Assembly (NCBI GenBank): GCA_963787195.1
Contig: CAWBCI010000073.1
Location: forward strand, 18,582 to 82,581
Length of the DNA: 64,000 nt
Direction of reading: 5' to 3'
Source: an uncultured Bacteroidales bacterium
Lineage (GTDB): Bacteria > Bacteroidota > Bacteroidia > Bacteroidales > JAGOPY01
Positions within the stretch are counted from its first letter, which is position 1. Every line of letters starts with the position of its first letter. Below, piece by piece: positions 1 through 64,000 of this stretch. The position numbers were made by a program, and so were the translations under genes. The notes under the pieces were generated by a model, which was not told the origin of the DNA, made no database searches, and saw only the letters and a list, made by a program, of their open reading frames with translations.

Positions 1-1
1 C

Positions 2-919
2 AGTGCTGCCGATTGGATAGAATTGTATAATAAAGGAAACAGCGCTGTCAATATAGCCGGTATGTTCATCACCGACACTCCCAATGATGAAACTGGTTTT
101 CAACAAATTCCTGCTGATAACCAGGCCGTCACCACAATCCCTGCAAAAGGTTTCCTTGTGCTGATTTGCGGAGCAAAAGATGCCTCTGGAAATGATATGG
201 AAACACAAATATCCGATGGAAGAGTGTTTATCAATTTTGGAATTAGTTCCACAAAGGATACTATCCTGGCATTATATGATCCTGACAAACAGATTATTGA
301 TCAGACCCCGGCCTATGGTGAAGCAGGCTGTGTGATAGGTCTCCCGGAGGACCAGAGTACGGGTCGAACCACTGACGGCGGACCTGATTGGGCTTACCTT
401 TCCGAAAAAACACCCGGAGCTGCTAACAGTAGTGGCGGTGAATCAACTGAAGGTGAACTGGTTGTGAACGAGTTTATGGCCAGCAACGATACATTCTGGC
501 CCGGACCTAATGATGATTACGCCGACTGGATTGAAATATACAATACGGGTGATACACCTATTGATATTGGGGGCTGGTATTTTACGGATGACCTGGCTGA
601 TCCCATGAAAAGTCAGGTTCCTGCCGATAATCCGACAGCTACTACTATTCCGGCCCACGGATTTATGGTTTTCTATGCCGACGGAGTAGGTGGAACACCC
701 AATACTTTAGCATTCAAACTCTCAGCAGCAGGTGAATCCATTGGTTTATCAGAAGATGGTATCATCTTTAAACAGAGCATTGAGTTCGGAACCGGTGGCA
801 TCGTTGAAGCGCCTCCGACCGATTCATCAGCAGGACTTGACACCGATGGCGGAACCGCCTGGATGATCTTTACACCCGGTACCAGCCGGCCCCCAACTCC
901 AGGCGCCTCCAATCAATAG
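2..919 (+). CDS. Lamin-tail-domain (LTD) repeat secreted protein, 5' end outside window
   Basis: The frame is open from base 2 (SAADWIELYNKGN precedes the listed TTG start). There are two LTD-like signatures: DWIELYN and VVNEFMA..ADWIEIYNTGDTPIDIGGWYFTDD. Confidence 0.6.
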   Translation, partial: SAADWIELYNKGNSAVNIAGMFITDTPNDETGFQQIPADNQAVTTIPAKGFLVLICGAKDASGNDMETQISDGRVFINFGISSTKDTILALYDPDKQIIDQTPAYGEAGCVIGLPEDQSTGRTTDGGPDWAYLSEKTPGAANSSGGESTEGELVVNEFMASNDTFWPGPNDDYADWIEIYNTGDTPIDIGGWYFTDDLADPMKSQVPADNPTATTIPAHGFMVFYADGVGGTPNTLAFKLSAAGESIGLSEDGIIFKQSIEFGTGGIVEAPPTDSSAGLDTDGGTAWMIFTPGTSRPPTPGASNQ

Positions 920-939
920 TATCAAAATCTCACGTACAA

Positions 940-1704
940 ATGAAAATATACAGGAGTATCGCTTTTTGTCTGCTTGTTCTCTCCCTGGTTTCCTGCGGGA
1001 AATCAGAGGGAGAACAAACTCCTGCCCTAACTGAGGGTAAAATGGATCTGGTATTCGAAAAGAAGCTTGATGTACCGGAACCTTCTGATCTGGCTTTTAT
1101 GCCGGGAAATCAATCCATGTTAACGGTCAGTGATAGAACTGCCAAAGTTTATGAAATTGCTCTTGACGGAGAGATCATCAGGACCCTTAATTATGCCGGG
1201 TCCGACCTTGAAGGGGTCTGTTTTAATGATGATGAACAGATCGTGGCGGTTGTAGAAGAAAGAAGCCGTGAAGTGGTGCTTCTGACTTACCCTGAAGGGA
1301 ATGAAATTTCGAGATATAAGGTTGATGTCGAAATTCAGGCTGAAAATAAAGGACTTGAAGGAATCTCATATAGCAGCAATAACAAAATGTATTATATCGT
1401 GAATGAGGATCTTCCTGCAGAATTAATGCTCTGGAGCCCTGAGAAAGGAGTGATCAGCCGACATGAACTCGGTTTTGCCGGAGATTATTCCGCTATTTCA
1501 GTGGATGATGCACAGTCCTGTTTATGGATCCTCAGCGATGAATCAGCATTTTTCTGCAAATGTGATTATAAAGCTATTCCTTTACTTACTTATAAGTTAC
1601 CTAATACTAAATTTGAAGGAATTGCCGTAGATAATGTTCATGAACTTGTTTACCTGGTAAATGACGGCTCCGCTAAACTTAGTTGTTATCATATAACTTA
1701 TTAA
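940..1704 (+). CDS. SdiA-regulated/YjiK-like beta-propeller lipoprotein
   Basis: It has a lipoprotein signal (LSLVSCG). Repeated LEGV/LEGI/FEGI blades are typical of the SdiA-regulated domain family. Confidence 0.5.
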   Translation: MKIYRSIAFCLLVLSLVSCGKSEGEQTPALTEGKMDLVFEKKLDVPEPSDLAFMPGNQSMLTVSDRTAKVYEIALDGEIIRTLNYAGSDLEGVCFNDDEQIVAVVEERSREVVLLTYPEGNEISRYKVDVEIQAENKGLEGISYSSNNKMYYIVNEDLPAELMLWSPEKGVISRHELGFAGDYSAISVDDAQSCLWILSDESAFFCKCDYKAIPLLTYKLPNTKFEGIAVDNVHELVYLVNDGSAKLSCYHITY

Positions 1705-1706
1705 TT

Positions 1707-2327
1707 ATGAATGCTCCCCAAATTATTCCCAGGTTCGAATTCAGGGCTTTTGGCCTGAATGCTGAAAAGTATGAAAATCGAATGAAAGAACTTTCTCCCT
1801 TGGAGAAAACCAGACATATCAGCTCAATTTATCTGCTCACTGCAGGTAAAGAAAAAAATAATATCAAAATCCGCGATGGTATAATGGACATCAAGGTACT
1901 GGAGCAAATGGAATTTGGTCTTGAACAATGGAATCCTTTTCTGGTCGGAGAATTCCCCCTGTCGAAAGAAATATTGCGGACCGTTGTATTCCCGGCTTTC
2001 GGGGTCGAAAGTCCCTATTTCGACAGGGAGGAATATTCTCTGTCACAGTTCCTGGAAGAAATCGTTAAGGTAGATCCCGACCTGAAGGTGGCATTTGTAA
2101 ACAAAACACGTTATGCCCACACCATTAACGCTTGTATTTCCGAGATCGCCCATATCACTGTCAACGGGGCTTTCATAAGGACCATTTGCGTGGAAGACGA
2201 GGATCCTGAAAAGGTACTGGAAGCTAAAAAGATGCTTGGAATTCCGGCTGAATGTGAAAATGTCAACTATCCCCTGGCACTAAAACGGATCATGGGTCTG
2301 GCCCCGCTTCCTGAAAATTGGAAATAA
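1707..2327 (+). CDS. Hypothetical protein, degenerate CYTH-like paralogue 1
   Basis: The likely start is the ATG at 1707, because the ORF-track start at 1683 overlaps the upstream gene. It aligns end to end with 2375..3016. FEFRAF sits at the position of the CYTH ExExK motif. Confidence 0.55.
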   Translation: MNAPQIIPRFEFRAFGLNAEKYENRMKELSPLEKTRHISSIYLLTAGKEKNNIKIRDGIMDIKVLEQMEFGLEQWNPFLVGEFPLSKEILRTVVFPAFGVESPYFDREEYSLSQFLEEIVKVDPDLKVAFVNKTRYAHTINACISEIAHITVNGAFIRTICVEDEDPEKVLEAKKMLGIPAECENVNYPLALKRIMGLAPLPENWK

Positions 2328-2374
2328 TGCCATGCTGCTTACTGTTTAAATAATCTACTCATTCAAAACATAAT

Positions 2375-3016
2375 ATGTCAAAAGAAAATTTAGAAATAGG
2401 ACAAGTTTCCAAACCAAGGTTCGAGTATCGTACCTTCGGACGTGCCTTTGATGAAGCTGTTTTCAGAATGACGAGGCTTTCAGTTCCTGTTCCTGAAAAA
2501 GTCTGGGAACGTAATTCACAGGAAATCTATATCATCTCTAGAACTAACGACCTGAATAATACCAAAATAAGGGACGGTAAAATGGATATTAAAACCTTTG
2601 TTCAGGAAGTTGATGGTCTTGAACAATGGAACCCTTTGATGAAAGGTGAATTTCCCATGAAGGCCGATATAGTTAAAAATGAAGTGTTTCCGGCTTTTAT
2701 GGTCAGTATGCCCGTCTTCGACAAGGAGCTTTACAGTCTTCAGGAATTCCTGGAACTTGTTCGTAAACACCCCGATCTCCTGGCCGTCAGGGTTGAAAAA
2801 CAACGTTTTGGTTATATGATCAATAATACTATTTGTGAATATGCCCGGGTCTTCATTAATGGGGCAAAAGTAATAAGTATTAATTCTGAATCGACTGAAA
2901 TTGATGATATTAAGAAGACCGTTACAGATCTCCGCCTGGAAGGTGTCGAAAATATAAATTATCTTCAGGCTATAAAAAGGATAGTCGGAATGACCGATCT
3001 TCCCCTGGCAAATTAA
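2375..3016 (+). CDS. Hypothetical protein, degenerate CYTH-like paralogue 2
   Basis: It is a paralogue of 1707..2327, sharing PRFEYRTFG, KIRDGKMDIK, GLEQWNP, VFPAF and NY..AIKRIVG. Confidence 0.55.
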   Translation: MSKENLEIGQVSKPRFEYRTFGRAFDEAVFRMTRLSVPVPEKVWERNSQEIYIISRTNDLNNTKIRDGKMDIKTFVQEVDGLEQWNPLMKGEFPMKADIVKNEVFPAFMVSMPVFDKELYSLQEFLELVRKHPDLLAVRVEKQRFGYMINNTICEYARVFINGAKVISINSESTEIDDIKKTVTDLRLEGVENINYLQAIKRIVGMTDLPLAN

Positions 3017-3051
3017 AAAGTAATTATAAAAGTTTTTACATATAAAACATT

Positions 3052-3522
3052 ATGGCAAAGGAAATTGAAAAAAAATTTCTGGTAAAAGGTGAATTTAAAA
3101 CTTTTGCTAAAGGCAGCACCCGTATCACCCAGGGTTATCTTTGTTCGGTTCCCGAAAGAACTGTGAGGGTCAGGATTAAAGACGACAAAGGTTATATTAC
3201 GATAAAGGGAATTGGAAATGCTTCCGGCGCATCTCGTTATGAATGGGAAAAAGAAATTTTAGTAAGTGAAGTAATGGAATTATTGAATCTGTGCGAACCC
3301 GGTGTGATCGACAAGACCCGTTTTAAGGTAGCTGCCTCTGACGGGCTTATGTTTGAAGTTGATGAATTCTATGGAGATAATGAAGGACTCACGGTAGCTG
3401 AAATAGAGCTGAAATCAGAAAATCAGGCCTTTGAAAAACCTGCATGGCTTGGTGAAGAGATAACCGGCGATGTTCGTTATTATAATTCTATGCTCATGAA
3501 AAATCCATTTAAAAACTGGTAA
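3052..3522 (+). CDS. CYTH domain protein (triphosphate tunnel metalloenzyme family)
   Basis: The N-terminal EIEKKFLV is an ExExK signature, RVRIKD and AEIELK motifs are present, and the size is about 156 aa. Confidence 0.8.
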   Translation: MAKEIEKKFLVKGEFKTFAKGSTRITQGYLCSVPERTVRVRIKDDKGYITIKGIGNASGASRYEWEKEILVSEVMELLNLCEPGVIDKTRFKVAASDGLMFEVDEFYGDNEGLTVAEIELKSENQAFEKPAWLGEEITGDVRYYNSMLMKNPFKNW

Positions 3523-3553
3523 TATCACCGGGCCTGATTGAATATTTATAAAG

Positions 3554-5170
3554 ATGCAAGCTGACCTGAACCCTTCCCTGAAGATTTCCGATCCTTTGGA
3601 TATGTCGAACTACCGTGTAGAGAAACTCCCCAAAAGGAAACGATCGAAACTTGAGAAGATCCTGGCAATAGCCGGGGGAATCCTGGCTGTGCTGGCTTTT
3701 GTAATGATTTATTGGCTCACCCCGCCGGCTTTTCTTTTAAATCTTGACGGAAGCGGTTTATCTGACACTGCTGCTAAAATATTCCGGGAAAAGGGAGGCC
3801 TTGAGTTCTCCCGAATGAACCTGGCCATGCTGGCAATTTTCACAGCGGGTATTATACTTTGGATGACCGAAGCTTTGCCCAATTATCTTACTTCCCTCAT
3901 CTTAATTATCTCATTGGTCTTGACCGGTGTTCTAAGCGAAAAAGCTGCTTATGCACAATTGGGCCATCCGGTCATGTGGTTGAATATCATGTCATTCGTA
4001 CTGGCCAGTATGCTGGTTAAAACCGGATTGGCCAAGCGTTTTGCCCTCTGGTTTATCGTGACCTTCGGGAAAAGTTCATCAGCTATTTTTCTGAGTTTCC
4101 TGGTGATCAATGTTATCCTGTCTGCCTTCATTTCAGCAACCACCGCTAAGGCAGCTATACTCTTACCGATCTTCATGACCATAGCAGCGATTTATGGCGC
4201 CAGCGGCGGAGATAAACGTAATAATTTTGGCCGGAACATAGTGCTGCAAAACCTCTTATACATCAATATCGGGGCCAGCGGTTTCCTCACCGGTTCAGGA
4301 GCTAATATGCTGGCAGCATCATTGATTGCAGGTGCAACAGGGACAAGTGTTTTCTTCAGCGACTGGATGATGGCCAACTTCCCCGTTGCAATCGGACTGA
4401 TGCTCATCGGTTACTTGCTGGCCACCAAAATCTTTTTCCCGCTCAGCAAGGAAGAAAGAATGCCTCAGATTGAAGGCGGGATGGAAAGATTAAAGAAAGA
4501 ATACCATCAGTTGGGAAAGACCAGCTTTCAGGAAATCAAATCCGCTGTACTTTTCCTTCTGATTCTCTTCTTCTGGTCAACCGACCGTTATCACGGAATC
4601 AGTCCGACAGCTATCGCATTTATCGGGGCGATCGTGGCCCTTTTGCCGGGCATAGGCATACTGAACTGGAATGAAGTTGACATACCCTGGCACCTGATGC
4701 TATTCTCTGCCGGGGCTTATACCCTGGGTGCAGGACTCGACGTGACCGACCTGCCTTCCATATCGGTTAATGCCATCTTTGACAGCCTCGGCTTTGGGCA
4801 GGACACACCTTTCTGGGTGCTTTATTTCTCGCTCACTTTTGCCATGGCTTTCAGTGCCTTGTTCTTCCAGTCGAAGACCATGCGTGCCATGATCTTTGTC
4901 CCCATAGCCATCGGCGTGGCGAACCGTTTTGGATATCCTGTAATAAGCCTGGCGCTTCCGGTCGCTTTCCTGATCGAACATGTTTATATGCTTCCCTTTA
5001 ACTCCAAACCGGCGGCCCTGCTTTATGAAACCGACCAGTACAGCCTTTCTGATACCATGCGCTTTGGTGTTTCCATGCTCTGTGTGAGCTGGATCTTCAG
5101 CATTGTGATGGGTGAGACCTGGTATCGCTTTATGGGAATTACACCACATGGTGTATTCGACTTGTTCTAA
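3554..5170 (+). CDS. SLC13/DASS family anion permease
   Basis: This is a polytopic membrane protein of 538 aa. It resembles the DASS/citrate-transporter-like family (WMTEALPNYLTSL, TAKAAILLPI, PFNSKPAAL). Confidence 0.7.
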   Translation: MQADLNPSLKISDPLDMSNYRVEKLPKRKRSKLEKILAIAGGILAVLAFVMIYWLTPPAFLLNLDGSGLSDTAAKIFREKGGLEFSRMNLAMLAIFTAGIILWMTEALPNYLTSLILIISLVLTGVLSEKAAYAQLGHPVMWLNIMSFVLASMLVKTGLAKRFALWFIVTFGKSSSAIFLSFLVINVILSAFISATTAKAAILLPIFMTIAAIYGASGGDKRNNFGRNIVLQNLLYINIGASGFLTGSGANMLAASLIAGATGTSVFFSDWMMANFPVAIGLMLIGYLLATKIFFPLSKEERMPQIEGGMERLKKEYHQLGKTSFQEIKSAVLFLLILFFWSTDRYHGISPTAIAFIGAIVALLPGIGILNWNEVDIPWHLMLFSAGAYTLGAGLDVTDLPSISVNAIFDSLGFGQDTPFWVLYFSLTFAMAFSALFFQSKTMRAMIFVPIAIGVANRFGYPVISLALPVAFLIEHVYMLPFNSKPAALLYETDQYSLSDTMRFGVSMLCVSWIFSIVMGETWYRFMGITPHGVFDLF

Positions 5171-5183
5171 AATTCTATGAAAA

Positions 5184-6662
5184 ATGATTCAGGATACGGT
5201 TAAAATACATGACAGATACGCTTTTGAATTAAAGCTGGAATACCTGGCTGGTAAAACCGAGCGCCTGAAGGAGTATGATGTTAATCTCTGGTTCTTTTTT
5301 CCGGAAAGTCTGACAATTAATGAAAACACCTATCCCTCAAGGCTTTTTTACAACGATCTTAAAACCCATATCCGTTTTTCATCCCCCGATTTTCCATTAT
5401 CTGAATTCACCGCCAACGAACGAAGCCCTTTGATTAAATGTCATGATGCTTTAAATCATCTGCTTGAATCTCCTGATAAAAAAGCTAACAGATTATTTGA
5501 ACAGCGCATAAAGATCTTTGGCACAGCCTTTCGATCTTCTATAGGTGAATCTATTTCGGAAATACTGTATGAATCGGGCAAAGAAAAGAGAGAAAAACTT
5601 CTGCAGGACATGATCAGGTATGTGAACGATATCAGAGATGATTTCAGATCCATGAAAGATAAGTTGCAGAATGAAAATGTAAAGAAGAAAAGTATCGAAT
5701 CATTTGCTCTGGTTGACGAATATTTCAGCAATTTATTGGAAAGAAATTTACTCAGACTATCTGAAAATCTTAATAAGACCGGCTGGCTTTTGCCAGAGCA
5801 AAAAACTATACTGTTTAATCTGGCATCTGCTGAACTTGTCTATCGTCAGACTCATAATTTTCCGGCAATCCCTAAAAATGGCTCCGATCATGAATTTCTG
5901 CTTTACCGGCTAAGTGTCCTGAAGAAGTATGTGGAAGGAACTCTTTTTTTGAAAACCAACACTCAGCGGGAAGGCCGTATTATTGAACAATTGCTTTTCA
6001 GCCTGGCAGCCGGCCTGGCGATGCTCTTTGCAACATCCGTAGCTTTTTACTCACAATATAAATATGGTAACCTGACCATACCTTTCTTTGTGGTGCTGAT
6101 TATTAGTTACATGCTTAAGGACCGCATAAAGGAAGTGATACGGATCTATTTCAGTGGTTGGATGAACCGCTGGTTTTACGATTTCAAGACCAATATTTAT
6201 GACTCCGGGAGCCAGGTGATCGGCTTTATCAAAGAAAGTTTCGCCTATTCCAGGCCTTCGGATATTCCTTCCGGGATTAGAAAAATGCGCCGTACTTCAA
6301 GATTCAATAAAACGGATCTTTCTCTTCAGGATGAAAGCATATTCAATTATAAAATGAAAATCCGCATTGATTCACGCAAGATGCAGCCCTATCGTCAAAA
6401 AGCGGATTTCCCGGGGATTACCGATGTCAAACGTTTTAATTTTAACCGCTTTACCCAGAAAATGGATGATCCCGACAAGGATGTTTACATTGTAAGCAAG
6501 GATGGTTTTGACCGGCAACAGGGCGACCGGGTTTATCACATCAATATGGTATTGCAATACATTTATGAGGACAAGTCCTTAATCAAGCGTTTTCGCATCA
6601 TCATGAACCGCGATGGTATCAAGAGGATAGAAAAAGTATTGCCGAAATTTAAAAATCACTGA
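5184..6662 (+). CDS. Hypothetical membrane protein
   Basis: The ORF is 492 aa with a central pair of TM helices. It starts 14 nt after the SLC13 gene on the same strand. I do not recognise a family. Confidence 0.5.
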   Translation: MIQDTVKIHDRYAFELKLEYLAGKTERLKEYDVNLWFFFPESLTINENTYPSRLFYNDLKTHIRFSSPDFPLSEFTANERSPLIKCHDALNHLLESPDKKANRLFEQRIKIFGTAFRSSIGESISEILYESGKEKREKLLQDMIRYVNDIRDDFRSMKDKLQNENVKKKSIESFALVDEYFSNLLERNLLRLSENLNKTGWLLPEQKTILFNLASAELVYRQTHNFPAIPKNGSDHEFLLYRLSVLKKYVEGTLFLKTNTQREGRIIEQLLFSLAAGLAMLFATSVAFYSQYKYGNLTIPFFVVLIISYMLKDRIKEVIRIYFSGWMNRWFYDFKTNIYDSGSQVIGFIKESFAYSRPSDIPSGIRKMRRTSRFNKTDLSLQDESIFNYKMKIRIDSRKMQPYRQKADFPGITDVKRFNFNRFTQKMDDPDKDVYIVSKDGFDRQQGDRVYHINMVLQYIYEDKSLIKRFRIIMNRDGIKRIEKVLPKFKNH

Positions 6663-6723
6663 GATATAAGCTCGCCAGTTTTTAATTTCAGATGATAAAA
6701 AAACGTAACAACTGAAATAATGT

Positions 6724-8883
6724 TTACGGTTTTTTGACCGTGAATTTTACTCCCGGTACAATATCGATCGATGCCCCATTCTCAATATTCAACTGCCTGC
6801 AATCCAGGCTATCAACCGCAATTACCGGTAAGGGCGTAATGTTCGAAACTGTCACGTCCTCAGGATCGAAGGGCACGCCCTGCGGGAACCAGTTCAGGGG
6901 ATTTTCCCAACTACTGTCGACTGCTGCTTTCCAGGTCTTGGTGCCCCATACAGGGTTTGGAAAGGCTATGGTTCCGTTAAGGGAATGCTGCCATACGGCC
7001 AGGGCATCCACATCGTCCCTGAGATGCTGCGCCGAAAACATGCCATTAGTCCCGTCAAGGAATGAATAATAGATCGTTGAGGGGTCCATTCCTCCCGATT
7101 CATCTTCGAGAGTGAGCGTATCGTCGTCATCTACCGAGAAAAGCAGCGCCAGTCCGTATCGGGTCTGTGAAGTATCCCATACCCAGGCGAATTCAAAAGC
7201 ATCAATATCAGTTCCGGAAGGAAGTCCGTCATTAGTAGAATCGATCACCGGGACAGGCCCCAGAGCTGTTACTTCATAGATAGTTGCCGGGTCGAGATAG
7301 GGGCCTGGTATGGAAGGATGGTGGTAGGCTGCCTCATGATCCACACTGATGTACCAGACCGAGCAGGGGGTATAATTCCCGGAGAAAGGGATCATGTCCA
7401 GGGCATCCACATCGTCGTCCTGATCGTTAACTGTCATTGGATCAGGTGCCATGTTTCGGTGTAAACTGTATTCCGAGAAGGTGGAATCAAGTAAATAACT
7501 TCCTGCCGGCGGATAAGCGGCGAAATCATATTCTTCAACTTCGGTTTTATAGGATGAATCGGCATAGATATCACCCATTACAGGGGAGCTGCTATTAACC
7601 GGCACTGAAGTCGGCGAAGCGCATGTATATCCTTCCCCCCCATCGTCGTCAAAAGAAACAAAAAGGTATTCTGCTTTATAGATACAACTGTCGTTGAACC
7701 AGGCTATACTGGGGTTCCCAGGGCCATAGATGTAATTCTGAAGGTCGACGGCGAGCAGGTCGCTGCCGTCCAGGTCGAAATAAAGCGGTCGCAACGGATC
7801 AACCGGTCCCCCTATGCCCACCGGGGCAGGATTGAAAGGCGGTGAATTGATTGGATCTGGGTCCCCGCCAAAGATGAGGGAATCATCCAGGTAGGGTGTA
7901 ACTGAAGGCAATAAAGTCAGGGTGTCGATCAAATAGAGGTCGCCCGGGTCGAAATATTCGTTCCCGTCCATCTTGGGATCGCTGAACTCCGCATCGCTAC
8001 CTATATCAAGAGAAAAGAGCGTGAGAAGGGAAGTGTCCTGTGTGTTGTTCTGAGGGGCCGGGTAAAGGGGTTGAACGGTAAAAATGACCGTTCCGTAAAA
8101 GGTGGCGTTATCCTGGTCGGTCGGGAAACCAAATCCACCCGGCCTGGGCTGCAGATCTAAATTGATAAACAAAGCGGAAGTTACTGAAAAAGTGAAATTG
8201 GTGCCGGCAGTCGTCTTGAAATTTCCGCTTTTATTTTTCCATTCGTTCCAGCCGGGAATACCCGGCTGGATGGGCGGATTTCCTGAATGAAAATCAAATT
8301 TACCCTGAAGAAAGTCAGTATTGTTGATTGCCATGGTATTAAAGACATCTACCCCATCTTCCATTCCGGGGCCTTCATGATGTGTATTACCAGATCCGAA
8401 AACATCGTAATAATAATAGATGATGACAGGGGTGCCAGGAGGAACGGCGCTTACATTCATGGTCACCGTAAAATTCAGGGAACTGGTATTATCGGCGTGG
8501 TAACCATCGGTAGTAGTATAATTGGTGATCATATTTTTCCAATTGATACTCAAAAGGCCGCTGTTGTCTCCATTGATAAATGCTTCACTCAAAGTTGTGG
8601 AAATGGTATAATGTTCAGATGGTGTAGTACCGTATTCCAAAGCATGTACTGCTGAAACAGTGCCGTAATCGTTACCCTGGAAACCGGCAGTGAAGTTCGG
8701 AACTGCTCCTATCTCATTATCAAAAATTGCAACACCCGGGGGTCCAGGAACTGGTATCAGGTAGTCGTTAGCGGTCATATTGGAATTCCCATTGGCATTG
8801 GACGCAATGGCATCCACACTGATGACCTGCGAATGAGCATACATCACCATAAATAATAGGAGAAATATCAGAATTGATTTCAT
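6724..8883 (-). CDS. Large secreted hypothetical protein
   Basis: It has a signal peptide (MKSILIFLLLFMVMYAHSQ) and is 719 aa and Asp/Gly/Pro rich. D(V/I)DA(L/F) motifs repeat (DDVDALD, DDVDALA, DIDAFE). Confidence 0.6.
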   Translation of the reverse strand: MKSILIFLLLFMVMYAHSQVISVDAIASNANGNSNMTANDYLIPVPGPPGVAIFDNEIGAVPNFTAGFQGNDYGTVSAVHALEYGTTPSEHYTISTTLSEAFINGDNSGLLSINWKNMITNYTTTDGYHADNTSSLNFTVTMNVSAVPPGTPVIIYYYYDVFGSGNTHHEGPGMEDGVDVFNTMAINNTDFLQGKFDFHSGNPPIQPGIPGWNEWKNKSGNFKTTAGTNFTFSVTSALFINLDLQPRPGGFGFPTDQDNATFYGTVIFTVQPLYPAPQNNTQDTSLLTLFSLDIGSDAEFSDPKMDGNEYFDPGDLYLIDTLTLLPSVTPYLDDSLIFGGDPDPINSPPFNPAPVGIGGPVDPLRPLYFDLDGSDLLAVDLQNYIYGPGNPSIAWFNDSCIYKAEYLFVSFDDDGGEGYTCASPTSVPVNSSSPVMGDIYADSSYKTEVEEYDFAAYPPAGSYLLDSTFSEYSLHRNMAPDPMTVNDQDDDVDALDMIPFSGNYTPCSVWYISVDHEAAYHHPSIPGPYLDPATIYEVTALGPVPVIDSTNDGLPSGTDIDAFEFAWVWDTSQTRYGLALLFSVDDDDTLTLEDESGGMDPSTIYYSFLDGTNGMFSAQHLRDDVDALAVWQHSLNGTIAFPNPVWGTKTWKAAVDSSWENPLNWFPQGVPFDPEDVTVSNITPLPVIAVDSLDCRQLNIENGASIDIVPGVKFTVKKP

Positions 8884-9150
8884 GTCTGAATGGTTTTAGG
8901 TTTTGAAATCGGTACGACTTTTACCTTGAATGTTATTTGCGAGGAAGTAAAAGCTAATAATTAACTGAAGATAAGAAAGGCAAAACCAGTAAATTATGAG
9001 ATAAAGTTAATGACAAGTAAAAGTGCTTGTCAACTTTATTTTGTTAATAAAGTGTTAAATTTCAATGATATATGATGGAAATAGTGTTGGGATTGAAGAA
9101 AAAAAACAAATTCCAAGTTCAGGACTGAGTAGAAGTCTTTAGTCGTCAAA

Positions 9151-9447
9151 ATTTAAAATATACAATCTTCTATATAATATTTAATATTTCCCCTCCGTGG
9201 AACTCCTTTTTATCTCTGTGGAACTCAGTGTAATATAAAAAATAAGGTGGAATAGTGGAAAAATCCTATGTGTATTCTATTATGTTCTATGTGACTATCC
9301 CGATAAACCGGAACAAGTTGTGTTAAAATGGCCTTCAATATCCGATATTCGATACGCGATTGCCCGATGTATAAGATGTATACGATATTAGATTTCAACC
9401 ACTAACCATTAACTTTTCCCAATACCTAATACCTAATACCCAGTACC
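9151..9447. repeat. Composite word-like intergenic repeat (modules X-inverted, Y, and GGTATT/TTAATGG words)
   Basis: Bases 9151-9266 are the reverse complement of 24900-25010 (TTAATATTTCCCCTCCGTGG versus CACGGAGGGGGAAATATTAA). Bases 9267-9330 match 25027-25090 in direct orientation. Confidence 0.75.
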
Positions 9448-9632
9448 TATCCGCTTTTAGCCTTCGAAAGCATGGTCACTATCCATCCTATCAACGGAGA
9501 GAACATCATACTTATAAAAAACGACCATTCTTCCCCTATCTTTCTCTTTTTCCCCATTCTTTCGGAAACCACAAGTGCCAAAATGTACCATATCATGAAT
9601 AATACCGATAACAGGACTATAGTCATATGCAA
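9447..9632 (-). CDS. Small two-TM membrane protein
   Basis: This 61-aa hydrophobic ORF lies immediately downstream of the PepSY-TM gene on the same strand. Confidence 0.4.
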   Translation of the reverse strand: MHMTIVLLSVLFMIWYILALVVSERMGKKRKIGEEWSFFISMMFSPLIGWIVTMLSKAKSG

Positions 9633-9647
9633 TTGTTTTTTAATCGA

Positions 9648-10208
9648 TTAATAAAAAATAAGTAAGAGGAAGACTATAGGGATAATGATCCCCAAAGCCG
9701 TCATCCAGGCACCTCGTCCACTGATACCCTTGGCACCGCGAACCATGAAAAGGCCTGTTGCAGCCAGTAATATCAATGCCCCGGCGAAAACATCCGAGAA
9801 AAAAGTCCAGCTAACATTCGGATTATAATGAAGGAAATTCATTTCCCTGAAAAAAGGCCTTCTCTCAACTCTTTCCAATAAACCTTTTCCTGTTTCGGTA
9901 TTCAGTAATGCACTGCCTCCCTTAAGAAATATCTTGAGCTGCCCTGGCTTGGGGAAGTAATGGTTCTTGTAATTCTTATTCTCATCAAATGGCTTCATCA
10001 ATTCCCGCATTTCATTTTTGGTAATGGAAGGGGTGATGAGTGCCGGATCTATGCTGATTTCCTTACGGGTGATAATATAATTCGAATTCCAGTCATCCAG
10101 GTGGTTGAGGGCTATGCCGGAGACCGAATAAACGATCGTCATCCCGAAAAATAAATAACCGAAATCACGGTGTACCACCCGGAACCATTTTCGCCAGTTC
10201 AATTTCAT
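9648..10208 (-). CDS. PepSY-associated TM helix domain protein
   Basis: The N-terminal WRKWFRVVHRDFGYLFFGMTIVYSVSGIALNH and the C-terminal TM pair are typical of PepSY-TM proteins. Confidence 0.6.
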   Translation of the reverse strand: MKLNWRKWFRVVHRDFGYLFFGMTIVYSVSGIALNHLDDWNSNYIITRKEISIDPALITPSITKNEMRELMKPFDENKNYKNHYFPKPGQLKIFLKGGSALLNTETGKGLLERVERRPFFREMNFLHYNPNVSWTFFSDVFAGALILLAATGLFMVRGAKGISGRGAWMTALGIIIPIVFLLLIFY

Positions 10209-10368
10209 AGTAAATTATTTCTGATAATATTATAACGAATAGAATATTCTTAAGAGAAAATAAATTCCCCCATATTGGAAAATAACAGAAAGCGCAGCTT
10301 TTTGATGTCGGAAATGAAATCCTCTGACCAAAAGCCTGCGCTTTCAATAATGCATTTATCGTAAACGA

Positions 10369-10848
10369 TTAATCTTCAATTATTTTAAAAGAAGAGCAGG
10401 AAATAGAAAACTGCGGTTTGTGATAATAATTGGTATGGTCGGCATCAGCAGTTTCAGTCTTTTCCATTGATTCAGCTGCTACAGCTTCATCTTCTGCAAT
10501 AGGTTCAACAATACCCTGAACTGTAATAGTATTTCCCTGCAGTTCGGTATCGAATACATTCACTATGTCGCTGGCTGTGATCTTTACCCTGATATCAGGA
10601 TTACTTCCTACCAGGAATAATTTTTTTCCGCCATGTGCGCAAACATGAACAACCATTCCCTGCACCTGAACCGTTTTACCGAGAAGGTCGGCAGCAACAT
10701 CCTGAAATTCTTCCAATTTAAGAACTTTAACATCAGTACTGCTTTCCATTTTTGCCTTTGGGCTGGCTTTTTTATCCTGTGCGTATGTGCTGTTGAGTCC
10801 GATTAAAAGACATAACGCAACTGCGAAAGTTGTGATTCTCTTGATCAT
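10369..10848 (-). CDS. Exported hypothetical protein
   Basis: It has a signal peptide and is 159 aa. I do not recognise a family. Confidence 0.5.
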   Translation of the reverse strand: MIKRITTFAVALCLLIGLNSTYAQDKKASPKAKMESSTDVKVLKLEEFQDVAADLLGKTVQVQGMVVHVCAHGGKKLFLVGSNPDIRVKITASDIVNVFDTELQGNTITVQGIVEPIAEDEAVAAESMEKTETADADHTNYYHKPQFSISCSSFKIIED

Positions 10849-10908
10849 AATTTTTTTCTTATTTAATTAATTTAGGTTAATTACCTGCAAATGTATGAAT
10901 TTTGGAAT

Positions 10909-12468
10909 TCATTCTGCAGAATTATTATCGCTGTAAACATTCATTCCGTCATATTTTATTTCTGTTCCGTTTTGGTAGGAAATAACCAGGAATGGAGTAC
11001 CGTCATAATTGTAAATCACCCAGTTACCGTTTTTCAGGCCCATAACATAGTCCCCTTCATCTTTTTTATTTCCATTATCCCAATAATAAACATGATGCCC
11101 GTGAGGATTATCTTCTATATATTTTCCTTCAAACCGCAGGACTTTTTTCTCGTTTTCCGAATCCGGAAGGTCATAATATTTCCATAGTCCGCTTCTCATG
11201 CCCTCAGCATAATTACCTTCAACTTCTGCATCGGCAATCTTGTAATACCAGGGGCCATCTTCCTCGCCCTCAATATAATTTCCCTTGGTAATTATATTTC
11301 CCTCCCTGTCATATTCGGTCATTTCACCGTCGAGAAGACCTTTGTAATAACTTTCATCGCGCAACAGTTCACCGCTATCATAGTACCACTTCCAGGCACC
11401 TTCCGGTTTTCCATCTGCAAAACTTCCCTCCTGCTCCAGGGAACCACTCCGGTGATAAAACTTCCAGTCACCAGTCTTTTTATCTTTATCATAATGACCT
11501 TCTGCCTTCAGCTTTCCATCATCAAAATACTCTTTCCACTTCCCGTCTCGTTCCCCCTTTTCTGTTACGATGCCTTCCCCGATAAGTGTACCGTCCTTGA
11601 ATATATAAGAATTCTCTATGGTTCCGTCAGGAGCGAATTCACGCCTGATGCCTTCAGGTTTTCCTGCTTTGTTATAAGTTGCACTTACCTTGACTTTTCC
11701 ATCCGGATAATAATCTTTACGCACATCAAGCTTCACCAGCTCGGCCACATCTTCCTTTTTGGTTCCGTTCATGTATTTGGCAGTAGTAAGAAGATTTCCA
11801 TCCTGGTCATATTCTTTGAAATATCCATTTTCAAGCCCGTGCGTATAACTGCCTTCCTTTTTCAATATGCCGTTCGCGTAATAATATTTCCAGACACCAT
11901 TTTTCTGGCCGTCATTATCAAAACGGTTAATTATTTCCCTTTCGACAATAAATCCGCTTTTGTAAGTGATCAGGGTAATGACCCGGCCATCTTCAGCATA
12001 TTCCTTAGCCAGTCCCTGCTCCAGGCCATCACTGAAGTTTGTGGATTTTTTAAGCTTTCCGTTTGGATAATATTCATTGGTAGGTCCCTGCTTGATATCA
12101 TCCACAAAATTCTCTTCAATCATACCGTCCTCCCGGTAAGTTTTCCTGGGACCGTTTTTCTTTCCGTTTTTATAATTGATGATGAGTTTCAATTTACCCA
12201 CATCATCATAAAATTTCCAGGTACTGTCGAGTTCAAAGTTTTTCCGGTTTCCTTCCGAAATCAGGATACCCGCCTCATTGTATGTTTTCCAGTAAGCATC
12301 CGGTTTTCCGTCCTTCAACATGCCTTCACTTGACTTATTCCCATTCGGATAATAGAATATGTTGTATCCATTGGGATTGACTTCCTGCTGCTGTGCTGAT
12401 ACCAGCAAGGGTATGCCAAACAGGACGGCGATCGCTATAAGAAGGTATCTTCTGATATGTGAGTTCAT
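10909..12468 (-). CDS. MORN-repeat-variant (YwqK-like) repeat protein
   Basis: It has a signal peptide. Many tandem repeats follow the pattern G.....Y.NGK....G.Y..GK..G.W..Y. Confidence 0.75.
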   Translation of the reverse strand: MNSHIRRYLLIAIAVLFGIPLLVSAQQQEVNPNGYNIFYYPNGNKSSEGMLKDGKPDAYWKTYNEAGILISEGNRKNFELDSTWKFYDDVGKLKLIINYKNGKKNGPRKTYREDGMIEENFVDDIKQGPTNEYYPNGKLKKSTNFSDGLEQGLAKEYAEDGRVITLITYKSGFIVEREIINRFDNDGQKNGVWKYYYANGILKKEGSYTHGLENGYFKEYDQDGNLLTTAKYMNGTKKEDVAELVKLDVRKDYYPDGKVKVSATYNKAGKPEGIRREFAPDGTIENSYIFKDGTLIGEGIVTEKGERDGKWKEYFDDGKLKAEGHYDKDKKTGDWKFYHRSGSLEQEGSFADGKPEGAWKWYYDSGELLRDESYYKGLLDGEMTEYDREGNIITKGNYIEGEEDGPWYYKIADAEVEGNYAEGMRSGLWKYYDLPDSENEKKVLRFEGKYIEDNPHGHHVYYWDNGNKKDEGDYVMGLKNGNWVIYNYDGTPFLVISYQNGTEIKYDGMNVYSDNNSAE

Positions 12469-12469
12469 G

Positions 12470-13441
12470 CTATTTATTCAGCTTGATATTTTTCGAAATT
12501 TCGAGCATCCTTTCGATGGGTATCCGGGCTTTTCCGATAACTTCATCCTCCAGCCTGATTTCTGGCTTTTCGTACTTCAGACAAAGGTACAATTTCTCCA
12601 GGGTGTTCATTTTCATATAGGGACAATCATTGCAGGTACAGGTTTCATCCGATGGTACTATGATGAATTCCTTGTCGGGCGATGATTTCTGCATCTGGTA
12701 AAGTATCCCGCTTTCGGTTGCCACTATGAATTTCTTCGCCGGATCTTTAACGGTATAATTCAGCAGGGCCGTTGTGGAGCCGATGAAATCAGCTAATTCC
12801 AGCACCTGGGCTTTGCATTCAGGATGGGCTATGAGTTTTGCATCCGGATTTTCTATTTTCAGATTGATGATAGCTTCGGTCTGAAGTATGTCATGTACCT
12901 GGCAAGTTCCGTCCCATAATACCATATCCCTGCCGGTGATCCGGTTCACATAGCCGCCAAGATTCCGGTCGGGTGCAAAAATAATGGGCTGATCAGCCGG
13001 GAAAGATTCAACGATGCCAACCGCATTGCTGGAAGTACAGATGACATCCGACATGGCTTTAACTGCAGCTGAACAGTTGATATATGAAATTACTACATGG
13101 CCCGGATATTTTTCTTTAAATTTTGAAAATTCCTGAGGCGGACATGAATCGGCCAGAGAACATCCGGCCATCAGATCGGGAAGCAATACTTTGGCTGAAG
13201 GATTTAATATCTTTGCCGTCTCAGCCATAAAATGAACTCCGGCAAAAACTATAATTGATGCATTGGATGCAGCCGCTTTTTGTGATAATCCCAGGCTGTC
13301 CCCAACAAAATCGGCAATTTCTTGAATTTCAGATACCTGGTAATAATGAGCCAGTAAAATGCCGTTTTTTTCTTTAAGCATTTTCCGGATCTCCGTTTTA
13401 TAATCTAATTGCAGTTTCAAGTCTGCAGTATCATTTTTCAT
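12470..13441 (-). CDS. nadA: Quinolinate synthase NadA
   Basis: The sequence shows LLAHYYQ, FVGDSLGLS and VFAGVHFMAETAKIL, plus conserved Cys residues. The length is 323 aa. Confidence 0.9.
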   Translation of the reverse strand: MKNDTADLKLQLDYKTEIRKMLKEKNGILLAHYYQVSEIQEIADFVGDSLGLSQKAAASNASIIVFAGVHFMAETAKILNPSAKVLLPDLMAGCSLADSCPPQEFSKFKEKYPGHVVISYINCSAAVKAMSDVICTSSNAVGIVESFPADQPIIFAPDRNLGGYVNRITGRDMVLWDGTCQVHDILQTEAIINLKIENPDAKLIAHPECKAQVLELADFIGSTTALLNYTVKDPAKKFIVATESGILYQMQKSSPDKEFIIVPSDETCTCNDCPYMKMNTLEKLYLCLKYEKPEIRLEDEVIGKARIPIERMLEISKNIKLNK

Positions 13442-14080
13442 AGTTAAATACAGATTGTGAGATATTTGGGAGCGTTTAAAATTTTTGACATATTTCCATC
13501 CATTTATGAGACTAAGATATACATTAAACAGCTCCTGTGTTTATTCATCATTTTTGAAGTTTTCAATAATTCTTATTATTATATTTTACTTAAAAGAATT
13601 TATGTTAATGTATTATTCGCTGTTAAGAGGTTCATAAATTCAGGACACTTATTTTGAATTTCTGACTTATCCAATTTTATTAACAGTATAACGAAAAAAA
13701 ATCCGGTCTATGTATAGGGATATAAATGTTTTAGCCTGATATTAACAAGATGTTAATAATGATGAATGTTAAAAAGTACATTCCTTGTCAGGCCGGATAA
13801 GATGTTAAGAAAGTCTTCATCAGTTTTAATAACTAGCAATTTTTAAGCCAGCCCTGGCCAAAATATCACAGTTTCTTTGTTTTTTACTTAGTTAATACCA
13901 CTTATCAGACAAAATTAACAGTATAAAATGAACAATTGTTAATAAATGTTAAAATTGTAGGTATCAAGATCTAATGATTTTCCGGGCCCAGAGTAAGTTC
14001 AATTTTTTGTTAAGAATGAATAGCAGACATTGACCCATGGGCATATGAATTACTTACATTTGTTTAATTATTTATAAATC

Positions 14081-14524
14081 ATGACAGAAAAGAAGGATAT
14101 TATACCAATAGCTTGTGATCACGGCGCTTTTGAAATGAAGGAATATATTGTCCAGAAGCTACTTGAAGATGGTTATGAGGTAAAAGATTTTGGAACCAAT
14201 AGCCTGGAGAGCGTTGATTATCCTGATTTCATTCATCCCCTGGCTAAGGATGTGAATGATGGTAAATATAAAAAAGGTATTATACTGTGTGGAAGCGGAA
14301 ACGGGGCCCAGATGGTAGCCAATAAATACCCGAATGTAAGGGCCGCCTTATGCTGGAGAGAAGAAATAAGCAGGCTTGCAAGGCAGCATAACGATGCCAA
14401 TATCATTTCACTTCCCGGACGCTTTGTTGCTTTTGACCTTGCATGGCAAATGGTCCTGATCTTCCTGAACACAGAATTTGAAGGGGGAAGGCATAGCAGA
14501 AGAGTTGAAAAGATATGTTTATAA
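14081..14524 (+). CDS. rpiB: Ribose-5-phosphate isomerase B
   Basis: IACDHGAFEMK, GILLCGSGNGAQMVANK and ARQHNDANIISLPGRF support the call. The length is 147 aa. Confidence 0.85.
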   Translation: MTEKKDIIPIACDHGAFEMKEYIVQKLLEDGYEVKDFGTNSLESVDYPDFIHPLAKDVNDGKYKKGIILCGSGNGAQMVANKYPNVRAALCWREEISRLARQHNDANIISLPGRFVAFDLAWQMVLIFLNTEFEGGRHSRRVEKICL

Positions 14525-14554
14525 TATTAGGAAAAATAGATAAATAGTTAAGGT

Positions 14555-15958
14555 ATGGAAATGTACAGGCAATTCCAGAAAGATTCGGAAAGGGTGGCTT
14601 TTGATCTGGTCCACAGGAATAAGATCAAATATAATATTTCGAAATATGACCTGGCTGTTCCAAAGGGAAAACAGCAATTTTCGGACCTGGAGCTTGCCAA
14701 ATACCGGGCAGCTAATATCAAGCATAAAATCCTGAATGACCTTGAAAAATACCTGATCGAATTTGAAGTAAATTTTGAGAAAAACGGCGGCAAAGTCATC
14801 TGGGCCCCCACTGCGAAAGATGCGGTAAGGGAAATCCTGGCCATTCTTAAAAAACATAAGGCTACATCGGTTGTAAAGTCCAAATCAATTATGACTGAAG
14901 AGCTGGACCTGAATGATATACTTGAAAAGCAAAAGATAGAACCTGTTGAGACCGATCTGGGTGAATACATCGTTCAGCTTGCCGGTGAAAAACCTTATCA
15001 TATCCTTACTCCGGCTATGCATAAGTCCAAAGAAGATGTGGCCAAACTTTTCAACGAAAAATTCGGTACCCCGGAAGATATGCAACCGCCTGAAATAACG
15101 GCCTTCGTGCGGGAAAAACTCAGGGAAAAATTTCAGACGGCCGAAGTGGGTATTACAGGTGCAAACTTTCTCCTGGCGGATGTGGGGGCTGTATGTCTGA
15201 CCGAAAATGAAGGGAATGCACTGATGTCGGTTTCCTTTCCCAAAGTCCATATAGCAATAGCGGGAATAGAAAAACTGATCCCTTCTATCAATGATCTGCA
15301 ATTATTCTGGCCCCTGCTGTCTACCTTTGGGACTGGACAGCGGATAACAGTTTATAACAGCATACTCTTCGGACCCAGGAAGGAAGGAGAAAGCGATGGT
15401 CCGGAGGAAATGTATGTGATACTGCTGGATAACCGGCGGACGGAAGTTCTGAAGCAGGAAAGACAGCGCAGGGCTTTGTCATGTATCCGTTGCGGGGCCT
15501 GCCTGAATGCATGTCCCATCTATAAAAATATAGGAGGTTATACCTATGGTTCTGTTTATACCGGTCCGATTGGTTCCGTGATAACTCCTTTCCTGGAAAA
15601 CTTCAAGGATTATAAACACCTTAGTTTTGCTTCATCCCTTTGCGGCAGATGTACAGAAACCTGTCCCGTAAAAATACCTCTGCATGAATTGTTGCTTTTG
15701 AACCGTAATGAAGCGGTTTTGGAAGGATATACTCCCGGGTCTGAGAAGTTTGTAATGAAAAGCATGAAAAATGTCCTCTTAAAAAGGTCATGGATGAATG
15801 TGGGAAATGCAGGATTAAAGAACGCTGCCCTGAGGAAATTTTTCAAAAAAGGATGGGGCCCATACCGGGATCTGCCGGTACTTGCGCCGAAATCATTCAA
15901 TAAATTATGGAAAGATCAGAATAATCAGCGCAGGAAAAACAAGGATGAGGAAATCTGA
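14555..15958 (+). CDS. LutB-like LUD-domain iron-sulfur protein
   Basis: It has a LUD/DUF162-type N-terminal part. Two ferredoxin-type motifs are present, CIRCGACLNACP and CGRCTETCP. Confidence 0.75.
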   Translation: MEMYRQFQKDSERVAFDLVHRNKIKYNISKYDLAVPKGKQQFSDLELAKYRAANIKHKILNDLEKYLIEFEVNFEKNGGKVIWAPTAKDAVREILAILKKHKATSVVKSKSIMTEELDLNDILEKQKIEPVETDLGEYIVQLAGEKPYHILTPAMHKSKEDVAKLFNEKFGTPEDMQPPEITAFVREKLREKFQTAEVGITGANFLLADVGAVCLTENEGNALMSVSFPKVHIAIAGIEKLIPSINDLQLFWPLLSTFGTGQRITVYNSILFGPRKEGESDGPEEMYVILLDNRRTEVLKQERQRRALSCIRCGACLNACPIYKNIGGYTYGSVYTGPIGSVITPFLENFKDYKHLSFASSLCGRCTETCPVKIPLHELLLLNRNEAVLEGYTPGSEKFVMKSMKNVLLKRSWMNVGNAGLKNAALRKFFKKGWGPYRDLPVLAPKSFNKLWKDQNNQRRKNKDEEI

Positions 15959-16144
15959 AATTTGTATAATTATATTGTTAATCAGTTTATTATATTTTAA
16001 GAGATATGTCTGCAGATTAGAATGAATATTTATAGATATAAATTGATATAATTAGATTTCCCAAATGATCATTCATATACATGATTCACTAAATTAGCCC
16101 TTTCAAGTATACACTTGAGAAGCGATCAAAACAAATAATTGATT

Positions 16145-16180
16145 AAAAAAGGCTGCATCCGTAAGGTGCAGCCTTTTTTT
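16145..16180. terminator. Bidirectional rho-independent terminator hairpin
   Basis: The sequence is AAAAAA-GGCTGCA-loop-TGCAGCC-TTTTTTT. It lies between convergent genes. Confidence 0.6.
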
Positions 16181-16211
16181 AAAACTTATGATCTGTTATG
16201 GATAAGATGTT

Positions 16212-16340
16212 AGTCGAATTGATCCCGAAAAGACGAAGTCTTATTCGGGATCTGATGGGACTAAATTCCCCGTTTCTTGAGACGAATAAGAGATATTTCC
16301 TTAAGATACCCCGCTGCTTGCAGCGGGGTAGTTTATTAAT
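16212..16340 (+). repeat. Structured intergenic repeat, copy 1 of 3
   Basis: It is near-identical to 37039-37166. It contains the 14-bp bulged hairpin GATCCCGAAAAGAC-GAA-GTCTTATTCGGGATC and the hairpin CCCCGCTG-CTTG-CAGCGGGG, and ends in GGGTAGTTTATTAA. Confidence 0.8.
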
Positions 16341-16385
16341 TAAAGGTATAATCAGAGAAGTACAGGAACTCCTCTGGATTCAATT

Positions 16386-17501
16386 TTAGGAATCAGAATT
16401 GCTATTCATTAATTCTTCCAGTTTTTTCCGAAGATCTTCACCACGCAAATTTTTAGCTATGATATAGCCTTGTTTATCGAGCAGTACATTAGCTGGGATC
16501 GACCGCACGCCGTATAGTTTTCCGGCAGCGTTATCCCATCCTGTAAGGTCGGAAACCTGATACCAGCTCAGTTTGTCATCTTTGATGGCTTTCAGCCAGC
16601 GCCCCTTATCCGTATCAAACGAGACACCCAGGATTTCAAAACCCTTGGGATGGAATTCATTGTAGGTGGCAACCAGATTGGGATTTTCGGCCCGGCAGGG
16701 AGCGCACCAGGAAGCCCAGAAATCAACCAGGAGGTAATTCTGACCTATCAGCCCTGATATGGGTAAGTACTGGCCGGTAGTATCCTGCATGGTAAAAGCC
16801 ACAAATAATTGACCTACAGCAGTTCTTTTCAGGGTCTTCAGATAATCTTTCAGCATCGGCATATAAACCGAACGGTTCAAAGTCGTATCGAAATTGCTGA
16901 CTACTTTATCCAGGTCAGATAAATCATAATCATAAGAATTCCTGTAAACGATATAGGGTGAAACAGGAGAGGTATTTCTCTCGAAGGCGAATTTTTTTAT
17001 GAATTCGGTTTTCTTTTTATAATAATCATCGATCAGGGAATCAAACTCATGCATTTTTGCTTTATCCCCTATTTCCTCGGCTTTCTTATAGATTTGATAA
17101 CTCTCTCTGACCTTGTAGTCGAATTGGTCCATAGCATCCAGGTAAGCATCATATTCCTTCTGACTCTTGGAGCCTTCAATCTTTGATTTATCAATATTAT
17201 GAGTATTTACGCTGATTGTGATTTTGGACGGCTCAATAAAGAATGGGATCAGCGATTTGGTTTCATGAATGTTAATATAATAGACTTCCGGAAAATCTAT
17301 TGTTCCTGTGAACTGGAATTTGCCATTGGAAATTTTGGCAGAATCAACGGATGTCAGTGGGCCATTGACTCTTTTCTGGAGATAGACCCATCCATCGAAA
17401 GTAGTATCCACTGTCCCTGTTATCGTATATTCATTTTTTACGGGCTTGTTGCAGGATGCGAGAAAGATTACCAAAATACTAAAAAACAAAAATCTTTTCA
17501 T
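16386..17501 (-). CDS. TlpA-family thiol-disulfide oxidoreductase lipoprotein (DUF4369 N-terminal domain)
   Basis: It has a lipoprotein signal (LASCN) and the thioredoxin motif WASWCAPCRAENPNL. Confidence 0.8.
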   Translation of the reverse strand: MKRFLFFSILVIFLASCNKPVKNEYTITGTVDTTFDGWVYLQKRVNGPLTSVDSAKISNGKFQFTGTIDFPEVYYINIHETKSLIPFFIEPSKITISVNTHNIDKSKIEGSKSQKEYDAYLDAMDQFDYKVRESYQIYKKAEEIGDKAKMHEFDSLIDDYYKKKTEFIKKFAFERNTSPVSPYIVYRNSYDYDLSDLDKVVSNFDTTLNRSVYMPMLKDYLKTLKRTAVGQLFVAFTMQDTTGQYLPISGLIGQNYLLVDFWASWCAPCRAENPNLVATYNEFHPKGFEILGVSFDTDKGRWLKAIKDDKLSWYQVSDLTGWDNAAGKLYGVRSIPANVLLDKQGYIIAKNLRGEDLRKKLEELMNSNSDS

Positions 17502-17582
17502 TTTAATATAAATTGAGTTAATAGAATCACAAAACTAATAAACAAATCATTATTAAGACCTTAAAAAGAGCAGTACTATGGG

Positions 17583-18098
17583 CTATCCGGATTTATTCCG
17601 GTAAAACAGAAATTGGGCTATCAGAATAAGGACTGTTGTAAATATCGTGTTAATAAGCACTTTAAAGAGAGTTATAAAGAATTCATTAAAACGGAAAATT
17701 TCAATATTGAACAAGATTAGGTGGTGCAGAAAAACCAGAATAAAGGTATAGGTTATGAACCACATTATCCCGAAATCACGGGCATTCGGGAATTGTCCGG
17801 GTTCCAGGTCTTCTTTTTTCCCTAAAAGCTTGATTACACCCGGACGGGCAAAGGCCATGAAAACAGAAGCTGCCGCGTGCATTCCTCCGGTATGCGAAAA
17901 AATATCTATGGTCAAACCCAGGAGGAAGGAAGATAAAAGCAAGAGCCATCCGCTGATCTCAAATGGCAACATCAGGATGAATATTACATATATATAGGGG
18001 TTCAGATAACCGTTCAGCATGATCTTATCGAAAACAAAGATTTGCAGCAGAACCAGTATGATAAACCGGAATATATTTCGGATCAGTAAACTATTCAT
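17583..18098 (-). CDS. mreD: Rod shape-determining protein MreD
   Basis: This polytopic 171-aa protein lies downstream of mreC and overlaps it by 4 nt. Confidence 0.75.
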   Translation of the reverse strand: MNSLLIRNIFRFIILVLLQIFVFDKIMLNGYLNPYIYVIFILMLPFEISGWLLLLSSFLLGLTIDIFSHTGGMHAAASVFMAFARPGVIKLLGKKEDLEPGQFPNARDFGIMWFITYTFILVFLHHLILFNIEIFRFNEFFITLFKVLINTIFTTVLILIAQFLFYRNKSG

Positions 18099-18925
18099 TC
18101 AGAAAGTTCATTTAGATTGAGTTTTTCCTGTTTGCTATGATTATCAATAATATAAACCCAGTAAATATTGTTATAATCGACTGAAAACCGGATCGTGGCC
18201 GTTTTGAAAAGTTGATTATCTTCTTCATAAATTTTTCCGACGACTCCCAGCATGATCCCCTCCGGGAAAATATCTGAATTACCACTAGTGACAATGGTAT
18301 CCCCTTTTTCCACATCCACATGCTTTGGGATATCTTCTATAAGTCCCGTACGATAGTTGATCCCCGGCCATGAAATGCTGACCATATGATTATTTTTCCT
18401 GATCCGGGCACTGATCCGGCTGCTCTTGTGAAGTATTGACATACCAGAGCTGAAGTGTTTGGAAACATTGGTGATGATACCTACGACCCCGTCATAATTG
18501 ATCACTCCCATATCTTTTTGAACCCCGTCGTCAGTTCCCTTGTTGACCATGAAGTAATTATTCCGTTTATTCACTGAATTACTGATTACTTTGGCGCTGA
18601 TGTAGCTGATATTGGAATCCGGTACCGGGAAGCCCTGTAAATCCCGGATATAACTTGTGTCTTTTGTTAATTGGTTCCTTAGTAAAGCATTCTCCTTTGC
18701 CAGTTCCTCATTGGCCTTTTTAAGGGAAAGGTAAGAGGTGATATTGTCATAAGTCTGGACTATGGTCCCTGTAAACAGGTTTGTGGATTTGAAGATGCGC
18801 GTATGCTGATAATGATCATTTTGATACACCCGAATGATTGAAATAGCCTCCAGGATGAGAAAGAGGAAGAAAAACCGGTATCTTGACAGAAAGGCTAATA
18901 AGTTGCGCATTATAACACTATCCAA
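18095..18925 (-). CDS. mreC: Rod shape-determining protein MreC
   Basis: It has an N-terminal TM helix, a coiled coil and a beta-rich C-terminal part. The gene order is mreB-mreC-mreD. Confidence 0.8.
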   Translation of the reverse strand: MDSVIMRNLLAFLSRYRFFFLFLILEAISIIRVYQNDHYQHTRIFKSTNLFTGTIVQTYDNITSYLSLKKANEELAKENALLRNQLTKDTSYIRDLQGFPVPDSNISYISAKVISNSVNKRNNYFMVNKGTDDGVQKDMGVINYDGVVGIITNVSKHFSSGMSILHKSSRISARIRKNNHMVSISWPGINYRTGLIEDIPKHVDVEKGDTIVTSGNSDIFPEGIMLGVVGKIYEEDNQLFKTATIRFSVDYNNIYWVYIIDNHSKQEKLNLNELSE

Positions 18926-18997
18926 AAATAGTTCCTACGGGGAAATAAACTTACAGTTCCGGTCCGGAAATTCCCGGGTCGGTCCGATTCCCTTGCT

Positions 18998-20020
18998 TTA
19001 TTTAATCAAGAAAGTAAATTTATCAAAGTTTTTCAGTGCGATGCCTGTGCCCCTGGCGACGGCCCTCAGGGGATCTTCCGCGACATGCACCGGGAGCTTG
19101 GTTTTCAGGTGGAGTCGTTTGTCAAGTCCGCGTAACATGGATCCACCTCCGGCCAGGTAAATGCCGGTACGGTAAATATCGGCCGACAGTTCAGGTGGGG
19201 TCATCTCCAGGGCATTCAACACAGCCGCTTCTATTTTACTGATGGATTTATCCAGTGCATGGGCAATTTCGGCATAATTTACCGTAATCTCCTTGGGGAT
19301 ACCCGTGAGCATATCCCGTCCATGAACAGCGAAATCGTCCGGCGGATTGTCAATGTCGGTCATGGAGGCCCCGACTTCAATTTTGATCCTTTCGGCGGTT
19401 CTTTCCCCTATGTTAATATTATGCTGTTTCCGCATGTATTCCTCTATGTCGGCATTGAAATCATCGCCGGCAATACGGATTGATTTATTATTTACGATAC
19501 CTCCCAGGGCAATAACGGCGATCTCGCTGGTTCCCCCACCTATGTCAATGATCATGTTTCCGGTTGGTTCCAGTACATCTATTCCAATCCCAATAGCAGC
19601 TGCCATGGGCTCGTGAATCAGCCTTACCTCCTTGGCCCCGGCTTGTTCAGCCGAGTCTTTGACGGCCCGCTCTTCCACTTCGGTGATCCCGGAAGGTATA
19701 CAGATAACCATTTTCAGTGCCGGCGGGAAGAGTGAATTTTTAAATCCGATCATTTTGATCATTTCACGGATCATAATCTCAGCCGATTTGAAATCGGCAA
19801 TGACTCCGTCCCTCAAAGGACGTATGGTACGAATATTTTCATGGGTTTTTCCATGCATCATCATGGCCTTCTTTCCCACTGCTATCACCCGGCCGGTATT
19901 CCTTTCAAGTGCTACGATCGATGGTTCATCCACCACTACCTTATCGTTGTATATGATAATAGTGTTGGCAGTTCCCAGGTCTATAGCGATTTCCTTGGTT
20001 AAAAATGAGAAAAGTCCCAT
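18998..20020 (-). CDS. mreB: Rod shape-determining protein MreB
   Basis: It is an actin-like ATPase with DLGTANT, EPMAAAIG and DIGGGTSE motifs. Confidence 0.95.
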   Translation of the reverse strand: MGLFSFLTKEIAIDLGTANTIIIYNDKVVVDEPSIVALERNTGRVIAVGKKAMMMHGKTHENIRTIRPLRDGVIADFKSAEIMIREMIKMIGFKNSLFPPALKMVICIPSGITEVEERAVKDSAEQAGAKEVRLIHEPMAAAIGIGIDVLEPTGNMIIDIGGGTSEIAVIALGGIVNNKSIRIAGDDFNADIEEYMRKQHNINIGERTAERIKIEVGASMTDIDNPPDDFAVHGRDMLTGIPKEITVNYAEIAHALDKSISKIEAAVLNALEMTPPELSADIYRTGIYLAGGGSMLRGLDKRLHLKTKLPVHVAEDPLRAVARGTGIALKNFDKFTFLIK

Positions 20021-20056
20021 CCTCTGTATATATTTATATGAAGCGTTATTTTACAA

Positions 20057-21577
20057 TTAATGTTTAAAATGTCGGATGCCGGTAAAAACCATTGCCATAT
20101 GATTCCGGTCGCAGAATTCAATCGAATCCTTATCCCTGATAGATCCACCGGGCTGTATCACAGCTTTTACACCGGCTTTATAAGCGATTTCCACCGAATC
20201 GGCAAAAGGGAAAAAAGCATCAGAAGCCATTACGGCACCTTCCAGATCAAATCCGAATTCCCCGGCTTTAGCAATAGCCTGACGAAGTGCATCCACCCGT
20301 GAGGTCTGTCCAACTCCGCTGGCAATCAGTTGTTTGTTCTTTACCAAAACGATCGCGTTCGAACGTGTATGTTTAACGATCTTGTTGGCAAATAACAAAT
20401 CTGAAATCTGTTCCGGCGAAGGCCTGGTGCTTGTCACTGTTTCCAGATCTTCCGGATTTTCCGTTCGATTGTCCTTATCCTGCACTATCACCCCATTCAG
20501 CAATGATTTAAATTGTTTTTGGGGGAAGTCGTATGATCTCTTACGCAAAATTATTCTATTTTTCTTGCTTTGAAGGATTTCCAGTGCATTTATTTTGTAA
20601 GCCGGTGCGATGATCACTTCGAAAAAAAGTTTGTCAATTTCCAGGGCCGTTTCTTCATCAATTTCGGTATTGCTTACCAACACGCCTCCATATGCAGAGA
20701 CCGGGTCCCCGGCGAGGGCATCCTTAAAAGCATCCCTTAGGCTGGGTCTTGTGGCACAACCGCAGGCATTATTATGTTTCAGGATTGCAAAAGTATTTTC
20801 TTCAAATTCGCTGATAAGGCCAATGGCCGCTTCAAGGTCTCCCAGGTTATTATATGAAATGGCCTTCCCATGCAATTTTTCAAAAACCTCATCCAGCTGA
20901 CCGAAGAAAAGCCCTTTCTGATGCGGGTTTTCACCGTAGCGGAGCGTTTCTGAAGAGGCTATACTCGACTTGAATACATTCAGGTAATTATTGTTATTGA
21001 AGTAATTGAATATAATCGTGTCATAATGGGATGAAACGTGAAATGCCTGAGCAGCGTAGCGTCTGCGGTCCTCAATATCTGTATGGCCCTGTTTTTCAAG
21101 CAGCAGGGCAAAAAGATCAGCATACATATCCGAGGAAGCCACTACCAGCACGTCCTTGAAATTTTTCGCGGCCGCCCTGATAAGCGAGATCCCGCCTATA
21201 TCAATTTTTTCAATGATGGCACTCTCATCTTTAGTTGAAGCCACCGTCTTTTCAAAAGGATACAGGTCTACAATCACCAGGTCGATGGAAGGAATGTTAT
21301 ATTCTTTCAGCTGATTCCGGTCCTCCTCCTCTTCACGGCGATAAAGTATCCCGCCGAATACCTTCGGATGCAATGTCTTGACCCTTCCTCCCAGTATGGA
21401 TGGATAGGATGTCAGTGATTCCACAGTCTCCGCATCAACGCCCAGTTTTCTGATAAAATCATAGGTACCTCCCGTGGAATATATCCTGACTCCCAGGTCC
21501 CCGAGTTGCTTGACGATATCCTCCAGGTGATCTTTATGATAGACAGAAATTAAGGCACTTGAAATTTTTTTCAGCAT
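20057..21577 (-). CDS. purH: Bifunctional AICAR transformylase / IMP cyclohydrolase PurH
   Basis: ALISVYHK, GRVKTLHPK, the C-terminal GGSIRD and the ending TGIRHFKH support the call. Confidence 0.95.
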   Translation of the reverse strand: MLKKISSALISVYHKDHLEDIVKQLGDLGVRIYSTGGTYDFIRKLGVDAETVESLTSYPSILGGRVKTLHPKVFGGILYRREEEEDRNQLKEYNIPSIDLVIVDLYPFEKTVASTKDESAIIEKIDIGGISLIRAAAKNFKDVLVVASSDMYADLFALLLEKQGHTDIEDRRRYAAQAFHVSSHYDTIIFNYFNNNNYLNVFKSSIASSETLRYGENPHQKGLFFGQLDEVFEKLHGKAISYNNLGDLEAAIGLISEFEENTFAILKHNNACGCATRPSLRDAFKDALAGDPVSAYGGVLVSNTEIDEETALEIDKLFFEVIIAPAYKINALEILQSKKNRIILRKRSYDFPQKQFKSLLNGVIVQDKDNRTENPEDLETVTSTRPSPEQISDLLFANKIVKHTRSNAIVLVKNKQLIASGVGQTSRVDALRQAIAKAGEFGFDLEGAVMASDAFFPFADSVEIAYKAGVKAVIQPGGSIRDKDSIEFCDRNHMAMVFTGIRHFKH

Positions 21578-21727
21578 CTTCAGGAAAAGAATTTTGCAGC
21601 TGTCAGCTCAACTTGCCATCATCTGCGGTTTATAATAAATCAGTCTCTTCTATAAACTCCAAATTTAAAGCATAAATTTTAATCTATTTGTATTAATTTT
21701 ACAAATCAGTAAATACACAATTCCTGA

Positions 21728-22972
21728 ATGAAGATATTTTTTAAACTGTTAAGGGAGAGCTATATTTTCGCGCTGCATGAGATAACAGTTAATAAAGTCA
21801 GAACATTTTTATCCCTGTCGGGTATCACAATCGGGATATTTTCGATAATCTCGGTGTTCACGATTTTTGACTCTATGGAAAAAGGTATCCGTGACAATAT
21901 TAATTCTCTGGGCAGTGATGTGCTCTTTATCCAGAAATGGCCCTGGGTCATGGGTGGCGATTACCCCTGGTGGAAATATATTAACCGTCCCGAGCCTGAC
22001 CTGAGTGACTTGAAGGAGATCCAGAAAAGGAGCATGGCTGCCCAGGCAGTTGTATTTGTTTCAGGCCTGAGCAAAACAGTGAAATACCGCGATAACTCTA
22101 TCGAAAATACAGGAATTAATATCATATCCCAGGGATATGAAGAAGTTAAATCCATTGAGGTTCAGGACGGAAGGTTTATATCTCCTTCCGAATTCCAGAG
22201 CGGAAGGAATATTTGTGTGATAGGAAGCGGGATAGCGACCAACCTTTTCCCCATGGAACAACCGGTGGGCAGAAAGATTAAACTCTTCGGCCGTCAGGTC
22301 GAGGTAATAGGTGTTTTGAAAAAAGAAGGAAATGATATGTTCGGTAATTCAACGGACAATAATATTTATATACCAGTGAATTTTGCACGGAATTTTGTGG
22401 ATTTCAGGAACGTAGGTGCCACCATTATGGTCAAGGCAATGCCTGGTGTACCATTGGAGGAATTAAAGGATGAACTGGCAGGCATCCTGCGCTCTGTTCA
22501 CCGGCTCAAACCCAGGGCGGAAGATGATTTTGCCCTGAACCAGACAGATATTATTTCAAAGGGCTTTGACAGTCTCTTTAAAGTAATTGCCTGGGTTGGC
22601 TGGATCATCGGTGGATTTTCACTATTGGTGGGAGGCTTCGGTATTGCTAATATCATGTTTGTGTCGGTCAAAGAACGAACCGGCATCATTGGCATACAAA
22701 AGTCATTGGGTGCAAAGAACTATTTTATATTGTTGCAGTTTCTTTTTGAGGCTATTTTCCTCTCATTATTAGGAGGTATCTTCGGATTGATCATCGTTTA
22801 TATCCTTTCCTTCGGTGTTTCCAGGTTATTCGATTTGAATATGCTGCTGACACAGTCGAATATAATGCTGGGCCTGTCTGTTTCCGCCTTTATCGGTCTT
22901 GTTTCTGGTTTTATCCCGGCCTGGAGCGCATCCAGGCTCAATCCGGTGGAAGCAATGCGCTCGACATTCTGA
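21728..22972 (+). CDS. ABC transporter permease, MacB/FtsX family
   Basis: It has a MacB-like periplasmic core domain and a C-terminal FtsX-type 3-TM bundle. The sequence ends in PAWSASRLNPVEAMR. Confidence 0.8.
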   Translation: MKIFFKLLRESYIFALHEITVNKVRTFLSLSGITIGIFSIISVFTIFDSMEKGIRDNINSLGSDVLFIQKWPWVMGGDYPWWKYINRPEPDLSDLKEIQKRSMAAQAVVFVSGLSKTVKYRDNSIENTGINIISQGYEEVKSIEVQDGRFISPSEFQSGRNICVIGSGIATNLFPMEQPVGRKIKLFGRQVEVIGVLKKEGNDMFGNSTDNNIYIPVNFARNFVDFRNVGATIMVKAMPGVPLEELKDELAGILRSVHRLKPRAEDDFALNQTDIISKGFDSLFKVIAWVGWIIGGFSLLVGGFGIANIMFVSVKERTGIIGIQKSLGAKNYFILLQFLFEAIFLSLLGGIFGLIIVYILSFGVSRLFDLNMLLTQSNIMLGLSVSAFIGLVSGFIPAWSASRLNPVEAMRSTF

Positions 22973-23144
22973 TTTGCCATAGCGGATCTTAATTTTATTC
23001 CGCAAAATGGCTCATGCTGAAAGACAGCATTAATCTTTAGAATAAAAAAAATTAAAAAAGGGCTCTATCCGACAGGTATAAAATGTCGGAAAAGGGATTA
23101 ACCTTCACGATTAATTGATAATTTTATCAGAATTATAAAATAAA

Positions 23145-24887
23145 ATGGAAAAGAGGTGGGTCATAAAACCGCAAGGCGAGGATCATGTTGTGAAACATTT
23201 GAGCCAGGTTTTGAATATCAACGAAAACCTGGCCAACCTGTTAGCTCAGCGTGGCATTACCTCTTTTGACCAAGCCAAGGCATATTTTCGCCCCCAGCTT
23301 GATTATCTCCATGATCCTTTTTTGATGAAGGACATGGATAAGGCCATTGAAAGGATACAAACTGCTATCCGACAAAATGAAAAAATCCTTATTTACGGGG
23401 ATTATGATGTGGATGGTACAACTGCTGTGGCATTGGTTTTTATTTTTCTGCAGAAATTGCACAAGCAGATCGAATTTTATGTTCCCGACCGTTATGAAGA
23501 AGGTTATGGCATTTCGTACAAAGGAATAGATTTTGCCAATGATAACGGTTTTAGCCTCATAATTGCCCTGGATTGCGGAATTAAGGCCACTGCAAAAATC
23601 GATTATGCGAATGAACGGAATATCGATTTTATCATCTGCGATCACCACCGGCCCGGCGAATTTCTCCCCAAAGCCTGTGCTATCCTCGACCCCAAAAGGG
23701 ATGATTGCGACTACCCTTATAAAGAACTTTCCGGCTGCGGGGTGGGTTTTAAATTGATCCAGGCTTATGCAAAAAAGAATAATATAGATTTTTCAAACCT
23801 GGAACAATACCTCGACCTGGTCGTGGTCAGCATTGCTTCTGATATAGTTCCCATTACAGGTGAAAACCGTATCCTGGCCTATTATGGCCTGAAACGTATC
23901 AATTCTAAGCCCAGGGCCGGCCTGCAGGCCATCCTGAATGTCAGCAATTATAACAGGAATAATGGCTATACAAGTCAATATGAACGGGAACTTACTATTA
24001 ACGACCTGGTGTTCATAGTCGGGCCGAGGATAAATGCGGCGGGCCGCATCGAAAGCGCCCGGAATTCCGTTGATTTGCTTATCACCGATGATAAAGCAAA
24101 AGCTGCCGTTCTGGGGAAAAGGATCAATGATATAAATACCGAAAGAAAAAGCCTCGACTCCTTTGCAACCACCCAGGCCCTGAAAATGATCAGCGAAAGC
24201 ACCGAACTAAGCGATCGCCTGAGCACCGTCATCTATCATCCTGAATGGCATAAGGGAGTTATCGGTATAGTTGCTTCCCGGCTCATCGAAACCTATTACC
24301 GGCCCACCATTGTTCTCACATTGTCGGACGGTCTCATTACCGGTTCAGCAAGGTCTGTCAAGGGATTTGATATTTATGATGCCGTGGATGCCTGTGGGGA
24401 TCTCCTGGAACATTTCGGAGGCCATATGTATGCAGCCGGTCTGTCGCTTAAGCCTGAAAACCTGCATTCCTTCCAGACCCGCTTCGAAGAATATGTCCAG
24501 GAAAATCTTCATAAAAACTTACAGGTACCTGAAATAGAGATTGATTCGAAACTTCAGCTGAAAGATATTAATTCCAAATTTTTCAAAATATTGAACCAGT
24601 TTGCCCCATTCGGACCGGGTAATCTTTCACCGGTTTTCGAGACCGACCAGGTTATTGATACGGGTTACGTCCGTCTAGTAGGAAATAATCATTTGAAAAT
24701 GAGTGTGGTGCAATTAAATGTGAATGGCTTCCCTATTTCTACCATTGCTTTTCAGCAAGGCGAACAACTTGAAGAAATTAAGACTGGCCAACCATTTGAT
24801 ATTTGTTATCACATTGAAGAAAATGAATGGAACGGGCAGAAATCCCTGCAATTGAATATTAAGGATATTAGACCTTCGATGTTATAG
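23145..24887 (+). CDS. recJ: Single-stranded-DNA-specific exonuclease RecJ
   Basis: DHH motifs (YGDYDVDGTT, DCG, ICDHH) and DHHA1 (GGHMYAAG) are present. Confidence 0.9.
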   Translation: MEKRWVIKPQGEDHVVKHLSQVLNINENLANLLAQRGITSFDQAKAYFRPQLDYLHDPFLMKDMDKAIERIQTAIRQNEKILIYGDYDVDGTTAVALVFIFLQKLHKQIEFYVPDRYEEGYGISYKGIDFANDNGFSLIIALDCGIKATAKIDYANERNIDFIICDHHRPGEFLPKACAILDPKRDDCDYPYKELSGCGVGFKLIQAYAKKNNIDFSNLEQYLDLVVVSIASDIVPITGENRILAYYGLKRINSKPRAGLQAILNVSNYNRNNGYTSQYERELTINDLVFIVGPRINAAGRIESARNSVDLLITDDKAKAAVLGKRINDINTERKSLDSFATTQALKMISESTELSDRLSTVIYHPEWHKGVIGIVASRLIETYYRPTIVLTLSDGLITGSARSVKGFDIYDAVDACGDLLEHFGGHMYAAGLSLKPENLHSFQTRFEEYVQENLHKNLQVPEIEIDSKLQLKDINSKFFKILNQFAPFGPGNLSPVFETDQVIDTGYVRLVGNNHLKMSVVQLNVNGFPISTIAFQQGEQLEEIKTGQPFDICYHIEENEWNGQKSLQLNIKDIRPSML

Positions 24888-24899
24888 ATTGAGAAGTCA

Positions 24900-25090
24900 C
24901 TTTTCCACTTTTCCACCTGTTTTTTTATTTCACGGAGTTCCACCGAGTAAAACGGAGGACCACGGAGGGGGAAATATTAAATAGTATATTGAAAATTGTA
25001 TATTTTAAAAGGAATGAATATTATATCCTATGTGAAACCTATCCCGAGGGATCGGGACAAGTTGTGCCCTACTGTGCCTATGTGTTAAAA
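24900..25090. repeat. Composite word-like intergenic repeat (modules X and Y)
   Basis: It contains TTTTCCACTTTTCCACC, CACGGAGTTCCACCGAG and CCACGGAGGGGGAAATATTAA. It also has the hairpin TCCCGAGGGATCGGGA. It shares sequence with 9151-9330 and 27036-27075. Confidence 0.75.
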
Positions 25091-25152
25091 AGAGCCATAG
25101 AAAGGAAATATGATTTTGTAAATATTATAAGGATTTGGGGCCGGAGGCCGGC

Positions 25153-26739
25153 TCAATGAACCACCATCTTCCCTTTCCTCTCCATCCCTTTTTCATCCTT
25201 ACAAAAAACAATATAAACCCCTGGAATTAGGCCGGATATATTTAAAGAAGCAGAGGAATTTTGTATGAAGATTGATCTGTTCAGGATTTGCTTTCCAATC
25301 AGATTATATATCTTCAATTCCGCTTTTTCATCCGGGATGTTTTCCGGAAAACGCAAGCTTATCCAGTCCTTTGCAGGGTTTGGCCAAATGCTTAACTCTC
25401 CTCTTGCCAGAATATCCGATCCGGGATTTTGACTTGCTTCATCTATCCCCACCCAACAGCCTGAAATTTCGCAGCCAACACTATCAACTTTTAATACCCA
25501 CATTTTTTGAGTGTTATCGGGGGGTAAAAAGGTATGTGCCTGCCCTATTGTTACAAAGCCTCCATCCTCAGTTTTCGAAACATCGTACAAATAATTTATT
25601 CCATAAACCGGATCTTCAGGATAATAATAATATTCCCTGTACCATAAACTATCTCCTACTGAATTTATTCGCAACAACCAGCCGGCAGGGTCCAGATAAG
25701 CGCTGTACAAAGTATATCCACAGGCCATATAATCTCCATTATCTAATAGTATAATGTTTGAAACAAAATTTTCGGGCCTTGATGCTCCATACTTTATATT
25801 CCAAATAATATTTCCTTCAATATTCAACTTTATGAAATTTCTATCCTGGTATAACCAAAATCAGGGGTCCACATCGAATCAGCATAGGCTGTAAGTACCA
25901 TTATACAACTGTCGGGTGTAAGGCAAAGCATTGCTTTGTCGTCCATATAAGGGCCCCCCAAATCAAGTGACCATTCATAATTTCCCTGGCTGTCGGTCTT
26001 TATAACGAGTGGATCGTAAGATTCATCGTTTCCTGGAATATTCTTATTTACCACCAATAATAAATCCCTGAATCCAAAGTCTGTAATATGCTACAACCAT
26101 AGTCATCCAAATCTGTACCTATGAGGTTGCGCCAAATCTCTTGTCCGGTACCATCAATTTTAATCAGCAAGCAGGTCGCTAAGATAATTTCCAAGATATT
26201 GCTCCCCTATTAGAATATAACCATTATCACTTGTAACTGAACAAACCCTGCCAATCAAAGAATGACCTGTCGTACTGTAAAAATCTTTTGTAAATATCGT
26301 GTCTCCGTTAATATCAAAAAGATAAAACTTCGAATGAGATGAGCCACTAGTTAAATCATGAATTGAACCGAATAAGGCAAAGTTATTATTATTGTCAACA
26401 ATGAGTGAACCATAATAACCTGGGTAATAATCAAACCCTGGTTTTCCGAAACAATTCCAGAATTGTTAGTTCACCTAGAAAATTCAATTTAAAAAAACAG
26501 GTATTATAGTAATAATGTGAAATACTGTCATTTGAAATAGCACATCCGAAATACCCATCATTGGTAGCAATTATGCTTAAGCCCCCAGCCCATGTATTGT
26601 TGGGGTTATAAATATTATTAAAATACCAGGGCTGGCTGGTTCCAGCCCTGGTAAGGATTATAAAAAGAAAAATTAAAATAAATTTTACTTTCATAAAATT
26701 AGTTTGTCGGATATTTATTTTGATGTTTTTAAAGAACAT
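25153..26739 (-). pseudogene. Disrupted gene for a T9SS-sorted secreted repeat protein
   Basis: The signal-peptide fragment is 26431..26739. The middle fragments, including 25830..26057, are broken by stops and frameshifts. The C-terminal fragment 25153..25827 ends in a T9SS type-A sorting domain (LSIWPNPAKDWISL...GVYIVFCKDEKG). Confidence 0.7.
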
Positions 26740-26796
26740 GAATATAAGGCCTGGCGGAATAAATTTCAGGGTAAATATAGGAAGAAAATGTGAACG

Positions 26797-27075
26797 GGTA
26801 TTGGTTAATGGTTATTGGATATTAGGAAAATCTAATATCTTATAGGTCGGACAATCGAAGAAATACCAAATAACAAATTCCAAAAAACAAATAAATTTCA
26901 ATCTCAAAAAGTCAAATTCCGAAGAAATTCTTTGTGAATCCTTGGAGCTTTTGTGCTTCCGTGGCTAAATTATTTGCCTGCAAATTCCATTTTTTTTAGC
27001 CACCAAATCTCCAAGGCCCCAAGGTTCACCAAATTCTTTTCCACTTTTCCACCTTTTCACTTTTCCACCTTTTCA
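26797..27075. repeat. Word-like low-complexity intergenic repeats
   Basis: GGTATTGGTTAATGGTTATTGG is present; compare the reverse complement of 9399-9447. The TTTTCCAC(C)/TTTTCAC run at 27036-27075 matches 24900-24917. Confidence 0.7.
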
Positions 27076-27597
27076 CTATTCCTTCAGCCTACTCATTACA
27101 AAAGCAAAATAGATTAGAAGTATACCAGAAATCAAGGCAATGATACCGGTAATCCATGCCATATTAGGCTGATTCGAATGGGTTAAAGAATAAGAGTAAA
27201 CCAAAGACAAGCGAAAGTAAACCATTGATCAGCATCAGACGGTTATTTGACATGATTGCCCTGAAACGTATGGAAATGATGATTTGTACTAGTCCAAGTA
27301 TCAGGGCCCATATGCCTATCAGGATCACAAAATGCTCAGTGACTGGCGGGTATAGAATAAAATAATTCCCCCTATAATAATGGCGGAGATAGCTTCTGTC
27401 AGCAATAAGATATAGGGCTGGTCATTTCGGATGTTTTTCACGGAGACCACCAGCAGGATGATACCTGCGATCATTATCAGCAATCCGAAATATTGTGCGA
27501 TGACAAGTACTTTATCTGGTATAATCAGGGCTATAATACTGAATATTACCGCAATAATACCATTGATCAGAAAGGTAATCCAGTTGCTCTTTTTCAT
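27076..27597 (-). pseudogene. HdeD/DUF308-family membrane protein, frameshifted
   Basis: Three consecutive fragments lie in different frames. They are 27325..27597, then ILIGIWALILGLVQIIISIRF..., then MAWITGIIALISGILLIYFAFVMSRLKE. Confidence 0.6.
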
Positions 27598-27608
27598 GGG
27601 ATATGATT

Positions 27609-28277
27609 TTAGTGAATATAATTATACAGAAATGTCAAAAGATGATGTTCCAGGACTGTCCGGATAATGAGATAAATTCCGAAGAGTACAAGGCCGATGC
27701 CCGCTATGCGGTTAATCCATATAATATTGTGGGATTGGAGATATTTTTTGATCTTATAAGCCGAAAAACATTTTAACATATCCATTGAAAAAATGGTAAT
27801 TAGGGCTGAAGCAAAAAAGGAGAAAAGGATATAGGTCTCGCCGCTGTTACTGGCATAAAACCCAACCACGACCCCCATCCAGAATATCCAGACAAATGGA
27901 TTCGTGAAATTAATAAAAAAGCCTTTGAGTATGAAGGTCAGTGGACCGGGTATTTTACTTTTACCTTCCTGACCATCTTCTTTTGGTTGCAATTTGACAT
28001 GTCGTCTGTAAGTAACGATCCCGAAAATGATCAGCAATACTCCGCCGATAAGTCCGAAAGCGAGCTGGTTGCGGGGTATATAAAATATCTGTCCGGCGCC
28101 TAATGCACCTAATGCAATAAGGGATGCATCGCTCAGAAAGACCCCGAAAGCAAGAAAAGCACCAGACCAGAAACCCCGGTGTATACTGGTTTGTATCAGA
28201 GCAAAAAGCGCTGGTCCAAATCCAAAAACAGTAGATAGGGTGAACCCAAGTATGACACCTTGTAAAATGATATTCAT
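27609..28277 (-). CDS. LysE/RhtB family amino-acid exporter
   Basis: This is a six-TM protein of 222 aa with the N-terminal GxxLGFTLSxxFGPA pattern. Confidence 0.7.
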   Translation of the reverse strand: MNIILQGVILGFTLSTVFGFGPALFALIQTSIHRGFWSGAFLAFGVFLSDASLIALGALGAGQIFYIPRNQLAFGLIGGVLLIIFGIVTYRRHVKLQPKEDGQEGKSKIPGPLTFILKGFFINFTNPFVWIFWMGVVVGFYASNSGETYILFSFFASALITIFSMDMLKCFSAYKIKKYLQSHNIIWINRIAGIGLVLFGIYLIIRTVLEHHLLTFLYNYIH

Positions 28278-29818
28278 CAGGTCTGTTTGTTATATTCCTT
28301 AAGGTATTCTTCCCATCTGGCAAGATATTCACCTTTGATGACCCGGGGAAACTTATTGGCGCCTCCTTCTTTGCCGTGGATCTTCATCCAGTTCGAAAAC
28401 ACATCAGAAGGGAGGACTTCAAAAAACACCTCCCCGATTGCTGCTATCCGCTCAACCCGGTAATCATCGTTCAGTATTTTCAAATATTCGTCAATTTTTT
28501 CCCTTGCAAGGGCCGGATCCAGCGGGTCATCCGTTCCAAGGAACCATTTATGGGCAAACAATGAACCGTATTTTATACCGGCAACAGTAAATTCACGGAT
28601 ATCCACATTCAGTTCGTCGCAGAGCATTTTCACGGCCCTGTTCATATTTTCAACCGACAGATGTTCCCCGCAAAGGCTTAGAAAATGTTTGGTACGCCCA
28701 CTGATAACGATTTCAGCATATTCCCTGGAAGTGAATTTGACCACATCCCCAATCAGGTAACGCCAGGCCCCCGAACAGGTTGAAAGCAGGAGAGCATACT
28801 CCTTATTTTCCTCCACATCTTTCATGGTCAGCGCCTTGGGGTTTTCAACCATATTTCCTTCCGAATCAAAATTCAGGTCATCGAAAGGTACAAATTCAAA
28901 GAAGATCCCGTTGTCAAGGACCAGTTGCAGAGCTTTCACATTGGCCCTTTTCTGATAGGCGATATAACCTTCCGAAGCCAGATAGGATTCCTGGAACACC
29001 ATAGGTTTGCCAAAGAGCTTTTCAAAACTTTTAGTATAAGGCTCGAAAGCGACGCCGCTGTGTACATATACCGCCAGGTTCGGCCATATATCATGTATGG
29101 TATTCAGATTATAATGGGCAATGATTTTTTCAAGGATGATCTGTATCCAGGCCGGAACCCCCACAATTACACCTATATCCCAGTTTTTGGCCGATTTGAT
29201 GATCTCGTCCACCTTGGTCGACCAATCCCTTTCTTTGGAAATGCGCCTGCCGGGTTTGTAGAAATGCTGGAACCAGAATGGGATATTGCTTGCTGAAATA
29301 CCCGAGAGGTCCCCCTCATAATAAGTCCCGTTGTAATGCAGGTGCGTACTCCCTCCGATCATTAACATCCCTTTTTCATAAAACTCAATGGGAAAATTGA
29401 AATTCAGTGAAGAGAGCAATTGGCGGATACTGACTTTTTTAATAGCCCGTATCATATCCCCGGTAACGGGTATGTATTTGCTGGATGCCTCGGAAGTCCC
29501 TGATGTAAGCGCAAAGTATTTAATCCTCCCCGGCCAGCTTATATAAGGCTCACCATTCAGGCAACGATACCACCACTTCCTGAACATAGTGTTGTAATTG
29601 AAGGTCGGTACCTTATCCTGAAATGCAGGGACAAAATCATTCTTCTTTAAAATATCTGTGAAATTGTAATGTTCGCCAAAAGCAGTGAACTGGGCCTTGC
29701 GAAGAAGTTTTTTCAAGGTATGTTGCTGGACCTTGTAAGGATCAACTTTTCGTTTAGCCATGTCAGGCAGGCTCCGGAGTTCATATGCTCTCTTTAGTAT
29801 AGATCCGAGTATAGGCAT
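28277..29818 (-). CDS. GH3 (auxin-responsive promoter) family adenylating enzyme
   Basis: It is 513 aa. The N-terminal QQHTLKKLLRKAQFTAFGEHYNF and TSGTSEASSKYIP are typical of bacterial GH3 proteins. Confidence 0.75.
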   Translation of the reverse strand: MPILGSILKRAYELRSLPDMAKRKVDPYKVQQHTLKKLLRKAQFTAFGEHYNFTDILKKNDFVPAFQDKVPTFNYNTMFRKWWYRCLNGEPYISWPGRIKYFALTSGTSEASSKYIPVTGDMIRAIKKVSIRQLLSSLNFNFPIEFYEKGMLMIGGSTHLHYNGTYYEGDLSGISASNIPFWFQHFYKPGRRISKERDWSTKVDEIIKSAKNWDIGVIVGVPAWIQIILEKIIAHYNLNTIHDIWPNLAVYVHSGVAFEPYTKSFEKLFGKPMVFQESYLASEGYIAYQKRANVKALQLVLDNGIFFEFVPFDDLNFDSEGNMVENPKALTMKDVEENKEYALLLSTCSGAWRYLIGDVVKFTSREYAEIVISGRTKHFLSLCGEHLSVENMNRAVKMLCDELNVDIREFTVAGIKYGSLFAHKWFLGTDDPLDPALAREKIDEYLKILNDDYRVERIAAIGEVFFEVLPSDVFSNWMKIHGKEGGANKFPRVIKGEYLARWEEYLKEYNKQT

Positions 29819-29887
29819 TAGCTTTTTTAATATATGGACAAAAGTATGAAATAATTACTTAATTTTACTTTATGCCAGACGGGTGCT

Positions 29888-30964
29888 ATGAAATCACGTA
29901 AACGCAAAGCTATCAAGATCTTAACCGTCATGTGCGGGATAATCATCCTATTGCCCCTCCTCTTAATTGCATATATGAGCCTTAGCGATTACAAGCCGGA
30001 TAATGTCATTGACCTCCATATGAAAGGGCCATCCGGAATGAATATCGGTGAAAGGGATACCTTCTCCCTTCTGTCATGGAATACAGGATATTTTGGACTT
30101 GGGAAAGAGATGGATTTTTTCTATGACGGCGGAAAGAAGGTAAGACCTTCCCATTCGCTTTATGAGAAATATATTGAGGGTGGGGTGGAGTTTTTTAAAG
30201 GGATGAAGGATATAGATTTTATCCTCCTCCAGGAAGTAGACATCAATTCGCACAGGACCTATTCCGATGACCAGATGAAGCGTTTGTCTGCGGTTCTGGA
30301 TGATGATTCCTACAGTTTCGCATATAATTATAAAGTGAAATTCGTTCCTGTTCCTCTATTGCATCCTATGGGCAAAGTGAATGCAGGTCAGGCAATTTTT
30401 TCCTTATTCAAGCCTTTATCCTCACAGCGTATAGCTTTTCCCGGGAATTACAGCTGGCCTAAAAGACTCTTCATGCTCGACCGTTGTTTCATTCTTTCCC
30501 GCTTCGAGCTGGCCGGCCCTCATCAATTAGTCATCCTTAATACTCATAATTCCGCTTTTGACGACGGTACTCTTCGTAAACAACAATTAGAGGAATTGAA
30601 AGAGGCGGCGCTTAAAGAATATGCGAAAGGAAATTATGTTTTGATCGGCGGAGACTGGAACATGAACCCGCCTGCTTACCAGCCCGGGGATATTAACACA
30701 GGCGACCTTGCTGTGAAGATTCTGCCCCCGGTTAAAACTGATCTTATGCCCCCTGACTGGAAATGGGCCTATGATCCTTCTGTTCCCTCCAATCGGTTCG
30801 TGGATACGGCTTACATCAAAGGCAAAACCCGGGTGACTATCATTGATTTTTTCCTCTTGTCTCCCAATATTGAGGTCACCTCATTGAATACACTTGATCT
30901 GGGATTTGAATTTTCGGACCATAACCCGGTACGCTTGAATTTCAGGCTGAAAAAAGAAAAGTGA
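29888..30964 (+). CDS. Endonuclease/exonuclease/phosphatase (EEP) family protein
   Basis: It has an N-terminal TM helix. The motifs LLSWNTGY, LLQEVD, GGDWNMNP and SDHNPV are present. Confidence 0.65.
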   Translation: MKSRKRKAIKILTVMCGIIILLPLLLIAYMSLSDYKPDNVIDLHMKGPSGMNIGERDTFSLLSWNTGYFGLGKEMDFFYDGGKKVRPSHSLYEKYIEGGVEFFKGMKDIDFILLQEVDINSHRTYSDDQMKRLSAVLDDDSYSFAYNYKVKFVPVPLLHPMGKVNAGQAIFSLFKPLSSQRIAFPGNYSWPKRLFMLDRCFILSRFELAGPHQLVILNTHNSAFDDGTLRKQQLEELKEAALKEYAKGNYVLIGGDWNMNPPAYQPGDINTGDLAVKILPPVKTDLMPPDWKWAYDPSVPSNRFVDTAYIKGKTRVTIIDFFLLSPNIEVTSLNTLDLGFEFSDHNPVRLNFRLKKEK

Positions 30965-30965
30965 T

Positions 30966-32147
30966 CTATTCCTCTGCAAATAGATCCGAGGCTATTCCAT
31001 CGGCAAATAATTTGCCTTCATCCGTCAAATAATAAACTTCCGTTTTCTGAATGATCTGTCCTTTCTCAAGAAATTTTTGCACTCTGCTGCGGAAATGCTC
31101 ATAATAATCACTTCCGAAAGCATGCAAAATATGTTCCGGATCACAGCCCCAGCTTGTGCGCAGCGAGGTCATCACATATTCATTATAACGTTCGGCAAGC
31201 GTAAGTATCTCTTTTTCAAATCGTAAATTCGGGGAAGCATTTGGAACGATATAGGAATTGATGCCCGGCAAATTCCACTGTCTCGAAGAGCCGTTAAAGG
31301 AGTGGGCCGAGGGCCCCAGTCCAAGGTAATTGCCGCCCAGCCAGTAAAGACTGTTGTGTTTGGAATAATAGCCTTCCAGGCTGAAATTGGAAATCTCATA
31401 GTGGATATAGCCATGTTCCCTTGTTTGTTCCATCAGTATTTTGAATTGCTCCGCTGATTGAACTTCGTCGACGGGGGCCGCTTTTTTCTTGCGGATAAGG
31501 TGAAACAAGGCGGTTTTTTCTTCCACTGTCAAGGCATAGGCCGATAAATGGGGAATGTTGAGGCTGAAAAATTCGTTCAGGTTTTGCAGCCATTTCTCAT
31601 GGCTCAATGTCGGAATTCCATAGATTAAATCGATCGTAAGGTTTTCAAAACCGGCATCCCTCGCTATTTTTATAGCGTCTCTCGCCTGGGAAGCATTATG
31701 GACCCTGTTAAGGTAATGCAGGTCATCATCGAAAAAAGATTGTATCCCTATACTCAGGCGGTTTACCGGGGTATTTCTCAATTCAGTTGCTTTTTGAGGA
31801 CTCAGGTCATCGGGGTTGGCCTCCAGGGTGATCTCGGCTTTTTCGGATATATTGTGATAACGGCCAAGCTCTTCGAAAATGGAATTCAGTTCATTCGGAT
31901 TTAAAAGACTTGGGGTGCCTCCGCCCAGGTAAATTGTCTCGATTTTTTCTCCTCCCAGATAATCCTTTTGTTGCCCAATTTCATTCAACAGAGCCTTTAT
32001 GACTTCATCTTTCTGATTCAATGTGGCGACTGAAAAGAAGTTGCAGTAATGGCATTTCTGCCGGCAAAATGGGATATGGATATAAATACCTGCCATGATC
32101 AGGCAAAGGTATATACTTTGAGCAAAAAGCCCGACACGATCGTTCAA
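30966..32147 (-). CDS. hemW: Radical SAM heme chaperone HemW (HemN-like)
   Basis: IYIHIPFCRQKCHYCNF is the CxxxCxxC motif. The true start is probably the internal Met at about 32096 (MAGIYIHIPFC). Confidence 0.85.
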   Translation of the reverse strand: MNDRVGLFAQSIYLCLIMAGIYIHIPFCRQKCHYCNFFSVATLNQKDEVIKALLNEIGQQKDYLGGEKIETIYLGGGTPSLLNPNELNSIFEELGRYHNISEKAEITLEANPDDLSPQKATELRNTPVNRLSIGIQSFFDDDLHYLNRVHNASQARDAIKIARDAGFENLTIDLIYGIPTLSHEKWLQNLNEFFSLNIPHLSAYALTVEEKTALFHLIRKKKAAPVDEVQSAEQFKILMEQTREHGYIHYEISNFSLEGYYSKHNSLYWLGGNYLGLGPSAHSFNGSSRQWNLPGINSYIVPNASPNLRFEKEILTLAERYNEYVMTSLRTSWGCDPEHILHAFGSDYYEHFRSRVQKFLEKGQIIQKTEVYYLTDEGKLFADGIASDLFAEE

Positions 32148-32158
32148 GCTGCATCCAG

Positions 32159-32497
32159 TTATTCGTAGCCGCTCTTAATAACAGTCATAATCATTTTGAA
32201 GCGTCCGTTGGGCTTTACAATATTTGGGGCGTGGGCAGGTATTACAATAGATTCCCCGGTCAGCAATTCTTTCGGCACCCCATCGATAACAATTGTGGCT
32301 TTTCCATCAATGATCTCTACAAAAGTGTCGAAAGCTATGGTTTTTTCACTTAATCCCTGTCCGGCATCAAATGACATAACGATTATCTTTCCTGTTGATT
32401 TTTTCAGGATGGTTCTTATGGCTACGGAATTTGGCACATACCCGATAACATCTGCCGTAATATGCGCAATTGATTTTTTAATTTCATTTGTATCCAT
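32159..32497 (-). CDS. Cupin domain protein
   Basis: It is 112 aa and has the single-cupin pattern GESIVIPAHAPNIV. Confidence 0.65.
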   Translation of the reverse strand: MDTNEIKKSIAHITADVIGYVPNSVAIRTILKKSTGKIIVMSFDAGQGLSEKTIAFDTFVEIIDGKATIVIDGVPKELLTGESIVIPAHAPNIVKPNGRFKMIMTVIKSGYE

Positions 32498-32544
32498 AAT
32501 TCAAACCCTCCTGAATTTATCCCTAAAGCAGAGAAAATTATATA

Positions 32545-32653
32545 AGGCGGCATTCTTTTTCCGCCTTATTTAATTTCTTTTGTCGCTCAATCAGTATACT
32601 TTCCTGCTTAGACTTTGATATTCTTGCCAGATTAAGCATGGGGCAAAAATCTA
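32545..32653 (-). ncRNA. Candidate sRNA or 5' leader (sibling 1) ending in a hairpin with a U-rich tail
   Basis: It lies downstream of module U1. It ends at the hairpin AAGGCGG-AAAAAGAAT-GCCGCCTT followed by ATATAATTTT. Only a 33-codon ORF is present. Confidence 0.3.
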
Positions 32654-32659
32654 ACCTTA

Positions 32660-32729
32660 CAAAGGTGATACAAATCCTTTCTGAAATCATTACACAATTA
32701 AAGAAAAGAATTACAACATTCACATATTT
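32660..32729 (-). promoter_or_regulatory. 70-bp tripartite promoter module U1
   Basis: caaaggtg is at 32660-32667 (reverse complement CACCTTTG). TTACACAATT is at 32690-32699 and TTACAACATTCACATATTT at 32711-32729. The spacings are 30 and 21. Confidence 0.6.
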
Positions 32730-32856
32730 TAATCATGTAATAAACTAATATACAAAAAGATAAATAGCTTGCTAATAAAAATTATCACATTCAGGATTTT
32801 CGGGGTGGAGAATGAAAACACAATATTAAAATGGAAATTAGGGGATATTTTACTAT

Positions 32857-33060
32857 AAAAAAAGCCCTGCTGTTGGATTTTCAGCGGGGCTTGAATGGAA
32901 CGCTTAAACTACGCATTTTGGAACGCTTCTTTAACCTTGTCTTAATACATTATTTTTGTGAATAATTGACTTAAATAACCGGATTGGCAAGTCCGGAAAA
33001 AACTTCAATCTCAATTTACTTATTCAAATATTGTACGCTATAAATTGATGATTGAAAATC
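32857..33060 (-). ncRNA. Candidate sRNA (sibling 2), about 200 nt
   Basis: It runs from module U2 to the terminator AGCCCCGCTG-loop-CAGCAGGGCT plus U7 (32857-32891). The longest ATG ORF is 12 codons. CGUUCC occurs twice. Confidence 0.45.
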
Positions 33061-33066
33061 ATTTAG

Positions 33067-33136
33067 CAAAGATGGGACCTCAATTGTCAAAAATTATTAC
33101 ATAATTTTCGAAAAAATTTACATAATTCACACATTT
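33067..33136 (-). promoter_or_regulatory. 70-bp tripartite promoter module U2
   Basis: caaagatg is at 33067-33074, TTACATAATT at 33097-33106 and TTACATAATTCACACATTT at 33118-33136. Confidence 0.65.
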
Positions 33137-33196
33137 AAAAAACATAATTATTTATATAATTAATGAAAAATAAAATTAGCAGGATAAGGAAATTCC

Positions 33197-33324
33197 AAAA
33201 AAAGTCCCGCTATTAAGTTTTATTAGCGGGACTTAAATTAAACACATATACTCCCAAACCCATGAAAGCTTCTTTATTGATTATTTATTATTATCTATTC
33301 TAGATATTAATTGTGGAACGATTG
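33197..33324 (-). ncRNA. Candidate sRNA (sibling 3), about 130 nt
   Basis: It runs from module U3 to the terminator AGTCCCGCTA-loop-TAGCGGGACT plus U7 (33197-33233). The longest ORF is 16 codons. It shares AAAGAAGC(G/U)UUC and CGUUCC with sibling 2. Confidence 0.45.
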
Positions 33325-33330
33325 ATATTA

Positions 33331-33400
33331 CAAAGATGGGGTATCAAGCTCCCAAAAATCTTACATAATTTCTGAAAAAATTTACATAATTCACACATTT
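33331..33400 (-). promoter_or_regulatory. 70-bp tripartite promoter module U3
   Basis: caaagatg is at 33331-33338, TTACATAATT at 33361-33370 and TTACATAATTCACACATTT at 33382-33400. Confidence 0.65.
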
Positions 33401-33496
33401 ACAAATGATAAACTGTGTTTATAATTTAGGAATGAGCCCTTTAAGGCAATATTCATAAGGCACACATAGACTAAGAAGCAAATCATTGAAAATTTT

Positions 33497-33566
33497 TAAT
33501 GTGTGAATGATGTAACTTATTACTAAAGTTTTGTAACACTAATGGAGAACAGCTTATATAACTTTA
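33497..33566 (+). promoter_or_regulatory. 70-bp tripartite promoter module U4 (only + strand copy)
   Basis: TAATGTGTGAATGATGTAA is at 33497-33515, AGTTTTGTAA at 33527-33536 and TAACTTTA at 33559-33566. The ATG of the downstream gene is at 33631. Confidence 0.65.
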
Positions 33567-33630
33567 TGCCATAGTAGAAATTGATGAATCGCTGCCCCGC
33601 CAGATGCGGATATCATAAAAAATAAAATAA

Positions 33631-34707
33631 ATGCAAAAAGATAAATTAACAAAACTTGCATGCGCGAGAAGTAATCCCTGCGTGACTATTTCAATGAACA
33701 CACACCGTACATTTCCGGATAATCAGAAAGATGTGATAGAACTGAAAAAACTCAAGCTGGAGGCATATAAGCAGGTGAAGAATGAATTTGGACAATTTCC
33801 GCTGAGTGATCTGCTTGAAAAAATTGATGGTCTGGATGAGGAAATAGACATTAACTATAATTTGGAGAGCATACATATATTCCTGTCTGACTCGACAACT
33901 GAAATAATAAAATCATCGTGGCCAATACCGCAAAATATCGTTTCTGTTGCTGATAAATTTGTGATCAAACCATTGATCAAAGATTTTAACCGCATGGTAG
34001 AGTATCTTATCCTCTTGCTTTCTCAAACCGATGTGCGCTTATTACATGCCATTAATGACGGTATAGCCGAAGAAATAAAACCCGATGATTTTCCCTTTAC
34101 AACAAATCCGCATTTTACAGTTGAGGAGGATAAAGCCGGCAATGATCAGCATCTTGATAATAAATTTCTGGAATTTTATAATCAGATAGACAAAGCCCTT
34201 TTAAAAATTTACAACAAAAACAAGATGAAAGTTGTGGTGATAAGTACTGAACAGAACTGGAGCCACTTGATGCAGGTTGCTGACAAAGCATCAATTTATT
34301 ATGGGACCCTTAGCATTAACAACAAGGATTCGGCAAATCATTCAATCGCAGCAAATGCATGGAAAATCGTAAGTGCAATACAGGAAAAAGGAAGGGGCCA
34401 GGCTATTCAGGAAATGAAGGACGCTGCCGGACAAGGAAAGGTAATTACCGATTTGTCTGAAATGTACAGGGCTGTCAAAGAGGGAAGGGGTGATTTATTA
34501 ATTGTTCACGACGACTTTCACCAGGCCGTAAAAATGACCGGCGAATTGACATTCGATTTAGTAAGCGATCTCACTCAGCCGGAAGTGATAGATGATATTT
34601 CAAGCGATATGGCCTGGGAAGTCATTTCTAAAAAAGGCCGTGCAATATTTACGAATCAGGATGAGCTTAAATCGCTGGGAAACATTGCTTTAAAAGTCCG
34701 ATATTAG
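33631..34707 (+). CDS. baeRF-like (bacterial archaeo-eukaryotic release-factor-like) family protein
   Basis: The N-terminal PCVTISMNTHRTFPDNQKDVIELKKLKLEA resembles the VSIYxPTHR..Q..IRLKNL signature. The C-terminal GRGDLLIVHDD and the ending ALKVRY also fit. This call rests on recall, not a search. Confidence 0.45.
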   Translation: MQKDKLTKLACARSNPCVTISMNTHRTFPDNQKDVIELKKLKLEAYKQVKNEFGQFPLSDLLEKIDGLDEEIDINYNLESIHIFLSDSTTEIIKSSWPIPQNIVSVADKFVIKPLIKDFNRMVEYLILLLSQTDVRLLHAINDGIAEEIKPDDFPFTTNPHFTVEEDKAGNDQHLDNKFLEFYNQIDKALLKIYNKNKMKVVVISTEQNWSHLMQVADKASIYYGTLSINNKDSANHSIAANAWKIVSAIQEKGRGQAIQEMKDAAGQGKVITDLSEMYRAVKEGRGDLLIVHDDFHQAVKMTGELTFDLVSDLTQPEVIDDISSDMAWEVISKKGRAIFTNQDELKSLGNIALKVRY

Positions 34708-34785
34708 TTATAGTGCCAAACAGGACAGTTAAGGAGATGATGCTTATAGCTGTAGCAGAGCCTCATGAAAAATATGAGAAGCTTA

Positions 34786-34826
34786 AAAAGAAAAAAGCCG
34801 GACTCAATTTTGAGCCGGCTTTTTTA
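34786..34826. terminator. Bidirectional terminator hairpin between convergent genes
   Basis: The sequence is A-run, GCCGGACTCA-ATTT-TGAGCCGGC, T-run. Confidence 0.6.
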
Positions 34827-34850
34827 AGCATTAAACCAAAAAACAAAAAC

Positions 34851-35609
34851 CTAAAGCGCAATTATACCTGTATCGGTCGATATCCCCACAACGACAATAA
34901 TACCGCTTATGGTGACGGCTTCCATTGGAAAGGGGGGCGTAACGGTAATATCATAGATGCCTGCAGCTAGTCCCGCTAGCAGAAAATCTCCATTTCCATT
35001 GCATACCGAAGAAGATATCATACCATTTGAGTTAGCTGTTATTAAAGCAATCACACCGACAGGGCTAATGCTTCCTCTTATAGATCCGCTTATAGCCTCG
35101 TCTATGGTCCTGATCACGGGCTTTAACTGGTATTCACCATTGCCTTTTAAAACAATGGATTGGTTTGCATCAAAATCAAGCAGGATCTTATATAAAACAC
35201 CCGGTTCAAAGGTTTGGTGAATTTGCAGTTTTAGTCCCGACTGCATAGCACTTGGGGTGCTCAGCGGGTAAACAATACCGTCGACCATCACGGTGTTATC
35301 AGAACCCAGGATCAGGCGGATTTGTGAAACTGTTCCGGCATCCAGGTCTCCTGTAGCAAGAATTGTATCGAGACCGTTTGTAAAATCCAGTAGATTATAA
35401 ATACCGATGCTTGTATTGAGTACAACGGTACTTCCGCCACTTCCGGTAATTTGTGTGCCCTGAACATCTATCATTACCGCATCATAGTTAGCGGGAGCGT
35501 CTGTCAGGCTGACTGTGAGATGCGCCTTAGCCTTATTTGCATCTTTATTACAGGCAGTGACCAGGCTAAGCGCTAAGCCGATAAATATCAGAAATTTTAT
35601 TTTTTTCAC
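34851..35609 (-). CDS. DUF4382 domain lipoprotein
   Basis: It has a lipoprotein signal (LVTACN). LTVSLTDAPANYDAVMIDVQ is typical of DUF4382. Confidence 0.6.
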   Translation of the reverse strand: MKKIKFLIFIGLALSLVTACNKDANKAKAHLTVSLTDAPANYDAVMIDVQGTQITGSGGSTVVLNTSIGIYNLLDFTNGLDTILATGDLDAGTVSQIRLILGSDNTVMVDGIVYPLSTPSAMQSGLKLQIHQTFEPGVLYKILLDFDANQSIVLKGNGEYQLKPVIRTIDEAISGSIRGSISPVGVIALITANSNGMISSSVCNGNGDFLLAGLAAGIYDITVTPPFPMEAVTISGIIVVVGISTDTGIIAL

Positions 35610-36403
35610 TGATATAGTAGTTTATAGAGTTCCTTCAGGTCAGGAGAAAGGATAATTTCAGTCCTGCGGTTGGCTGCCCGCCCTTCCGCTGTTTCATTCG
35701 TTTCTACCGGGTGATATTGGCTTCTGCCTGCTGCCGTGATACGGATTGGATCAAAACCATCGTCTTTTGTCAGGATGCGCACAATTGAGTTGGCCCTTGC
35801 AGTGCTGAGTGCCCAGTTATCTTTATACTGAGCTGTACTGATGGGGACATTGTCAGTATGCCCTTCAATCAGCACAGAAATGTCTTTGGTGTCGTTCAGC
35901 ACCTTGGCAAGAGCTTTAAGGGCTTCTTTCCCTTTAGGGTTCACTACATCACTGCCTGATTTGAATAATAATTTTTCAGTAAGAGATACATAAACATTTC
36001 CGTCTTTAATGTACACGGAAAGTTCATCAGCTTTATATTTCAGGAGTGCATCGGCAACTGTATTTTTAAGATTGTTCATTAAATCCTTTTGCGATTGAAT
36101 CAGGGTCTGAAGGTCTCTCAGCCTTTTAGCCTGGTCGGCAATCGTCATTTTTGATTCACTTGTAAGGACTGCGAGGTCCTTTTGGATTGAAGCATTATCA
36201 TTTTTTAGGCCGGCCATATCTGTTTTCAGGTTGGTGACCTGCATGCTGCAATCATTCAGCTTGGTCTGTTGGCTGGCATTTTCTTTTTGGAGCTTTGCTA
36301 CATTGGCTTCAGAGGCCTTGAATTTTCTGGTAGGAACACAGGAAGTGAATACCAGTGAAAAAACCAGGGGCAGGAACAGCAGGGTGCGTAATTTTCTTCT
36401 CAT
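35606..36403 (-). CDS. OmpA-family protein with N-terminal coiled coil
   Basis: It has a lipoprotein-like signal (FTSC). The OmpA_C motifs are LIEGHTDNVPI, NWALSTARANSIV and NRRTEIIL. Confidence 0.85.
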   Translation of the reverse strand: MRRKLRTLLFLPLVFSLVFTSCVPTRKFKASEANVAKLQKENASQQTKLNDCSMQVTNLKTDMAGLKNDNASIQKDLAVLTSESKMTIADQAKRLRDLQTLIQSQKDLMNNLKNTVADALLKYKADELSVYIKDGNVYVSLTEKLLFKSGSDVVNPKGKEALKALAKVLNDTKDISVLIEGHTDNVPISTAQYKDNWALSTARANSIVRILTKDDGFDPIRITAAGRSQYHPVETNETAEGRAANRRTEIILSPDLKELYKLLYQ

Positions 36404-36537
36404 TTTTTTGTGTTTTTTAATAAATGAATATTTAATTTATGATGAATATTTTCAGAAATCCTAAGTAATTACAGCCGGAATGTGAATTATCAGTGTATAT
36501 GGTCCGGGAAAAACTTTATAGGTTTTATTGACAGGCT

Positions 36538-36741
36538 TCAATCCTCTTCCAGATCATAATAGTCCCATCCTCCTAAACTGGTAAAAGTGCCCTCTCCATC
36601 TAAACTTCCTGTGTAATTTTGATTTTCTCCCACTTCTGAACTACGCATACCAAATTCTTCGCCCGGGTTACTGTCGTTAAAATCATTGACTCTTCCTGTC
36701 ATCTGAACAGGCAGATTCATTTTGTCGTCTGTTGTTTTCAT
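36538..36741 (-). CDS. Small acidic hypothetical protein
   Basis: This 67-aa ORF is the first ORF downstream of module U5. It is Asp/Glu/Gly rich. Confidence 0.4.
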   Translation of the reverse strand: MKTTDDKMNLPVQMTGRVNDFNDSNPGEEFGMRSSEVGENQNYTGSLDGEGTFTSLGGWDYYDLEED

Positions 36742-36913
36742 TTTTACTCATGTATTATGAATTATTACTGTTTAACGACCCGGTATAACTGCGATGAATC
36801 AGAGATCGTTCTGCTCAATTTATCCCTGCAATGTGGCACACTTGATTTTCTTCAGCTTTTATTATTTTACATGTGGGTGAAATTTGATTTTGGGGAAGAA
36901 TGAAGCGTAAGCA

Positions 36914-36983
36914 TAAAGATCGTTATCATAAAAGCAAAAAGCATTACACAATTCCTGAAAAATCTTACATAATTCACACATAT
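36914..36983 (-). promoter_or_regulatory. 70-bp tripartite promoter module U5
   Basis: taaagatc is at 36914-36921, TTACACAATT at 36944-36953 and TTACATAATTCACACATAT at 36965-36983. Confidence 0.6.
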
Positions 36984-36993
36984 ACAGGTTTAA

Positions 36994-37166
36994 TCAATGA
37001 GACTCAATTTTTTCAAGCGAAGCGAAGAAAAAATTTTTAGTCGAATTGATCCCGAAAAGACGAAGTCTTATTCAGGATCTGATGGGACTAAATTCCCCGT
37101 CTCTTGAGACGAATAAGAGATATTTCCTTAAGATACCCTGCTGCTTGCGACAGGGTAGTTTATTAA
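36994..37166 (+). repeat. Structured intergenic repeat, copy 2 of 3 (with 5' extension)
   Basis: TCAATGAGACTCAATTTTTTCAAGCGAAGCGAAGAAAAAATTTTTAGTCGAATTGATCCCGAAAAGACGAAGTC... matches copies at 16212 and 58756. It overlaps the 3' end of CDS 37072..38673. Confidence 0.8.
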
Positions 37167-38673
37167 GGCAATTACGAATTTCAGGCTTCCTTTTTTTCCG
37201 CAATCCGTATACTGTTCTGAAGTGAAATCCATAAATGGAATATTCAATTGCATCAGCCATCAAACCTGGCCGCCTGATAAGGGTCCAGATCAGTAATTTC
37301 CAATATTCCCTCCGGCCATTATTTATTAAACCGATGATGAAAATTGATTTAAGAAATGCTATAATCGTGGTCAGATCCAATCGGAATGGTTTCGTGTAAA
37401 AAGGTTTATAATTGAGTAATAAACTCCGTAGCCTTTTATAATATGGTTTGGTGGCGTAGATATCCCGGATTATTTTTTTATAGCCTGAAATCAATTCATT
37501 GGGGTTCATCCGGGGAATGAAATTCAGTGACAGGTCGGTATTGCTTCCGGTAGGTTCACTGATCAGGCGGTCTTCAGCCTCCATGCGTTTATAAAGTCGT
37601 GTGTTTTTAGGGACATTTAATAAACCCACCATAGCTGAGACTATCCCGCTTTGCTGAATAAAATCAATCTGTTTTTGAAAAACCGAAGGCGAATCGCTGT
37701 CGAAACCCACGATAAAACCTCCGGAAACCAGCAAACCAGCTTGTTGCAATTTGCTAACGTTTTGAAGGAGGTCACGGTTTTGGTTCTGGACCTTATTGCA
37801 TTCCTGCAGTGAATTTTCATCAGGGGTTTCTATTCCGATAAATACAGCCTTGAAGCCCGTTTCGACCATAAGTTTAATGAGTTCATCATCATCGGCCATG
37901 TTAATGGATGCCTCGGTATTAAAATTAAATGGGTAATTGTGTTCCTGCATCCAAATTTTCATAGCGGGAAGTAAATCATGTTTTATTATGGCTTTATTTC
38001 CAATAAAATTATCATCAACTATAAACACATTTCCACGCCATTGCAAATCATACAAGGTTTCCAGTTCCTTCAGGATTTGGGAAGTCGATTTTAACCGGAC
38101 CCTGTGGCCGAACAGGGAAGTTATTTCACAGAATTCGCATGAAAAGGGGCATCCTCTGGATACCTGTATGTTCATAAAAGCATACTTATTTCTGGCTAAT
38201 AAATGAAAATCGGGCGCCGGCGTTTTTGTTATATCTGCGAACTCGTTGGTTCTGTACATTCTTTCCGGATGACCATCCTGCAGGTCTTTCAAAAATAATG
38301 GAAATGTTATTTCGGCTTCATTAAGTATAAGATGATCAATTTGAGGATAGTTTTGAGGCTCCTGAGTAAAGAGGGGCCCACCGGCAACTATTTTCACACC
38401 TAATTTTAAACACTCATCTATTACCAGGCTGACCGATTCCTTCTGAATATACATGGCGCTCATAAAAACGTAATCGGCCCATTCAATATCTGTTGTTTTT
38501 AGAGGATCTACATTCATATCCACCAGCTTTTTCTGCCAGTCTGAAGGCAGCATAGCCGATACAGTTATTAAACCAAGGGGGGGCACAGCAGCTTTCTTTG
38601 AAATAAAACGTAAAGCATGCTTGAAATTCCAGAAGGAATCAGGGTATTGCGGAAATATTAATAAAACCTTCAT
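37072..38673 (-). CDS. B12-binding-domain radical SAM protein (DUF4070-type C-terminus)
   Basis: The N-terminal MKVLLIFPQYPDSFWNF..PPLGLITVSAML is a cobalamin-binding-type domain. The radical SAM core is SRGCPFSCEFCEI. The last ~30 codons are encoded by repeat copy 2. Confidence 0.75.
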   Translation of the reverse strand: MKVLLIFPQYPDSFWNFKHALRFISKKAAVPPLGLITVSAMLPSDWQKKLVDMNVDPLKTTDIEWADYVFMSAMYIQKESVSLVIDECLKLGVKIVAGGPLFTQEPQNYPQIDHLILNEAEITFPLFLKDLQDGHPERMYRTNEFADITKTPAPDFHLLARNKYAFMNIQVSRGCPFSCEFCEITSLFGHRVRLKSTSQILKELETLYDLQWRGNVFIVDDNFIGNKAIIKHDLLPAMKIWMQEHNYPFNFNTEASINMADDDELIKLMVETGFKAVFIGIETPDENSLQECNKVQNQNRDLLQNVSKLQQAGLLVSGGFIVGFDSDSPSVFQKQIDFIQQSGIVSAMVGLLNVPKNTRLYKRMEAEDRLISEPTGSNTDLSLNFIPRMNPNELISGYKKIIRDIYATKPYYKRLRSLLLNYKPFYTKPFRLDLTTIIAFLKSIFIIGLINNGRREYWKLLIWTLIRRPGLMADAIEYSIYGFHFRTVYGLRKKRKPEIRNCLNKLPCRKQQGILRKYLLFVSRDGEFSPIRS

Positions 38674-38740
38674 GGTTTCTGATATTGTAAGGATGTCGAA
38701 TTAACATCCATGGAGCATAACCATGATTAAACCGGACAGC

Positions 38741-38953
38741 CTATTTTTTTTTGTACGACTGCCATAGAACTACTCCGCCTATTCCCATAACCGCAATACC
38801 AATCAGGGGTGACCAATTGAGGTAATGTGGTTTGTTCCTGGTGATTTCAAGAGTCCCGATATCAACCACTTTCTCTCTGGTGAATATCGTCACTGCTGTA
38901 AAAATGGTCAGCGCCAAACCAATAATTATGATGAGAATGCCAAGTTTTTTCAT
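38741..38953 (-). CDS. Small two-TM membrane protein
   Basis: This 70-aa ORF has its start 28 nt downstream of the -7-like box of module U6. Confidence 0.5.
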   Translation of the reverse strand: MKKLGILIIIIGLALTIFTAVTIFTREKVVDIGTLEITRNKPHYLNWSPLIGIAVMGIGGVVLWQSYKKK

Positions 38954-38980
38954 TTCTTTTTCCCCATGAATATCATAGAT

Positions 38981-39050
38981 GAAAGATAAGAAAGATAATA
39001 CCTGAAAGCATTACACAATTATTGATAAAAGTTACATGATTTACATATTT
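38981..39050 (-). promoter_or_regulatory. 70-bp tripartite promoter module U6
   Basis: gaaagata is at 38981-38988 (reverse complement TATCTTTC). TTACACAATT is at 39011-39020 and TTACATGATTTACATATTT at 39032-39050. Confidence 0.6.
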
Positions 39051-39053
39051 TCA

Positions 39054-40172
39054 CTACAGTACCTTCTCTTTTTCCAGGGTCGCTATCAGTTTATCGAAGG
39101 ATGTAATGAATTTTTCGACGCCTTCATTTTCCAAATCTTCCGTAACTTTTTTAATATCTATACCTACTTCCGACAATTCTGAAAAGACCCAGGAGGCCTG
39201 ATCTATATCGTCTTCCAGTCGGGAAGCCGGCGTACCATGGTCACGATATGCTTCAAGGGTTTCCATGGGAATTGTGTTGATCGTTTCGGGTCCTATCAGT
39301 GCCTCTATATACTTGATATCGCTGTAATCAGGGTTTTTAGTGCTGGTACTGGCCCAAAGTAGTCTCTGGGGACTGGCGCCTTTTTCAGCCAGCTTGAGAA
39401 AGCGTTCACTTTCAAAGATTTCTTTATAGATCTGGTAGGCAAGTTTTGCGCTGGAAATGGCGACCTGTCCGCGTATCTTCGTTGCAAAATGTGCCTGTTC
39501 CCCGCCTAAAGCTGCAAATTCATCTTCTTTCGGATCAATCACGACATCTATGCGGCTTAAAAAGAAGCTGGCCACGGAGGCTATATTTTTCAAAGCTTTC
39601 CCTTGCTCTGCACGCGCTTCAAGTCCCGCAAGGTAGGCTTCTGCAACTTCCCTGTAGCGGGGCAGTCCGAAGAGTAATGTTACATTTACGTTGATTCCTT
39701 CGCTTATAAGTTGCTGTATAGCGGGCAAACCTTCTTTTGTTGCCGGGACTTTAATAAGAATATTAGGCCTTTTCAAAGTGGCCCACAATCGACGGGCTTC
39801 CTCAATAGTATCCTGGGTATTATGTGCCAGGTGTGGGTTAACCTCAATGCTGACATATCCGTCCCTACCGTCCGACTTATCATATTCTGCCCTGAATTCG
39901 TCAGCCGCCAATCCCACATCTCTCTGGCTTAAGGTTTCATAGATTGCTTCAACGTCTTTTTTCTGCCGGGATAATTCCTGGATTTCCGGGCCGTATAGCT
40001 GGCTTTCAGCTATGGCTTTTTCGAAAATAGATGGGTTGGATGTAATTCCTTTCAATCCGTCTTCTTCAATTAAAATACGAAGTTCACCGCTTGTAATCAG
40101 GTCACGCCTGATATAATCCAGCCAGATTGCCTGACCGAAAGTTCCCAATTTTTTCAATGGATTGTCATTCAT
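39054..40172 (-). CDS. tal: Transaldolase
   Basis: GQAIWLDYIRR, TSNPSIFEKAI and NILIKVPAT (catalytic Lys region) support the call. The length is 372 aa. Confidence 0.85.
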   Translation of the reverse strand: MNDNPLKKLGTFGQAIWLDYIRRDLITSGELRILIEEDGLKGITSNPSIFEKAIAESQLYGPEIQELSRQKKDVEAIYETLSQRDVGLAADEFRAEYDKSDGRDGYVSIEVNPHLAHNTQDTIEEARRLWATLKRPNILIKVPATKEGLPAIQQLISEGINVNVTLLFGLPRYREVAEAYLAGLEARAEQGKALKNIASVASFFLSRIDVVIDPKEDEFAALGGEQAHFATKIRGQVAISSAKLAYQIYKEIFESERFLKLAEKGASPQRLLWASTSTKNPDYSDIKYIEALIGPETINTIPMETLEAYRDHGTPASRLEDDIDQASWVFSELSEVGIDIKKVTEDLENEGVEKFITSFDKLIATLEKEKVL

Positions 40173-40412
40173 GATTTTTCTCCTTTTATATTGTTGCCAT
40201 CAAAGATTTATTTTTTTATATACAAACTGTATATCTAAATCTTCATACAAATGGAACGATTTAAGCGTTAGCAATGTTCATAGACAGTCATAGATATTTA
40301 CCTCGCGTAAATACCGCTTATGACATGAAGTATTGCTGTTTTTTGAATTTAGTATTGGGACCCTTGATTTCGGACCAAATGGAAAGAAAATGCTGAAATA
40401 ATTAACAGTTTA

Positions 40413-40703
40413 TCACCATTGATAATCACATTCCTGCCAAAGTTTTCTTTCTTCTTCCTCTGTAATTTTTGTAGCTTCTTCAGGAGTATATTTTTCTGAG
40501 GTTTTTTTTAACATGCAATCGCAGAAATCATTAGCATCACTTGTTTTCAAGCCCCTGCTGCTTAATAATTTCTGACATTCCGTTTTCCATTTGGTTTTCT
40601 GTGCGTCACTCCAGGTGTTTTCTTTGTTCGTGTGCTGACAAGATTCTATCCCTCCGAAAAGAAATATAAATAAAAGGATAGTTAATGATTTTTTTATTTT
40701 CAT
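40413..40703 (-). CDS. Small lipoprotein, hypothetical
   Basis: It has the signal peptide plus GIESC. It is 96 aa and Cys/Lys/Glu rich. Confidence 0.5.
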   Translation of the reverse strand: MKIKKSLTILLFIFLFGGIESCQHTNKENTWSDAQKTKWKTECQKLLSSRGLKTSDANDFCDCMLKKTSEKYTPEEATKITEEEERKLWQECDYQW

Positions 40704-40754
40704 AGGACGAATTTATAGAATTTATACCGAATGATCATTCATAAATTTGAACCT

Positions 40755-40824
40755 TAAAAATAAATACGATGCTGATTATTTGCATTACATATTTCTGTAA
40801 ATAAGTTACATGATTCTCACATTT
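40755..40824 (-). promoter_or_regulatory. 70-bp tripartite promoter module U7 (most diverged)
   Basis: taaaaata is at 40755-40762, TTACATATTT at 40785-40794 and TTACATGATTCTCACATTT at 40806-40824. Confidence 0.5.
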
Positions 40825-40929
40825 TGAGAGATTAATCAGCATGGGGAGGGCAAAAACCGGCGACCATCGGCAACTCGCGGACTATGATTGCTTTTAATTT
40901 TTTTTTGAAGATTCTTTAGTTATGATTTT

Positions 40930-41190
40930 CTATGGTCTCATGCTGTTTTCCTGAGGCTGGTTCATTTGTTTGCGGGGCGCCAATGCAAAGTCAGCACTCA
41001 TAACATAATACATGATGGCTGCTATCATCAATATCAAGAATACCCAAAAACCCCAGGTATGATGTATTCGCTTCCAATGAGGCCAATACACATGATATTT
41101 CTTGTGGTGTGCCTGCCCGTCATGCCAGGGGTGGTTTTGATCATGTTCATTTTTATCCATTTGTTTAGTTCTTTCTATTATAATTTTCAA
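40930..41190 (-). CDS. His-rich single-TM membrane protein, hypothetical
   Basis: The ORF is 86 aa. HDQNHPWHDGQAHHKKYHVYWPHWKRIHH is followed by a TM helix. The real start may be the internal Met (MDKNEH). Confidence 0.4.
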   Translation of the reverse strand: MKIIIERTKQMDKNEHDQNHPWHDGQAHHKKYHVYWPHWKRIHHTWGFWVFLILMIAAIMYYVMSADFALAPRKQMNQPQENSMRP

Positions 41191-41209
41191 AAATCCCTGC
41201 GAGCTGGCC

Positions 41210-41671
41210 TCATGCCTTTTTATTTTCCTTTTCTATGGCCGCCACTTTAGCAAGACGACGGCTGAAGCGTTCATTGCTCTTGAATTGGGCATTCAGGAAT
41301 AGCTGTATTAAATCCCAGGCCAGGGCATACCCTGTGATCCGTCCACCCAGGCACATAACATTCATATCGTCATCCTCCACTCCCTGGTGAGCCGAAAAAG
41401 AGTCTGTTATCAGGGCGGCACGTACGTCTGCCACTTTATTGGCCGCAACACAGGCCCCCACACCACTCCCGCATATGGCTAGTCCACGCGAGACTTCCTT
41501 TTTAGCTACAGCCCTTGCAAGGGGGATTATAAAATCAGGGTAGTCATCTCCGGGATCCAGCTCATAAGCGCCAAAATCCACCAGCTCATAACCGGCAGTC
41601 CTGAGTAATTCACTCATATGTTCCTTCAATTCAAATCCGCCATGGTCTGCGGCTATTCCAATGCGCGTCAT
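41210..41671 (-). CDS. rpiB: Ribose-5-phosphate isomerase B, second divergent paralogue
   Basis: IGIAADHGGFELK, LAICGSGVGACVAANK and GVEDDDMNVMCLGGRI support the call. Confidence 0.8.
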   Translation of the reverse strand: MTRIGIAADHGGFELKEHMSELLRTAGYELVDFGAYELDPGDDYPDFIIPLARAVAKKEVSRGLAICGSGVGACVAANKVADVRAALITDSFSAHQGVEDDDMNVMCLGGRITGYALAWDLIQLFLNAQFKSNERFSRRLAKVAAIEKENKKA

Positions 41672-41730
41672 TTTTCTTCCTTTTTATTAATTAATTTATG
41701 CTGAAATCAGGCTTTTAACTTAAGTATAGA

Positions 41731-44367
41731 TTAATGCTGCCAGAGGATCAGCCTGCTTTCAAGTGGAACTGAAGCCCCTGGGAATCCAGGGATTAGCCGG
41801 GGAGTATAATCCAAAGCAGGACGAGATGAAGGGACAGATGCGAAATAAATGTAACCGTTTTTCTGGCCCTTTATGTTTTCCCCACGGGTCATCTTCTGAA
41901 TGTATGGAGCTTCTCCATTTAATCCATCTGCAAATAATTGAACTTCTATATTATCTGGGTCCAGCTCGCTGAAAAAAACCTCAACTTCAATTTTATGCTG
42001 ATTTTCAATATTTTCGATTTTTAATTCACCGAAATGTATAGAATTCCAGTTTTTCTCAAGATTTTGCAGCCAGGCGGCTATCTTCCTGCCCTTTTCAGCT
42101 TTATTGGCGGAGCGTTCAAGATATGCTGCTGCAGCTGGCAAATAATGTTCTTCGGTATATTCCCGCACGGTCCGGTCGGCCGAGAAACATGGTGTTAATT
42201 GGGCCATGCTCTCCCTCATCCGGGCTATCCAGGCAGTTGGGATCCCTCTTTCGTTACGCTGGTAAAATTCAGGCACCACCTCCTCTTCGAGTAAATTATA
42301 AAGTTGCTCTGCTTCGTAGGCATCCCAGGATGGATCATCCCCATGTTCTTTCCCGTCTCCTATGGCCCAGCCCACCTGGGGATTATAAGCTTCAGCCCAC
42401 CAGCCATCCAGTTCGGAAAGGTTAATACCGCCATTTACAAGTACTTTCATGCCACTGGTACCGCTGGCCTCCCATGGCCGGCGAGGGGTATTGATCCAGA
42501 CATCAACGCCCTGGACAAGATTTTCGGATATATTCATATCGTAATCACTCAGGAATACTACCGGGGGGTGGACAGCATTTTGACGGATAAATTGCATCCA
42601 TTGCTGAATCAAATCCTGGCCGTGTTGGTCGGCAGGATGGGCCTTGCCTGAAATCACAAGTTGCACCGGAAATTTTGGATTAGTCAACAAGCGGAGCAAG
42701 CGCTGAGGATCGTGGAGTAATAAATTAGGCCGTTTGTAAGTTGCAAATCGCCTTGCAAAGCCCAGTGTTAAAACGTCGGGATCAAATTGATTTTTTACCC
42801 TTGCGCTCAAATCAGATGAATTACCTAAACCGGGCAATTGCTTCGATAATTGTTCCCCGGCAAATCTGATGAGGGCCTTATTGGCATTGGTGCGCATCTT
42901 CCAAAGTCTTTCATCTGAAACTTTCCGGATATCTTTTGCCAGTGTTTTGTTCATCCCAAGCCAGCGGTTTTTGCCACAAGCTACTGTCCAGATCTCATCT
43001 GCTTCTTTTGAATCCCATGTTGGCATATGAACGCCATTAGTAATATGGCCCACGGGCACTTCTTCCGCCGGCCACTTTGGAAATATCGGTTCAAAGATAT
43101 GACGGCTGACTTCTCCATGGAGACGGCTCACCCCGTTTACTGCACCGCTTCCACTGATTGCCAGGTAAGCCATGTTAAACTTCTCCGAATCATCTTCAGC
43201 ATCCTTACGCCCCAGGGCTAATAATTGCTTGCGTGTAATACCAAGTTTCTGCTCGGCATAATTACCAAGGTATTGCTCAATGAGATCCGGTGGGAATAAA
43301 TCGAATCCGGCCGCAACGGCCGTATGAGTTGTAAAGAGATTGCCAGCCCTTGTAACAGCCAGGGCAATATCAAAATCCACACCTGTATCTTGCATATAGT
43401 TATAGGCGCGTTCCAGTATTGCAAAAGCCGCATGGCCCTCATTCAGATGGCATACCTGAGGCTGAAGGCCCAAAATATTGAGCAAGCGCCAGCCACCAAG
43501 GCCGAGCACCAGTTCCTGTTTGAGTCTTAGCTCTGGCCCACCACCATATAATTCGCCGGTTATTCCCCGGTGAGCAGGAAAGTTAGCTGCATCATTACTG
43601 TCTAATAAATAAAGTTTTATCCTGCCAACCTGGACTTGCCAGGCCCGCAGCCAGACTGAGCTACCAGGCAGGGCAATTTCCAGGCGTAACCATTCTCCGT
43701 TAGCCTCGCGCAAGGGTGTAATAGGTAATTGCCTGGGGTCGTTAAACGGAAAAAGCGCCTGCTGCCTTCCATTTATATCAATTTCCTGGCGAAAGTAGCC
43801 TTGCTGGTATAGCAGGCCGATGCCGACAACTGGAACTCCCAAATCACTGGCTGTTTTAAGTTGATCACCGGCTACGTTTCCCAGTCCGCCCGAATATATC
43901 GGGAGCGCCTCACTCAACATAAATTCCATGCTGAAATAGGCAACACAGGTCAGCGGAGAATCCGGATGTTTTTTTTGGAACCAGGCAGGAGCCGAGTTTG
44001 CATCCTTCATCGATTTCAAAAGAAAATTAATCTTTTTCCGGTATTCCGGGTCATTCATGACAGACTGGAACTGATCGCGGGAAACCGTTTGCAGGATTAC
44101 CCAGGGATTATGTGTGGCATTCCATAGTTCAGGATCAATTTTCCGCCATACTTCATCGGCTGAATGGTCCCAGGACCATCGTATATCCAATGCAAGTTCA
44201 GCAAGGTCATCGAATCCTTCCAAGTCTGTTGGCAGGTAACTAAAAGCAGGTTTTTTAACGATCGCTTTTTCTTTCATGATAATGTGTTCAGATTTCTTAT
44301 GGGTCAATTCTGGTTTCAAACCCTGATCTGAACTATATAACACCACAGGATTTGAATTGTTTGCCAT
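41731..44367 (-). CDS. glgP: Alpha-glucan (glycogen) phosphorylase, GT35 family with DUF3417-type N-terminus
   Basis: AYFSMEFML..IYSGGLGNVAGD is present, together with the PLP region SGKAHPAD and EASGTSGMK. Confidence 0.85.
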   Translation of the reverse strand: MANNSNPVVLYSSDQGLKPELTHKKSEHIIMKEKAIVKKPAFSYLPTDLEGFDDLAELALDIRWSWDHSADEVWRKIDPELWNATHNPWVILQTVSRDQFQSVMNDPEYRKKINFLLKSMKDANSAPAWFQKKHPDSPLTCVAYFSMEFMLSEALPIYSGGLGNVAGDQLKTASDLGVPVVGIGLLYQQGYFRQEIDINGRQQALFPFNDPRQLPITPLREANGEWLRLEIALPGSSVWLRAWQVQVGRIKLYLLDSNDAANFPAHRGITGELYGGGPELRLKQELVLGLGGWRLLNILGLQPQVCHLNEGHAAFAILERAYNYMQDTGVDFDIALAVTRAGNLFTTHTAVAAGFDLFPPDLIEQYLGNYAEQKLGITRKQLLALGRKDAEDDSEKFNMAYLAISGSGAVNGVSRLHGEVSRHIFEPIFPKWPAEEVPVGHITNGVHMPTWDSKEADEIWTVACGKNRWLGMNKTLAKDIRKVSDERLWKMRTNANKALIRFAGEQLSKQLPGLGNSSDLSARVKNQFDPDVLTLGFARRFATYKRPNLLLHDPQRLLRLLTNPKFPVQLVISGKAHPADQHGQDLIQQWMQFIRQNAVHPPVVFLSDYDMNISENLVQGVDVWINTPRRPWEASGTSGMKVLVNGGINLSELDGWWAEAYNPQVGWAIGDGKEHGDDPSWDAYEAEQLYNLLEEEVVPEFYQRNERGIPTAWIARMRESMAQLTPCFSADRTVREYTEEHYLPAAAAYLERSANKAEKGRKIAAWLQNLEKNWNSIHFGELKIENIENQHKIEVEVFFSELDPDNIEVQLFADGLNGEAPYIQKMTRGENIKGQKNGYIYFASVPSSRPALDYTPRLIPGFPGASVPLESRLILWQH

Positions 44368-44400
44368 TCAATTGCCTGCGGTGGAACCGAGATCCTTATC

Positions 44401-45627
44401 CTATTTCTTTTTGCGCTTTCCGGACCTGTCTTGTTTAGGTTGATTTTTTCTCTCTTTGTTTGGAGATTTAATCATGCTGGGTTGTTTTTCACGGCCTCGT
44501 TTAGTTTCTGTCGGACTTACTTTCTTTTGCTGTGAGGGCCGGGAGGATCTTTCTTTGATATTGTCGCGCTGATTCACCTTAGGCTGCTGTGCAGGCTGCG
44601 CCTTTTCTTTAATGTTGTTATGCTGTTTCACTGAAGTTGGCGGCTTCTCCCTGCTCTTGTTGGTTTCGCCCGGATTCACCTTACGTTGTTGTGCAGGCTG
44701 GGGGGCTCTTTCTTTATAATCCTTGCGCTGTTTAACGGAATTCGGCTGCCCTTCCCTTTGCCTTGTGTTTTCAGCTGGATTCACCTTCCGCTGTTGTTGG
44801 TTTCCTGCATTTCTTTCCGCGGGTGGCTTCAGCTCCTTCACGTTCATGACCTTCGGGGGGGCGGCTCTGTGTTCACTATTACCCTCTTTTTCCACTCGCG
44901 GTCTGTATATCCTTAACTGGTCATTATTCAGTTCCTGTCCCGGTTTATTATATTCCTTAACTGAAATAGTCCTGACGCCCCGGCCGGTATTTCTTTGTAC
45001 ATCATCCCTGGAAGGCCCTGAAATATAGGTACTATGCCGGCTATTATCAATATAAGTATTATTTATTACAGTTGAATTTCTGATGATCCGGTCGCGATCG
45101 TGCCGGTCAACGCAATAACGGTGTATATCATCCCTTTCAAAATCCCTGTCTCTCACAAAAAACCAATGATCATGCGGATTATCGTATCCACGGTCAAAGC
45201 TGATCCTGATACTAACACCAGGAGCCAGAGGCGCCCAGCCATAGTAGCCATTGGCCTGTCTCCAGTTAACCCATGCGGGACCCCATTCATTTCCGGGGAT
45301 CCAAAACCAGCCATAGTAATCATCATATGCCCAGCGACCGTAATGAAAGGGTGCCCATCCCCACCTATAATCCGAAATCCAGGTCCAGCCATATTCAGTG
45401 AATATCCAGCGACCGCCCGTTGAATATGGAGCAAAATCGGGCCCGGCATCAGGGAACCATACATAGCCATATTGGGGGTTGCTCACCCATTGGCCATAAG
45501 GGCTCAGATCATTATAAAAAACCTGGAAACTGACGTATCCTGCCTGCGATGTAGCTTGTTTTGGCATTATAAAGAAAGATGCCAACGCTACCAGGAATAT
45601 TACGAATACTTTATGTATTGTTTTCAT
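44401..45627 (-). CDS. Secreted Trp/Tyr-rich (YXWGXW-type) repeat protein with Lys/Gln/Arg-rich tandem-repeat tail
   Basis: It has a signal peptide. YRWGWAPFHYGRW and YYGWFWIPG repeats are present. The C-terminal half carries about three repeats of QQRKVNP..T..RE..P.SVKQ....KE. Confidence 0.55.
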   Translation of the reverse strand: MKTIHKVFVIFLVALASFFIMPKQATSQAGYVSFQVFYNDLSPYGQWVSNPQYGYVWFPDAGPDFAPYSTGGRWIFTEYGWTWISDYRWGWAPFHYGRWAYDDYYGWFWIPGNEWGPAWVNWRQANGYYGWAPLAPGVSIRISFDRGYDNPHDHWFFVRDRDFERDDIHRYCVDRHDRDRIIRNSTVINNTYIDNSRHSTYISGPSRDDVQRNTGRGVRTISVKEYNKPGQELNNDQLRIYRPRVEKEGNSEHRAAPPKVMNVKELKPPAERNAGNQQQRKVNPAENTRQREGQPNSVKQRKDYKERAPQPAQQRKVNPGETNKSREKPPTSVKQHNNIKEKAQPAQQPKVNQRDNIKERSSRPSQQKKVSPTETKRGREKQPSMIKSPNKERKNQPKQDRSGKRKKK

Positions 45628-45753
45628 GTTGATTAGATTTAATGAATCAGAAATAAGTAAATTGATATTCTTTTAAAATTCCCGGGTTTTTACGAAATCA
45701 ATTTTCTAAGTATAAGCAAAAAGGGTACCAAAAGATATTAAGCATCTATAATC

Positions 45754-46479
45754 TCACAATTTAGGATTTTTCTTTTTGAGCAGAGGCTTGATTTTCAGCA
45801 AGGAGGGCATTGAGTCGCCTAATAGAAATCCCCAGGGTTTTAAGCTTTCTATATGATCGCAAATTAGTTTCACAATGACCGTTTTGGTCTGAGTTATTAT
45901 TTCACTCACCTGGCTTTGGTCGCTTTTACTAAAAATTCTGCGAATGAATTCAATCAGAATGGGATGGTAAAATAATATAAGGAAGATGTAAACAGGGATC
46001 AGGAACAAGATCACCAGTCCGTTCCCGATATTATAAAGCGTATGACCGAGTGCAGCTTTACCGGCATTGAAAATTTCTATCTTGGTTTTTGCTATCCAGT
46101 CTTCGATTATATGGTGATTCACATCGAAATAGCTTGATGCCCAGCTGACACCATCTTTGAAAAAGGTGCTGAACTTTTCAACGAGTATGGGCCAGGAATC
46201 GGCAAAACGGCTCGCCTGTGAAAATAAGAGCAGCCCGAAGGCGGCAAAAACCAGAATAGTGAGGATTAAAGTAATTATAATTGCAAGCAGCCTGTTTATC
46301 TTTTTATCTACAAAAAAATTTACAACGGGATGAAGTAAGATGGCAACGATTATGGCAAATATGAGGGGAACAATTATGGCCTGGGCAATATAAAGCGCTG
46401 CTATCAGGGCAACGATGCCTAAAAAAATAAGAGGCGCTTTTATATAGGCCGGTAATTTTAATTCTTTATCTGTACTCAC
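45754..46479 (-). pseudogene. AI-2E (PerM/UPF0118) family transporter, apparently truncated
   Basis: The first ~200 aa look like AI-2E N-terminal TM helices. The ORF ends at 241 aa with an atypical tail, and only ~125 bp remain before the next gene. Confidence 0.4.
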
Positions 46480-46566
46480 AAATTCTCTTATTTGAAAGAA
46501 GAGGGATGATTATACTTAGATGGTTGATTCAGCAAGTTCCTAATAGAATAAAAGGCACAGCCGGGA

Positions 46567-46776
46567 TTATTTATGATGCTTTTTTTTGGAATGCCCATGT
46601 TTAGAGCTGTTATATTGATGTGGTTTCTTCGAATGTTTGAACCAGCCTTTGTGTTTACCATTGTCATGGCTTCGGGGATGTCCATGGCCATGACCCGGAA
46701 CAACAATGCAGGATGTTGGGCCTAACAATAAGCTGGTGCAAAACACCAGGATTGCAAGTTTTTTTAATATTCTCAT
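46567..46776 (-). CDS. Small secreted His/Lys-rich protein
   Basis: A signal peptide is followed by GHGHGHPRSHDNGKHKGWFKHSKKPHQYNSSKHGHSKKKHHK. Confidence 0.5.
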   Translation of the reverse strand: MRILKKLAILVFCTSLLLGPTSCIVVPGHGHGHPRSHDNGKHKGWFKHSKKPHQYNSSKHGHSKKKHHK

Positions 46777-46807
46777 TTTTTATACTATAATAATTATGTG
46801 GGGAGAT

Positions 46808-47221
46808 TTAGTTTTCAGCTTGTTCCGGCTTACTATTCAATATTGTCAATAGGATCACGGTATCCATTTTGCTGGTTAGACTGTATTTTGTATTTTCATA
46901 GAGTGTCAGCGCCTGGCCCTCGGAAAGTATTTCCGTTTTTCTCCGGGTTTTGAATTTCAATTTCCCTTCAATGATCTCGATGGAAATCGAATCGCTTGAC
47001 TGATATGATTTAATTTCTGTTTCCTCGTGTATGGCAGTCAGTACAATTTGTTTTTCAGGCATCTTCAAAAGGACCATTGTCCTGAGATCACCATGTGCCC
47101 AGTTCTGGCTCTTTTTCATATCTTCAATTAAACCCGCCAAATCATAGGGGAAACTTGAATCATTCGCTAAGCTGTCCTCCTCATTTGGGTGATCTCCGCT
47201 ATCGAATGCTGCTTTTTTCAT
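46808..47221 (-). CDS. Hypothetical protein, possibly cupin-like
   Basis: The ORF is 137 aa. A beta-rich C-terminal part (IEIIEGKLKFKT...GQALTLYENTKYSL) is suggestive only. Confidence 0.4.
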   Translation of the reverse strand: MKKAAFDSGDHPNEEDSLANDSSFPYDLAGLIEDMKKSQNWAHGDLRTMVLLKMPEKQIVLTAIHEETEIKSYQSSDSISIEIIEGKLKFKTRRKTEILSEGQALTLYENTKYSLTSKMDTVILLTILNSKPEQAEN

Positions 47222-47270
47222 AGGATTTATTTTATCCCATTTCCAATCCGGTATTGTGGTGAAAACGAGA

Positions 47271-47549
47271 TTAGACAGGGATGGTTTTCACCGCTTTTTT
47301 AGCTTTTTTCGGAACGGGCTTTTTCTTAAGCTGTAAATCAGGAATATCTTCTTTGAATTTTTCTAATTTCTTCGAAAGACGAAGAAGGAATTCATCAAAT
47401 TTTTCTTCCATGACTTCGATATATTCCTCACTCTTTTTTGATATTTTATTCCTGGTTTCCGTACCATTTTTAGGGGCATATAAAAGTCCTAAAATTGCAC
47501 CGGCAGCAAGACCTGCTACCATGCCTGTGAACACTTTTCCAGCACTCAT
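47271..47549 (-). CDS. YtxH domain protein (general-stress-type)
   Basis: The N-terminal GMVAGLAAGAILGLLYAPKNGTETR is followed by a charged helix. Confidence 0.75.
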   Translation of the reverse strand: MSAGKVFTGMVAGLAAGAILGLLYAPKNGTETRNKISKKSEEYIEVMEEKFDEFLLRLSKKLEKFKEDIPDLQLKKKPVPKKAKKAVKTIPV

Positions 47550-47584
47550 CTTATTGTAATTGAGGATTGATTATCTGTAGAAAC

Positions 47585-47740
47585 TTATAAAACCCTTCTC
47601 CCCTGTATAACTCTTAATATTATTGCAATAAGAGCAATGACGAGAAGAATGTGGATGATACCCCCGGTATGGAAGGCGAAAAACCCTACCAACCAACCGA
47701 TAATGAGGATCACGGCTACTATATAAAGCAAATTTCCCAT
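47585..47740 (-). CDS. lmo0937-family small membrane protein (51 aa, below ORF-track cutoff)
   Basis: My own translation is MGNLLYIVAVILIIGWLVGFFAFHTGGIIHILLVIALIAIILRVIQGRRVL. The ATG lies 41 nt downstream of the -7 box of module U8. Confidence 0.65.
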   Translation of the reverse strand: MGNLLYIVAVILIIGWLVGFFAFHTGGIIHILLVIALIAIILRVIQGRRVL

Positions 47741-47780
47741 GGCCTGATATTTTTAATTTTTAAGAATAATTTAGAATTTA

Positions 47781-47850
47781 CAAAGGTATTTCTCTCTGAT
47801 CCGGCAAGTATTACACAATTATCCGAATAAGTTACATCATTCACACATTT
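47781..47850 (-). promoter_or_regulatory. 70-bp tripartite promoter module U8
   Basis: caaaggta is at 47781-47788 (reverse complement TACCTTTG, a perfect TAnnTTTG). TTACACAATT is at 47811-47820 and TTACATCATTCACACATTT at 47832-47850. Confidence 0.7.
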
Positions 47851-47869
47851 CATTACCCGTAAGAACACC

Positions 47870-48400
47870 TTATTTCCTCTTTCCCTTGCTCCCGCCATGG
47901 CCCTTCTTTCCTTTCCGGTCATTATGATTGTTACGGGAATTCCTGTTATGGCCCTGATCATTATCTCTCCTGTGACGGTCATTGGAACGCATTTTTTGAC
48001 CATGGTGACCTCTCATAGGCCTTTCCCCGATGCTGTGCTGCACTGGTCCACGATAACCTCTGGAATACCGTGATTTATGATCCCTGAAATGTTGGTAAGG
48101 CTCGTTACCGCGATAATCCGTAATCACTACCTTATATCCGTCGTACAGATCATAATTCCTGTAACGGGATGGAAGATGAGAACGGTGTACCCAGTTTCCC
48201 CTGACATAATAAATGAACATGCTGGAATGGACATCATAATAAGCTTCAACATCGGGCAGGTAATAGAACCTGACATCGGAATAGCCTACAGGGCCCCAGA
48301 GTGGCGGCGAGCCTATGTTTACGCTTACTGAAACCTGCGCATGCATGGCACCTGCGAGAAAAAGCACAACTCCAACAAGAATTAATTTTAAACTTTTCAT
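47870..48400 (-). CDS. Secreted protein with basic His/Arg/Asn-rich tail, hypothetical
   Basis: It has a signal peptide and a Tyr-rich core. The tail is RGHHGQKMRSNDRHRRDNDQGHNRNSRNNHNDRKGKKGHGGSKGKRK. Confidence 0.55.
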   Translation of the reverse strand: MKSLKLILVGVVLFLAGAMHAQVSVSVNIGSPPLWGPVGYSDVRFYYLPDVEAYYDVHSSMFIYYVRGNWVHRSHLPSRYRNYDLYDGYKVVITDYRGNEPYQHFRDHKSRYSRGYRGPVQHSIGERPMRGHHGQKMRSNDRHRRDNDQGHNRNSRNNHNDRKGKKGHGGSKGKRK

Positions 48401-48425
48401 CTTTAATTATTTAATTTTTAGGGAG

Positions 48426-48495
48426 TAAAGGTGAGAAGTTTATGAGGGGAAAGTATTACACAATTAAATTAAAGACTTACATCATTCCCACATTT
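48426..48495 (-). promoter_or_regulatory. 70-bp tripartite promoter module U9
   Basis: taaaggtg is at 48426-48433, TTACACAATT at 48456-48465 and TTACATCATTCCCACATTT at 48477-48495. The downstream ATG is at 48400. Confidence 0.65.
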
Positions 48496-48534
48496 TTGTG
48501 GGATGAAACAAGCATAAGATGATGTGATTCCGGT

Positions 48535-48892
48535 AAAAAAAAGATGCCGGCACTAACTCAGTGCCGGCATCAGCCAGTCAAATGCTACGAAAAGGGACAT
48601 TGAACCCTTAATGATACCTGAATCAGGATGATGCAGGCAGTGGAGGGGGGTATTAAAATGTAAGGAACATTGGAACTTACCGGCATGGTATTACGGATGG
48701 GGGGAATTATGCCGGTAAGGATGTCAGCAATTTAATTCTGCTGATACCTGCCCCTGTATAATGGATATTAGGCATTAAATTTGAAGTTAATAAAATGTCT
48801 GCCATTTTAGTTTCAAAGAACTCATCAGCCTCCTAAATTTGCCTGTCAGCGGACATCCCGGATAAAAGACAATAGGAGATTCTCATAAATTA
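48535..48892 (-). ncRNA. Candidate structured ncRNA or micropeptide locus, unit A (about 360 nt)
   Basis: It runs from module U10 to the terminator GATGCCGGCAC-loop-GTGCCGGCATC plus U8 (48535-48571). No ORF exceeds 35 codons. The internal 11-bp hairpin at 48676-48719 has the loop core CCAUCCGUAAUA. Confidence 0.4.
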
Positions 48893-48898
48893 TTATGA

Positions 48899-48968
48899 CG
48901 AAGATCGTGACCTTTAGTAGAAAATGCATTATATAATTCTTGAAAAAGTTTACATAATTCACACATTA
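48899..48968 (-). promoter_or_regulatory. 70-bp tripartite promoter module U10
   Basis: cgaagatc is at 48899-48906 (a weak -7-like box). TTATATAATT is at 48929-48938 and TTACATAATTCACACATTA at 48950-48968. Confidence 0.55.
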
Positions 48969-49011
48969 TTAAATGGGGATGTGTTTTATAATGAAGAAGA
49001 ATGTGTTTTAT

Positions 49012-49429
49012 ATAAAAGAAAGATGCCAGCACCTGTAAGATGCTGGCATTAGCCGGTTTTGCTGTGAAAGGGGGCAATGACAATTGTGAAAGAATTCAGC
49101 ATCAGTACGATGCTGATACCGGCTGATTAACATTAACGAAAGGGCCGTTGACCGAATCGGCAATGACATCCGTACGATGCTGATGCCTGACGGTATTCGG
49201 CTGAGGAAAGGGCGTACTACCTACCGGCACATTATTACGGATGGTGAAAATTGCGCCGCTTAGGATAAAAGCACCAGATGTGTGCCTTCTTTTGCCCCTG
49301 TTCCATGATGAATAATGGCAATGACTTTTACATTTTTAAATCCTTGCCAATAAATTTTCAAAGAACACATTAGAAATCAAAAAACTAGTTTGAGCAATTG
49401 AATTTTTTTTCATCTGCTTTGAAAGCAGG
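49012..49429 (-). ncRNA. Candidate structured ncRNA or micropeptide locus, unit B (about 420 nt)
   Basis: It runs from module U11 to the terminator GATGCCAGCA-loop-TGCTGGCAT with a U-rich tail (49014-49049). The first ORF is only 25 codons. The hairpin at 49220-49264 has the same loop core as unit A. Confidence 0.4.
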
Positions 49430-49435
49430 AAAAGA

Positions 49436-49505
49436 CAAAGTTCGCGCTCCAGGTCAAAGAATTTATTACATAATTTCAGAAAAGATTTACATAATTCACA
49501 CATTT
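49436..49505 (-). promoter_or_regulatory. 70-bp tripartite promoter module U11
   Basis: caaagttc is at 49436-49443, TTACATAATT at 49466-49475 and TTACATAATTCACACATTT at 49487-49505. Confidence 0.6.
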
Positions 49506-49543
49506 ATGAAATTGTATTTATAAGGATTTTGATGTCTTTAAAA

Positions 49544-51379
49544 TTATTGATAATGGATCGGGGCAGGCTTTCCGATAATATAATCCCCTATTATGAAATC
49601 GTTGGTCCTGAAGGAGTTTACTTTAAAAACATTCTCTCCTTTACCGGGTATTACGGGGTAAAAGGCAAGAGAAAGCTGAAATGTACTGAAGACCAGGTAG
49701 TCGTTTTTGATCAGGATTCCAACACCTATTTTTGCGTATACTTTGCTGTTTTTAAATCCTGTTTCCCTATCACTCAGCATACCAATCGAACAGCTTATAA
49801 ATGGACCGAAACGAAAGCCGATAAAATTCCAGGGGGCATAGGCTTGCGATTGCATCGTAAATATCATGCGGCTGTTACCTGATAAAGAAGGGCTGTTAAA
49901 TCCATCCAGACCATAACCATCATTGAGTGTAAGGCTATCGTAAGAAAGCCTGTTTATGCCTAAGATTAGCTGGGGTTTGACAAATTCCCTGAATTTCCAT
50001 TTTCCAATTTCCAGCAATCCCGTAAAATATATAATGTTTGCAGAAAATATTCCCTGCCTGGAATGTGATTGCCGGAAATAGGTCCCATACTCGAAATTGG
50101 AACTGAGATAACCCCAGGAATAATAATTGCCGAAAGCAACCCGGGCGCCTAAGTACAAACTTCCGGTATTATTTCTTTCCTGGTAACCGCCTGTCAGACT
50201 GAATACCTTCCCGATGGGGATATCTTCAATCAGACCAAAATTGAATATAAATTTATCCTGAACATATTTTCTTTGCGAGATCCCAATGCTTCCCAGGTAT
50301 AGATTTTCATTGGAATATAAGCTTGCTGTATCATACATCTCAACTGGCTTGTCCGTAAAACGGATTCTTATAAAACGGACGGCGGAAATAAAATTAGTTG
50401 TGCGCATATTTACCGTATTGCCTTTAAATAATTGAAAGGCATTACCCGCCCAATAATCCTGCACACTAAATTTATATTTCTGCATCAAATAAAGCGAATC
50501 GTTAATGTGGAGGGTATCCCTGCGGTATTCCTGTTTGATAAGTGCACCCGCCCCCCACTTCGCAAGTGGAGAAAAGAAAGGACGGTCAACGGATATACTT
50601 TCAGTAAAATTTCTGTGCTCATCAGTGCTATAATTCAGGGTACTGTTAATATAGGTGTCACGGATGTTAGGAATGAAATAATTGGTCGAGAAAGCATCTT
50701 CTCCGGTGGTATGTTGCCAGCTGTATATATTTCTGAATTCATGCCCAAGGCCTAAAAAATTCCCGTCAAGAATATTAAAAGCGATGCGTGAACCTGAAAC
50801 CACGACTTTTGGAATAATGCTCCAGGTATCTAATTCGCGTATGAAAATATCCACCGAGTCTGAATTTTTTGAAGTGGCAAGAATAAAAAATGAAACATCA
50901 CGAACATATGGCTGGCTGCGGACCAATCGTTCAGATTCTTTCACAAGCAATGAATCGAAGACCTGGTTTTGCCGTATGAGTAGCAAGTTCCGTATAGTTG
51001 AATGCTGTGACTTAATGTGCATTTTATTTCCGCCCCTCATTATGAAGTTTTGAGAGGATACTATGGTGTCGGCAATTGAATTGCCAAAAGGATCAAGGGT
51101 TACGATATTTATATGCCTGATAATCTTTCCTTCAAAAGCGCTATATGGCTTTCTTATCAGTTTTTTATAAGCTTTCTTTTTTTTGGAAGCGGATGCAGTT
51201 GGTTTGAAAACCATGCGGTACATGAACTGGGTAAACTTGCTTCGCCCCGAATAGGCTTCCAGATTCTCATAAAATTTCTCCGGATCTGCTTTCGTGGTAT
51301 CTTTTTGCGCAAACGCAAAATCACTTGCCAAAATTGAAAAAAAGAAAAATATGAGAATGGTTTTAAACCACATATGCAT
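49544..51379 (-). CDS. Omp85/BamA-TamA-like outer-membrane beta-barrel protein
   Basis: It has a signal peptide and a POTRA-like segment (GKIIRHINIVTLDPFG...RNLLLIRQNQVFD). The long Tyr/Gly/Asn-rich beta-barrel region ends in an aromatic residue. Confidence 0.5.
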   Translation of the reverse strand: MHMWFKTILIFFFFSILASDFAFAQKDTTKADPEKFYENLEAYSGRSKFTQFMYRMVFKPTASASKKKKAYKKLIRKPYSAFEGKIIRHINIVTLDPFGNSIADTIVSSQNFIMRGGNKMHIKSQHSTIRNLLLIRQNQVFDSLLVKESERLVRSQPYVRDVSFFILATSKNSDSVDIFIRELDTWSIIPKVVVSGSRIAFNILDGNFLGLGHEFRNIYSWQHTTGEDAFSTNYFIPNIRDTYINSTLNYSTDEHRNFTESISVDRPFFSPLAKWGAGALIKQEYRRDTLHINDSLYLMQKYKFSVQDYWAGNAFQLFKGNTVNMRTTNFISAVRFIRIRFTDKPVEMYDTASLYSNENLYLGSIGISQRKYVQDKFIFNFGLIEDIPIGKVFSLTGGYQERNNTGSLYLGARVAFGNYYSWGYLSSNFEYGTYFRQSHSRQGIFSANIIYFTGLLEIGKWKFREFVKPQLILGINRLSYDSLTLNDGYGLDGFNSPSLSGNSRMIFTMQSQAYAPWNFIGFRFGPFISCSIGMLSDRETGFKNSKVYAKIGVGILIKNDYLVFSTFQLSLAFYPVIPGKGENVFKVNSFRTNDFIIGDYIIGKPAPIHYQ

Positions 51380-51454
51380 CTGACATTAGCAGGAAAGCTT
51401 CTGATTTTTTCTATTATTAATATAGGCCATATACTTATCAAACCTCGTCGCTTT

Positions 51455-52195
51455 TTATTTATTTTCTTCCTCTTTCTTCAGGTCATCGGCTTTCTCCTGC
51501 TCTTTTTCTCTGAGCTTTTCGGCTGCTTTGGCCTTCTTTTTGAAATATCCCCTTAATAGAAAATTATGTTTGGCAGCATTCATATTTTCATCCAGTCCTC
51601 TGCTGCTCTTTTTGAGATTTATAATAGTTTGATTAATATTTTCTGCAATGGTCGTGTCCTGAATTAATCTTCCAAGGGTACCTTCCCCGCTGTTTATTTT
51701 AATCATGATCTCGGCAAGCTGATCCGAAATTATCTCGGCATTTCCGGCTGTAACCTGCAGACTGGCCATTATGGCATCTGTTTCGACCGGCTCGGTGGAG
51801 GCAAGTTCCTGTCCCTCACTGGCCAATGGAGCCTCGGAACTTCCATGTCCTATAGTTATAAGACGGTCGCCTATCAGGCCTTCCGAGCCAATTGAAACTT
51901 CACAGTCTGATTTGATAAACTTTTGAACGTCCCTTTTTATCAACATATCAACCTTTACAGTTGAGTCATTGATTATCTTGATATTATCAACGGTTCCCAC
52001 GTTGATGCCGGTGAAGCGTACATTGTTTCCAACCTGCAATCCGCTTATATTGTAAAAATTGGTCGTAAGTTTAAATACAGGGTTAAATAAATTCTGCTGT
52101 TTTCCGATTATAAAAATGGCGAATACAAAGAGCGCCAGGCCCCCTATAATAAACAGGCCTAATCGTATTTTGAATTTTTGTGTGTGCTTATCCAT
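51455..52195 (-). CDS. mlaD: MlaD/MCE-domain protein
   Basis: It has an N-terminal TM helix. The MCE domain is GLQVGNNVRFTGINVGTVDNI. Confidence 0.8.
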   Translation of the reverse strand: MDKHTQKFKIRLGLFIIGGLALFVFAIFIIGKQQNLFNPVFKLTTNFYNISGLQVGNNVRFTGINVGTVDNIKIINDSTVKVDMLIKRDVQKFIKSDCEVSIGSEGLIGDRLITIGHGSSEAPLASEGQELASTEPVETDAIMASLQVTAGNAEIISDQLAEIMIKINSGEGTLGRLIQDTTIAENINQTIINLKKSSRGLDENMNAAKHNFLLRGYFKKKAKAAEKLREKEQEKADDLKKEEENK

Positions 52196-52231
52196 GGCTG
52201 ATTTTTATTTTAAATTTTGAAATTCAGGTTC

Positions 52232-53014
52232 TCAGTTGAAGAAGGCCTTGATCAGAGTGTCTTCTGACTTTTCAAATAATTCAAGTTTTCCTTCCTGGTA
52301 AACTTCCCCGTTGTGCAGCATGATAACGCGGTTTGCATTGGTGCGCGCGCAGGCAATATCATGCGTGATTATTATGGAAGAAGTCTTGTACTTTATCTGG
52401 ATTTCATTAATAAGGGAACTTATTTCATCCGATGTCACCGGGTCAAGCCCGGTTGTGGGTTCATCATAAAGCATGATCAGGGGATCCACGATTATAGTTC
52501 GGGCCAGACTGATTCTTTTTCGCATACCCCCGGATAGTTGCGAGGGCATTTTATCCAATGCTTCGGTCAAACCAACATTTTCCAGGACTTCAATCACTTT
52601 CTCTTTAATATCTTTTTCACTCATTTTCTTTTTTATCCTTCTCAAAGGAAATTCCAGGTTTTGCTTTACGGTCATCGAATCGTACAAAGCCCCGCTTTGA
52701 AACAGAAAACCTATCTTCTTTCTCAGATCATTCAGTTCATTCCGGTTAAGCTCATTAACATTTTTATCGAAGACGTTTATCGTGCCCCCGTCGGAATATA
52801 ATAAACCAACTATACACTTGATCAGAACGGATTTACCACTGCCCGATTTACCCAGCACCACAAGATTTTCGCCCTTATTAAGATTTAAAGAAATATCCTT
52901 TAATACCTCCTGGCTGCCGAATGATTTTTTAAGATTATTTATTTCGATAACCGTTTCAGGCTTCATTTTTTTTGAAGATGAAGATTTGAGTGATATGTTT
53001 TGTTGTTCTTTCAT
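52232..53014 (-). CDS. mlaF: ABC transporter ATP-binding protein, MlaF-like
   Basis: Walker A is GKSGSGKS, the signature motif is LSGGMRKR and Walker B is LMLYDEPTTGLD. Confidence 0.85.
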   Translation of the reverse strand: MKEQQNISLKSSSSKKMKPETVIEINNLKKSFGSQEVLKDISLNLNKGENLVVLGKSGSGKSVLIKCIVGLLYSDGGTINVFDKNVNELNRNELNDLRKKIGFLFQSGALYDSMTVKQNLEFPLRRIKKKMSEKDIKEKVIEVLENVGLTEALDKMPSQLSGGMRKRISLARTIIVDPLIMLYDEPTTGLDPVTSDEISSLINEIQIKYKTSSIIITHDIACARTNANRVIMLHNGEVYQEGKLELFEKSEDTLIKAFFN

Positions 53015-53853
53015 GAAATCATCATATCAGTAATTTGTACTGCTAACATATCAACTATGATTACAAGCAGGGATGCAAGCACTACTGCTGAATTTGCGGC
53101 TATCCCCACACTTTCGGTCCCACGTCCTGCATTGTATCCTTTATAGGATCCTACCAATCCGATCACTGCACCGAAAAAGAAGGATTTTATAAAGGCAGGT
53201 ATAAAATCGATGAACTCAACATGACTGAATGCCTGTGCGAAAAATAAGACAAAAGACACATCCCCCTTGATATTTGCACCGACCCAGCTCCCGAATATTC
53301 CGAAGGCATCGGCATATAATATTAATAAGGGAATCATAAGTGTAGCTGCTGCCACCCTGGTGACTACCAAAAAGCGCATGGGGTTGATGGATGATACCTC
53401 CATCGCATCAATTTGTTCGGTTACTCTCATCGAGCCTAATTCTGCCCCCATACCCGAGCCGATTTTCCCCGCGCAAATCAATGCCGTTATTACCGGTCCC
53501 ATCTCCCTGATGAGTGAAATGGCCACCATACCGGGCAACATGCCAACTGCGCCGAAATCAACGAGTGTAGGCCTTGTCTGGATAGTAAGCACCAGGCCCA
53601 TGATGGTTCCGGTAATCGAAATAAGTGGCAGGCTTTTATAACCTATCTGAAAACACTGGCGAAAGAATTCCCTGAATTCAAAATGGCGGGAAAATGTTTC
53701 CCTGATAATCTGTAAAATGAAAATAAATACATCTGCAAAATCGGTTATGAAGTTGCCCGCCATTATAGTCTTTGCCTTTGCTTTATACCTGAACTTCAAA
53801 GATTGAGTCCGGGTAAAATTTTTGGCCTTTATCAAGGGTCTGAATTCTTTCAT
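53011..53853 (-). CDS. mlaE: ABC transporter permease, MlaE-like
   Basis: MGPVITALICAGKIGSGMGAELGSMRVTEQIDAME is characteristic of MlaE. The start codon is uncertain; an internal Met (MAGNF) is possible. Confidence 0.8.
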   Translation of the reverse strand: MKEFRPLIKAKNFTRTQSLKFRYKAKAKTIMAGNFITDFADVFIFILQIIRETFSRHFEFREFFRQCFQIGYKSLPLISITGTIMGLVLTIQTRPTLVDFGAVGMLPGMVAISLIREMGPVITALICAGKIGSGMGAELGSMRVTEQIDAMEVSSINPMRFLVVTRVAAATLMIPLLILYADAFGIFGSWVGANIKGDVSFVLFFAQAFSHVEFIDFIPAFIKSFFFGAVIGLVGSYKGYNAGRGTESVGIAANSAVVLASLLVIIVDMLAVQITDMMIS

Positions 53854-53940
53854 TTCGCTTTAACCAGCTTAATTCCGATAATATTATTCTCTTATAATGT
53901 GGAAATTTTTGAAGTATGCCTGAATGAGATTTTCACATTA

Positions 53941-54010
53941 CAAAGATGCATAGCAATTGCGCCGAAAGCATTACACAATTCCGGAAAAGAGTTACATCAT
54001 TCACACATTA
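53941..54010 (-). promoter_or_regulatory. 70-bp tripartite promoter module U12
   Basis: caaagatg is at 53941-53948, TTACACAATT at 53971-53980 and TTACATCATTCACACATTA at 53992-54010. Confidence 0.65.
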
Positions 54011-54037
54011 AAAAGAAAAGCTGCCCATTAGGACAGC
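54010..54037 (-). terminator. Terminator hairpin after the ice-binding-like gene
   Basis: On the - strand the sequence is GCTGTCC-TAAT-GGGCAGC followed by TTTTCTTTTT. Confidence 0.5.
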
Positions 54038-54105
54038 CTCTCCTGATCAAATTCCTGATAAGTCAATAGGGGTAAAGAACACTTCCCAGGAGATATTCTT
54101 AAAGA

Positions 54106-55281
54106 TTATTTCCAGGCCAAATGCCTGTAACGGACAAACAATGCTACAGCAATCAGGACGCCGGCAAAGAGAAGGGCCCAGGTGGAAAGGGGAATACTTG
54201 GAGGGAGAAGCGCTTTACTGGTTATGACTTCATAGGCGCTTGCTGTAATATCGTCTACCTGAGCGGTGGCGATATTTACCACAAAACCATTATCCAGGTC
54301 TGCCTGTGTAATTGCATAGGATATCAGATGTGTATCGCTTTGTCCGGCATCAAGGCTAATGTTCCAGGCGTCGGCCGTGAGGTCATCTGTAACAGTTATA
54401 TTTGTCAATGTACTGCTACCGTTATTTACAACCACTATGCTGTAATCGATTATATCGTCAAGGAATTCAAAAGTTTGCGGGCTGGCCGTTTTGCTAATGC
54501 TGAGTTCACCTTGTACAGGCTGTGACTCGGCCGGCTGGTTCATTGAGCTCAAACCAGCAAGTGTTACTGCTCCGTTACTGGCAAGTAACCTTCCTTCAAC
54601 AGTGGAACCTGAATTCATCGTAATTGATGTTAAGGCCATAATATTGCCTTTAAAATCGGTATAATCTCCAATTGTAGCTGAAGTGCCGACCTGCCAGTAG
54701 ACATTATTAGCCACGGCGCCATTGCTAAGGATAACATTTCCACCTGAAGGAGATGGATTCGGGCTTCCGCCTATAGTGGTAAAGTCAGATGCAATCTGAA
54801 AGATCCAGATAGCATTCGCATCTCCAAGAGCATCAAGCGTCAGATTGCCTGATTGTATTAAAAGTGTGGAAGTTGATTTATAAATGCCCGGGTAAAGTGT
54901 TATACCGCCCTGATCACCCGCTATTGTGGCGGGTGCCGGGTTAGATGCAGTTGCTGCATAAAGATAGGCATCGGTCAGGTCCTGTTTGGCCTGGAGAAGC
55001 ATGACAGGAACTCCCGGAGGGGTAATATCATCGGCAGCATATATGGCTCCATTTACCACGCTGGAAGGAGGAAACCCTGTTATCTGGGAACGAAATCCAG
55101 GACTTAATCCGACATCCATATCGTTAATAACACTCGGGGATCCGGCGCTTGTGATAGCGGTACCGGCAAGTATTCCGAAGTTGGCAGCCGACTTCAGGTT
55201 TGGCGCAATCTGTCCGAAATTTAATGCGGGTATTAACAAAAAGACAATAATTGTTAATGTCTTAAGATACTTTGGTTTCAT
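54106..55281 (-). CDS. Ice-binding-like (DUF3494) protein with DUF11-like repeat and IPTL-CTERM-like anchor
   Basis: It has a signal peptide. FGILAGTAITSAGSPSVINDMDVGLSPG..ITGFPPSSVVNGAIYAADD..AKQDLTDAY matches DUF3494. SISKTASPQ...VVVNNGSSTLTNITVTDDL is DUF11-like. The C-terminus is IPLSTWALLFAGVLIAVALFVRYRHLAWK. Confidence 0.6.
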   Translation of the reverse strand: MKPKYLKTLTIIVFLLIPALNFGQIAPNLKSAANFGILAGTAITSAGSPSVINDMDVGLSPGFRSQITGFPPSSVVNGAIYAADDITPPGVPVMLLQAKQDLTDAYLYAATASNPAPATIAGDQGGITLYPGIYKSTSTLLIQSGNLTLDALGDANAIWIFQIASDFTTIGGSPNPSPSGGNVILSNGAVANNVYWQVGTSATIGDYTDFKGNIMALTSITMNSGSTVEGRLLASNGAVTLAGLSSMNQPAESQPVQGELSISKTASPQTFEFLDDIIDYSIVVVNNGSSTLTNITVTDDLTADAWNISLDAGQSDTHLISYAITQADLDNGFVVNIATAQVDDITASAYEVITSKALLPPSIPLSTWALLFAGVLIAVALFVRYRHLAWK

Positions 55282-55320
55282 AGGCTTTATGATTAAAATA
55301 GATTTTTCACATCTTAATCA

Positions 55321-55389
55321 CAAAGTTCGGATCTTAATTATGCAATGTGTTATATAATTACGGGAATCTTTTACATAATTCACACATTT
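55321..55389 (-). promoter_or_regulatory. 70-bp tripartite promoter module U13
   Basis: caaagttc is at 55321-55328, TTATATAATT at 55350-55359 and TTACATAATTCACACATTT at 55371-55389. Box 2 overlaps the stop codon of the AraC-family gene. Confidence 0.65.
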
Positions 55390-55940
55390 TCAAGTGTGTT
55401 CCTTTTCTTGTTTTTAAGCTTTTTGTAAAAGGTGGGGGTTAAGCCCGTGACTTTTTTAAACTGGTTAGACAGATGGGCTACACTGCTGTAATTCAGCATA
55501 TAGGATATTTCGGTAAGATTCAGCTCATCGTATAAAAGCAATTCTTTTACACGTTCAATTTTGTGGGCAATAATATATCTCTCAATGGTGATTCCTGTTA
55601 CTTCTGAAAAAAGATTGGACAGGTAAGTATAGTCATGATTGAGCTTTTCGCTGAGATAATTCGAAAAATTTGTTATTGGAAGATCTTCCGAATAGTGGAT
55701 CATCTCAATGATGATATTTTTAATTTTTTCTATCAGGATGGCTTTTTTGTCATCCATTAATTCAAGCCCTGATTTTAGTAATGAAACTTTTAATTGGCTG
55801 CGTTGCTCTGGTGTAATGGTTTCCTTAATATCAACCTGTCCCAGATCCACTACCCCGTAATGCAGGCCAAGTTTATCCAATTCCGACTTCACTACCATTT
55901 TGCAGCGAATACTAACCATGTATTTAATGTAAATTTTCAA
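55380..55940 (-). CDS. AraC/XylS-family transcriptional regulator with small N-terminal alpha/beta domain
   Basis: The C-terminal HTH_18 region is LSNLFSEVTGITIERYIIAHKIERVKELL...YSSVAHLSNQFKKVTGLTP. Confidence 0.8.
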   Translation of the reverse strand: MKIYIKYMVSIRCKMVVKSELDKLGLHYGVVDLGQVDIKETITPEQRSQLKVSLLKSGLELMDDKKAILIEKIKNIIIEMIHYSEDLPITNFSNYLSEKLNHDYTYLSNLFSEVTGITIERYIIAHKIERVKELLLYDELNLTEISYMLNYSSVAHLSNQFKKVTGLTPTFYKKLKNKKRNTLENV

Positions 55941-56091
55941 GGGAACCGCAGCTTTTGGCTTTTGAATTTAACTGAGCAGTAAAATCCTTTTGGCATACTA
56001 AAAATTAATCTATAAAAGTAATAAAAATATTTGATTATCAACTTTATTACTAATAAATGTTTCAACGACAGCGCCATAATCACTTGGATAT

Positions 56092-56140
56092 GACTGCCGA
56101 CTGCCGTCGTGTTGACTGCTGACTGCTGACTGCTGACTTA
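56092..56140. repeat. Heptamer tandem repeat GACTGC(C/T)
   Basis: The sequence is GACTGCC x2, GTCGTGTT, GACTGCT x3, then GACTTA. It is intergenic. Confidence 0.8.
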
Positions 56141-56240
56141 TTTATCCCTTGTCTAAATAGAACTCTCCCAAAAACATAAGTACAATTTATTTTTCAGAAT
56201 AATGTAATTTTATCCTGGATTAATATTTAAAGCATACAAT

Positions 56241-57170
56241 ATGAAAAGACGGGATTTTATCAGGAAAGGTATAGGAGCTGCTGCTCTTACAGGAAGTGCG
56301 GCTTTTATGCCGTCTTATGCGCGGCTCTTTGCTCGTCCACTATTAATAAATCCGCCTCTTCCTTATGATATGGTTGCAATCAAAGGTGGAGAGCCAGAGC
56401 TTATGTTCGATGAGGCCATCAAAGCTATGGGGGGAATGCAAGCTTTTGTGAAACAAGGCCAGAAAGTCCTCCTGAAACCAAATATTGGCTGGGATGTGAG
56501 TGTCGACAGGGCAGGAAATACCAATCCCAAACTCGTTCAAAGGGTTATTCAACACTGTTTTGAAGCCGGCGCCAAACAGGTTTATGTATTCGATAATACA
56601 TGTGACCAGTGGGACCGCTGTTATTCCAACAGCGGCATTGAGAAAGCGGTTAAAGATGCCGGTGGAACCATTGTTCCCGGAAATACCGAGACTTATTATC
56701 AGGAAGTGGATATCCCCGGTGGAAAAAAACTGAAAAACGCTAAAGTTCATGAACTTGTGCTGGATAGCGATGTTTTCATCAATATGCCCATTCTTAAACA
56801 CCATAGCTCAGGAAGATTAACTGTGACCATGAAAAATCTTATGGGTGTCGTCTGGGACAGGCGTTACTGGCATAAGAACGATTTGCAGCAATGCATAGCT
56901 GATTATGCTACTTTCCATAAAAAGCCCACCCTCAATATAGTGGATGCATACAGGGTTATGACCAAGAACGGGCCCAGAGGGATTTCCGATGCAGATGTGG
57001 CTTTGATGAAATCCCAAATCATCACGACCGACATGGTAGCAGCCGATGCTGCCTCCGCCAAGATGTTCGGGATAGAACCGGCTGATGTCCCATACATTAC
57101 AATGGCAGCATCCATGGGAGTTGGAACCATGGACCTTGAAAAGTTGAACATTCACCGGATAATCATGTGA
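56241..57170 (+). CDS. DUF362 domain protein with twin-arginine (Tat) signal
   Basis: The N-terminus is MKRRDFIRKGIGAAALTGSAAF. The DUF362 core includes LLKPNIGW and MPILKHH. Confidence 0.7.
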   Translation: MKRRDFIRKGIGAAALTGSAAFMPSYARLFARPLLINPPLPYDMVAIKGGEPELMFDEAIKAMGGMQAFVKQGQKVLLKPNIGWDVSVDRAGNTNPKLVQRVIQHCFEAGAKQVYVFDNTCDQWDRCYSNSGIEKAVKDAGGTIVPGNTETYYQEVDIPGGKKLKNAKVHELVLDSDVFINMPILKHHSSGRLTVTMKNLMGVVWDRRYWHKNDLQQCIADYATFHKKPTLNIVDAYRVMTKNGPRGISDADVALMKSQIITTDMVAADAASAKMFGIEPADVPYITMAASMGVGTMDLEKLNIHRIIM

Positions 57171-57174
57171 AATA

Positions 57175-58755
57175 ATGTCGAAGGGAATTCTTAAAAAGAT
57201 AAGGGTCCTTTTGTCCCTGCTATTCTTTTTATTTATCGTATTCATTTTCCTGGATTTTTCAAACAGCACCCCGGCGAAATATATAAACGGAATACATTTC
57301 CTGCAGTTTGCACCTTCCCTTATGAAATTCATCGGCTTAATGAGCCTGGGGGCTGCCGGCTTTATTGTAGTCGTACTATTAACATTGATATTCGGAAGGA
57401 TTTACTGTTCCACTATTTGCCCACTGGGAACTCTTCAGGATATTATCTCATATATAAGACGCAGATATTTCCGTAAATTGAAAATCCGCTTTCATTATTC
57501 AAACCCCCAAAATATTTTAAGATATTCCCTGTTGGGATTAACAGTTTTGGTTGTGCTGGCTGGCAGCAGTTTCATGCTGGGTCTGCTTGACCCATTCAGT
57601 AATTTCGGAAAGATATTTCATAATCTTGCAAAACCCCTTGTAGTCGGTTTTAACAACATTCTTGCGGAAGGCTTCACTTATTTGGGTGTTTATTTTTTCT
57701 ACCCGGTAAAAATGGATCCTTTTAACTGGATCGTTACAGGTTTTTCCCTGTCTTTTTTTATCCTTGTATTTATAATGGCCTGGCGCAAGGGGAGGCTTTA
57801 CTGCAATACTATCTGTCCGGTAGGCAGCATGCTGGGACTTATTTCCAAATACTCTCTCTTCCGGATAAGACTTGATAAATCGGCCTGTACCAGTTGCGGG
57901 AAATGTGCAGTTGTATGTAAAGCTAATTGTATAGATGTGAAGGAGAAGGAAGTTGATTTCAGTCGTTGTGTGGGATGTATGAATTGTCTCATTCCATGTC
58001 CGGATAATGGGGTTAAATTCGCTCCGGCTTGGAAACAGCCAGAGATTCAAATTCTGGAATTTGATCCTTCCAAAAGGAATTTCCTGTTCCGAAGTGGATT
58101 GATGTTTGCAGGTTTTATGGGATTGAGAAAATATGGTATAGCTCAGGATACTATTCGTAAGGGTGAAATAATCCCGGGAACCTTTCCCATTTTCAGGGAA
58201 TATCCCGTGACGCCCCCCGGCTCCGTGAGCCTCGGGAGGTTTAACAAATTGTGCACTGCCTGCCATCTTTGTGTAAGCTCTTGTCCTACCCATGTGCTTC
58301 AGCCATCTTTTTTCGAATATGGTTTGCAGGGCCTGATGCAGCCTAAAATGGATTTCAATACCAGCTATTGCAATTTCGAATGTACTCTGTGTACCGAGAT
58401 TTGTCCCTCCGGAGCTCTTCTGCCACTGGCCCCGGAAGTAAAAAAGCTGACGCAGCTGGGTAAATCCAATTTTGTGAAGGAGAATTGCGTGGTTTATACC
58501 CGTAAAACTGATTGCGGCGCATGCTCGGAACATTGTCCCACTAAAGCCGTCAAAATGGTCCCTTATGAAGGAAAACTTATGATTCCCGAAGTTCATAATG
58601 AGGTTTGTGTGGGTTGCGGTGCCTGTGAGCATGCCTGTCCAACCGAGCCTAAAGCAATCTTTATCAATGGAAATCCGGTGCATCTCGAAGCTGAAAAACC
58701 AAAGGAGGGAGAAAAGCAGGAAAAAATTGACTATAAGGAAGAATTCCCTTTTTAA
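57175..58755 (+). CDS. Membrane-bound polyferredoxin (NapH/MauN-like TM part plus multiple 4Fe-4S motifs)
   Basis: The CSTICPLG and CNTICPVG motifs sit in the TM region. About six CxxCxxCxxxC(P) motifs are present. Confidence 0.75.
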   Translation: MSKGILKKIRVLLSLLFFLFIVFIFLDFSNSTPAKYINGIHFLQFAPSLMKFIGLMSLGAAGFIVVVLLTLIFGRIYCSTICPLGTLQDIISYIRRRYFRKLKIRFHYSNPQNILRYSLLGLTVLVVLAGSSFMLGLLDPFSNFGKIFHNLAKPLVVGFNNILAEGFTYLGVYFFYPVKMDPFNWIVTGFSLSFFILVFIMAWRKGRLYCNTICPVGSMLGLISKYSLFRIRLDKSACTSCGKCAVVCKANCIDVKEKEVDFSRCVGCMNCLIPCPDNGVKFAPAWKQPEIQILEFDPSKRNFLFRSGLMFAGFMGLRKYGIAQDTIRKGEIIPGTFPIFREYPVTPPGSVSLGRFNKLCTACHLCVSSCPTHVLQPSFFEYGLQGLMQPKMDFNTSYCNFECTLCTEICPSGALLPLAPEVKKLTQLGKSNFVKENCVVYTRKTDCGACSEHCPTKAVKMVPYEGKLMIPEVHNEVCVGCGACEHACPTEPKAIFINGNPVHLEAEKPKEGEKQEKIDYKEEFPF

Positions 58756-58895
58756 TCAATGAGACTCAAATTTTTCAAACGAAGTGAAGAAAAATTTTTC
58801 AGTCGAATTGATCCCGAAAAGACGAAGTCTTATTCGGGAACTTCCGGGAAAAATTCCCTCTGTATACCTCGTTGCTTGCGGCAGGGTAGTTTATT
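58756..58895 (+). repeat. Structured intergenic repeat, copy 3 of 3 (internally shortened)
   Basis: It shares the 5' extension and the GATCCCGAAAAGACGAAGTCTTATTCGGGA core with copy 2, and the ending GCAGGGTAGTTTAT. The end overlaps the stop codon of 58891..59403. Confidence 0.75.
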
Positions 58896-59494
58896 TTCCC
58901 TTCCTGAAATCATGAAACAGGCTGAATGAAGGAAAGATCGAATTCTTCTGTGGATTCCTGAAATACCCTTCACTTACGCTTTTCACATCCTCTATTGTAT
59001 AAAAAGCATTCGGATTATGTGAATGAATTATTTCCAGCACTTCATTCAGGTGTTTCCTCTTTATGATCATCAGTAACATTTGGGATTTTCCGGTCATACC
59101 TTCAATGTCAACAGCTGAGACTCCGAAATTCGCCTCCCTTAGGTGATTTATTAGAGCTGATGTGTCTTTTTTGGGAATGACCCTGAGTACCACGGCCCCC
59201 AATGACATTTTTTGCTCGAGATATATTCCGAAGTAGTTTCCGGTGGCAAAACCCAGGCCATAGGCCAGATAACAAACAATATTGTCCAGGTGCTGCATTA
59301 TCTGACCGATGGCAAGCAGCCAGATTATAACCTCGAAAAAGCCCAGGATAGGAGCATATATTTTGTATCCTTTTGAGACAAATATCAATCGCAATCGTGC
59401 CAATACTCACATCCATCACCCTTGCAATAAAGATGAGAAAGGGAAGCGCTATCCAGATAAATATCCAGGAGTTCATAATTTCATTGAATTCCAT
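58891..59494 (-). pseudogene. UPF0316/DUF2179-family membrane protein split by a 1-nt frameshift
   Basis: The N-terminus (..FIARVMDVSIGT) lies in frame of 59108..59494. The remainder (ARLRLIFVSKGYK...DUF2179 part) lies in frame of 58891..59403. The junction GGCACG-A-TTGCGATTG is near 59400-59412. Confidence 0.55.
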
Positions 59495-59643
59495 AAAGTA
59501 TATTTGCTTTGATGATCAGAAACTGATCAAGTGATTTTTTTTCTAATTTAGTTTCTTGATGGCCTGAAGATGTTTTTAATGACTGATAAGGCCTTCACCC
59601 AATAAAGTCTAAATGATAAACGTTTTGAGTTAAATTCTTAACT

Positions 59644-61152
59644 GTGCAAATTTATTATAAAAAGAAGAGATGGAAGTGGCTTTTATTCGGACTGGCACTA
59701 ATCATCTTTACCCTTTCACTATGGTATACGAATATACTGGCTAGAGAAATAGCCAAAGATGAAAGGACCAATATACACATCTGGGCCAATGCTATCCACC
59801 GTAAAGCCAATCTGGTAAATTATACAAAGAAATTCTTTGACCAGATCAAGGAAGAGGAAAAGAAAAGAGCTGAAATACTCGCGGGGGCTTACCAGAATAT
59901 ACAGAATGTGGAAGATTCACCTACGCTGACTTTTTACTGGAAACTGATAGATAATAATACTACTATCCCAATAATACTGACTAATAAGGAAGGGAGGATC
60001 ATATCCTATAAGAATATCAGCGATGTAGATATGAAAAACCTCAGCATGATGACCGACAGTCTGAAGAATGTCTTTTCTTCCTTTGATCCCATCAAGATTG
60101 TTTACTATGCTAACGATTATCAATTATTGTATTTTAAGGAATCCAAGATATATACCGAGTTGCGGATGGTTCTGAATGATCTTCTTGAATCTTTTTTTTC
60201 GGAAGTGGTGGGAAATTCGGCCTCAGTTCCTGTTCTCATAACCGACAGTACACATATGAGGGTTATCGAGAGCGGGAATATTGATAAAAAGAAGCTGGAA
60301 GATAAACATTATGTGGAGTCGTTGATTTCCAAAATGTCAGGAGAAAATGACCCCATTGTAATTAACCTTCCGGAATTTGGGAAGAGCTATATTTATTATA
60401 TGGATTCTTTGCTGCTCAGGCAGATCTTATATTATCCATATGTGCAGTTTATCGTGATAGGGGTTTTTCTTATGATATCCTACCTTTTATTCAGCACTGC
60501 CCGTAAATCTGAACAGAACCTGGTCTGGATCGGGATGTCAAAAGAAACTGCACATCAGTTAGGCACGCCTCTTTCATCCATCATGGCCTGGATCGAACTG
60601 CTTAAGATCAAGGGAGGAAATGAGGAGGAGATCAGTGAGATCGAGAAGGATATCCGGCGCCTTGAAAATATCACCGAACGATTTTCCAAGATAGGTTCGC
60701 CTGCAAAGCTGGTAGAGGTAAATATTGTGGAGGTGATTCTTGAATCGATCGATTATTTGAAGATGCGTACCTCGCGTAAGGTCATATACAGCACGAATGT
60801 CAATCCCGGTCAGGTGATCATTGCACCTGTGAATATACAGCTTTTTGAATGGGTGGTGGAAAACCTATGCAAGAATGCAGTAGACGCCATGAACAATACC
60901 GGTAATATCAACATCTCTGTTACCGAGGACCCGAAAACTGTCATTATTGATTTTGAAGATACTGGCAAGGGAATCAGCAAGTCAAAGTTCAAATCTATCT
61001 TTCACCCGGGTTTTACAAGCAAAAAGCGAGGATGGGGCCTGGGTCTTTCCCTTTCGAAACGCATTATTGAGAATTACCATAAGGGTAAAATTTTCGTAAA
61101 ATCTTCTGCTCCGGATAAGGGAACAGTTTTCAGGGTGATATTGAAAAAATAG
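59644..61152 (+). CDS. Sensor histidine kinase (orphan)
   Basis: It has two TM helices and a HisKA H-box (ETAHQLGTPLSSI). The HATPase_c N, G1 and G2 boxes are NLCKNAVDAM, DTGKGI and GWGLGLS. Confidence 0.8.
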   Translation: MQIYYKKKRWKWLLFGLALIIFTLSLWYTNILAREIAKDERTNIHIWANAIHRKANLVNYTKKFFDQIKEEEKKRAEILAGAYQNIQNVEDSPTLTFYWKLIDNNTTIPIILTNKEGRIISYKNISDVDMKNLSMMTDSLKNVFSSFDPIKIVYYANDYQLLYFKESKIYTELRMVLNDLLESFFSEVVGNSASVPVLITDSTHMRVIESGNIDKKKLEDKHYVESLISKMSGENDPIVINLPEFGKSYIYYMDSLLLRQILYYPYVQFIVIGVFLMISYLLFSTARKSEQNLVWIGMSKETAHQLGTPLSSIMAWIELLKIKGGNEEEISEIEKDIRRLENITERFSKIGSPAKLVEVNIVEVILESIDYLKMRTSRKVIYSTNVNPGQVIIAPVNIQLFEWVVENLCKNAVDAMNNTGNINISVTEDPKTVIIDFEDTGKGISKSKFKSIFHPGFTSKKRGWGLGLSLSKRIIENYHKGKIFVKSSAPDKGTVFRVILKK

Positions 61153-61164
61153 TGATCTGCTTTT

Positions 61165-61205
61165 AAAAAACTCGTAGCCCGACTATAGTCGGGCTACGAG
61201 TTTTT
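61165..61205 (+). terminator. Rho-independent terminator
   Basis: The sequence is CTCGTAGCCCGAC-TATA-GTCGGGCTACGAG followed by TTTTT. Confidence 0.8.
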
Positions 61206-61346
61206 ATAAGCCAGGCATAATCAGCCAAATATAAATTCATTCTTTAAAAATATTTTTCATGAAAACTAAAAAAATAGTTGCATAACTAAAAGATTAGTTA
61301 TATATTTGTATGTGCAAAAGAAATTGGAGATTAAGCAATAAAAAAT

Positions 61347-61727
61347 TTGGCTATGAAAGAGCTTACAAAGGCGGAAGAACAGATCATGCAAGTTCTCTGG
61401 AAAATTGGGAAGGGATTCGTAAATGATGTGCTGGACCGCTTACCCAATCCCAAGCCGGCATACAATACGGTTTCTACAATTATCAGAATATTGGAGAAAA
61501 AGGAGTTTGTAGCTTATCAGGCTTTCGGGAAAGCCCATCAGTACTACCCCCGGATTTCTAAAAAAGAATATACGAGAGCGTTCATGTCCCGTTTCATGGA
61601 TAATTATTTTGGAAATTCATATAAAGAGATGGTTTCATTCTTTACCCGCGAAAATGATGTTTCACTTGAAGAATTGGAAGACATCCGCAGGATCATGACC
61701 GAGAATATTAACAAAAAAAAGCAATGA
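61347..61727 (+). CDS. BlaI/MecI/CopY family transcriptional repressor
   Basis: The winged-helix N-terminus is LTKAEEQIMQVLW. The length is 126 aa, and the gene lies directly upstream of the M56 gene. Confidence 0.85.
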   Translation: MAMKELTKAEEQIMQVLWKIGKGFVNDVLDRLPNPKPAYNTVSTIIRILEKKEFVAYQAFGKAHQYYPRISKKEYTRAFMSRFMDNYFGNSYKEMVSFFTRENDVSLEELEDIRRIMTENINKKKQ

Positions 61728-61728
61728 T

Positions 61729-63024
61729 ATGGATACTTTATTCCGCTACCTGCTTCAGTCGGCTATCAGCGTTACGGTTTTATACATTATCTATGCATCT
61801 TTCCTGAGGAAAGACACCTTTTTTTCAGTAAACCGTTTCTTCCTGCTTGGAGCCATTATATTTTCCCTGCTGCTTCCTTTGAGTGGCTTTAATTTCCTCC
61901 TGAAAGCTCCTGATACAACTTATTCATACCTCCTTCAGACAATTACCATCACACCTGAAAAAGTGAATGAAACAGTCATTCAAAACCTCTCTGTTTTCCA
62001 GGTAATGCTTGTGATTTATCTCACGGGAGTGCTTATTTTTAGTGTGAGGTTCATATACCAGATATTACAGCTAAGTCTGCTGATAAAACGTTATGGGGTT
62101 AAAAGATCTGAAGGCATGAAACTGGTCTTCATCAACCGGAATTATTCACCTTTTTCATTTTTTAATTTCATATTCCTGAATCCTGATGACATAGAACCTG
62201 ATAACCTGGATAAGATTCTGGAACATGAGAGGGTACATATCCGACAGTGGCACAGCATAGATCTGATCATACTTGAAATTTTTACCATTCTTCAATGGTT
62301 CAATCCGGTTGTCTGGTTTTATCGTCACTCTGTGAAGGGTCTTCATGAATACCTCGCGGATGAAGGAGTTATCCTGAAAGGTACGGATGTACTGAGGTAT
62401 CAGAATATATTATTGCAACAAAGCTTAGGAATACAGGTCAATGACCTTACCAATAATTTCAATCATTCATTATTAAAAAGGAGAATTATTATGATGACAA
62501 AACAAAAATCACTCAGAATTGCGCGATTAAAAACTCTTCTCGCGCTGCCAGCCATTCTGATCCTGGGGTTAATCTTCTCGGCATCAGTGACAAATCTGGC
62601 ATTCGGGCAAAGCGGACAGGCAACAAAAAGCTCAGGAGAAACTGTTCCACCACCACCGGATAAAAATATTGAACAAGCAGCCAAACCGGTTGGGGTTAGC
62701 CAGGAAAGTCAAGTTTTTATGGTAGTTGAAAACATGCCGGAATTCAAAGGAGGACAAAATGCTTTATCTAAATACATTGTTGAAAATTTAAAGTACCCTG
62801 AAGCTGCAAAGAATAATAAAATACAGGGAAGAGTATTCGTGAGCTTTATTGTGGAGAAAGATGGCTCTGTTTCTAATGTCAAAGTGCTGAGAGGCATAGG
62901 AAGTGGCTGTGATGATGAAGCCATAAGGGTTGTGAAGGGAATGCCTAAATGGACACCAGGTGAGCAACGTGGAAAAAAAGTAAGGGTTCAGTATAATCTT
63001 CCGATTAATTTTTCCTTGAAATAG
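61729..63024 (+). CDS. M56 (BlaR1-like) peptidase fused to a C-terminal TonB domain
   Basis: HERVHIRQWH is the HExxH motif. The C-terminus is MPEFKGGQNAL..YPEAAKNNKIQGRVFVSFIVEKDGSVSNVKV. Confidence 0.8.
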   Translation: MDTLFRYLLQSAISVTVLYIIYASFLRKDTFFSVNRFFLLGAIIFSLLLPLSGFNFLLKAPDTTYSYLLQTITITPEKVNETVIQNLSVFQVMLVIYLTGVLIFSVRFIYQILQLSLLIKRYGVKRSEGMKLVFINRNYSPFSFFNFIFLNPDDIEPDNLDKILEHERVHIRQWHSIDLIILEIFTILQWFNPVVWFYRHSVKGLHEYLADEGVILKGTDVLRYQNILLQQSLGIQVNDLTNNFNHSLLKRRIIMMTKQKSLRIARLKTLLALPAILILGLIFSASVTNLAFGQSGQATKSSGETVPPPPDKNIEQAAKPVGVSQESQVFMVVENMPEFKGGQNALSKYIVENLKYPEAAKNNKIQGRVFVSFIVEKDGSVSNVKVLRGIGSGCDDEAIRVVKGMPKWTPGEQRGKKVRVQYNLPINFSLK

Positions 63025-63116
63025 AAAAAGAGCCTGCAGAAAAGATTAAACTTATTTATAAGAACCTTTTAAGGCTCTTTCTTTATCATCAGTTTAACTA
63101 AAGATTTAGTTGATGC

Positions 63117-63152
63117 GATGGCATTTGATCTGTTCAGGTGCCATCTTTTTTT
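63117..63152 (+). terminator. Rho-independent terminator
   Basis: The sequence is GATGGCA-loop-TGCCATC followed by TTTTTTT. Confidence 0.6.
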
Positions 63153-63224
63153 ATTGCCGGAAAGTATGATTTTCCACTTTAAAAGCTTAGCTTAATTCAG
63201 TATTTTTGTTTTAAATTCTTAATT

Positions 63225-64000
63225 ATGAAGAAGACTTTTAGTCGTGCTATATTCATCATTATTATATCCGCTTCATTTACTTATAAAACATATTCCCAGG
63301 AAATTTTCAAAGATGCTTCCCTGAAAAAGATTTGGGAAACCGCTAAAGTTTTCAAGACTCCGGAATCGGTCTGTTATGACCCATCCCGGAATGTGCTATA
63401 TGTTTCAAATATTGACGGAAATCCTTTGGATAAAGACGGGAATGGTTTTATTTCAAAAATGACCATGAACGGAGATATTATGGAACTGAAATGGCTTAGC
63501 GGGCTGAATGCACCGAAGGGTATGGGAATCTATAAGAATTTTCTTTATGTTGCAGACATTGACAGGGTAGCACAGATTGATATTGAGAATATGATGATCC
63601 TGAGGTCTTTCATTATTCCGGATGCGAAATTTCTGAACGATATTGCAATTGATAAAAAGGGCAATGTTTTTGTCTCTGATATGCTCAGTAACCGGGTATT
63701 TAAAATTTCCGAGGGCCAAATCAGCCTGTTTATTGATGATGATCTGCTTACAAACCCAAATGGCCTGTGCGTGGATGGAGATTACCTCTATATAGGCTGC
63801 AAAAAAATTGTCAGATCCACACTGAAAAAGAAAAATTTATCGATATACCAGGATAATACAGGAAGCATTGACGGACTTGATCCTATTGGCGATGGAAGAT
63901 TCCTTTTCTCCGACTGGGAAGGTAGAGTTTACATACTTGGCCAGGACCATCAGAAGAAAATGATCCTGGACCTCACTCCCGCCAAAATGAACGCTGCTGA
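63225..64000 (+). CDS. SMP-30/gluconolactonase/LRE-like beta-propeller protein, 3' end outside window
   Basis: My own translation from the ATG at 63225 is MKKTFSRAIFIIIISASF...PESVCYDPSRNVLYVSNIDG...APKGMGIY..LYVADI..NDIAID.KGNVFVSD. The frame is open to the window end. Confidence 0.55.
   Translation, partial: MKKTFSRAIFIIIISASFTYKTYSQEIFKDASLKKIWETAKVFKTPESVCYDPSRNVLYVSNIDGNPLDKDGNGFISKMTMNGDIMELKWLSGLNAPKGMGIYKNFLYVADIDRVAQIDIENMMILRSFIIPDAKFLNDIAIDKKGNVFVSDMLSNRVFKISEGQISLFIDDDLLTNPNGLCVDGDYLYIGCKKIVRSTLKKKNLSIYQDNTGSIDGLDPIGDGRFLFSDWEGRVYILGQDHQKKMILDLTPAKMNAA

Follow-up and report, generated by a model that had tools for sequence, protein, structure and literature searches.

Two tandem paralogous small RNA candidates behind copies of a repeated promoter module in an uncultured Bacteroidales bacterium

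Introduction

Tandem sibling small RNAs (sRNAs) are known from Proteobacteria, where the members of pairs such as OmrA/OmrB and PrrF1/PrrF2 are transcribed from the same regulator-dependent promoter and end at terminators of their own. These RNAs are Hfq-dependent, conserved across genera and experimentally validated. The class II sites of AraC/XylS-type regulators consist of direct-repeat half-sites, of which the proximal adjoins the -35/-33 element or substitutes for it. The biology of sRNAs in Bacteroidota is young; to our knowledge, Hfq is missing from the phylum, and its general stress response has no established master regulator.

Several elements described within the phylum provide points of comparison. 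In Flavobacterium and Bacteroides, the sigma-A -7 element TAnnTTTG covers positions -12 to -5 (PMC9723704; PMC7366714). Northern blots confirmed 9 of the 11 candidates tested among the high-confidence intergenic sRNAs of Bacteroides thetaiotaomicron (PMC7366714). A consensus structure of the FopS sRNAs of Bacteroides has been deposited in Rfam, according to the paper describing them (PMC11697453).

The locus presented here lies in a 64-kb stretch of DNA from an uncultured Bacteroidales bacterium, which was analysed as a whole and is referred to below as the window. An initial reading of the letters alone, hereafter the sequence-only reading, had proposed three tandem units, numbered 1 to 3, each driven by a promoter module and bounded by a terminator, as candidate sibling sRNAs. 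The analysis reported here retains two of them as a related pair and assigns the third to the neighboring operon.

Results and discussion

Setting of the units

The window has a GC content of 41% and its promoters are of the Bacteroidota type. The units are located in a divergent intergenic region of 1.13 kb, free of ORFs other than the short ones described below. On one side, downstream of the three units, it is flanked by a cupin gene (32159-32497, minus strand; a weak match to Pfam Cupin_2), which is followed on its 3' side by a hemW-like radical SAM gene (30966-32147, minus strand; Pfam Radical_SAM and HemN_C). On the other side lies a baeRF_family3 gene (33631-34707, plus strand), divergent from the units. 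A contig of an uncultured Bacteroidales MAG (CAVXTE010000033.1) carries a baeRF gene 100% identical to that of the window and ends within it.

A repeated promoter module

The head-to-tail arrangement of three modules on the minus strand, proposed in the sequence-only reading, is borne out by a family of 81-nt direct repeats, located at 32660-32740, 33067-33147 and 33331-33411 on that strand, spaced by 407 and 264 bp. The core 22-mer of the family, TGTGAATTATGTAAATTTTTTC, has six matches in the window when up to three mismatches are allowed, against 0.01 expected by chance. A weight matrix derived from the aligned copies retrieved 13 module instances in the window, all of them between 32.7 and 55.4 kb and 12 on the minus strand. 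The highest scores of this set belong to the modules of unit 2 (33067-33136, minus strand; 68.0) and unit 3 (33331-33400, minus strand; 64.4), which are identical at 64 of 78 nt (82%). The unit 1 module (32660-32729, minus strand; 59.7) is a copy of the repeat family at 67% identity and constitutes the promoter of cupin-hemW, and a divergent copy on the plus strand (33497-33551; 56.8) drives the baeRF_family3 gene.

Alignment of the 13 copies resolves the module into two direct repeats, (T)GAATnATGTAA and GAATTGTGTAAT, that begin at an interval of 21 bp, and a box, nAnCTTTG, located about 26 nt beyond the repeats at a distance that is fixed across the copies. In the unit 3 module the direct repeats read GAATTATGTAA, 21 bp apart, and the box, CATCTTTG, ends at position 33331. 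Since the nAnCTTTG box occupies the position of the sigma-A -7 element, the proximal repeat falls over the -33/-35 region, and the geometry would match that of class II activator sites. A promoter for an alternative sigma factor of the ECF type was considered as well and set aside by inspection, the direct repeats and the location of nAnCTTTG at the sigma-A -7 position being better accommodated by an activator-dependent sigma-A promoter. Units 2 and 3 each possess a full module copy with a -7 box, that is, a computationally defined promoter of their own that is shared with no coding gene.

The genes located behind the 13 modules encode YtxH, an lmo0937-family membrane protein, OmpA, DUF4382, MlaEFD and an ice-binding-like protein, together with glycogen phosphorylase, transaldolase, RpiB, a B12-radical SAM enzyme, cupin-hemW and baeRF3. 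This set looks like a stress or dormancy regulon. No description of the module motif, or of an AraC-linked stress regulon in Bacteroidetes, was found in the literature searched.

The module is also present in distant Bacteroidota. It precedes the baeRF orthologues of four related loci, at the same place as in the window, and the cupin orthologues of six others; in four further loci it is found before a putative universal stress protein gene and before small-protein genes. The module has carriers as remote as Saprospiraceae and a Mariniphaga MAG, and in the sampled relatives it nearly always stands before a protein-coding gene. In four of the six cupin loci, a gene of 125-186 aa encoding an AraC-type HTH_18 protein ends exactly at the start of the module upstream of the cupin gene. 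A gene of the same type (55380-55919, minus strand; 179 aa; Pfam HTH_18, 4e-17) is found in the window at the edge of the module-rich island. Its product is 67% identical to the HTH_18 protein adjoining the module and cupin gene in one of these four loci, its stop codon falls inside a module copy, and the N-terminal part of the protein matches no Pfam family. The association of HTH_18 genes with the module and the cupin gene in relatives, combined with the presence of a 67% identical copy in the window, leads us to take the 179-aa protein as the probable activator of the module. At the sequence level, half-sites about 21 bp apart by the -35 region and an AraC-family gene nearby are in keeping with an AraC/XylS-type promoter.

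Predicted transcripts and terminators of units 2 and 3

Putative transcription starts, A33062 for unit 2 and A33326 for unit 3, follow from the location of the -7 box at -12 to -5. Transcripts predicted from these starts measure about 205 nt for unit 2 (32857-33062, minus strand; GC 33%) and about 130 nt for unit 3 (33197-33326, minus strand; GC 29%). Their fold z-scores relative to shuffled controls, -3.3 and -3.9, respectively, are dominated by the terminator hairpins. These are the GC-rich hairpins with a U-run that had been noticed at 32857-32891 and 33197-33233, and both proved to be intrinsic terminators. The unit 2 terminator (32857-32892, minus strand) consists of a 10-bp stem that contains one mismatch and is followed by U7, with a dG of -14.9 kcal/mol. 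The unit 3 terminator (33197-33234, minus strand), an inverted repeat, consists of an 11-bp GC-rich stem followed by U7, with a dG of -17.8 kcal/mol. The loops of both hairpins exceed 8 nt, which is why a simple terminator scan missed them.

Strong hairpins followed by U6 are infrequent: the 64 kb contain only 13 distinct ones, counting both strands and including the terminators of units 2 and 3. For a given promoter, the probability that a comparable terminator lies by chance in the next 250 nt is about 0.025, yet units 2 and 3 both show this arrangement. As only the divergent baeRF promoter lies upstream, these terminators have nothing to stop but module-driven transcripts. Each of the two units thus ends in a Rho-independent terminator on its own strand, as is expected of an sRNA gene, and their layout fits the definition of a high-confidence intergenic sRNA used for B. 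thetaiotaomicron (PMC7366714).

The longest ATG ORFs have 12 codons in unit 2, 16 in unit 3 and 33 in unit 1, exactly as first counted. Unit 2 also contains a 27-codon ORF starting with TTG, and the 16-codon ORF of unit 3 extends into the terminator. There are two occurrences of the word CGUUCC in unit 2 and one in unit 3, again in agreement with the sequence-only reading, and AAGCGUUCCA is present twice in unit 2, 23 nt apart. In the predicted fold of unit 3, CGUUCCA at nt 9-15 of the transcript appears to be single-stranded.

Paralogy of units 2 and 3

The transcribed bodies of units 2 and 3 are significantly similar. Their local alignment scores 37, against 19.2 +/- 2.6 for 300 dinucleotide shuffles (z 6.95), and none of the 300 shuffles reached this value. 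The alignment covers the last ~85 nt, with 55 of 85 columns identical, and defines a shared 3' domain at 32857-32937 in unit 2 and 33197-33280 in unit 3, both on the minus strand. The unit 2 copy is made of UAAAGAAGCGUUC, a linker of about 30 nt and the terminator; an nhmmer profile of the domain matches only the unit 2 and unit 3 copies. The remaining 5' parts, of 125 and 45 nt, are unrelated.

The common motif UAAAGAAGC(G/U)UUC, which had been placed about 40-60 nt before the terminator in both units, was located more precisely: it begins 41-42 nt ahead of each terminator stem, from which it is separated by a linker of 32-33 nt. A second shared word, UUUAAG just before the stem, could be retained for unit 3 only. 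In unit 2 it lies 14 nt upstream of the stem and the positional equivalent is UUCAAG. When units 2 and 3 are folded jointly with RNAalifold, the terminator is the sole shared structure, and two of its pairs are changed on both sides and yet remain paired.

The ORFs overlapping the shared 3' domain differ in frame between the copies and enter the terminator stems, which makes a shared peptide unlikely. In this comparison of two sequences, units 2 and 3 have no conserved ORF. The same data bear on the interpretation of the units as genes for tiny proteins of 11-16 residues, such as MGLGVYVFNLSPANKT in unit 3 and MIFNHQFIAYNI or MRSLSVPFKPR in unit 2. Both units do contain ATG ORFs, and several other module-driven units of the island code for proteins as small as 51-96 aa. 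Nevertheless, the two paralogues have neither a frame nor a peptide in common, their 3' ORFs run into the terminator stem, and tblastx against all the loci collected matches the promoter modules only. We consider this interpretation very improbable. Description of units 2 and 3 as paralogous non-coding units of the regulon is fair, given their promoters, their terminators, the shortness of their ORFs, the similarity of their 3' parts and the compensatory pairs.

Unit 1

The body of unit 1 displays no similarity to that of unit 2 or unit 3 (z -1.3). The sequence-only reading, which had regarded all three units as paralogous, trans-acting sRNAs of the regulon, finds partial support: units 2 and 3 agree with it in promoter, terminator, similarity and ORFs, and it is abandoned for unit 1 as a sibling. 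Its additional suggestion, that unit 1 may double as a leader or attenuator for the cupin gene, agrees with the present analysis as regards the leader. The body of unit 1 (32498-32655, minus strand) runs directly into the start codon of the cupin gene, and for this reason the unit is regarded as the cupin-hemW promoter and a leader of about 155 nt, which contains a hairpin and an upstream ORF. The hairpin, previously described as the weaker of the three, was found again at 32544-32568 (minus strand), with a dG of -13.1; it is followed by AUAUAAUUUUC and has a poor U-tract. The distance of 47 nt given between this hairpin and the cupin ATG is correct. The fold z-score of unit 1 is only -1.6. 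The 33-codon upstream ORF (32538-32639, minus strand) crosses the hairpin and has its stop in the U-rich tail, a layout that would allow translation-dependent attenuation. In relatives, the cupin orthologues have a leader of only about 25 nt, and the long unit 1 leader is absent.

These features raise the question of whether the three units might together form a single composite leader of cupin-hemW, in which promoters are stacked and conditional terminators act in cis in the manner of an attenuator or riboswitch. All three units are indeed co-oriented and located immediately upstream of the operon, and unit 1 has its hairpin with a U-rich tail close to the ATG, crossed by an ORF. The terminators of units 2 and 3 are strong, however, and inspection of the folds revealed no anti-terminator alternative common to both. 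Rfam gives no match to a riboswitch or leader family, the complete promoter of each unit means that the operon can be expressed without read-through, and in relatives the cupin gene has only the short leader. A cis-acting role for the whole array is accordingly judged improbable.

Searches for homologues, families and targets

The Rfam comparison suggested in the sequence-only reading brought no support: with Rfam release 15, no family attained its gathering score anywhere in the window. Under permissive settings, 32400-33700 yielded only chance-level matches to unrelated families, and 48400-49560 only noise. The search for homologues in relatives, also suggested there, had a similar outcome, since blastn and nhmmer comparisons of the unit bodies with 41 related loci (8 from genomes, 7 from metagenomes, 11 around cupin homologues and 15 from IMG/VR) matched only the window's own copies. 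The nearest sequenced relatives show protein identities of 65-76% (best baeRF 65%, best cupin 76%) and are too distant for an AT-rich intergenic RNA to be recognized, so that the missing homologues are weak evidence against function. Look-ups of the exact cupin, baeRF and hemW proteins, which could have revealed other assemblies or strain variants, returned no record. Pattern searches of viral contigs gave 10 matches to the shared 3' domain, none of them followed by a terminator, and these were dismissed as chance matches. A pseudogene origin was considered too and rejected: tblastx of the whole intergenic region against all loci matches only the promoter modules, and the region therefore displays no sign of a decayed gene.

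Within the 64-kb window, complements of CGUUCCA, UAAAGAAGC and AAAGAAGC were found near no start codon. Duplex energies calculated against the 57 start regions of the window were no better than those of shuffled sRNA, and the loops obtained were unrealistic.

A second ORF-poor pair and the alternative of relics

Units 2 and 3 are not the only ORF-poor units of the island. Modules at 49500 and 48963 drive two others, of about 415 and 370 nt, each with a strong terminator, in the 48.5-49.5 kb region. The two are paralogues (z 13.7; 72% column identity) that have several predicted hairpins in common, with 12 pairs changed on both sides, and no common ORF. The existence of two independent, gene-less and terminator-bounded pairs in the regulon makes an accidental origin less likely.

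This observation is of importance for the alternative according to which units 2 and 3 are relics or insulators. The promoter region of the cupin gene would have been duplicated, leaving functionless transcripts, terminators that block read-through or extra sites that buffer the regulator. Such an origin would be consistent with the 82% identity of the unit 2 and unit 3 modules, 264 bp apart, with the lack of a detectable homologue of the bodies among the 41 loci, and with the use of the module for protein-coding genes in relatives. The island also contains an AI-2E transporter gene (45754-46479) which is truncated, indicating that this region has seen decay and rearrangement. On the other hand, two strong terminators have been retained with compensatory changes in their stems, a block of 13 nt has been kept amid diverged sequence, and the bodies resemble neither the cupin leader nor any coding sequence. 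The second ORF-less pair, being independent of the first, is hard to put down to accident. A relic or insulator origin is thus rather unlikely, though it deserves more weight than the peptide and cis-acting interpretations. Conservation of the 3' domain should nevertheless be interpreted with caution: as it is deduced from two sequences only, it could simply reflect a fairly recent duplication.

Proposed organization and significance

The explanation that we favor is the following. Units 2 and 3 would be independently transcribed, non-coding sRNA genes, about 205 and 130 nt long, which probably arose by a tandem duplication. Their promoter would be of the activator-dependent sigma-A type, with two 11-bp direct repeats 21 bp apart, the proximal repeat replacing the -33 element and being followed by a weak -7 box; the likely activator would be the product of the AraC-type HTH_18 gene at 55380-55919. 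That promoter would likewise control the stress or dormancy-like genes, and each RNA, once expressed, would stop at its own strong terminator. The two RNAs would share a 3' domain composed of a single-stranded UAAAGAAGCNUUC, a linker and the terminator, and would differ in their 5' parts. By analogy with the intergenic sRNAs of Bacteroides, their targets would most likely be mRNAs encoded elsewhere in the genome and reached by base-pairing. Unit 1 would provide cupin-hemW with its promoter and its long leader. Units 2 and 3 are good candidates for paralogous small RNAs and most likely form a related pair; that they are functional small RNAs of the regulon, probably acting as base-pairing regulators, has in our estimation an even chance of being correct.

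A broader picture can be proposed tentatively, and we hold it to be possible rather than probable. Many Bacteroidota would possess a stress or dormancy regulon under a small AraC-type activator, recognizing a direct-repeat module of about 55 bp, to which at least two new non-coding RNA families would have been recruited here, namely the pair formed by units 2 and 3 and the one of ~370-415 nt at 48.5-49.5 kb. Should this be true, the RNAs would represent a post-transcriptional arm of a stress response in a phylum devoid of Hfq. If real, they would also tie sRNA regulation to a specific and widely conserved transcriptional programme of the Bacteroidota. The wider reach belongs to the promoter module and its putative AraC-type regulator, which occur in many lineages and would thus be accessible in any cultured carrier; the two RNAs are known from a single uncultured genome and their immediate value is limited accordingly.

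Comparison with known systems

The finding on units 2 and 3 is credible as a further case of a known type of element, and introduces no new kind of element. As regards the promoter, the module resembles the class II sites of AraC/XylS-type regulators in its two half-sites 21 bp apart and in the HTH_18 gene adjacent to it in several genomes. It differs in the small size of the putative regulator (179 aa), whose N-terminal part is without a Pfam match. With respect to OmrA/OmrB and PrrF1/PrrF2, units 2 and 3 belong to a different phylum and would depend on a different type of regulator, and the pair is known from one genome.

The resemblance to the GibS-type intergenic sRNAs of B. thetaiotaomicron (PMC7366714) extends to several features. 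Both have their own promoter with the Bacteroidota -7 box and a Rho-independent terminator, a length of 100-200 nt, a low GC content (about 35%, against 29-33% here) and a 5' stretch that is largely single-stranded. Units 2 and 3 are distinguished from them by the lack of any sequence or Rfam relationship and by their promoter, which would be a specialized, activator-dependent module of a stress-like regulon. FopS, a paralogous family of 14 sRNAs in Bacteroides (PMC11697453), is comparable in being multicopy and co-regulated and in ending with a terminator hairpin. The conserved parts differ, however: the FopS RNAs have a 5' seed in common and their copies are scattered, whereas units 2 and 3 are arranged in tandem, with a common 3' domain and 5' parts that differ.

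Module-driven regulon island

Thirteen copies of the module, a direct-repeat promoter element of about 55 bp, are distributed over 32675-55389 ahead of stress-like genes, forming a regulon island. The same module is found in distant Bacteroidota upstream of orthologous cupin, baeRF3 and small-protein genes (loci L002-L026 and L037-L041). No description of the module or of the regulon was found by searching the literature.

ORF-poor units

A second module-driven pair of ORF-poor units, each bounded by a terminator, is located on the minus strand at 48530-49505. The first extends from the module at 49451-49505 to a terminator near 49022-49055, and the second from the module at 48914-48968 to a terminator near 48540-48575. 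Paralogy between the two units (z 13.7) extends over a stretch exceeding 250 nt, and they have predicted hairpins in common, in which 12 pairs differ on both sides. They have no ORF in common, no Rfam match was obtained for either, and no homologue was detected among the compared loci. In the distant relative L012 (465-720), a module copy is followed by about 180 nt devoid of ORFs and by a GCCCCGCTGGGGC hairpin with a U-run, 3' of which repeated ACAAACAGGTCG-type elements are found. This segment, possibly another module-driven unit without ORF, is not homologous to unit 2 or unit 3, the candidate paralogous sRNA genes of the window.

Neighboring genes

The cupin leader contains an upstream ORF of 33 codons (MLNLARISKSKQESILIERQKKLNKAEKECRLI; 32538-32639, minus strand), for which no Pfam match was obtained. 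This ORF crosses the hairpin at 32568-32544 and its stop falls in the U-rich tail of the hairpin, a layout compatible with translation-coupled attenuation. At 45754-46479 (minus strand), a 241-aa ORF with a GTG start aligns to the AI-2E transporter profile (327 positions) over positions 4-193 only and is probably a truncated transporter gene; in relatives, an AI-2E transporter of full length is located after the cupin gene. L001 (CAVXTE010000033.1), the sole other assembly of this species, stops at its position 1 within the baeRF gene, bordering the module-rich intergenic region, which suggests that the repeated modules disrupt short-read assemblies.

A heptamer repeated imperfectly in a short tandem array (cagcagtcagcagtcagcagtcaac...ggcagtcggcagtca) is present at about 56085-56140 (minus strand), upstream of the small AraC-type HTH_18 gene (55380-55919, minus strand). 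A module copy has as its 5' end the final codons and stop of this gene (GAA AAT GTG TGA), and gene and module overlap in the same way ahead of cupin in L016 and L019-L021. The HTH_18 proteins of the window and of L019 (5393-5911) display 67% identity.

Follow-up and report, generated by a model that had tools for sequence, protein, structure and literature searches.

Class II activation by AraC/XylS-family regulators is known from AraC (araBAD I1-I2), XylS (Pm) and MelR/RhaS, and the related enterobacterial proteins MarA and SoxS act as monomers on a single marbox and are controlled by their own abundance. The stress responses directed by sigma-B in Bacillota, RpoS in Gammaproteobacteria and EcfG-NepR-PhyR in Alphaproteobacteria operate by replacing the sigma factor. 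For Bacteroidota, no description of a general stress regulator was found in the literature, nor was any publication on the module and regulon considered here. In B. thetaiotaomicron, the promoter motif PM2 has been tied to genes of stationary phase and oxidative stress (PMC7366714); being a near-palindromic -10/-30 motif that lacks a -7 box, it is a different element from the module.

The window analysed is a stretch of 64,000 nt from an uncultured Bacteroidales bacterium (JAGOPY01; GCA_963787195.1, contig CAWBCI010000073.1, positions 18,582-82,581, forward strand). It carries 13 copies (U1-U13) of a module composed of a sigma-A promoter core (-7 box yAyCTTTG) and two upstream direct-repeat sites 21 bp apart, the proximal of which abuts -35. 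The best reading of this module set, taken with a neighbouring AraC/XylS-family gene, is an activator-dependent general-stress or dormancy regulon. An earlier note on this DNA was right about the 13 modules in all details checked, and all parts of its interpretation that can be tested on sequence held up; its activator-dependent regulon is supported, and what it overlooked is the probable activator gene itself, an AraC/XylS-family gene at 55380-55940 (minus strand).

In the 64-kb window, TTACAYAATT occurs 15 times against 0.69 expected, and the two-box pattern with 21-bp phasing is found 8 times exactly and 13 times with up to 3 mismatches, while 100 shuffles of the sequence gave no match. With a 42-nt weight matrix derived from the 13 copies, the copies themselves score 45.8-57.8 bits; every other position in the 64 kb stays below 12 bits. 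TGTAA and the -7-like box are separated by 22 nt in every copy but U13, where the spacing is 21 nt; therefore, as the earlier note had claimed of a rigid length, module length is exactly 70 bp in 12 cases and 69 bp in one, and the outermost coordinates, 32660 and 55389, are also exactly those it gave. Twelve modules transcribe the minus strand, and the single plus-strand copy, U4 (33497-33566), indeed lies back to back with the divergent U3, 96 bp away. All 13 copies are intergenic, each aimed either at a gene start (25-172 nt from box to start codon for U1, U4-U9, U12 and U13) or at a unit without a credible ORF that ends in a hairpin and T-run terminator (U2, U3, U10 and U11). The flanks of the copies, said to be unconserved, are unrelated, and terminal inverted repeats are absent.

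At the end of this cluster lies a gene with a TTG start (55380..55940, minus strand) encoding a 186-aa AraC/XylS-family protein (Pfam HTH_18 4.7e-17, HTH_AraC 5.5e-11), whose stop codon, TGA, is located inside box 2 of U13. An AraC/XylS class II arrangement had been proposed from the repeat geometry alone, and an AraC-family gene both abuts the cluster and co-occurs with the module across the phylum. The C-terminal part of the protein is a dual HTH, and the N-terminal ~65 aa (MKIYIKYMVSIRCK...) resemble an HMA domain, a weak assignment (PDB profile E-values 0.14-1; Foldseek E >=0.01, model pLDDT 70). One Cys is invariant in this N-terminal domain; the motif reads CxxC in one subgroup and SxxC in the source genome. 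The protein has more than 8000 homologues, and its orthologues are ~80% identical across orders. In 6/6 genomes examined, the gene (AraC-A) borders a module cluster on the upstream side, a module overlaps its stop codon, and it is never downstream of a module; the region upstream of it contains no module and shows no conservation. Genomic association and site geometry are what link this 186-aa protein to the module, and it is the likely activator of the module promoters.

The same arrangement recurs across Bacteroidota. Loci from Phaeodactylibacter and four other assemblies were picked by protein, independently of the motif; all five (5/5) have a module across the AraC stop codon, and 18 modules lie in and downstream of the AraC gene end, with none in ~44 kb of flanks upstream of the gene. 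By chance, a pattern of 21 specified bases should match well under once in 596 Gb; the motif-driven scan with such a pattern gave at least 120 stretches, almost all from Bacteroidota and from at least five orders (Bacteroidales, Chitinophagales, Saprospirales, Cytophagales and Flavobacteriales), both the taxonomic breadth and the copies per genome being lower bounds. Among the matches listed, an AraC homologue is present in 28 of 120 8-kb stretches, and AraC is the sole recurrent DNA-binding family among 30 families in most loci, as judged from representative sequences and from Pfam on a subset. Also among the matches listed, a module sits at the stop codon of 14/33 AraC genes and directly upstream of 5/33, the latter suggesting that the AraC-family regulator may be under auto- or cascade control. 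On a Runella rosea plasmid, an AraC homologue, a module (30.7 bits) and an ice-binding gene are found side by side. The -7 box, which was left out of the search pattern and the matrix, nonetheless keeps a constant offset in 221 modules drawn from many orders (A64 0.93, T67-69 0.98/0.97/0.85, G70 0.62), in keeping with the promoter function claimed earlier; its first T is degenerate (T 0.43), and the 221 modules show no G-rich -33 column. The intergenic and orientation bias, suggested as a check in related genomes, was found there as well: 223/224 modules fall outside ORFs of 120 aa or more, which nevertheless make up 75% of the sequence scanned, and 171 modules are aimed at the start of an ORF in the same orientation, against 15 that are not.

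Like AraC, XylS, MelR and RhaS, the candidate regulator has a C-terminal dual-HTH domain, and the module shares with class II promoters two direct sites of ~17-19 bp spaced 21 bp centre to centre, a strong distal and a weaker proximal site, and a proximal site that abuts or overlaps the -35 region. Unlike in those systems, the promoter is of the Bacteroidota sigma-A type (-7 TAnnTTTG) without a -33 element, the regulator has the ~65-aa HMA-like domain instead of a cupin/sugar-binding domain, control appears to extend over a stress regulon of multiple operons instead of a single catabolic one, and both operator and protein are nearly unchanged across a phylum. Compared with the canonical Bacteroidota sigma-A promoter (-33 TTTG/-7 TAnnTTTG), the -7 box keeps its usual position whereas the -33 TTTG is missing. 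MarA/SoxS/Rob are likewise small AraC-family proteins that use an asymmetric ~20-bp site, fixed in orientation and distance to the promoter, at many scattered stress genes; the module differs from the MarA/SoxS case in its two phased sites, the sensor-like N-terminal domain of its putative regulator, and a far more rigid and better conserved site.

All units below are on the minus strand except that of U4. U13 (55321..55389, 69 bp), which extends over the final codons and the stop codon of the AraC gene, would drive a 391-aa secreted ice-binding-like (DUF3494) and DUF11/DUF7507 protein (54106..55281; Pfam 4.8e-58). U12 (53941..54010) precedes a predicted operon (49544..53853; Pfam) of mlaE (53011-53853), mlaF for the ABC ATPase (52232-53014), mlaD (51455-52195) and, as its last gene, one for a 611-aa protein of unknown family (49544-51379). 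U9 (48426..48495) precedes a 176-aa signal-peptide protein (47870..48400), for which no Pfam or NCBIfam family matched. U8 (47781..47850) faces a co-directional gene run (41210..47740; Pfam) that begins with DUF5670/lmo0937-like (47585-47740) and YtxH (47271-47549) genes and continues with genes for a 137-aa protein (46808-47221), an AI-2E-type transporter (45754-46479), DUF6600 (44401-45627), a GlgP-like phosphorylase (41731-44367) and RpiB (41210-41671). The rpiB and glgP genes had been placed in the block without a module of their own; both probably belong to the regulon via a long U8 operon, glgP also lying near modules in two other loci (L127 and L099). U7 (40755..40824) heads a unit (39054..40703) with a 96-aa lipoprotein (40413-40703) and a transaldolase (39054-40172; Pfam TAL_FSA 7.5e-86), and U6 (38981..39050) one (37072..38953) with a 70-aa membrane protein (38741-38953) and a B12-binding radical SAM/DUF4070 enzyme (37072-38673; Pfam). 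U5 (36914..36983) precedes genes (34851..36741) for a 67-aa acidic protein (36538-36741), a coiled-coil OmpA-domain protein (35606-36403; Pfam) and DUF4382 (34851-35609; Pfam). U4, on the plus strand, would drive a 358-aa Balon-family (baeRF family 3) putative ribosome hibernation factor (33631..34707), and U1 (32660..32729) a cupin-like 112-aa protein (32159-32497; Cupin_2 weak, 19.8 bits against a cutoff of 27.2) and possibly a HemN/HemW-like radical SAM protein (30966-32147; Pfam; unit 30966..32497).

The four remaining minus-strand modules face candidate noncoding transcripts. U11 (49436..49505) is followed by a unit of ~417 nt (49015..49431; terminator 49049-49023; fold z -5.5) and U10 (48899..48968) by one of ~360 nt (48535..48894; terminator 48571-48543; fold z -5.1), and the two share colinear similarity; the U11 unit is a candidate structured ncRNA and paralogue of the U10 unit. 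U3 (33331..33400) precedes a short unit of ~135 nt (33192..33326; 11-bp hairpin and T-run; fold z -4.25) and U2 (33067..33136) one of ~205 nt (32858..33062; hairpin and T-run; fold z -3.07), and both are candidate sRNAs. Rfam gave no match for the U11 and U3 units.

The proposed stress or dormancy character of the gene set gained from both the window and other genomes. The gene formerly called baeRF-like matches the ribosome-hibernation family of Balon (Pfam baeRF_family3 2.2e-35, 123 bits; NCBIfam NF052287 268.7 bits, under the cutoff of 330); AOC03_06830 is Balon itself (PMC10901736). Among the loci sampled, the Balon-like gene is tied to a module in the source window only. Elsewhere, CsbD, YtxH, Usp, DUF5670 and OmpA/Gly-zipper genes recur behind modules, as do ice-binding-like, cupin, B12-radical-SAM and Mla genes and regulator paralogues. 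Ice-binding-like genes, the most frequent family among the matches listed, account for at least 15 module-driven cases in other genomes, OmpA/Gly-zipper lipoproteins for at least 14, DUF5670 for at least 10, cupins for at least 9, DUF6600 for at least 4, and YtxH and the 70-aa membrane protein family for at least 3 each. MlaE is found behind modules in at least 5 other loci, the 611-aa protein in at least 5 other module-bearing loci, the 176-aa secreted family behind modules in at least 6, and B12 radical SAM orthologues in at least 10, in most of which the module is just upstream of the gene. This content overlaps with that of the sigma-B, RpoS and EcfG-NepR-PhyR regulons in CsbD, YtxH, Usp, small membrane peptides, OmpA/OsmB-like lipoproteins, a ribosome hibernation factor and glycogen metabolism, and csbD is a core sigma-B gene (PMC2248587). 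The regulator paralogues share operons with PAS histidine kinases and single-domain receivers, which recalls alphaproteobacterial phosphorelay inputs. Unlike those responses, the module keeps the housekeeping sigma-A core and would add a transcription activator, and no anti-sigma or partner-switching components were found. The module-driven genes combine functions in the envelope and in carbon storage with others that are unknown; what triggers the system could be more specific than general stress, e.g., cold/freezing, osmotic/desiccation, redox or metal stress.

On this evidence, the module is quite probably a complete activator-dependent promoter through which an AraC/XylS-family protein drives a general-stress, stationary-phase or dormancy programme conserved across Bacteroidota. 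Lacking a -33 TTTG and having a degenerate first T, the promoter should have low basal activity. The distal site is full (AAATGTGTGAATnATGTAA, about -74 to -56), and the proximal one, T-rich followed by AATTrTGTAA (about -54 to -35), abuts the -35 region, its promoter-side half alone being conserved. The 186-aa protein is predicted to bind both directly oriented sites, 21 bp or two helical turns apart, with one dual-HTH domain each, and from the proximal site to recruit RNA polymerase, in the class II manner of AraC at I1-I2 and XylS at Pm; its HMA-like domain presumably takes the signal or mediates dimerisation. In the source genome, the regulon would comprise at least 13 transcription units, including the Balon-family hibernation factor, YtxH, the DUF5670 peptide, OmpA-like envelope proteins, Mla lipid transport, the ice-binding-like exoprotein, glycogen phosphorylase, pentose-phosphate enzymes and four ncRNA candidates. 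The flavobacterial -7 box lies at -12 to -5 (PMC9723704), so transcription is expected to start ~5 nt past the G of the box.

It is unlikely, though the most serious alternative, that another cognate factor, such as an OmpR/PhoB-type response regulator on TGTnA direct repeats, activates these promoters and that AraC is a conserved neighbour or regulon member. TGTGA/TGTAA direct repeats over -35 would also suit winged-helix response regulators, histidine kinases and receivers are the commonest non-target family (29/120 loci among the matches listed), and AraC paralogues are themselves module-driven in several genomes. However, the recurrent receivers are single-domain or in hybrid kinases and have no DNA-binding domain, no second DNA-binding family recurs in loci among the matches listed, AraC-A keeps its edge position, with its stop codon inside a module and never behind one, in 6/6 genomes, and the repeats have a 21-bp period with 17-19-bp sites, typical of AraC/XylS, and are not 10-11-bp tandem repeats.

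Repression or dual control, in which an AraC-family or other factor would occlude the promoter until release, is less probable still. Activation and repression are indistinguishable from sequence alone, and some AraC-family members are known to repress or loop DNA; against this, the missing -33 element and the degenerate first T of the -7 box (T 0.43) argue for a weak core promoter needing help, the sites (about -74 to -35) are entirely upstream of -35, clear of the -7 box and TSS, and rigid helical phasing to the -7 box is a requirement of class II activation. There is very little to be said for an alternative (ECF-type) sigma promoter with TGTAA as -35 and CTTTG as -10: in L127, an ECF sigma gene is driven by one module, and sigma factors drive general stress regulons in other phyla, but the downstream box matches the sigma-A -7 consensus, TAnnTTTG, both in sequence and in position, differs from the CGT-type -10 known for Flavobacterium ECF promoters, and is accompanied by conservation to about -74, far past any sigma contact, and no sigma gene recurs in loci among the matches listed. 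Mobile-repeat (MITE-like) remnants or recent local duplication without a regulatory role, which 13 copies in 23 kb might bring to mind, are hardly credible and are contradicted by the flank, orientation and cross-order tests, given unrelated flanks, no terminal inverted repeats, nearly all copies intergenic and aimed at gene starts, and the same 70 bp kept in at least five orders before homologous genes.

Activation by the AraC/XylS-family protein is the reading preferred here, and the regulon would be phylum-wide in Bacteroidota rather than special to the source genome, with a likely regulator that can now be named.

The promoter module is a predicted activator-dependent element of about 70 bp built from two direct-repeat boxes and a -7-like box. 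TTACAYAATT occurs 15 times in the window against 0.69 expected, and a search for the two-box pattern with 21-bp phasing at up to three mismatches gave 13 matches in the window and none in shuffled sequences, so the 13-copy tripartite element described in the earlier note from the sequence is real. Every copy (U1 to U13) reads aaATGTGTGAATnATGTAA - N11 - AATTrTGTAA - N22 - yAnCTTTG on the transcribed strand, the last gap being N22 in 12 copies and N21 in U13, and the sequences around the 13 copies are unrelated, which agrees with the fixed gap and the unconserved flanks reported earlier. A 42-nt weight matrix spanning both boxes was derived from the 13 copies, as that note had proposed; it scores them at 45.8-57.8 bits, while the rest of the 64 kb stays below 12 bits.

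Gene identities in the window were taken from Pfam and NCBIfam profile searches. On the minus strand, U13 (55321-55389) precedes a gene for an ice-binding-like exoprotein, U12 (53941-54010) precedes mlaE, mlaF, mlaD and the gene of a 611-aa protein, and U9 (48426-48495) precedes that of a 176-aa secreted protein. U8 (47781-47850, -) is followed by DUF5670 and YtxH genes and then, co-directionally and in an operon of predicted extent, by genes for a 137-aa protein, an AI-2E-type transporter, DUF6600, a GlgP-like phosphorylase and RpiB. Moreover, U7 (40755-40824, -) precedes genes for a lipoprotein and transaldolase, U6 (38981-39050, -) a 70-aa membrane protein and a B12 radical-SAM enzyme, U5 (36914-36983, -) a 67-aa acidic protein, an OmpA-like protein and DUF4382, and U1 (32660-32729, -) a cupin and perhaps a HemN-like radical-SAM gene. 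The 162-nt leader that separates U1 from the cupin gene contains a 33-aa Lys/Glu-rich ORF (MLNLARISKSKQESILIERQKKLNKAEKECRLI; 32538-32639, -), which could encode a leader peptide or small protein. The ORF of the AI-2E-type transporter (45754-46479) has 241 aa and covers profile positions 4-193 of 327 only, while the homologues in two comparison loci (L125 and L126) have 369-376 aa; the window gene may be truncated or frameshifted.

The one plus-strand copy, U4 (33497-33566), precedes a gene whose product scores 123 bits against Pfam baeRF_family3 (cutoff 31.5), which bears out its earlier description as baeRF-like. Along its whole length, the same protein also matches NCBIfam NF052287, the profile of AOC03_06830 family ribosome hibernation factors, with 268.7 bits, under the equivalog cutoff of 330. 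AOC03_06830 is Balon, whose genes usually reside in stress operons (PMC10901736); among the loci sampled, a Balon-family gene is linked to a module only in the window.

Four modules precede ORF-less units that are candidates for non-coding RNAs. The units behind U11 (module 49436-49505, -; unit 49015-49431, -, about 417 nt) and U10 (module 48899-48968, -; unit 48535-48894, -, about 360 nt) are ORF-poor, end in strong terminators and fold with z scores of -5.5 and -5.1, respectively, against shuffled controls; they are colinear paralogues with 70-77% identity in blocks. The terminator-ended units of U3 (33331-33400, -) and U2 (33067-33136, -) are 135 and 205 nt long, with fold z scores of -4.3 and -3.1. 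Rfam gave no match at the gathering threshold in the whole window and, in a search of 32400-49600 at E<=1, only two chance-level matches. No homologues of the four units were found in the other loci sampled, and the units may be lineage-specific.

The earlier note had deduced an AraC/XylS-type activator from the repeat geometry, and a gene of this kind, absent from its account, does adjoin U13. The gene (55380-55940, -) lies directly upstream of U13, starts with TTG and encodes 186 aa with matches to HTH_18 (62.5 bits, cutoff 33.6) and HTH_AraC (42.8 bits, cutoff 26.6). AraC/XylS regulators are defined by two helix-turn-helix motifs in a C-terminal domain of about 100 aa; here the dual helix-turn-helix occupies residues ~96-174, and PDB sequence matches are to AraC-type DNA-binding domains; the NCBIfam profile search assigned no specific family. 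Its stop codon is the TGA within ...AAATGTGTGAAT of U13, and therefore the last residues of the candidate regulator, L-E-N-V-stop, are encoded by the operator itself. At 55380-55392 (-), the distal box, the one further from the promoter, doubles as the C-terminal codons and stop of the gene, an overlap kept across orders. The same overlap is found in the comparison loci L002 and L124-L127 and, among the matches listed, in 14 genes of the motif-driven loci.

The TTG start is present in four of the six orthologues compared (the window, at 55938-55940, L124, L126 and L127) and may keep translation of the regulator low. Across these six orthologues, no conserved operator or module lies 5' of the regulator gene, and the upstream regions are unconserved. 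About 150-200 bp upstream of the window gene, at ~56090-56140, a GCAGTCA-like heptamer is repeated in a short tandem array (agtcagcagtcagcagtcagcagtcaac…ggcagtcggcagtca) that was not seen 5' of the orthologues. In L125 (368-1643), Fur and AhpC/peroxiredoxin genes stand just upstream of the regulator, an arrangement seen once and compatible with a redox or metal connection.

The link between module and regulator is also visible when loci are chosen by protein. More than 8000 homologues of the regulator were found, and the best 120 of these are 77-88% identical, which is unusually high conservation for a transcription factor; their named sources include Bacteroidales, Saprospiraceae and Phaeodactylibacter. 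Five orthologue loci with 10-kb flanks were selected without reference to the motif (L002 of Phaeodactylibacter and L124-L127), and in all five a module overlaps the AraC stop codon. These loci hold 18 modules in or downstream of the end of the AraC gene and none in ~44 kb of upstream flanks. The downstream genes encode CsbD, YtxH, DUF5670, OMP beta-barrels, OmpA/Gly-zipper proteins, Usp, an AI-2E transporter, GlgP, glycogen synthase, an ECF sigma factor, a GH130 and GT4 pair, and a set of regulator paralogue, PAS kinase and receiver. Module islands repeatedly contain a gene for a GH130 phosphorylase-like protein together with one for a large GT4 glycosyltransferase (L125 10137-13507, L126 18299-20540, L085 2852-4324, L094 5690-7879 and L002 17191-19563), and the pair may make a compatible solute or storage glycoside.

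The DNA motif was searched in 596 Gb of species-representative genomes with the pattern ATGTGTGAATnATGTAA-N16-TGTAA, whose 21 specified bases are expected there well below once by chance at uniform base composition. At least 120 stretches were returned, almost all from Bacteroidota. Among the matches listed are Bacteroidales in the broad sense (Prolixibacteraceae, Draconibacterium, Mariniphaga, Maribellus, Carboxylicivirga, Ancylomarina, Sunxiuqinia, Labilibaculum, Paludibacter and Rikenellaceae), Chitinophagaceae (Ferruginibacter, Segetibacter and Flavisolibacter), Saprospiraceae, Lewinellaceae and Haliscomenobacter, as well as Cytophagales (Emticicia and Arcicella) and Flavobacteriales (Lutibacter). 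The matrix scan of these stretches found 205 modules at >=30 bits among the matches listed. Two module-bearing loci carry other labels, L065 a Candidatus Saccharibacteria MAG and L076 a Syntrophales MAG; L065 contains an AraC-kinase-receiver operon typical of Bacteroidota, and both are most likely mis-binned contigs. In some genomes, L017 and L071 among them, modules lie on separate contigs or 150 kb apart, so the regulon consists of an island and dispersed members.

Among the matches listed, 223 of 224 modules lie outside ORFs of at least 120 aa, although such ORFs hold 75% of the bases, and 171 modules point at the start of an ORF that runs in their own direction and begins no more than 600 nt away, while 15 do not; the ATG follows the end of the 42-nt core at a median distance of 68 nt. 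The earlier note had named random orientation or intragenic placement, as of a MITE remnant, as the pattern that would speak against a regulon, and had called for a scan of related genomes for intergenic and orientation bias; both biases are plain in these counts. MITEs and other dispersed repeats have terminal inverted repeats and conserved element ends and insert regardless of gene orientation, and such an origin was rejected in view of the unrelated flanks, the lack of terminal inverted repeats and, among the matches listed, the intergenic placement and orientation of the modules towards genes. Directly downstream, among the matches listed, stand genes for ice-binding-like proteins (15), OmpA/Gly-zipper proteins (14), CsbD (12), DUF5670 (10), cupins (9), B12 radical-SAM enzymes (7), regulator paralogues (7), the 176-aa family (7), MlaE (5), DUF6600 (4) and YtxH (3). 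Window genes also found near modules elsewhere, among the matches listed, are the radical-SAM gene (10 loci), Mla with the 611-aa protein (5) and glgP (2).

Members of the regulator's own AraC family are encoded in 28 of the 120 motif-selected 8-kb stretches among the matches listed, against well below 1% expected at one or a few copies per 5-Mb genome. Of the 30 families that recur most often, no other binds DNA, as judged from representative sequences and Pfam on a subset of the matches listed. Among these matches, a module sits at the stop codon in 14 of 33 such genes, and these 14 mostly end in L-E/D-N/D-V; a module lies directly upstream of five, so paralogues of the regulator are themselves regulon members.

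The sites bound by AraC/XylS regulators are asymmetric and ~17-20 bp long; they often come as direct repeats with 21-bp phasing, and in the class II arrangement the proximal one lies at -35. This geometry is present in all 13 window copies and in 221 modules among the matches listed. When these 221 modules were aligned gap-free, a -7 box, which was in neither the search pattern nor the matrix, appeared among the matches listed at a fixed offset, with A at 0.93, TTT at 0.98/0.97/0.85 and G at 0.62, the first T being conserved at only 0.43. A canonical Bacteroidota sigma-A promoter has a -33 TTTG, whereas in the same 221 modules, among the matches listed, TTTG is absent ~19 bp upstream of the -7 box and no column of module positions 41-62, from the proximal repeat to the -7 box, has G above 0.37. 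The yAyCTTTG box fits the Bacteroidota sigma-A -7 consensus (TAnnTTTG); a sigma-70 consensus scan is uninformative for Bacteroidota. The flavobacterial -7 box occupies -12 to -5 (PMC9723704), from which the start position was taken; on this scale the proximal repeat would cover about -44 to -35, and the distal site would cover about -74 to -56.

The module has the standard class II layout known for AraC at I1-I2 and XylS at Pm, in which two direct 17-19-bp sites lie 21 bp apart and the proximal one is at -35 of a promoter lacking its own upstream element. Two regulator protomers would bind the two sites, and the proximal one would contact RNA polymerase; binding and activation by the regulator, the start site and the signal are all inferred. 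The strong distal and half-conserved proximal sites suggest that occupancy of the proximal site is signal-dependent. Recognition by an ECF or other dedicated alternative sigma factor was rejected, given the sigma-A-type core and the fact that no sigma gene recurs in the loci among the matches listed, and the B. thetaiotaomicron PM2 and F. psychrophilum sigma motifs SM1-6 are different elements. A CRP/FNR site, the palindrome TGTGA-N6-TCACA, was rejected, as TGTGA and then TGTAA stand in the same orientation without an inverted partner.

AraC proper, which is sugar-responsive, has an N-terminal cupin-type ligand-binding and dimerisation domain, whereas the candidate regulator has an alpha/beta domain of ~65 aa instead. 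No Pfam domain, HMA included, was detected in residues 1-95. The first ~65 residues begin MK(L/I)YIK(Y/N)MV(S/C)xRC(K/Q)... and form a strand-helix-strand-strand-helix-strand pattern. HMA domains have a beta-alpha-beta-beta-alpha-beta fold, which this order fits, and their first loop carries an MxCxxC metal site; at this position, one subgroup of regulators has CxxC and the window's subgroup SxxC, the second Cys being invariant in 25 of 25 sequences. A PDB profile search placed HMA proteins on top, aligned on the CxxC motif at weak E values (0.14-1), while Foldseek with a model of pLDDT 70 returned generic alpha/beta sandwiches, the CopA metal-binding domain ranking 11th (E 0.2). The domain is accordingly called HMA-like, and sensing of metal or redox state is a hypothesis.

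Some regulator paralogues share an operon with two signalling genes, either one for a cytoplasmic multi-PAS hybrid histidine kinase and another for a single-domain receiver, or a receiver gene and a CHASE3 kinase gene (L114 3794-7723, L015 1550-5665, L028 436-4534, L064 4908-7967, L065 1268-4603, L110 3399-6798, L094 2143-5573 and L124 10672-14439). These operons, absent from the window, are often themselves preceded or followed by a module and may form the signal-input layer. On a Runella rosea plasmid (NZ_CP030852.1; L128 10025-12561), an AraC homologue, a module of 30.7 bits and an ice-binding gene in divergent orientation adjoin one another, so regulator and module can move together as a cassette. 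The regulator family is likewise represented on other plasmids of cultured Cytophagales, with examples in Chondrinema, Hymenobacter, Spirosoma and Pontibacter.

General-stress, stationary-phase and dormancy regulons of other phyla are marked by CsbD, YtxH, Usp, small membrane peptides, OsmB/OmpA-like lipoproteins, Mla, glycogen turnover and Balon-family hibernation factors. The loci contain CsbD, YtxH, Usp, a putative hibernation factor, and envelope and osmoprotective proteins, in keeping with the stress/dormancy-like gene set that the earlier note had recognized. The sigma-B, RpoS and EcfG regulons are typically co-induced by several unrelated stresses or in stationary phase, and they depend on a dedicated alternative sigma factor, whereas the module promoters have a sigma-A-type core; to our knowledge, Bacteroidota lack all three of these factors. 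The csbD gene is a core sigma-B gene (PMC2248587). We give about an even chance to the reading that Bacteroidota possess a phylum-wide stress/dormancy programme without an alternative sigma factor, run by one conserved AraC-family activator with an HMA-like single-cysteine sensor domain through a 42-bp tandem site that hardly varies and is joined to a disabled sigma-A promoter, with input from paralogue/PAS-kinase/single-receiver modules and an output that includes a Balon-type hibernation factor and undescribed ncRNAs. The frequent ice-binding-like proteins and the HMA-like sensor leave this programme open to narrower triggers, such as cold or freezing, redox or metal stress.

The type of mechanism is already known; the apparent novelty lies in the sensor domain, in the promoter context, in an operator that is nearly invariant across the phylum, and in a stress regulon based on an activator rather than a sigma factor. 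The earlier note was not aware of such a response having been defined in this phylum, and a search of full texts, a body outside which most subscription journals fall, likewise turned up neither the motif nor the regulator, nor any master regulator described for Bacteroidota in general stress, stationary phase or dormancy. For a phylum dominant in soils, sediments, oceans and guts, the finding supplies a concrete candidate regulator, a site so sharp that a simple scan would predict the regulon of any genome, and a set of target families of which many have no known function. Cultured carriers exist in Maribellus, Ancylomarina, Sunxiuqinia, Carboxylicivirga, Ferruginibacter and Runella rosea. 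Moreover, the finding places a putative Balon-family hibernation factor under defined, if predicted, transcriptional control, and suggests that an activator working with the housekeeping sigma factor, rather than sigma replacement, can be the basis of a general stress response.

Follow-up and report, generated by a model that had tools for sequence, protein, structure and literature searches.

A candidate pair of paralogous non-coding RNAs in a stress-type regulon of an uncultured Bacteroidales bacterium

Introduction

To our knowledge, nearly everything known of post-transcriptional control in Bacteroidota comes from Bacteroides of the gut. In enterobacteria, MicA, RybB and MicL are sigmaE-dependent small RNAs (sRNAs) embedded in the corresponding regulon, and OmrA/OmrB form a paralogous pair. 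OmrA and OmrB are also treated in a preprint (bioRxiv 10.64898/2026.06.26.734639). Within Bacteroides, the sRNAs GibS and FopS pair near start codons, in a phylum devoid of Shine-Dalgarno sequences (PMC7366714, PMC11697453), and the consensus structure of FopS consists of a single-stranded 5' stretch harboring the seed, with the terminator hairpin directly after (PMC11697453). For environmental Bacteroidales, the literature yielded no description of a general stress response that has both a defined promoter signature and sRNAs attached to it. Here, we describe a locus in a 64-kb stretch of DNA from an uncultured Bacteroidales bacterium (hereafter the window, to which all coordinates refer) that may hold such RNAs.

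Two tandem units with their own promoter modules and terminators

The interval 48401-49543 (minus strand) consists of two tandem, ORF-poor units, flanked by a 611-aa gene (49544-51379), which is the last gene of an Mla-like operon, and by a 176-aa secreted-protein gene (47870-48400). A promoter module with a perfect first box opens each unit; approximately 360 nt (unit 1) or 415 nt (unit 2) with few ORFs follow, and a strong intrinsic terminator closes it. This terminator leads straight into the next promoter module, and neither unit includes a gene further downstream; after the unit-1 terminator, the module is that of the 176-aa gene (48477-48493). A first-pass annotation of the same DNA had proposed this succession of modules, stretches of about 360-420 nt and strong terminators for both units, and we recover it at the same positions.

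49012..49429, minus strand: unit 2, predicted non-coding transcript of about 415 nt
49012..49049, minus strand: unit-2 intrinsic terminator, stem at 49023-49049 with 12 pairs, then the U-rich tail CTTTCTTTT
48535..48892, minus strand: unit 1, predicted non-coding transcript of about 360 nt
48535..48571, minus strand: unit-1 intrinsic terminator, stem at 48543-48571 with 13 pairs (8 G-C), then U8

The elements upstream of the predicted starts are as follows.

49463..49503, minus strand: unit-2 promoter module, first box ATGTGTGAATTATGTAA at 49487-49503 and second box AATTATGTAATAA at 49463-49475
49436..49443, minus strand: unit-2 -7-like element GAACTTTG, resembling TAnnTTTG
48926..48966, minus strand: unit-1 promoter module, first box ATGTGTGAATTATGTAA at 48950-48966 and second box AATTATATAATGC at 48926-48938
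48899..48906, minus strand: unit-1 -7-like element GATCTTCG, a weaker match

The first box ATGTGTGAATTATGTAA (17 nt) has 0 mismatches before both units. With up to 3 mismatches allowed, it is found 14 times in the window against 0.44 expected, a number that 0 shuffles reached. When all window copies are aligned, similarity extends over approximately 45 nt, and the second box is followed, at a distance of some 20-25 nt, by a nAnnTTTG-like word similar to the Bacteroidetes -7 element, whose consensus is TAnnTTTG (PMC7366714). The spacing of GAACTTTG from the unit-2 module is that of the other module copies. Transcription and the transcript ends of both units are predicted from such motifs, which would place the start of unit 2 near 49429 and that of unit 1 near 48892. 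The module may be bound by an activator, upstream of a -7 box of sigmaA type, or may itself represent the -35/-10 region of an alternative sigma factor, and the choice between these two readings shifts the predicted start sites by about 25 nt.

A module shared with stress-type genes

Within the window, the genes located behind the module encode DUF5670, YtxH, the 176-aa protein, an ice-binding-like protein, the Mla-like operon, a baeRF-family protein and several small proteins. Among the true members of the regulon, several have a length of only 51-96 aa. For the 611-aa protein, identity to the nearest sampled relatives is 73%, and the module is conserved before stress-type genes in relatives at 60-73% protein identity; in the nearest and in more distant ones, it precedes genes for CsbD, OmpA-family, ribosomal S30AE-family, alpha/beta-hydrolase, YceI, DUF5670, DUF6600 and 176-aa family proteins. 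The ribosomal S30AE family includes ribosome hibernation factors. This module-linked gene set is the content of a general-stress or stationary-phase response, and the module predicted to drive both units is a real regulon element. The regulon would comprise DUF5670, YtxH, the 176-aa family, DUF6600, the ice-binding-like protein, OmpA and the Mla-like operon, to which relatives would add CsbD and S30AE-family proteins. The promoter module may be the more generally useful result since, being widely conserved, it makes regulon members, coding or not, predictable from sequence in uncultured genomes.

RNA-guided transcription by a dCas12f-sigmaE system (PMC13472631) was considered for so uniform a module and set aside: 14 sites per 64 kb does not fit this mechanism, and segments of the units match module or promoter regions only as chance 11-14-mers. 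Two shorter ORF-less, module-driven units are also present in the window, at 32855-33398.

Paralogy and a common structured core

Unit 1 and unit 2 match each other by nhmmer at E=1e-13 over approximately 280 nt and, on this similarity, are true paralogues. Identity between them is patchy, with shared blocks separated by stretches of near-random identity: these blocks are GTTCTTTGAAA, TGGCA, ACAGGGGCA, ATCCT, AATTnnCnCCATCCGTAATAnnnTGCCGGTAnGT, AATACC, GCATCA, TCATT and CCCTTTCG. The presence of ACAGGGGCA in both units had already been pointed out in the first-pass annotation. Each predicted RNA begins with a variable 5' part containing a GUUCUUUGAAA block, followed by a two-hairpin core, one or two 3' modules and the terminator.

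The common core spans approximately 80 nt. RNAalifold applied to the pair predicts a conserved AGGG/UCCU stem that encloses a first hairpin (hairpin A), followed by a second one (hairpin B) with a 22-nt loop. The conservation of ACAGGGGCA and AUCCU is explained by the AGGG/UCCU stem.

49262..49299, minus strand: unit-2 AGGG/UCCU stem, AGGG at 49296-49299 and UCCU at 49262-49265
49268-49288, minus strand: unit-2 hairpin A, stem AAGGCAC/GUGCUUU, inside AGGG/UCCU
49220..49264, minus strand: unit-2 hairpin B, stem CGGCGCA/UGUGCCG plus CCUA/UAGG, loop with CCAUCCGUAAUA at 49233-49244
48718..48755, minus strand: unit-1 AGGG/UCCU stem, AGGG at 48752-48755 and UCCU at 48718-48721
48724-48744, minus strand: unit-1 hairpin A, stem UCAGCAG/UUGCUGA, inside AGGG/UCCU
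48676..48719, minus strand: unit-1 hairpin B, 11-bp perfect stem, 22-nt loop with CCAUCCGUAAUA at 48689-48700

Hairpin B had been reported in both units, with stem bases that changed while pairing was kept, and this description agrees with our folds; so does the common loop word, as the window contains CCATCCGTAATA at two places only, 48689-48700 and 49233-49244. Hairpin A and the AGGG/UCCU stem were missing from that earlier reading, and hairpin A is a second structure-preserving hairpin.

Over a 100-nt alignment of the core, all 18 of 18 pairs form in both copies, 4 of them with both sides changed and 2 with one side changed. When the 3' partners are slid by 1-3 columns, pairing falls to 33-47%; shuffles tied with the observed pair preservation in 24 of 500 cases, in a control whose floor with two sequences lies at approximately 1 in 16. 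The consensus fold of the central 96 columns reaches -18.1 kcal/mol, as compared with -5.0 +/- 2.2 for column shuffles (z=-5.9), of which 0 of 300 were as good. Folded singly and without their terminators, the units are more stable than shuffles on the predicted (minus) strand only, with z=-3.3 and -3.6 as against -1.4 and -1.5 on the plus strand. Downstream of the core, a MAFFT alignment of the 3' halves gave no common fold (z=+0.2).

The 3' parts differ between the units in their number of modules.

49053..49190, minus strand: unit-2 3' modules, two tandem copies of about 70 nt
48572..48640, minus strand: unit-1 3' module, a single copy with hairpin CCUG..CAGG, UCAUU and CCCUUUUCG

Each module of unit 2 consists of a short GCAUC..GAUG hairpin, GUCAUUGCC and CCCUUUC, and the duplication is also seen as secondary nhmmer matches at E of about 1e-3. 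The extra length of unit 2 is mostly due to this tandem duplication. By eye, a short hairpin lies between GCAUCA and UCAUU in both units, with differing stems (CCUG/CAGG versus CAUC/GAUG). The local hairpin TCAGCATCGTACTGATGCTGA singled out in the first-pass annotation is present at 49096-49116. The repeated GCUGAURCC words noted there are weak, the real internal repeat being the tandem 3' module of about 70 nt in unit 2. An antiterminator role for hairpin B was rejected, as the likeness of its arms to the unit-1 terminator (GCCGGCA) is absent from unit 2.

Coding potential

Could the units be genes for small proteins? Three-frame translations of both reveal no shared ORF, and in the six ungapped blocks of their alignment every frame is interrupted by a stop at some point in at least one copy. 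In an 87-nt block of the core, substitutions are spread evenly over the codon positions in each of the frames (12/9/10, 8/10/12 and 10/12/9), and synonymous codon changes are a small minority. The protein-like third-position variation that had been named beforehand as an argument against an RNA is seen in no frame between the two paralogues.

The only ORF of at least 60 aa in the interval (48883-49083, TTG start, 66 aa) crosses the unit-2 terminator and the unit-1 module, in agreement with the first-pass annotation, where it was dismissed as not credible. The statement made there that the best ATG ORFs have 12-35 codons was incomplete: ATG ORFs of 53 aa and 55 aa also occur, neither of them credible, since the former (49008-49169) runs through a terminator and the latter (49336-49503) begins at the module's own ATG (ATGTGTG). 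The 55-aa ORF, which was called by the gene caller, matches only itself among 5.8 billion proteins. The longest stop-free frame has 77 codons and lies in unit 2, where no start codon precedes the GTG of GVG...; a search of 1.84 billion representative proteins with it gave 0 matches. The MPV(S/G)S starts correspond to the conserved 3' arm of hairpin B, and past them the shared words AATACC, GCATCA, TCATT and CCCTTTCG sit in different frames of the two ORFs. Neither unit carries a protein-coding signal.

Searches for homologues and known families

The Rfam 15 library (4227 models), which includes Bacteroidetes sRNAs, 6S RNA, riboswitches and leaders, gave no match at gathering thresholds over the whole window. 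When E values up to 10 were admitted for the region, only chance-level matches appeared, the best scoring 19.6 bits against a threshold of 36.2. The Rfam comparison suggested by the first-pass annotation therefore assigns the units to no family, and a described RNA family is ruled out, no model of Rfam 15 having reached its gathering threshold. A cis-regulatory leader or riboswitch was also discarded, in view of the strong terminators, the full module owned by the next unit or gene, and the lack of a riboswitch model match.

The large collections were scanned with exact words from only two copies, by which diverged relatives would be missed: neither ACAGGGGCA-N38-58-CCATCCGTAATA nor module-N229-259-CCATCCGTAA found any match (0 each) among 185,579 species genomes, a collection from which the source genome is absent, and CCATCCGTAATANNNTGCCGGTA found 1 match in metagenome contigs, within an ORF of 243 aa on a contig that is unrelated and higher in GC. 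This match was rejected as a homologue, being about what chance predicts for 20 specified bases. Plasmid and phage collections hold nothing similar to the units, and nhmmer, the covariance model of the core (R1) and the loop word reveal no third copy in the window; a mobile or repeat element (MITE, phage or plasmid) was excluded on these grounds.

Homologues of both flanking genes gave access to 16 loci from relatives, in which neither the order of genes downstream of the 611-aa gene nor that upstream of the 176-aa gene is conserved, and the places matching either side of the units are occupied by other genes. Neither nhmmer nor the covariance model R1 detected a copy of the RNAs in approximately 130 kb of relatives' DNA, which covers some 10-20 kb around a few genes each and whose nearest source is already distant. 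The homologues that the first-pass annotation had hoped to gather were found in none of the collections or relatives' loci searched. The units are probably a new RNA family of an already known type, namely regulon-embedded paralogous sRNAs, and have so far been seen in this genome only.

Alternative explanations

The first-pass annotation ranked micropeptide genes behind structured RNAs. Under this explanation, RNA structure would only tune the translation of small proteins, either the pair that begins within the 3' arm of hairpin B, MPVSS... (33 aa) and (M)PVGS... (42 aa), or MRISYCLLSGMSADRQI (17 aa) and MKKNSIAQTSFLISNVFFENLLARI (25 aa), which lie nearer the 5' ends. Small ORFs do exist in both units, that at the 5' end of unit 2 opens with ATGAAAAAAA in the A-rich context typical of Bacteroidetes starts, and several regulon members are proteins of only 51-96 aa. 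However, no ORF is kept between the paralogues in position, length or sequence, shared words fall out of frame after MPV(S/G)S, third-position substitutions are in excess in no frame, 1.84 billion proteins include no relative of the open frame, and the start codons are buried inside an 11-bp stem. The earlier ranking stands, as ORF conservation with codon-like substitution was not found between the two paralogues, and we regard either set of small proteins as improbable. Alternatively, the units might be decaying duplicates of a regulon gene or of an intergenic segment, left with promoter and terminator but functionless. They sit exactly where gene order departs from the nearest relatives, they are found in this genome only, their similarity is patchy, and the 77-codon stop-free frame of unit 2 without a start could be taken for the remains of a gene. 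Yet this frame has no protein relative, both copies have perfect promoter boxes and strong terminators, stems pair despite base changes with a consensus fold far above column shuffles, and fold stability is strand-specific. Moreover, neutral decay would not hold a 12-nt loop word identical beside segments at random level. Decay is, in our estimation, an unlikely origin of the pair.

The remaining alternative accepts that the units are non-coding RNAs and is suggested as the main one within that framework: they would titrate a protein, as do CsrB/RsmZ or the RNA partners of RbpB, an RRM protein of Bacteroides. At 360-415 nt, the units are long for sRNAs that act by base-pairing, and unit 2 harbors three copies of GUCAUUGCC, three of CCCUUUC, two of AUCAGCAUCGUAC and a duplicated 3' module, repeats of the sort by which sponge RNAs multiply their binding sites. 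Against this, unit 1 has one copy of each repeated word, the most conserved element is a single loop and not a repeated motif, and no partner protein is identifiable here. Titration is, in our view, a minor possibility.

Proposed mode of action

Taken together, the explanation that we favor, with moderate confidence, is that the units are two paralogous non-coding RNAs of the stress-type regulon, most likely a new pair. All tests run agree with a structured non-coding RNA, an interpretation that is partly supported: as proposed in the first-pass annotation, there are paralogy, a shared fold, the regulon module and a lack of coding signal, and the structural case rests on two sequences, paralogues of one genome. 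Among the hallmarks of a trans-acting sRNA, an own promoter with an intrinsic terminator and the absence of a coding signal are found in both units, and a conserved structure with a single-stranded loop word is present between the two paralogues only.

With a separate copy of the module as promoter and a separate intrinsic terminator for each RNA, both would be made when the stress-type regulon is switched on. They would most likely act by base-pairing, with CCAUCCGUAAUA in the loop of hairpin B as a putative seed against mRNAs. This word (12 nt, G-poor, within the 22-nt apical loop) is the only long one identical in both units, and pairing through the hairpin-B loop is favored precisely because of its identity, its poverty in G and the large size of the apical loop that displays it. 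The complementary sequence, UAUUACGGAUGG, includes an AUG and could therefore cover a start codon, which would fit the start-codon-proximal pairing shown for GibS and FopS. The seed function and the targets are predictions from the loop sequence. No loop-complementary target was detected at a gene start in the 64-kb window, where the best non-self loop duplex falls inside a coding region near 60160. Acting in this way, the RNA pair would form the post-transcriptional arm of the regulon.

A wider proposal, which we put forward only tentatively and hold to be doubtful as a whole, is that environmental Bacteroidales possess a general-stress-type regulon hitherto undescribed, with the two RNAs and the units at 32855-33398 as its non-coding arm. 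It would be governed via the 45-nt module by a small AraC/MarA-like activator, for which the AraC-type protein encoded at 55380-55940 is the candidate. The 360-415-nt RNAs would then be a new class of large modular loop-seed riboregulators, in a phylum lacking Hfq and Shine-Dalgarno-based initiation.

Comparison with known systems

If the favored interpretation is true, the RNAs give a handle on how the regulon represses its targets, and the weight of the pair is limited by its being so far an in-silico candidate from a single genome. How do the units compare with described regulators? Like MicA, RybB and MicL, they are predicted non-coding genes bearing the promoter signature of the protein-coding members of a stress regulon and, like OmrA/OmrB, they are tandem paralogues in which the putative seed is conserved and the rest has diverged. 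The enterobacterial sRNAs nevertheless belong to another phylum, depend on Hfq, measure 80-110 nt, carry their seeds at the 5' end and have no homology to the units. With CsrB/RsmZ, the units share a size of approximately 350-400 nt, an own promoter and terminator (both predicted here), and a modular organization with duplicated segments; they differ in having no motif repeated many-fold comparable with the many GGA loops of CsrB/RsmZ, unit 1 containing single copies.

The closest likeness in lineage is to GibS and FopS, which come from the same phylum, are intergenic, and have their own promoter and Rho-independent terminator. In both systems, a short single-stranded word is identical between paralogous copies; it serves as a seed in GibS/FopS and is proposed, by analogy, to do so in the units. 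GibS and FopS are expressed in stationary phase or under stress, to which the units may be likened through their predicted stress-type promoter; the promoter of GibS is the non-canonical, stress-associated motif PM2. The units have no sequence or model match to GibS/FopS in Rfam 15 at E values up to 10 and, in contrast with FopS, they are 360-415 nt long and modular, with the conserved word in the loop of a mid-RNA hairpin. If borne out, they would add an unusually long, modular, loop-seed type to the known sRNAs.

A stress-type promoter module conserved across Bacteroidales

The promoter module of the regulon spans about 45 nt, occurs at 14 sites in the window and is also present in L001–L017, the loci fetched from relatives around homologues of the genes flanking units 1 and 2 (the predicted paralogous non-coding RNA genes). 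It consists of ATGTGTGAATnATGTAAC, a gap of about 14 nt, TGTGTAACAC and, some 25 nt further, a -7-like TTTG, and it is nearly letter-for-letter identical in the window and these loci, among Bacteroidales lineages with a protein identity of only 60–73%. The genes that it marks encode CsbD, a ribosomal S30AE-family protein, YtxH, DUF5670, OmpA, DUF6600, YceI and an ice-binding-like protein, a set that is stress-type in character. In B. thetaiotaomicron, PM2 is a promoter motif of stationary phase and oxidative stress (PMC7366714).

Genomic position of units 1 and 2

Comparison of window 48401–49543 with L001 (6828–7400), L004 (5192–5520), L008 (8282–8770), L010 (5860–6019) and L013 (9787–10000) places units 1 and 2 at a break in gene order: in relatives, the 611-aa gene ending the Mla-like operon is followed by CsbD, DnaJ-domain or DUF4421 genes, and the 176-aa secreted-protein gene is preceded by an ice-binding-like, OmpA or CsbD gene. 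This leaves two possibilities for the pair: it is lineage-specific, or it is mobile inside the regulon island.

A 12-mer, ATCAGCATCGTA, is found in three copies in the 64 kb, far above chance, two of them in unit 2:

49106–49117, minus strand: unit 2, start of one 3' module (a segment of about 70 nt)
49173–49184, minus strand: unit 2, start of the other 3' module
40765–40776, minus strand: promoter at 40806, downstream of its second module box and upstream of its -7 region

Other module-driven units

Two more module-driven units, shorter than units 1 and 2 and devoid of credible ORFs, lie on the minus strand at 32855–33398:

33382–33398, minus strand: module of the first short unit, which runs to a terminator (AGTCCCGCT..AGCGGGACT+T7) near 33195–33232
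33118–33134, minus strand: module of the second short unit, which runs to a terminator (AGCCCCGCTG..CAGCAGGGCT+T7) near 32855–32892

Both share the words AAAGAAGCKTTC and TTTAAG..CCCGCT, show no similarity to units 1 and 2, and may represent a second paralogous small-RNA pair of the same regulon. The product of the gene at 33499–34707 (plus strand) is a baeRF_family3 protein, bacterial but homologous to the archaeo-eukaryotic release factors; being driven by a plus-strand module, this gene appears to belong to the regulon as well.

A candidate activator

Small AraC-family proteins (HTH_18; 172–186 aa) are encoded next to module-driven genes in the window and in two distant relatives:

Window 55380–55940, minus strand: AraC-family gene
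L013 6897–7415: AraC-family gene
L017 2619–3179: AraC-family gene

The module itself contains three direct TGTRAAY-like repeats, and the small AraC-family protein is a candidate activator of the module regulon, similar to MarA/SoxS.
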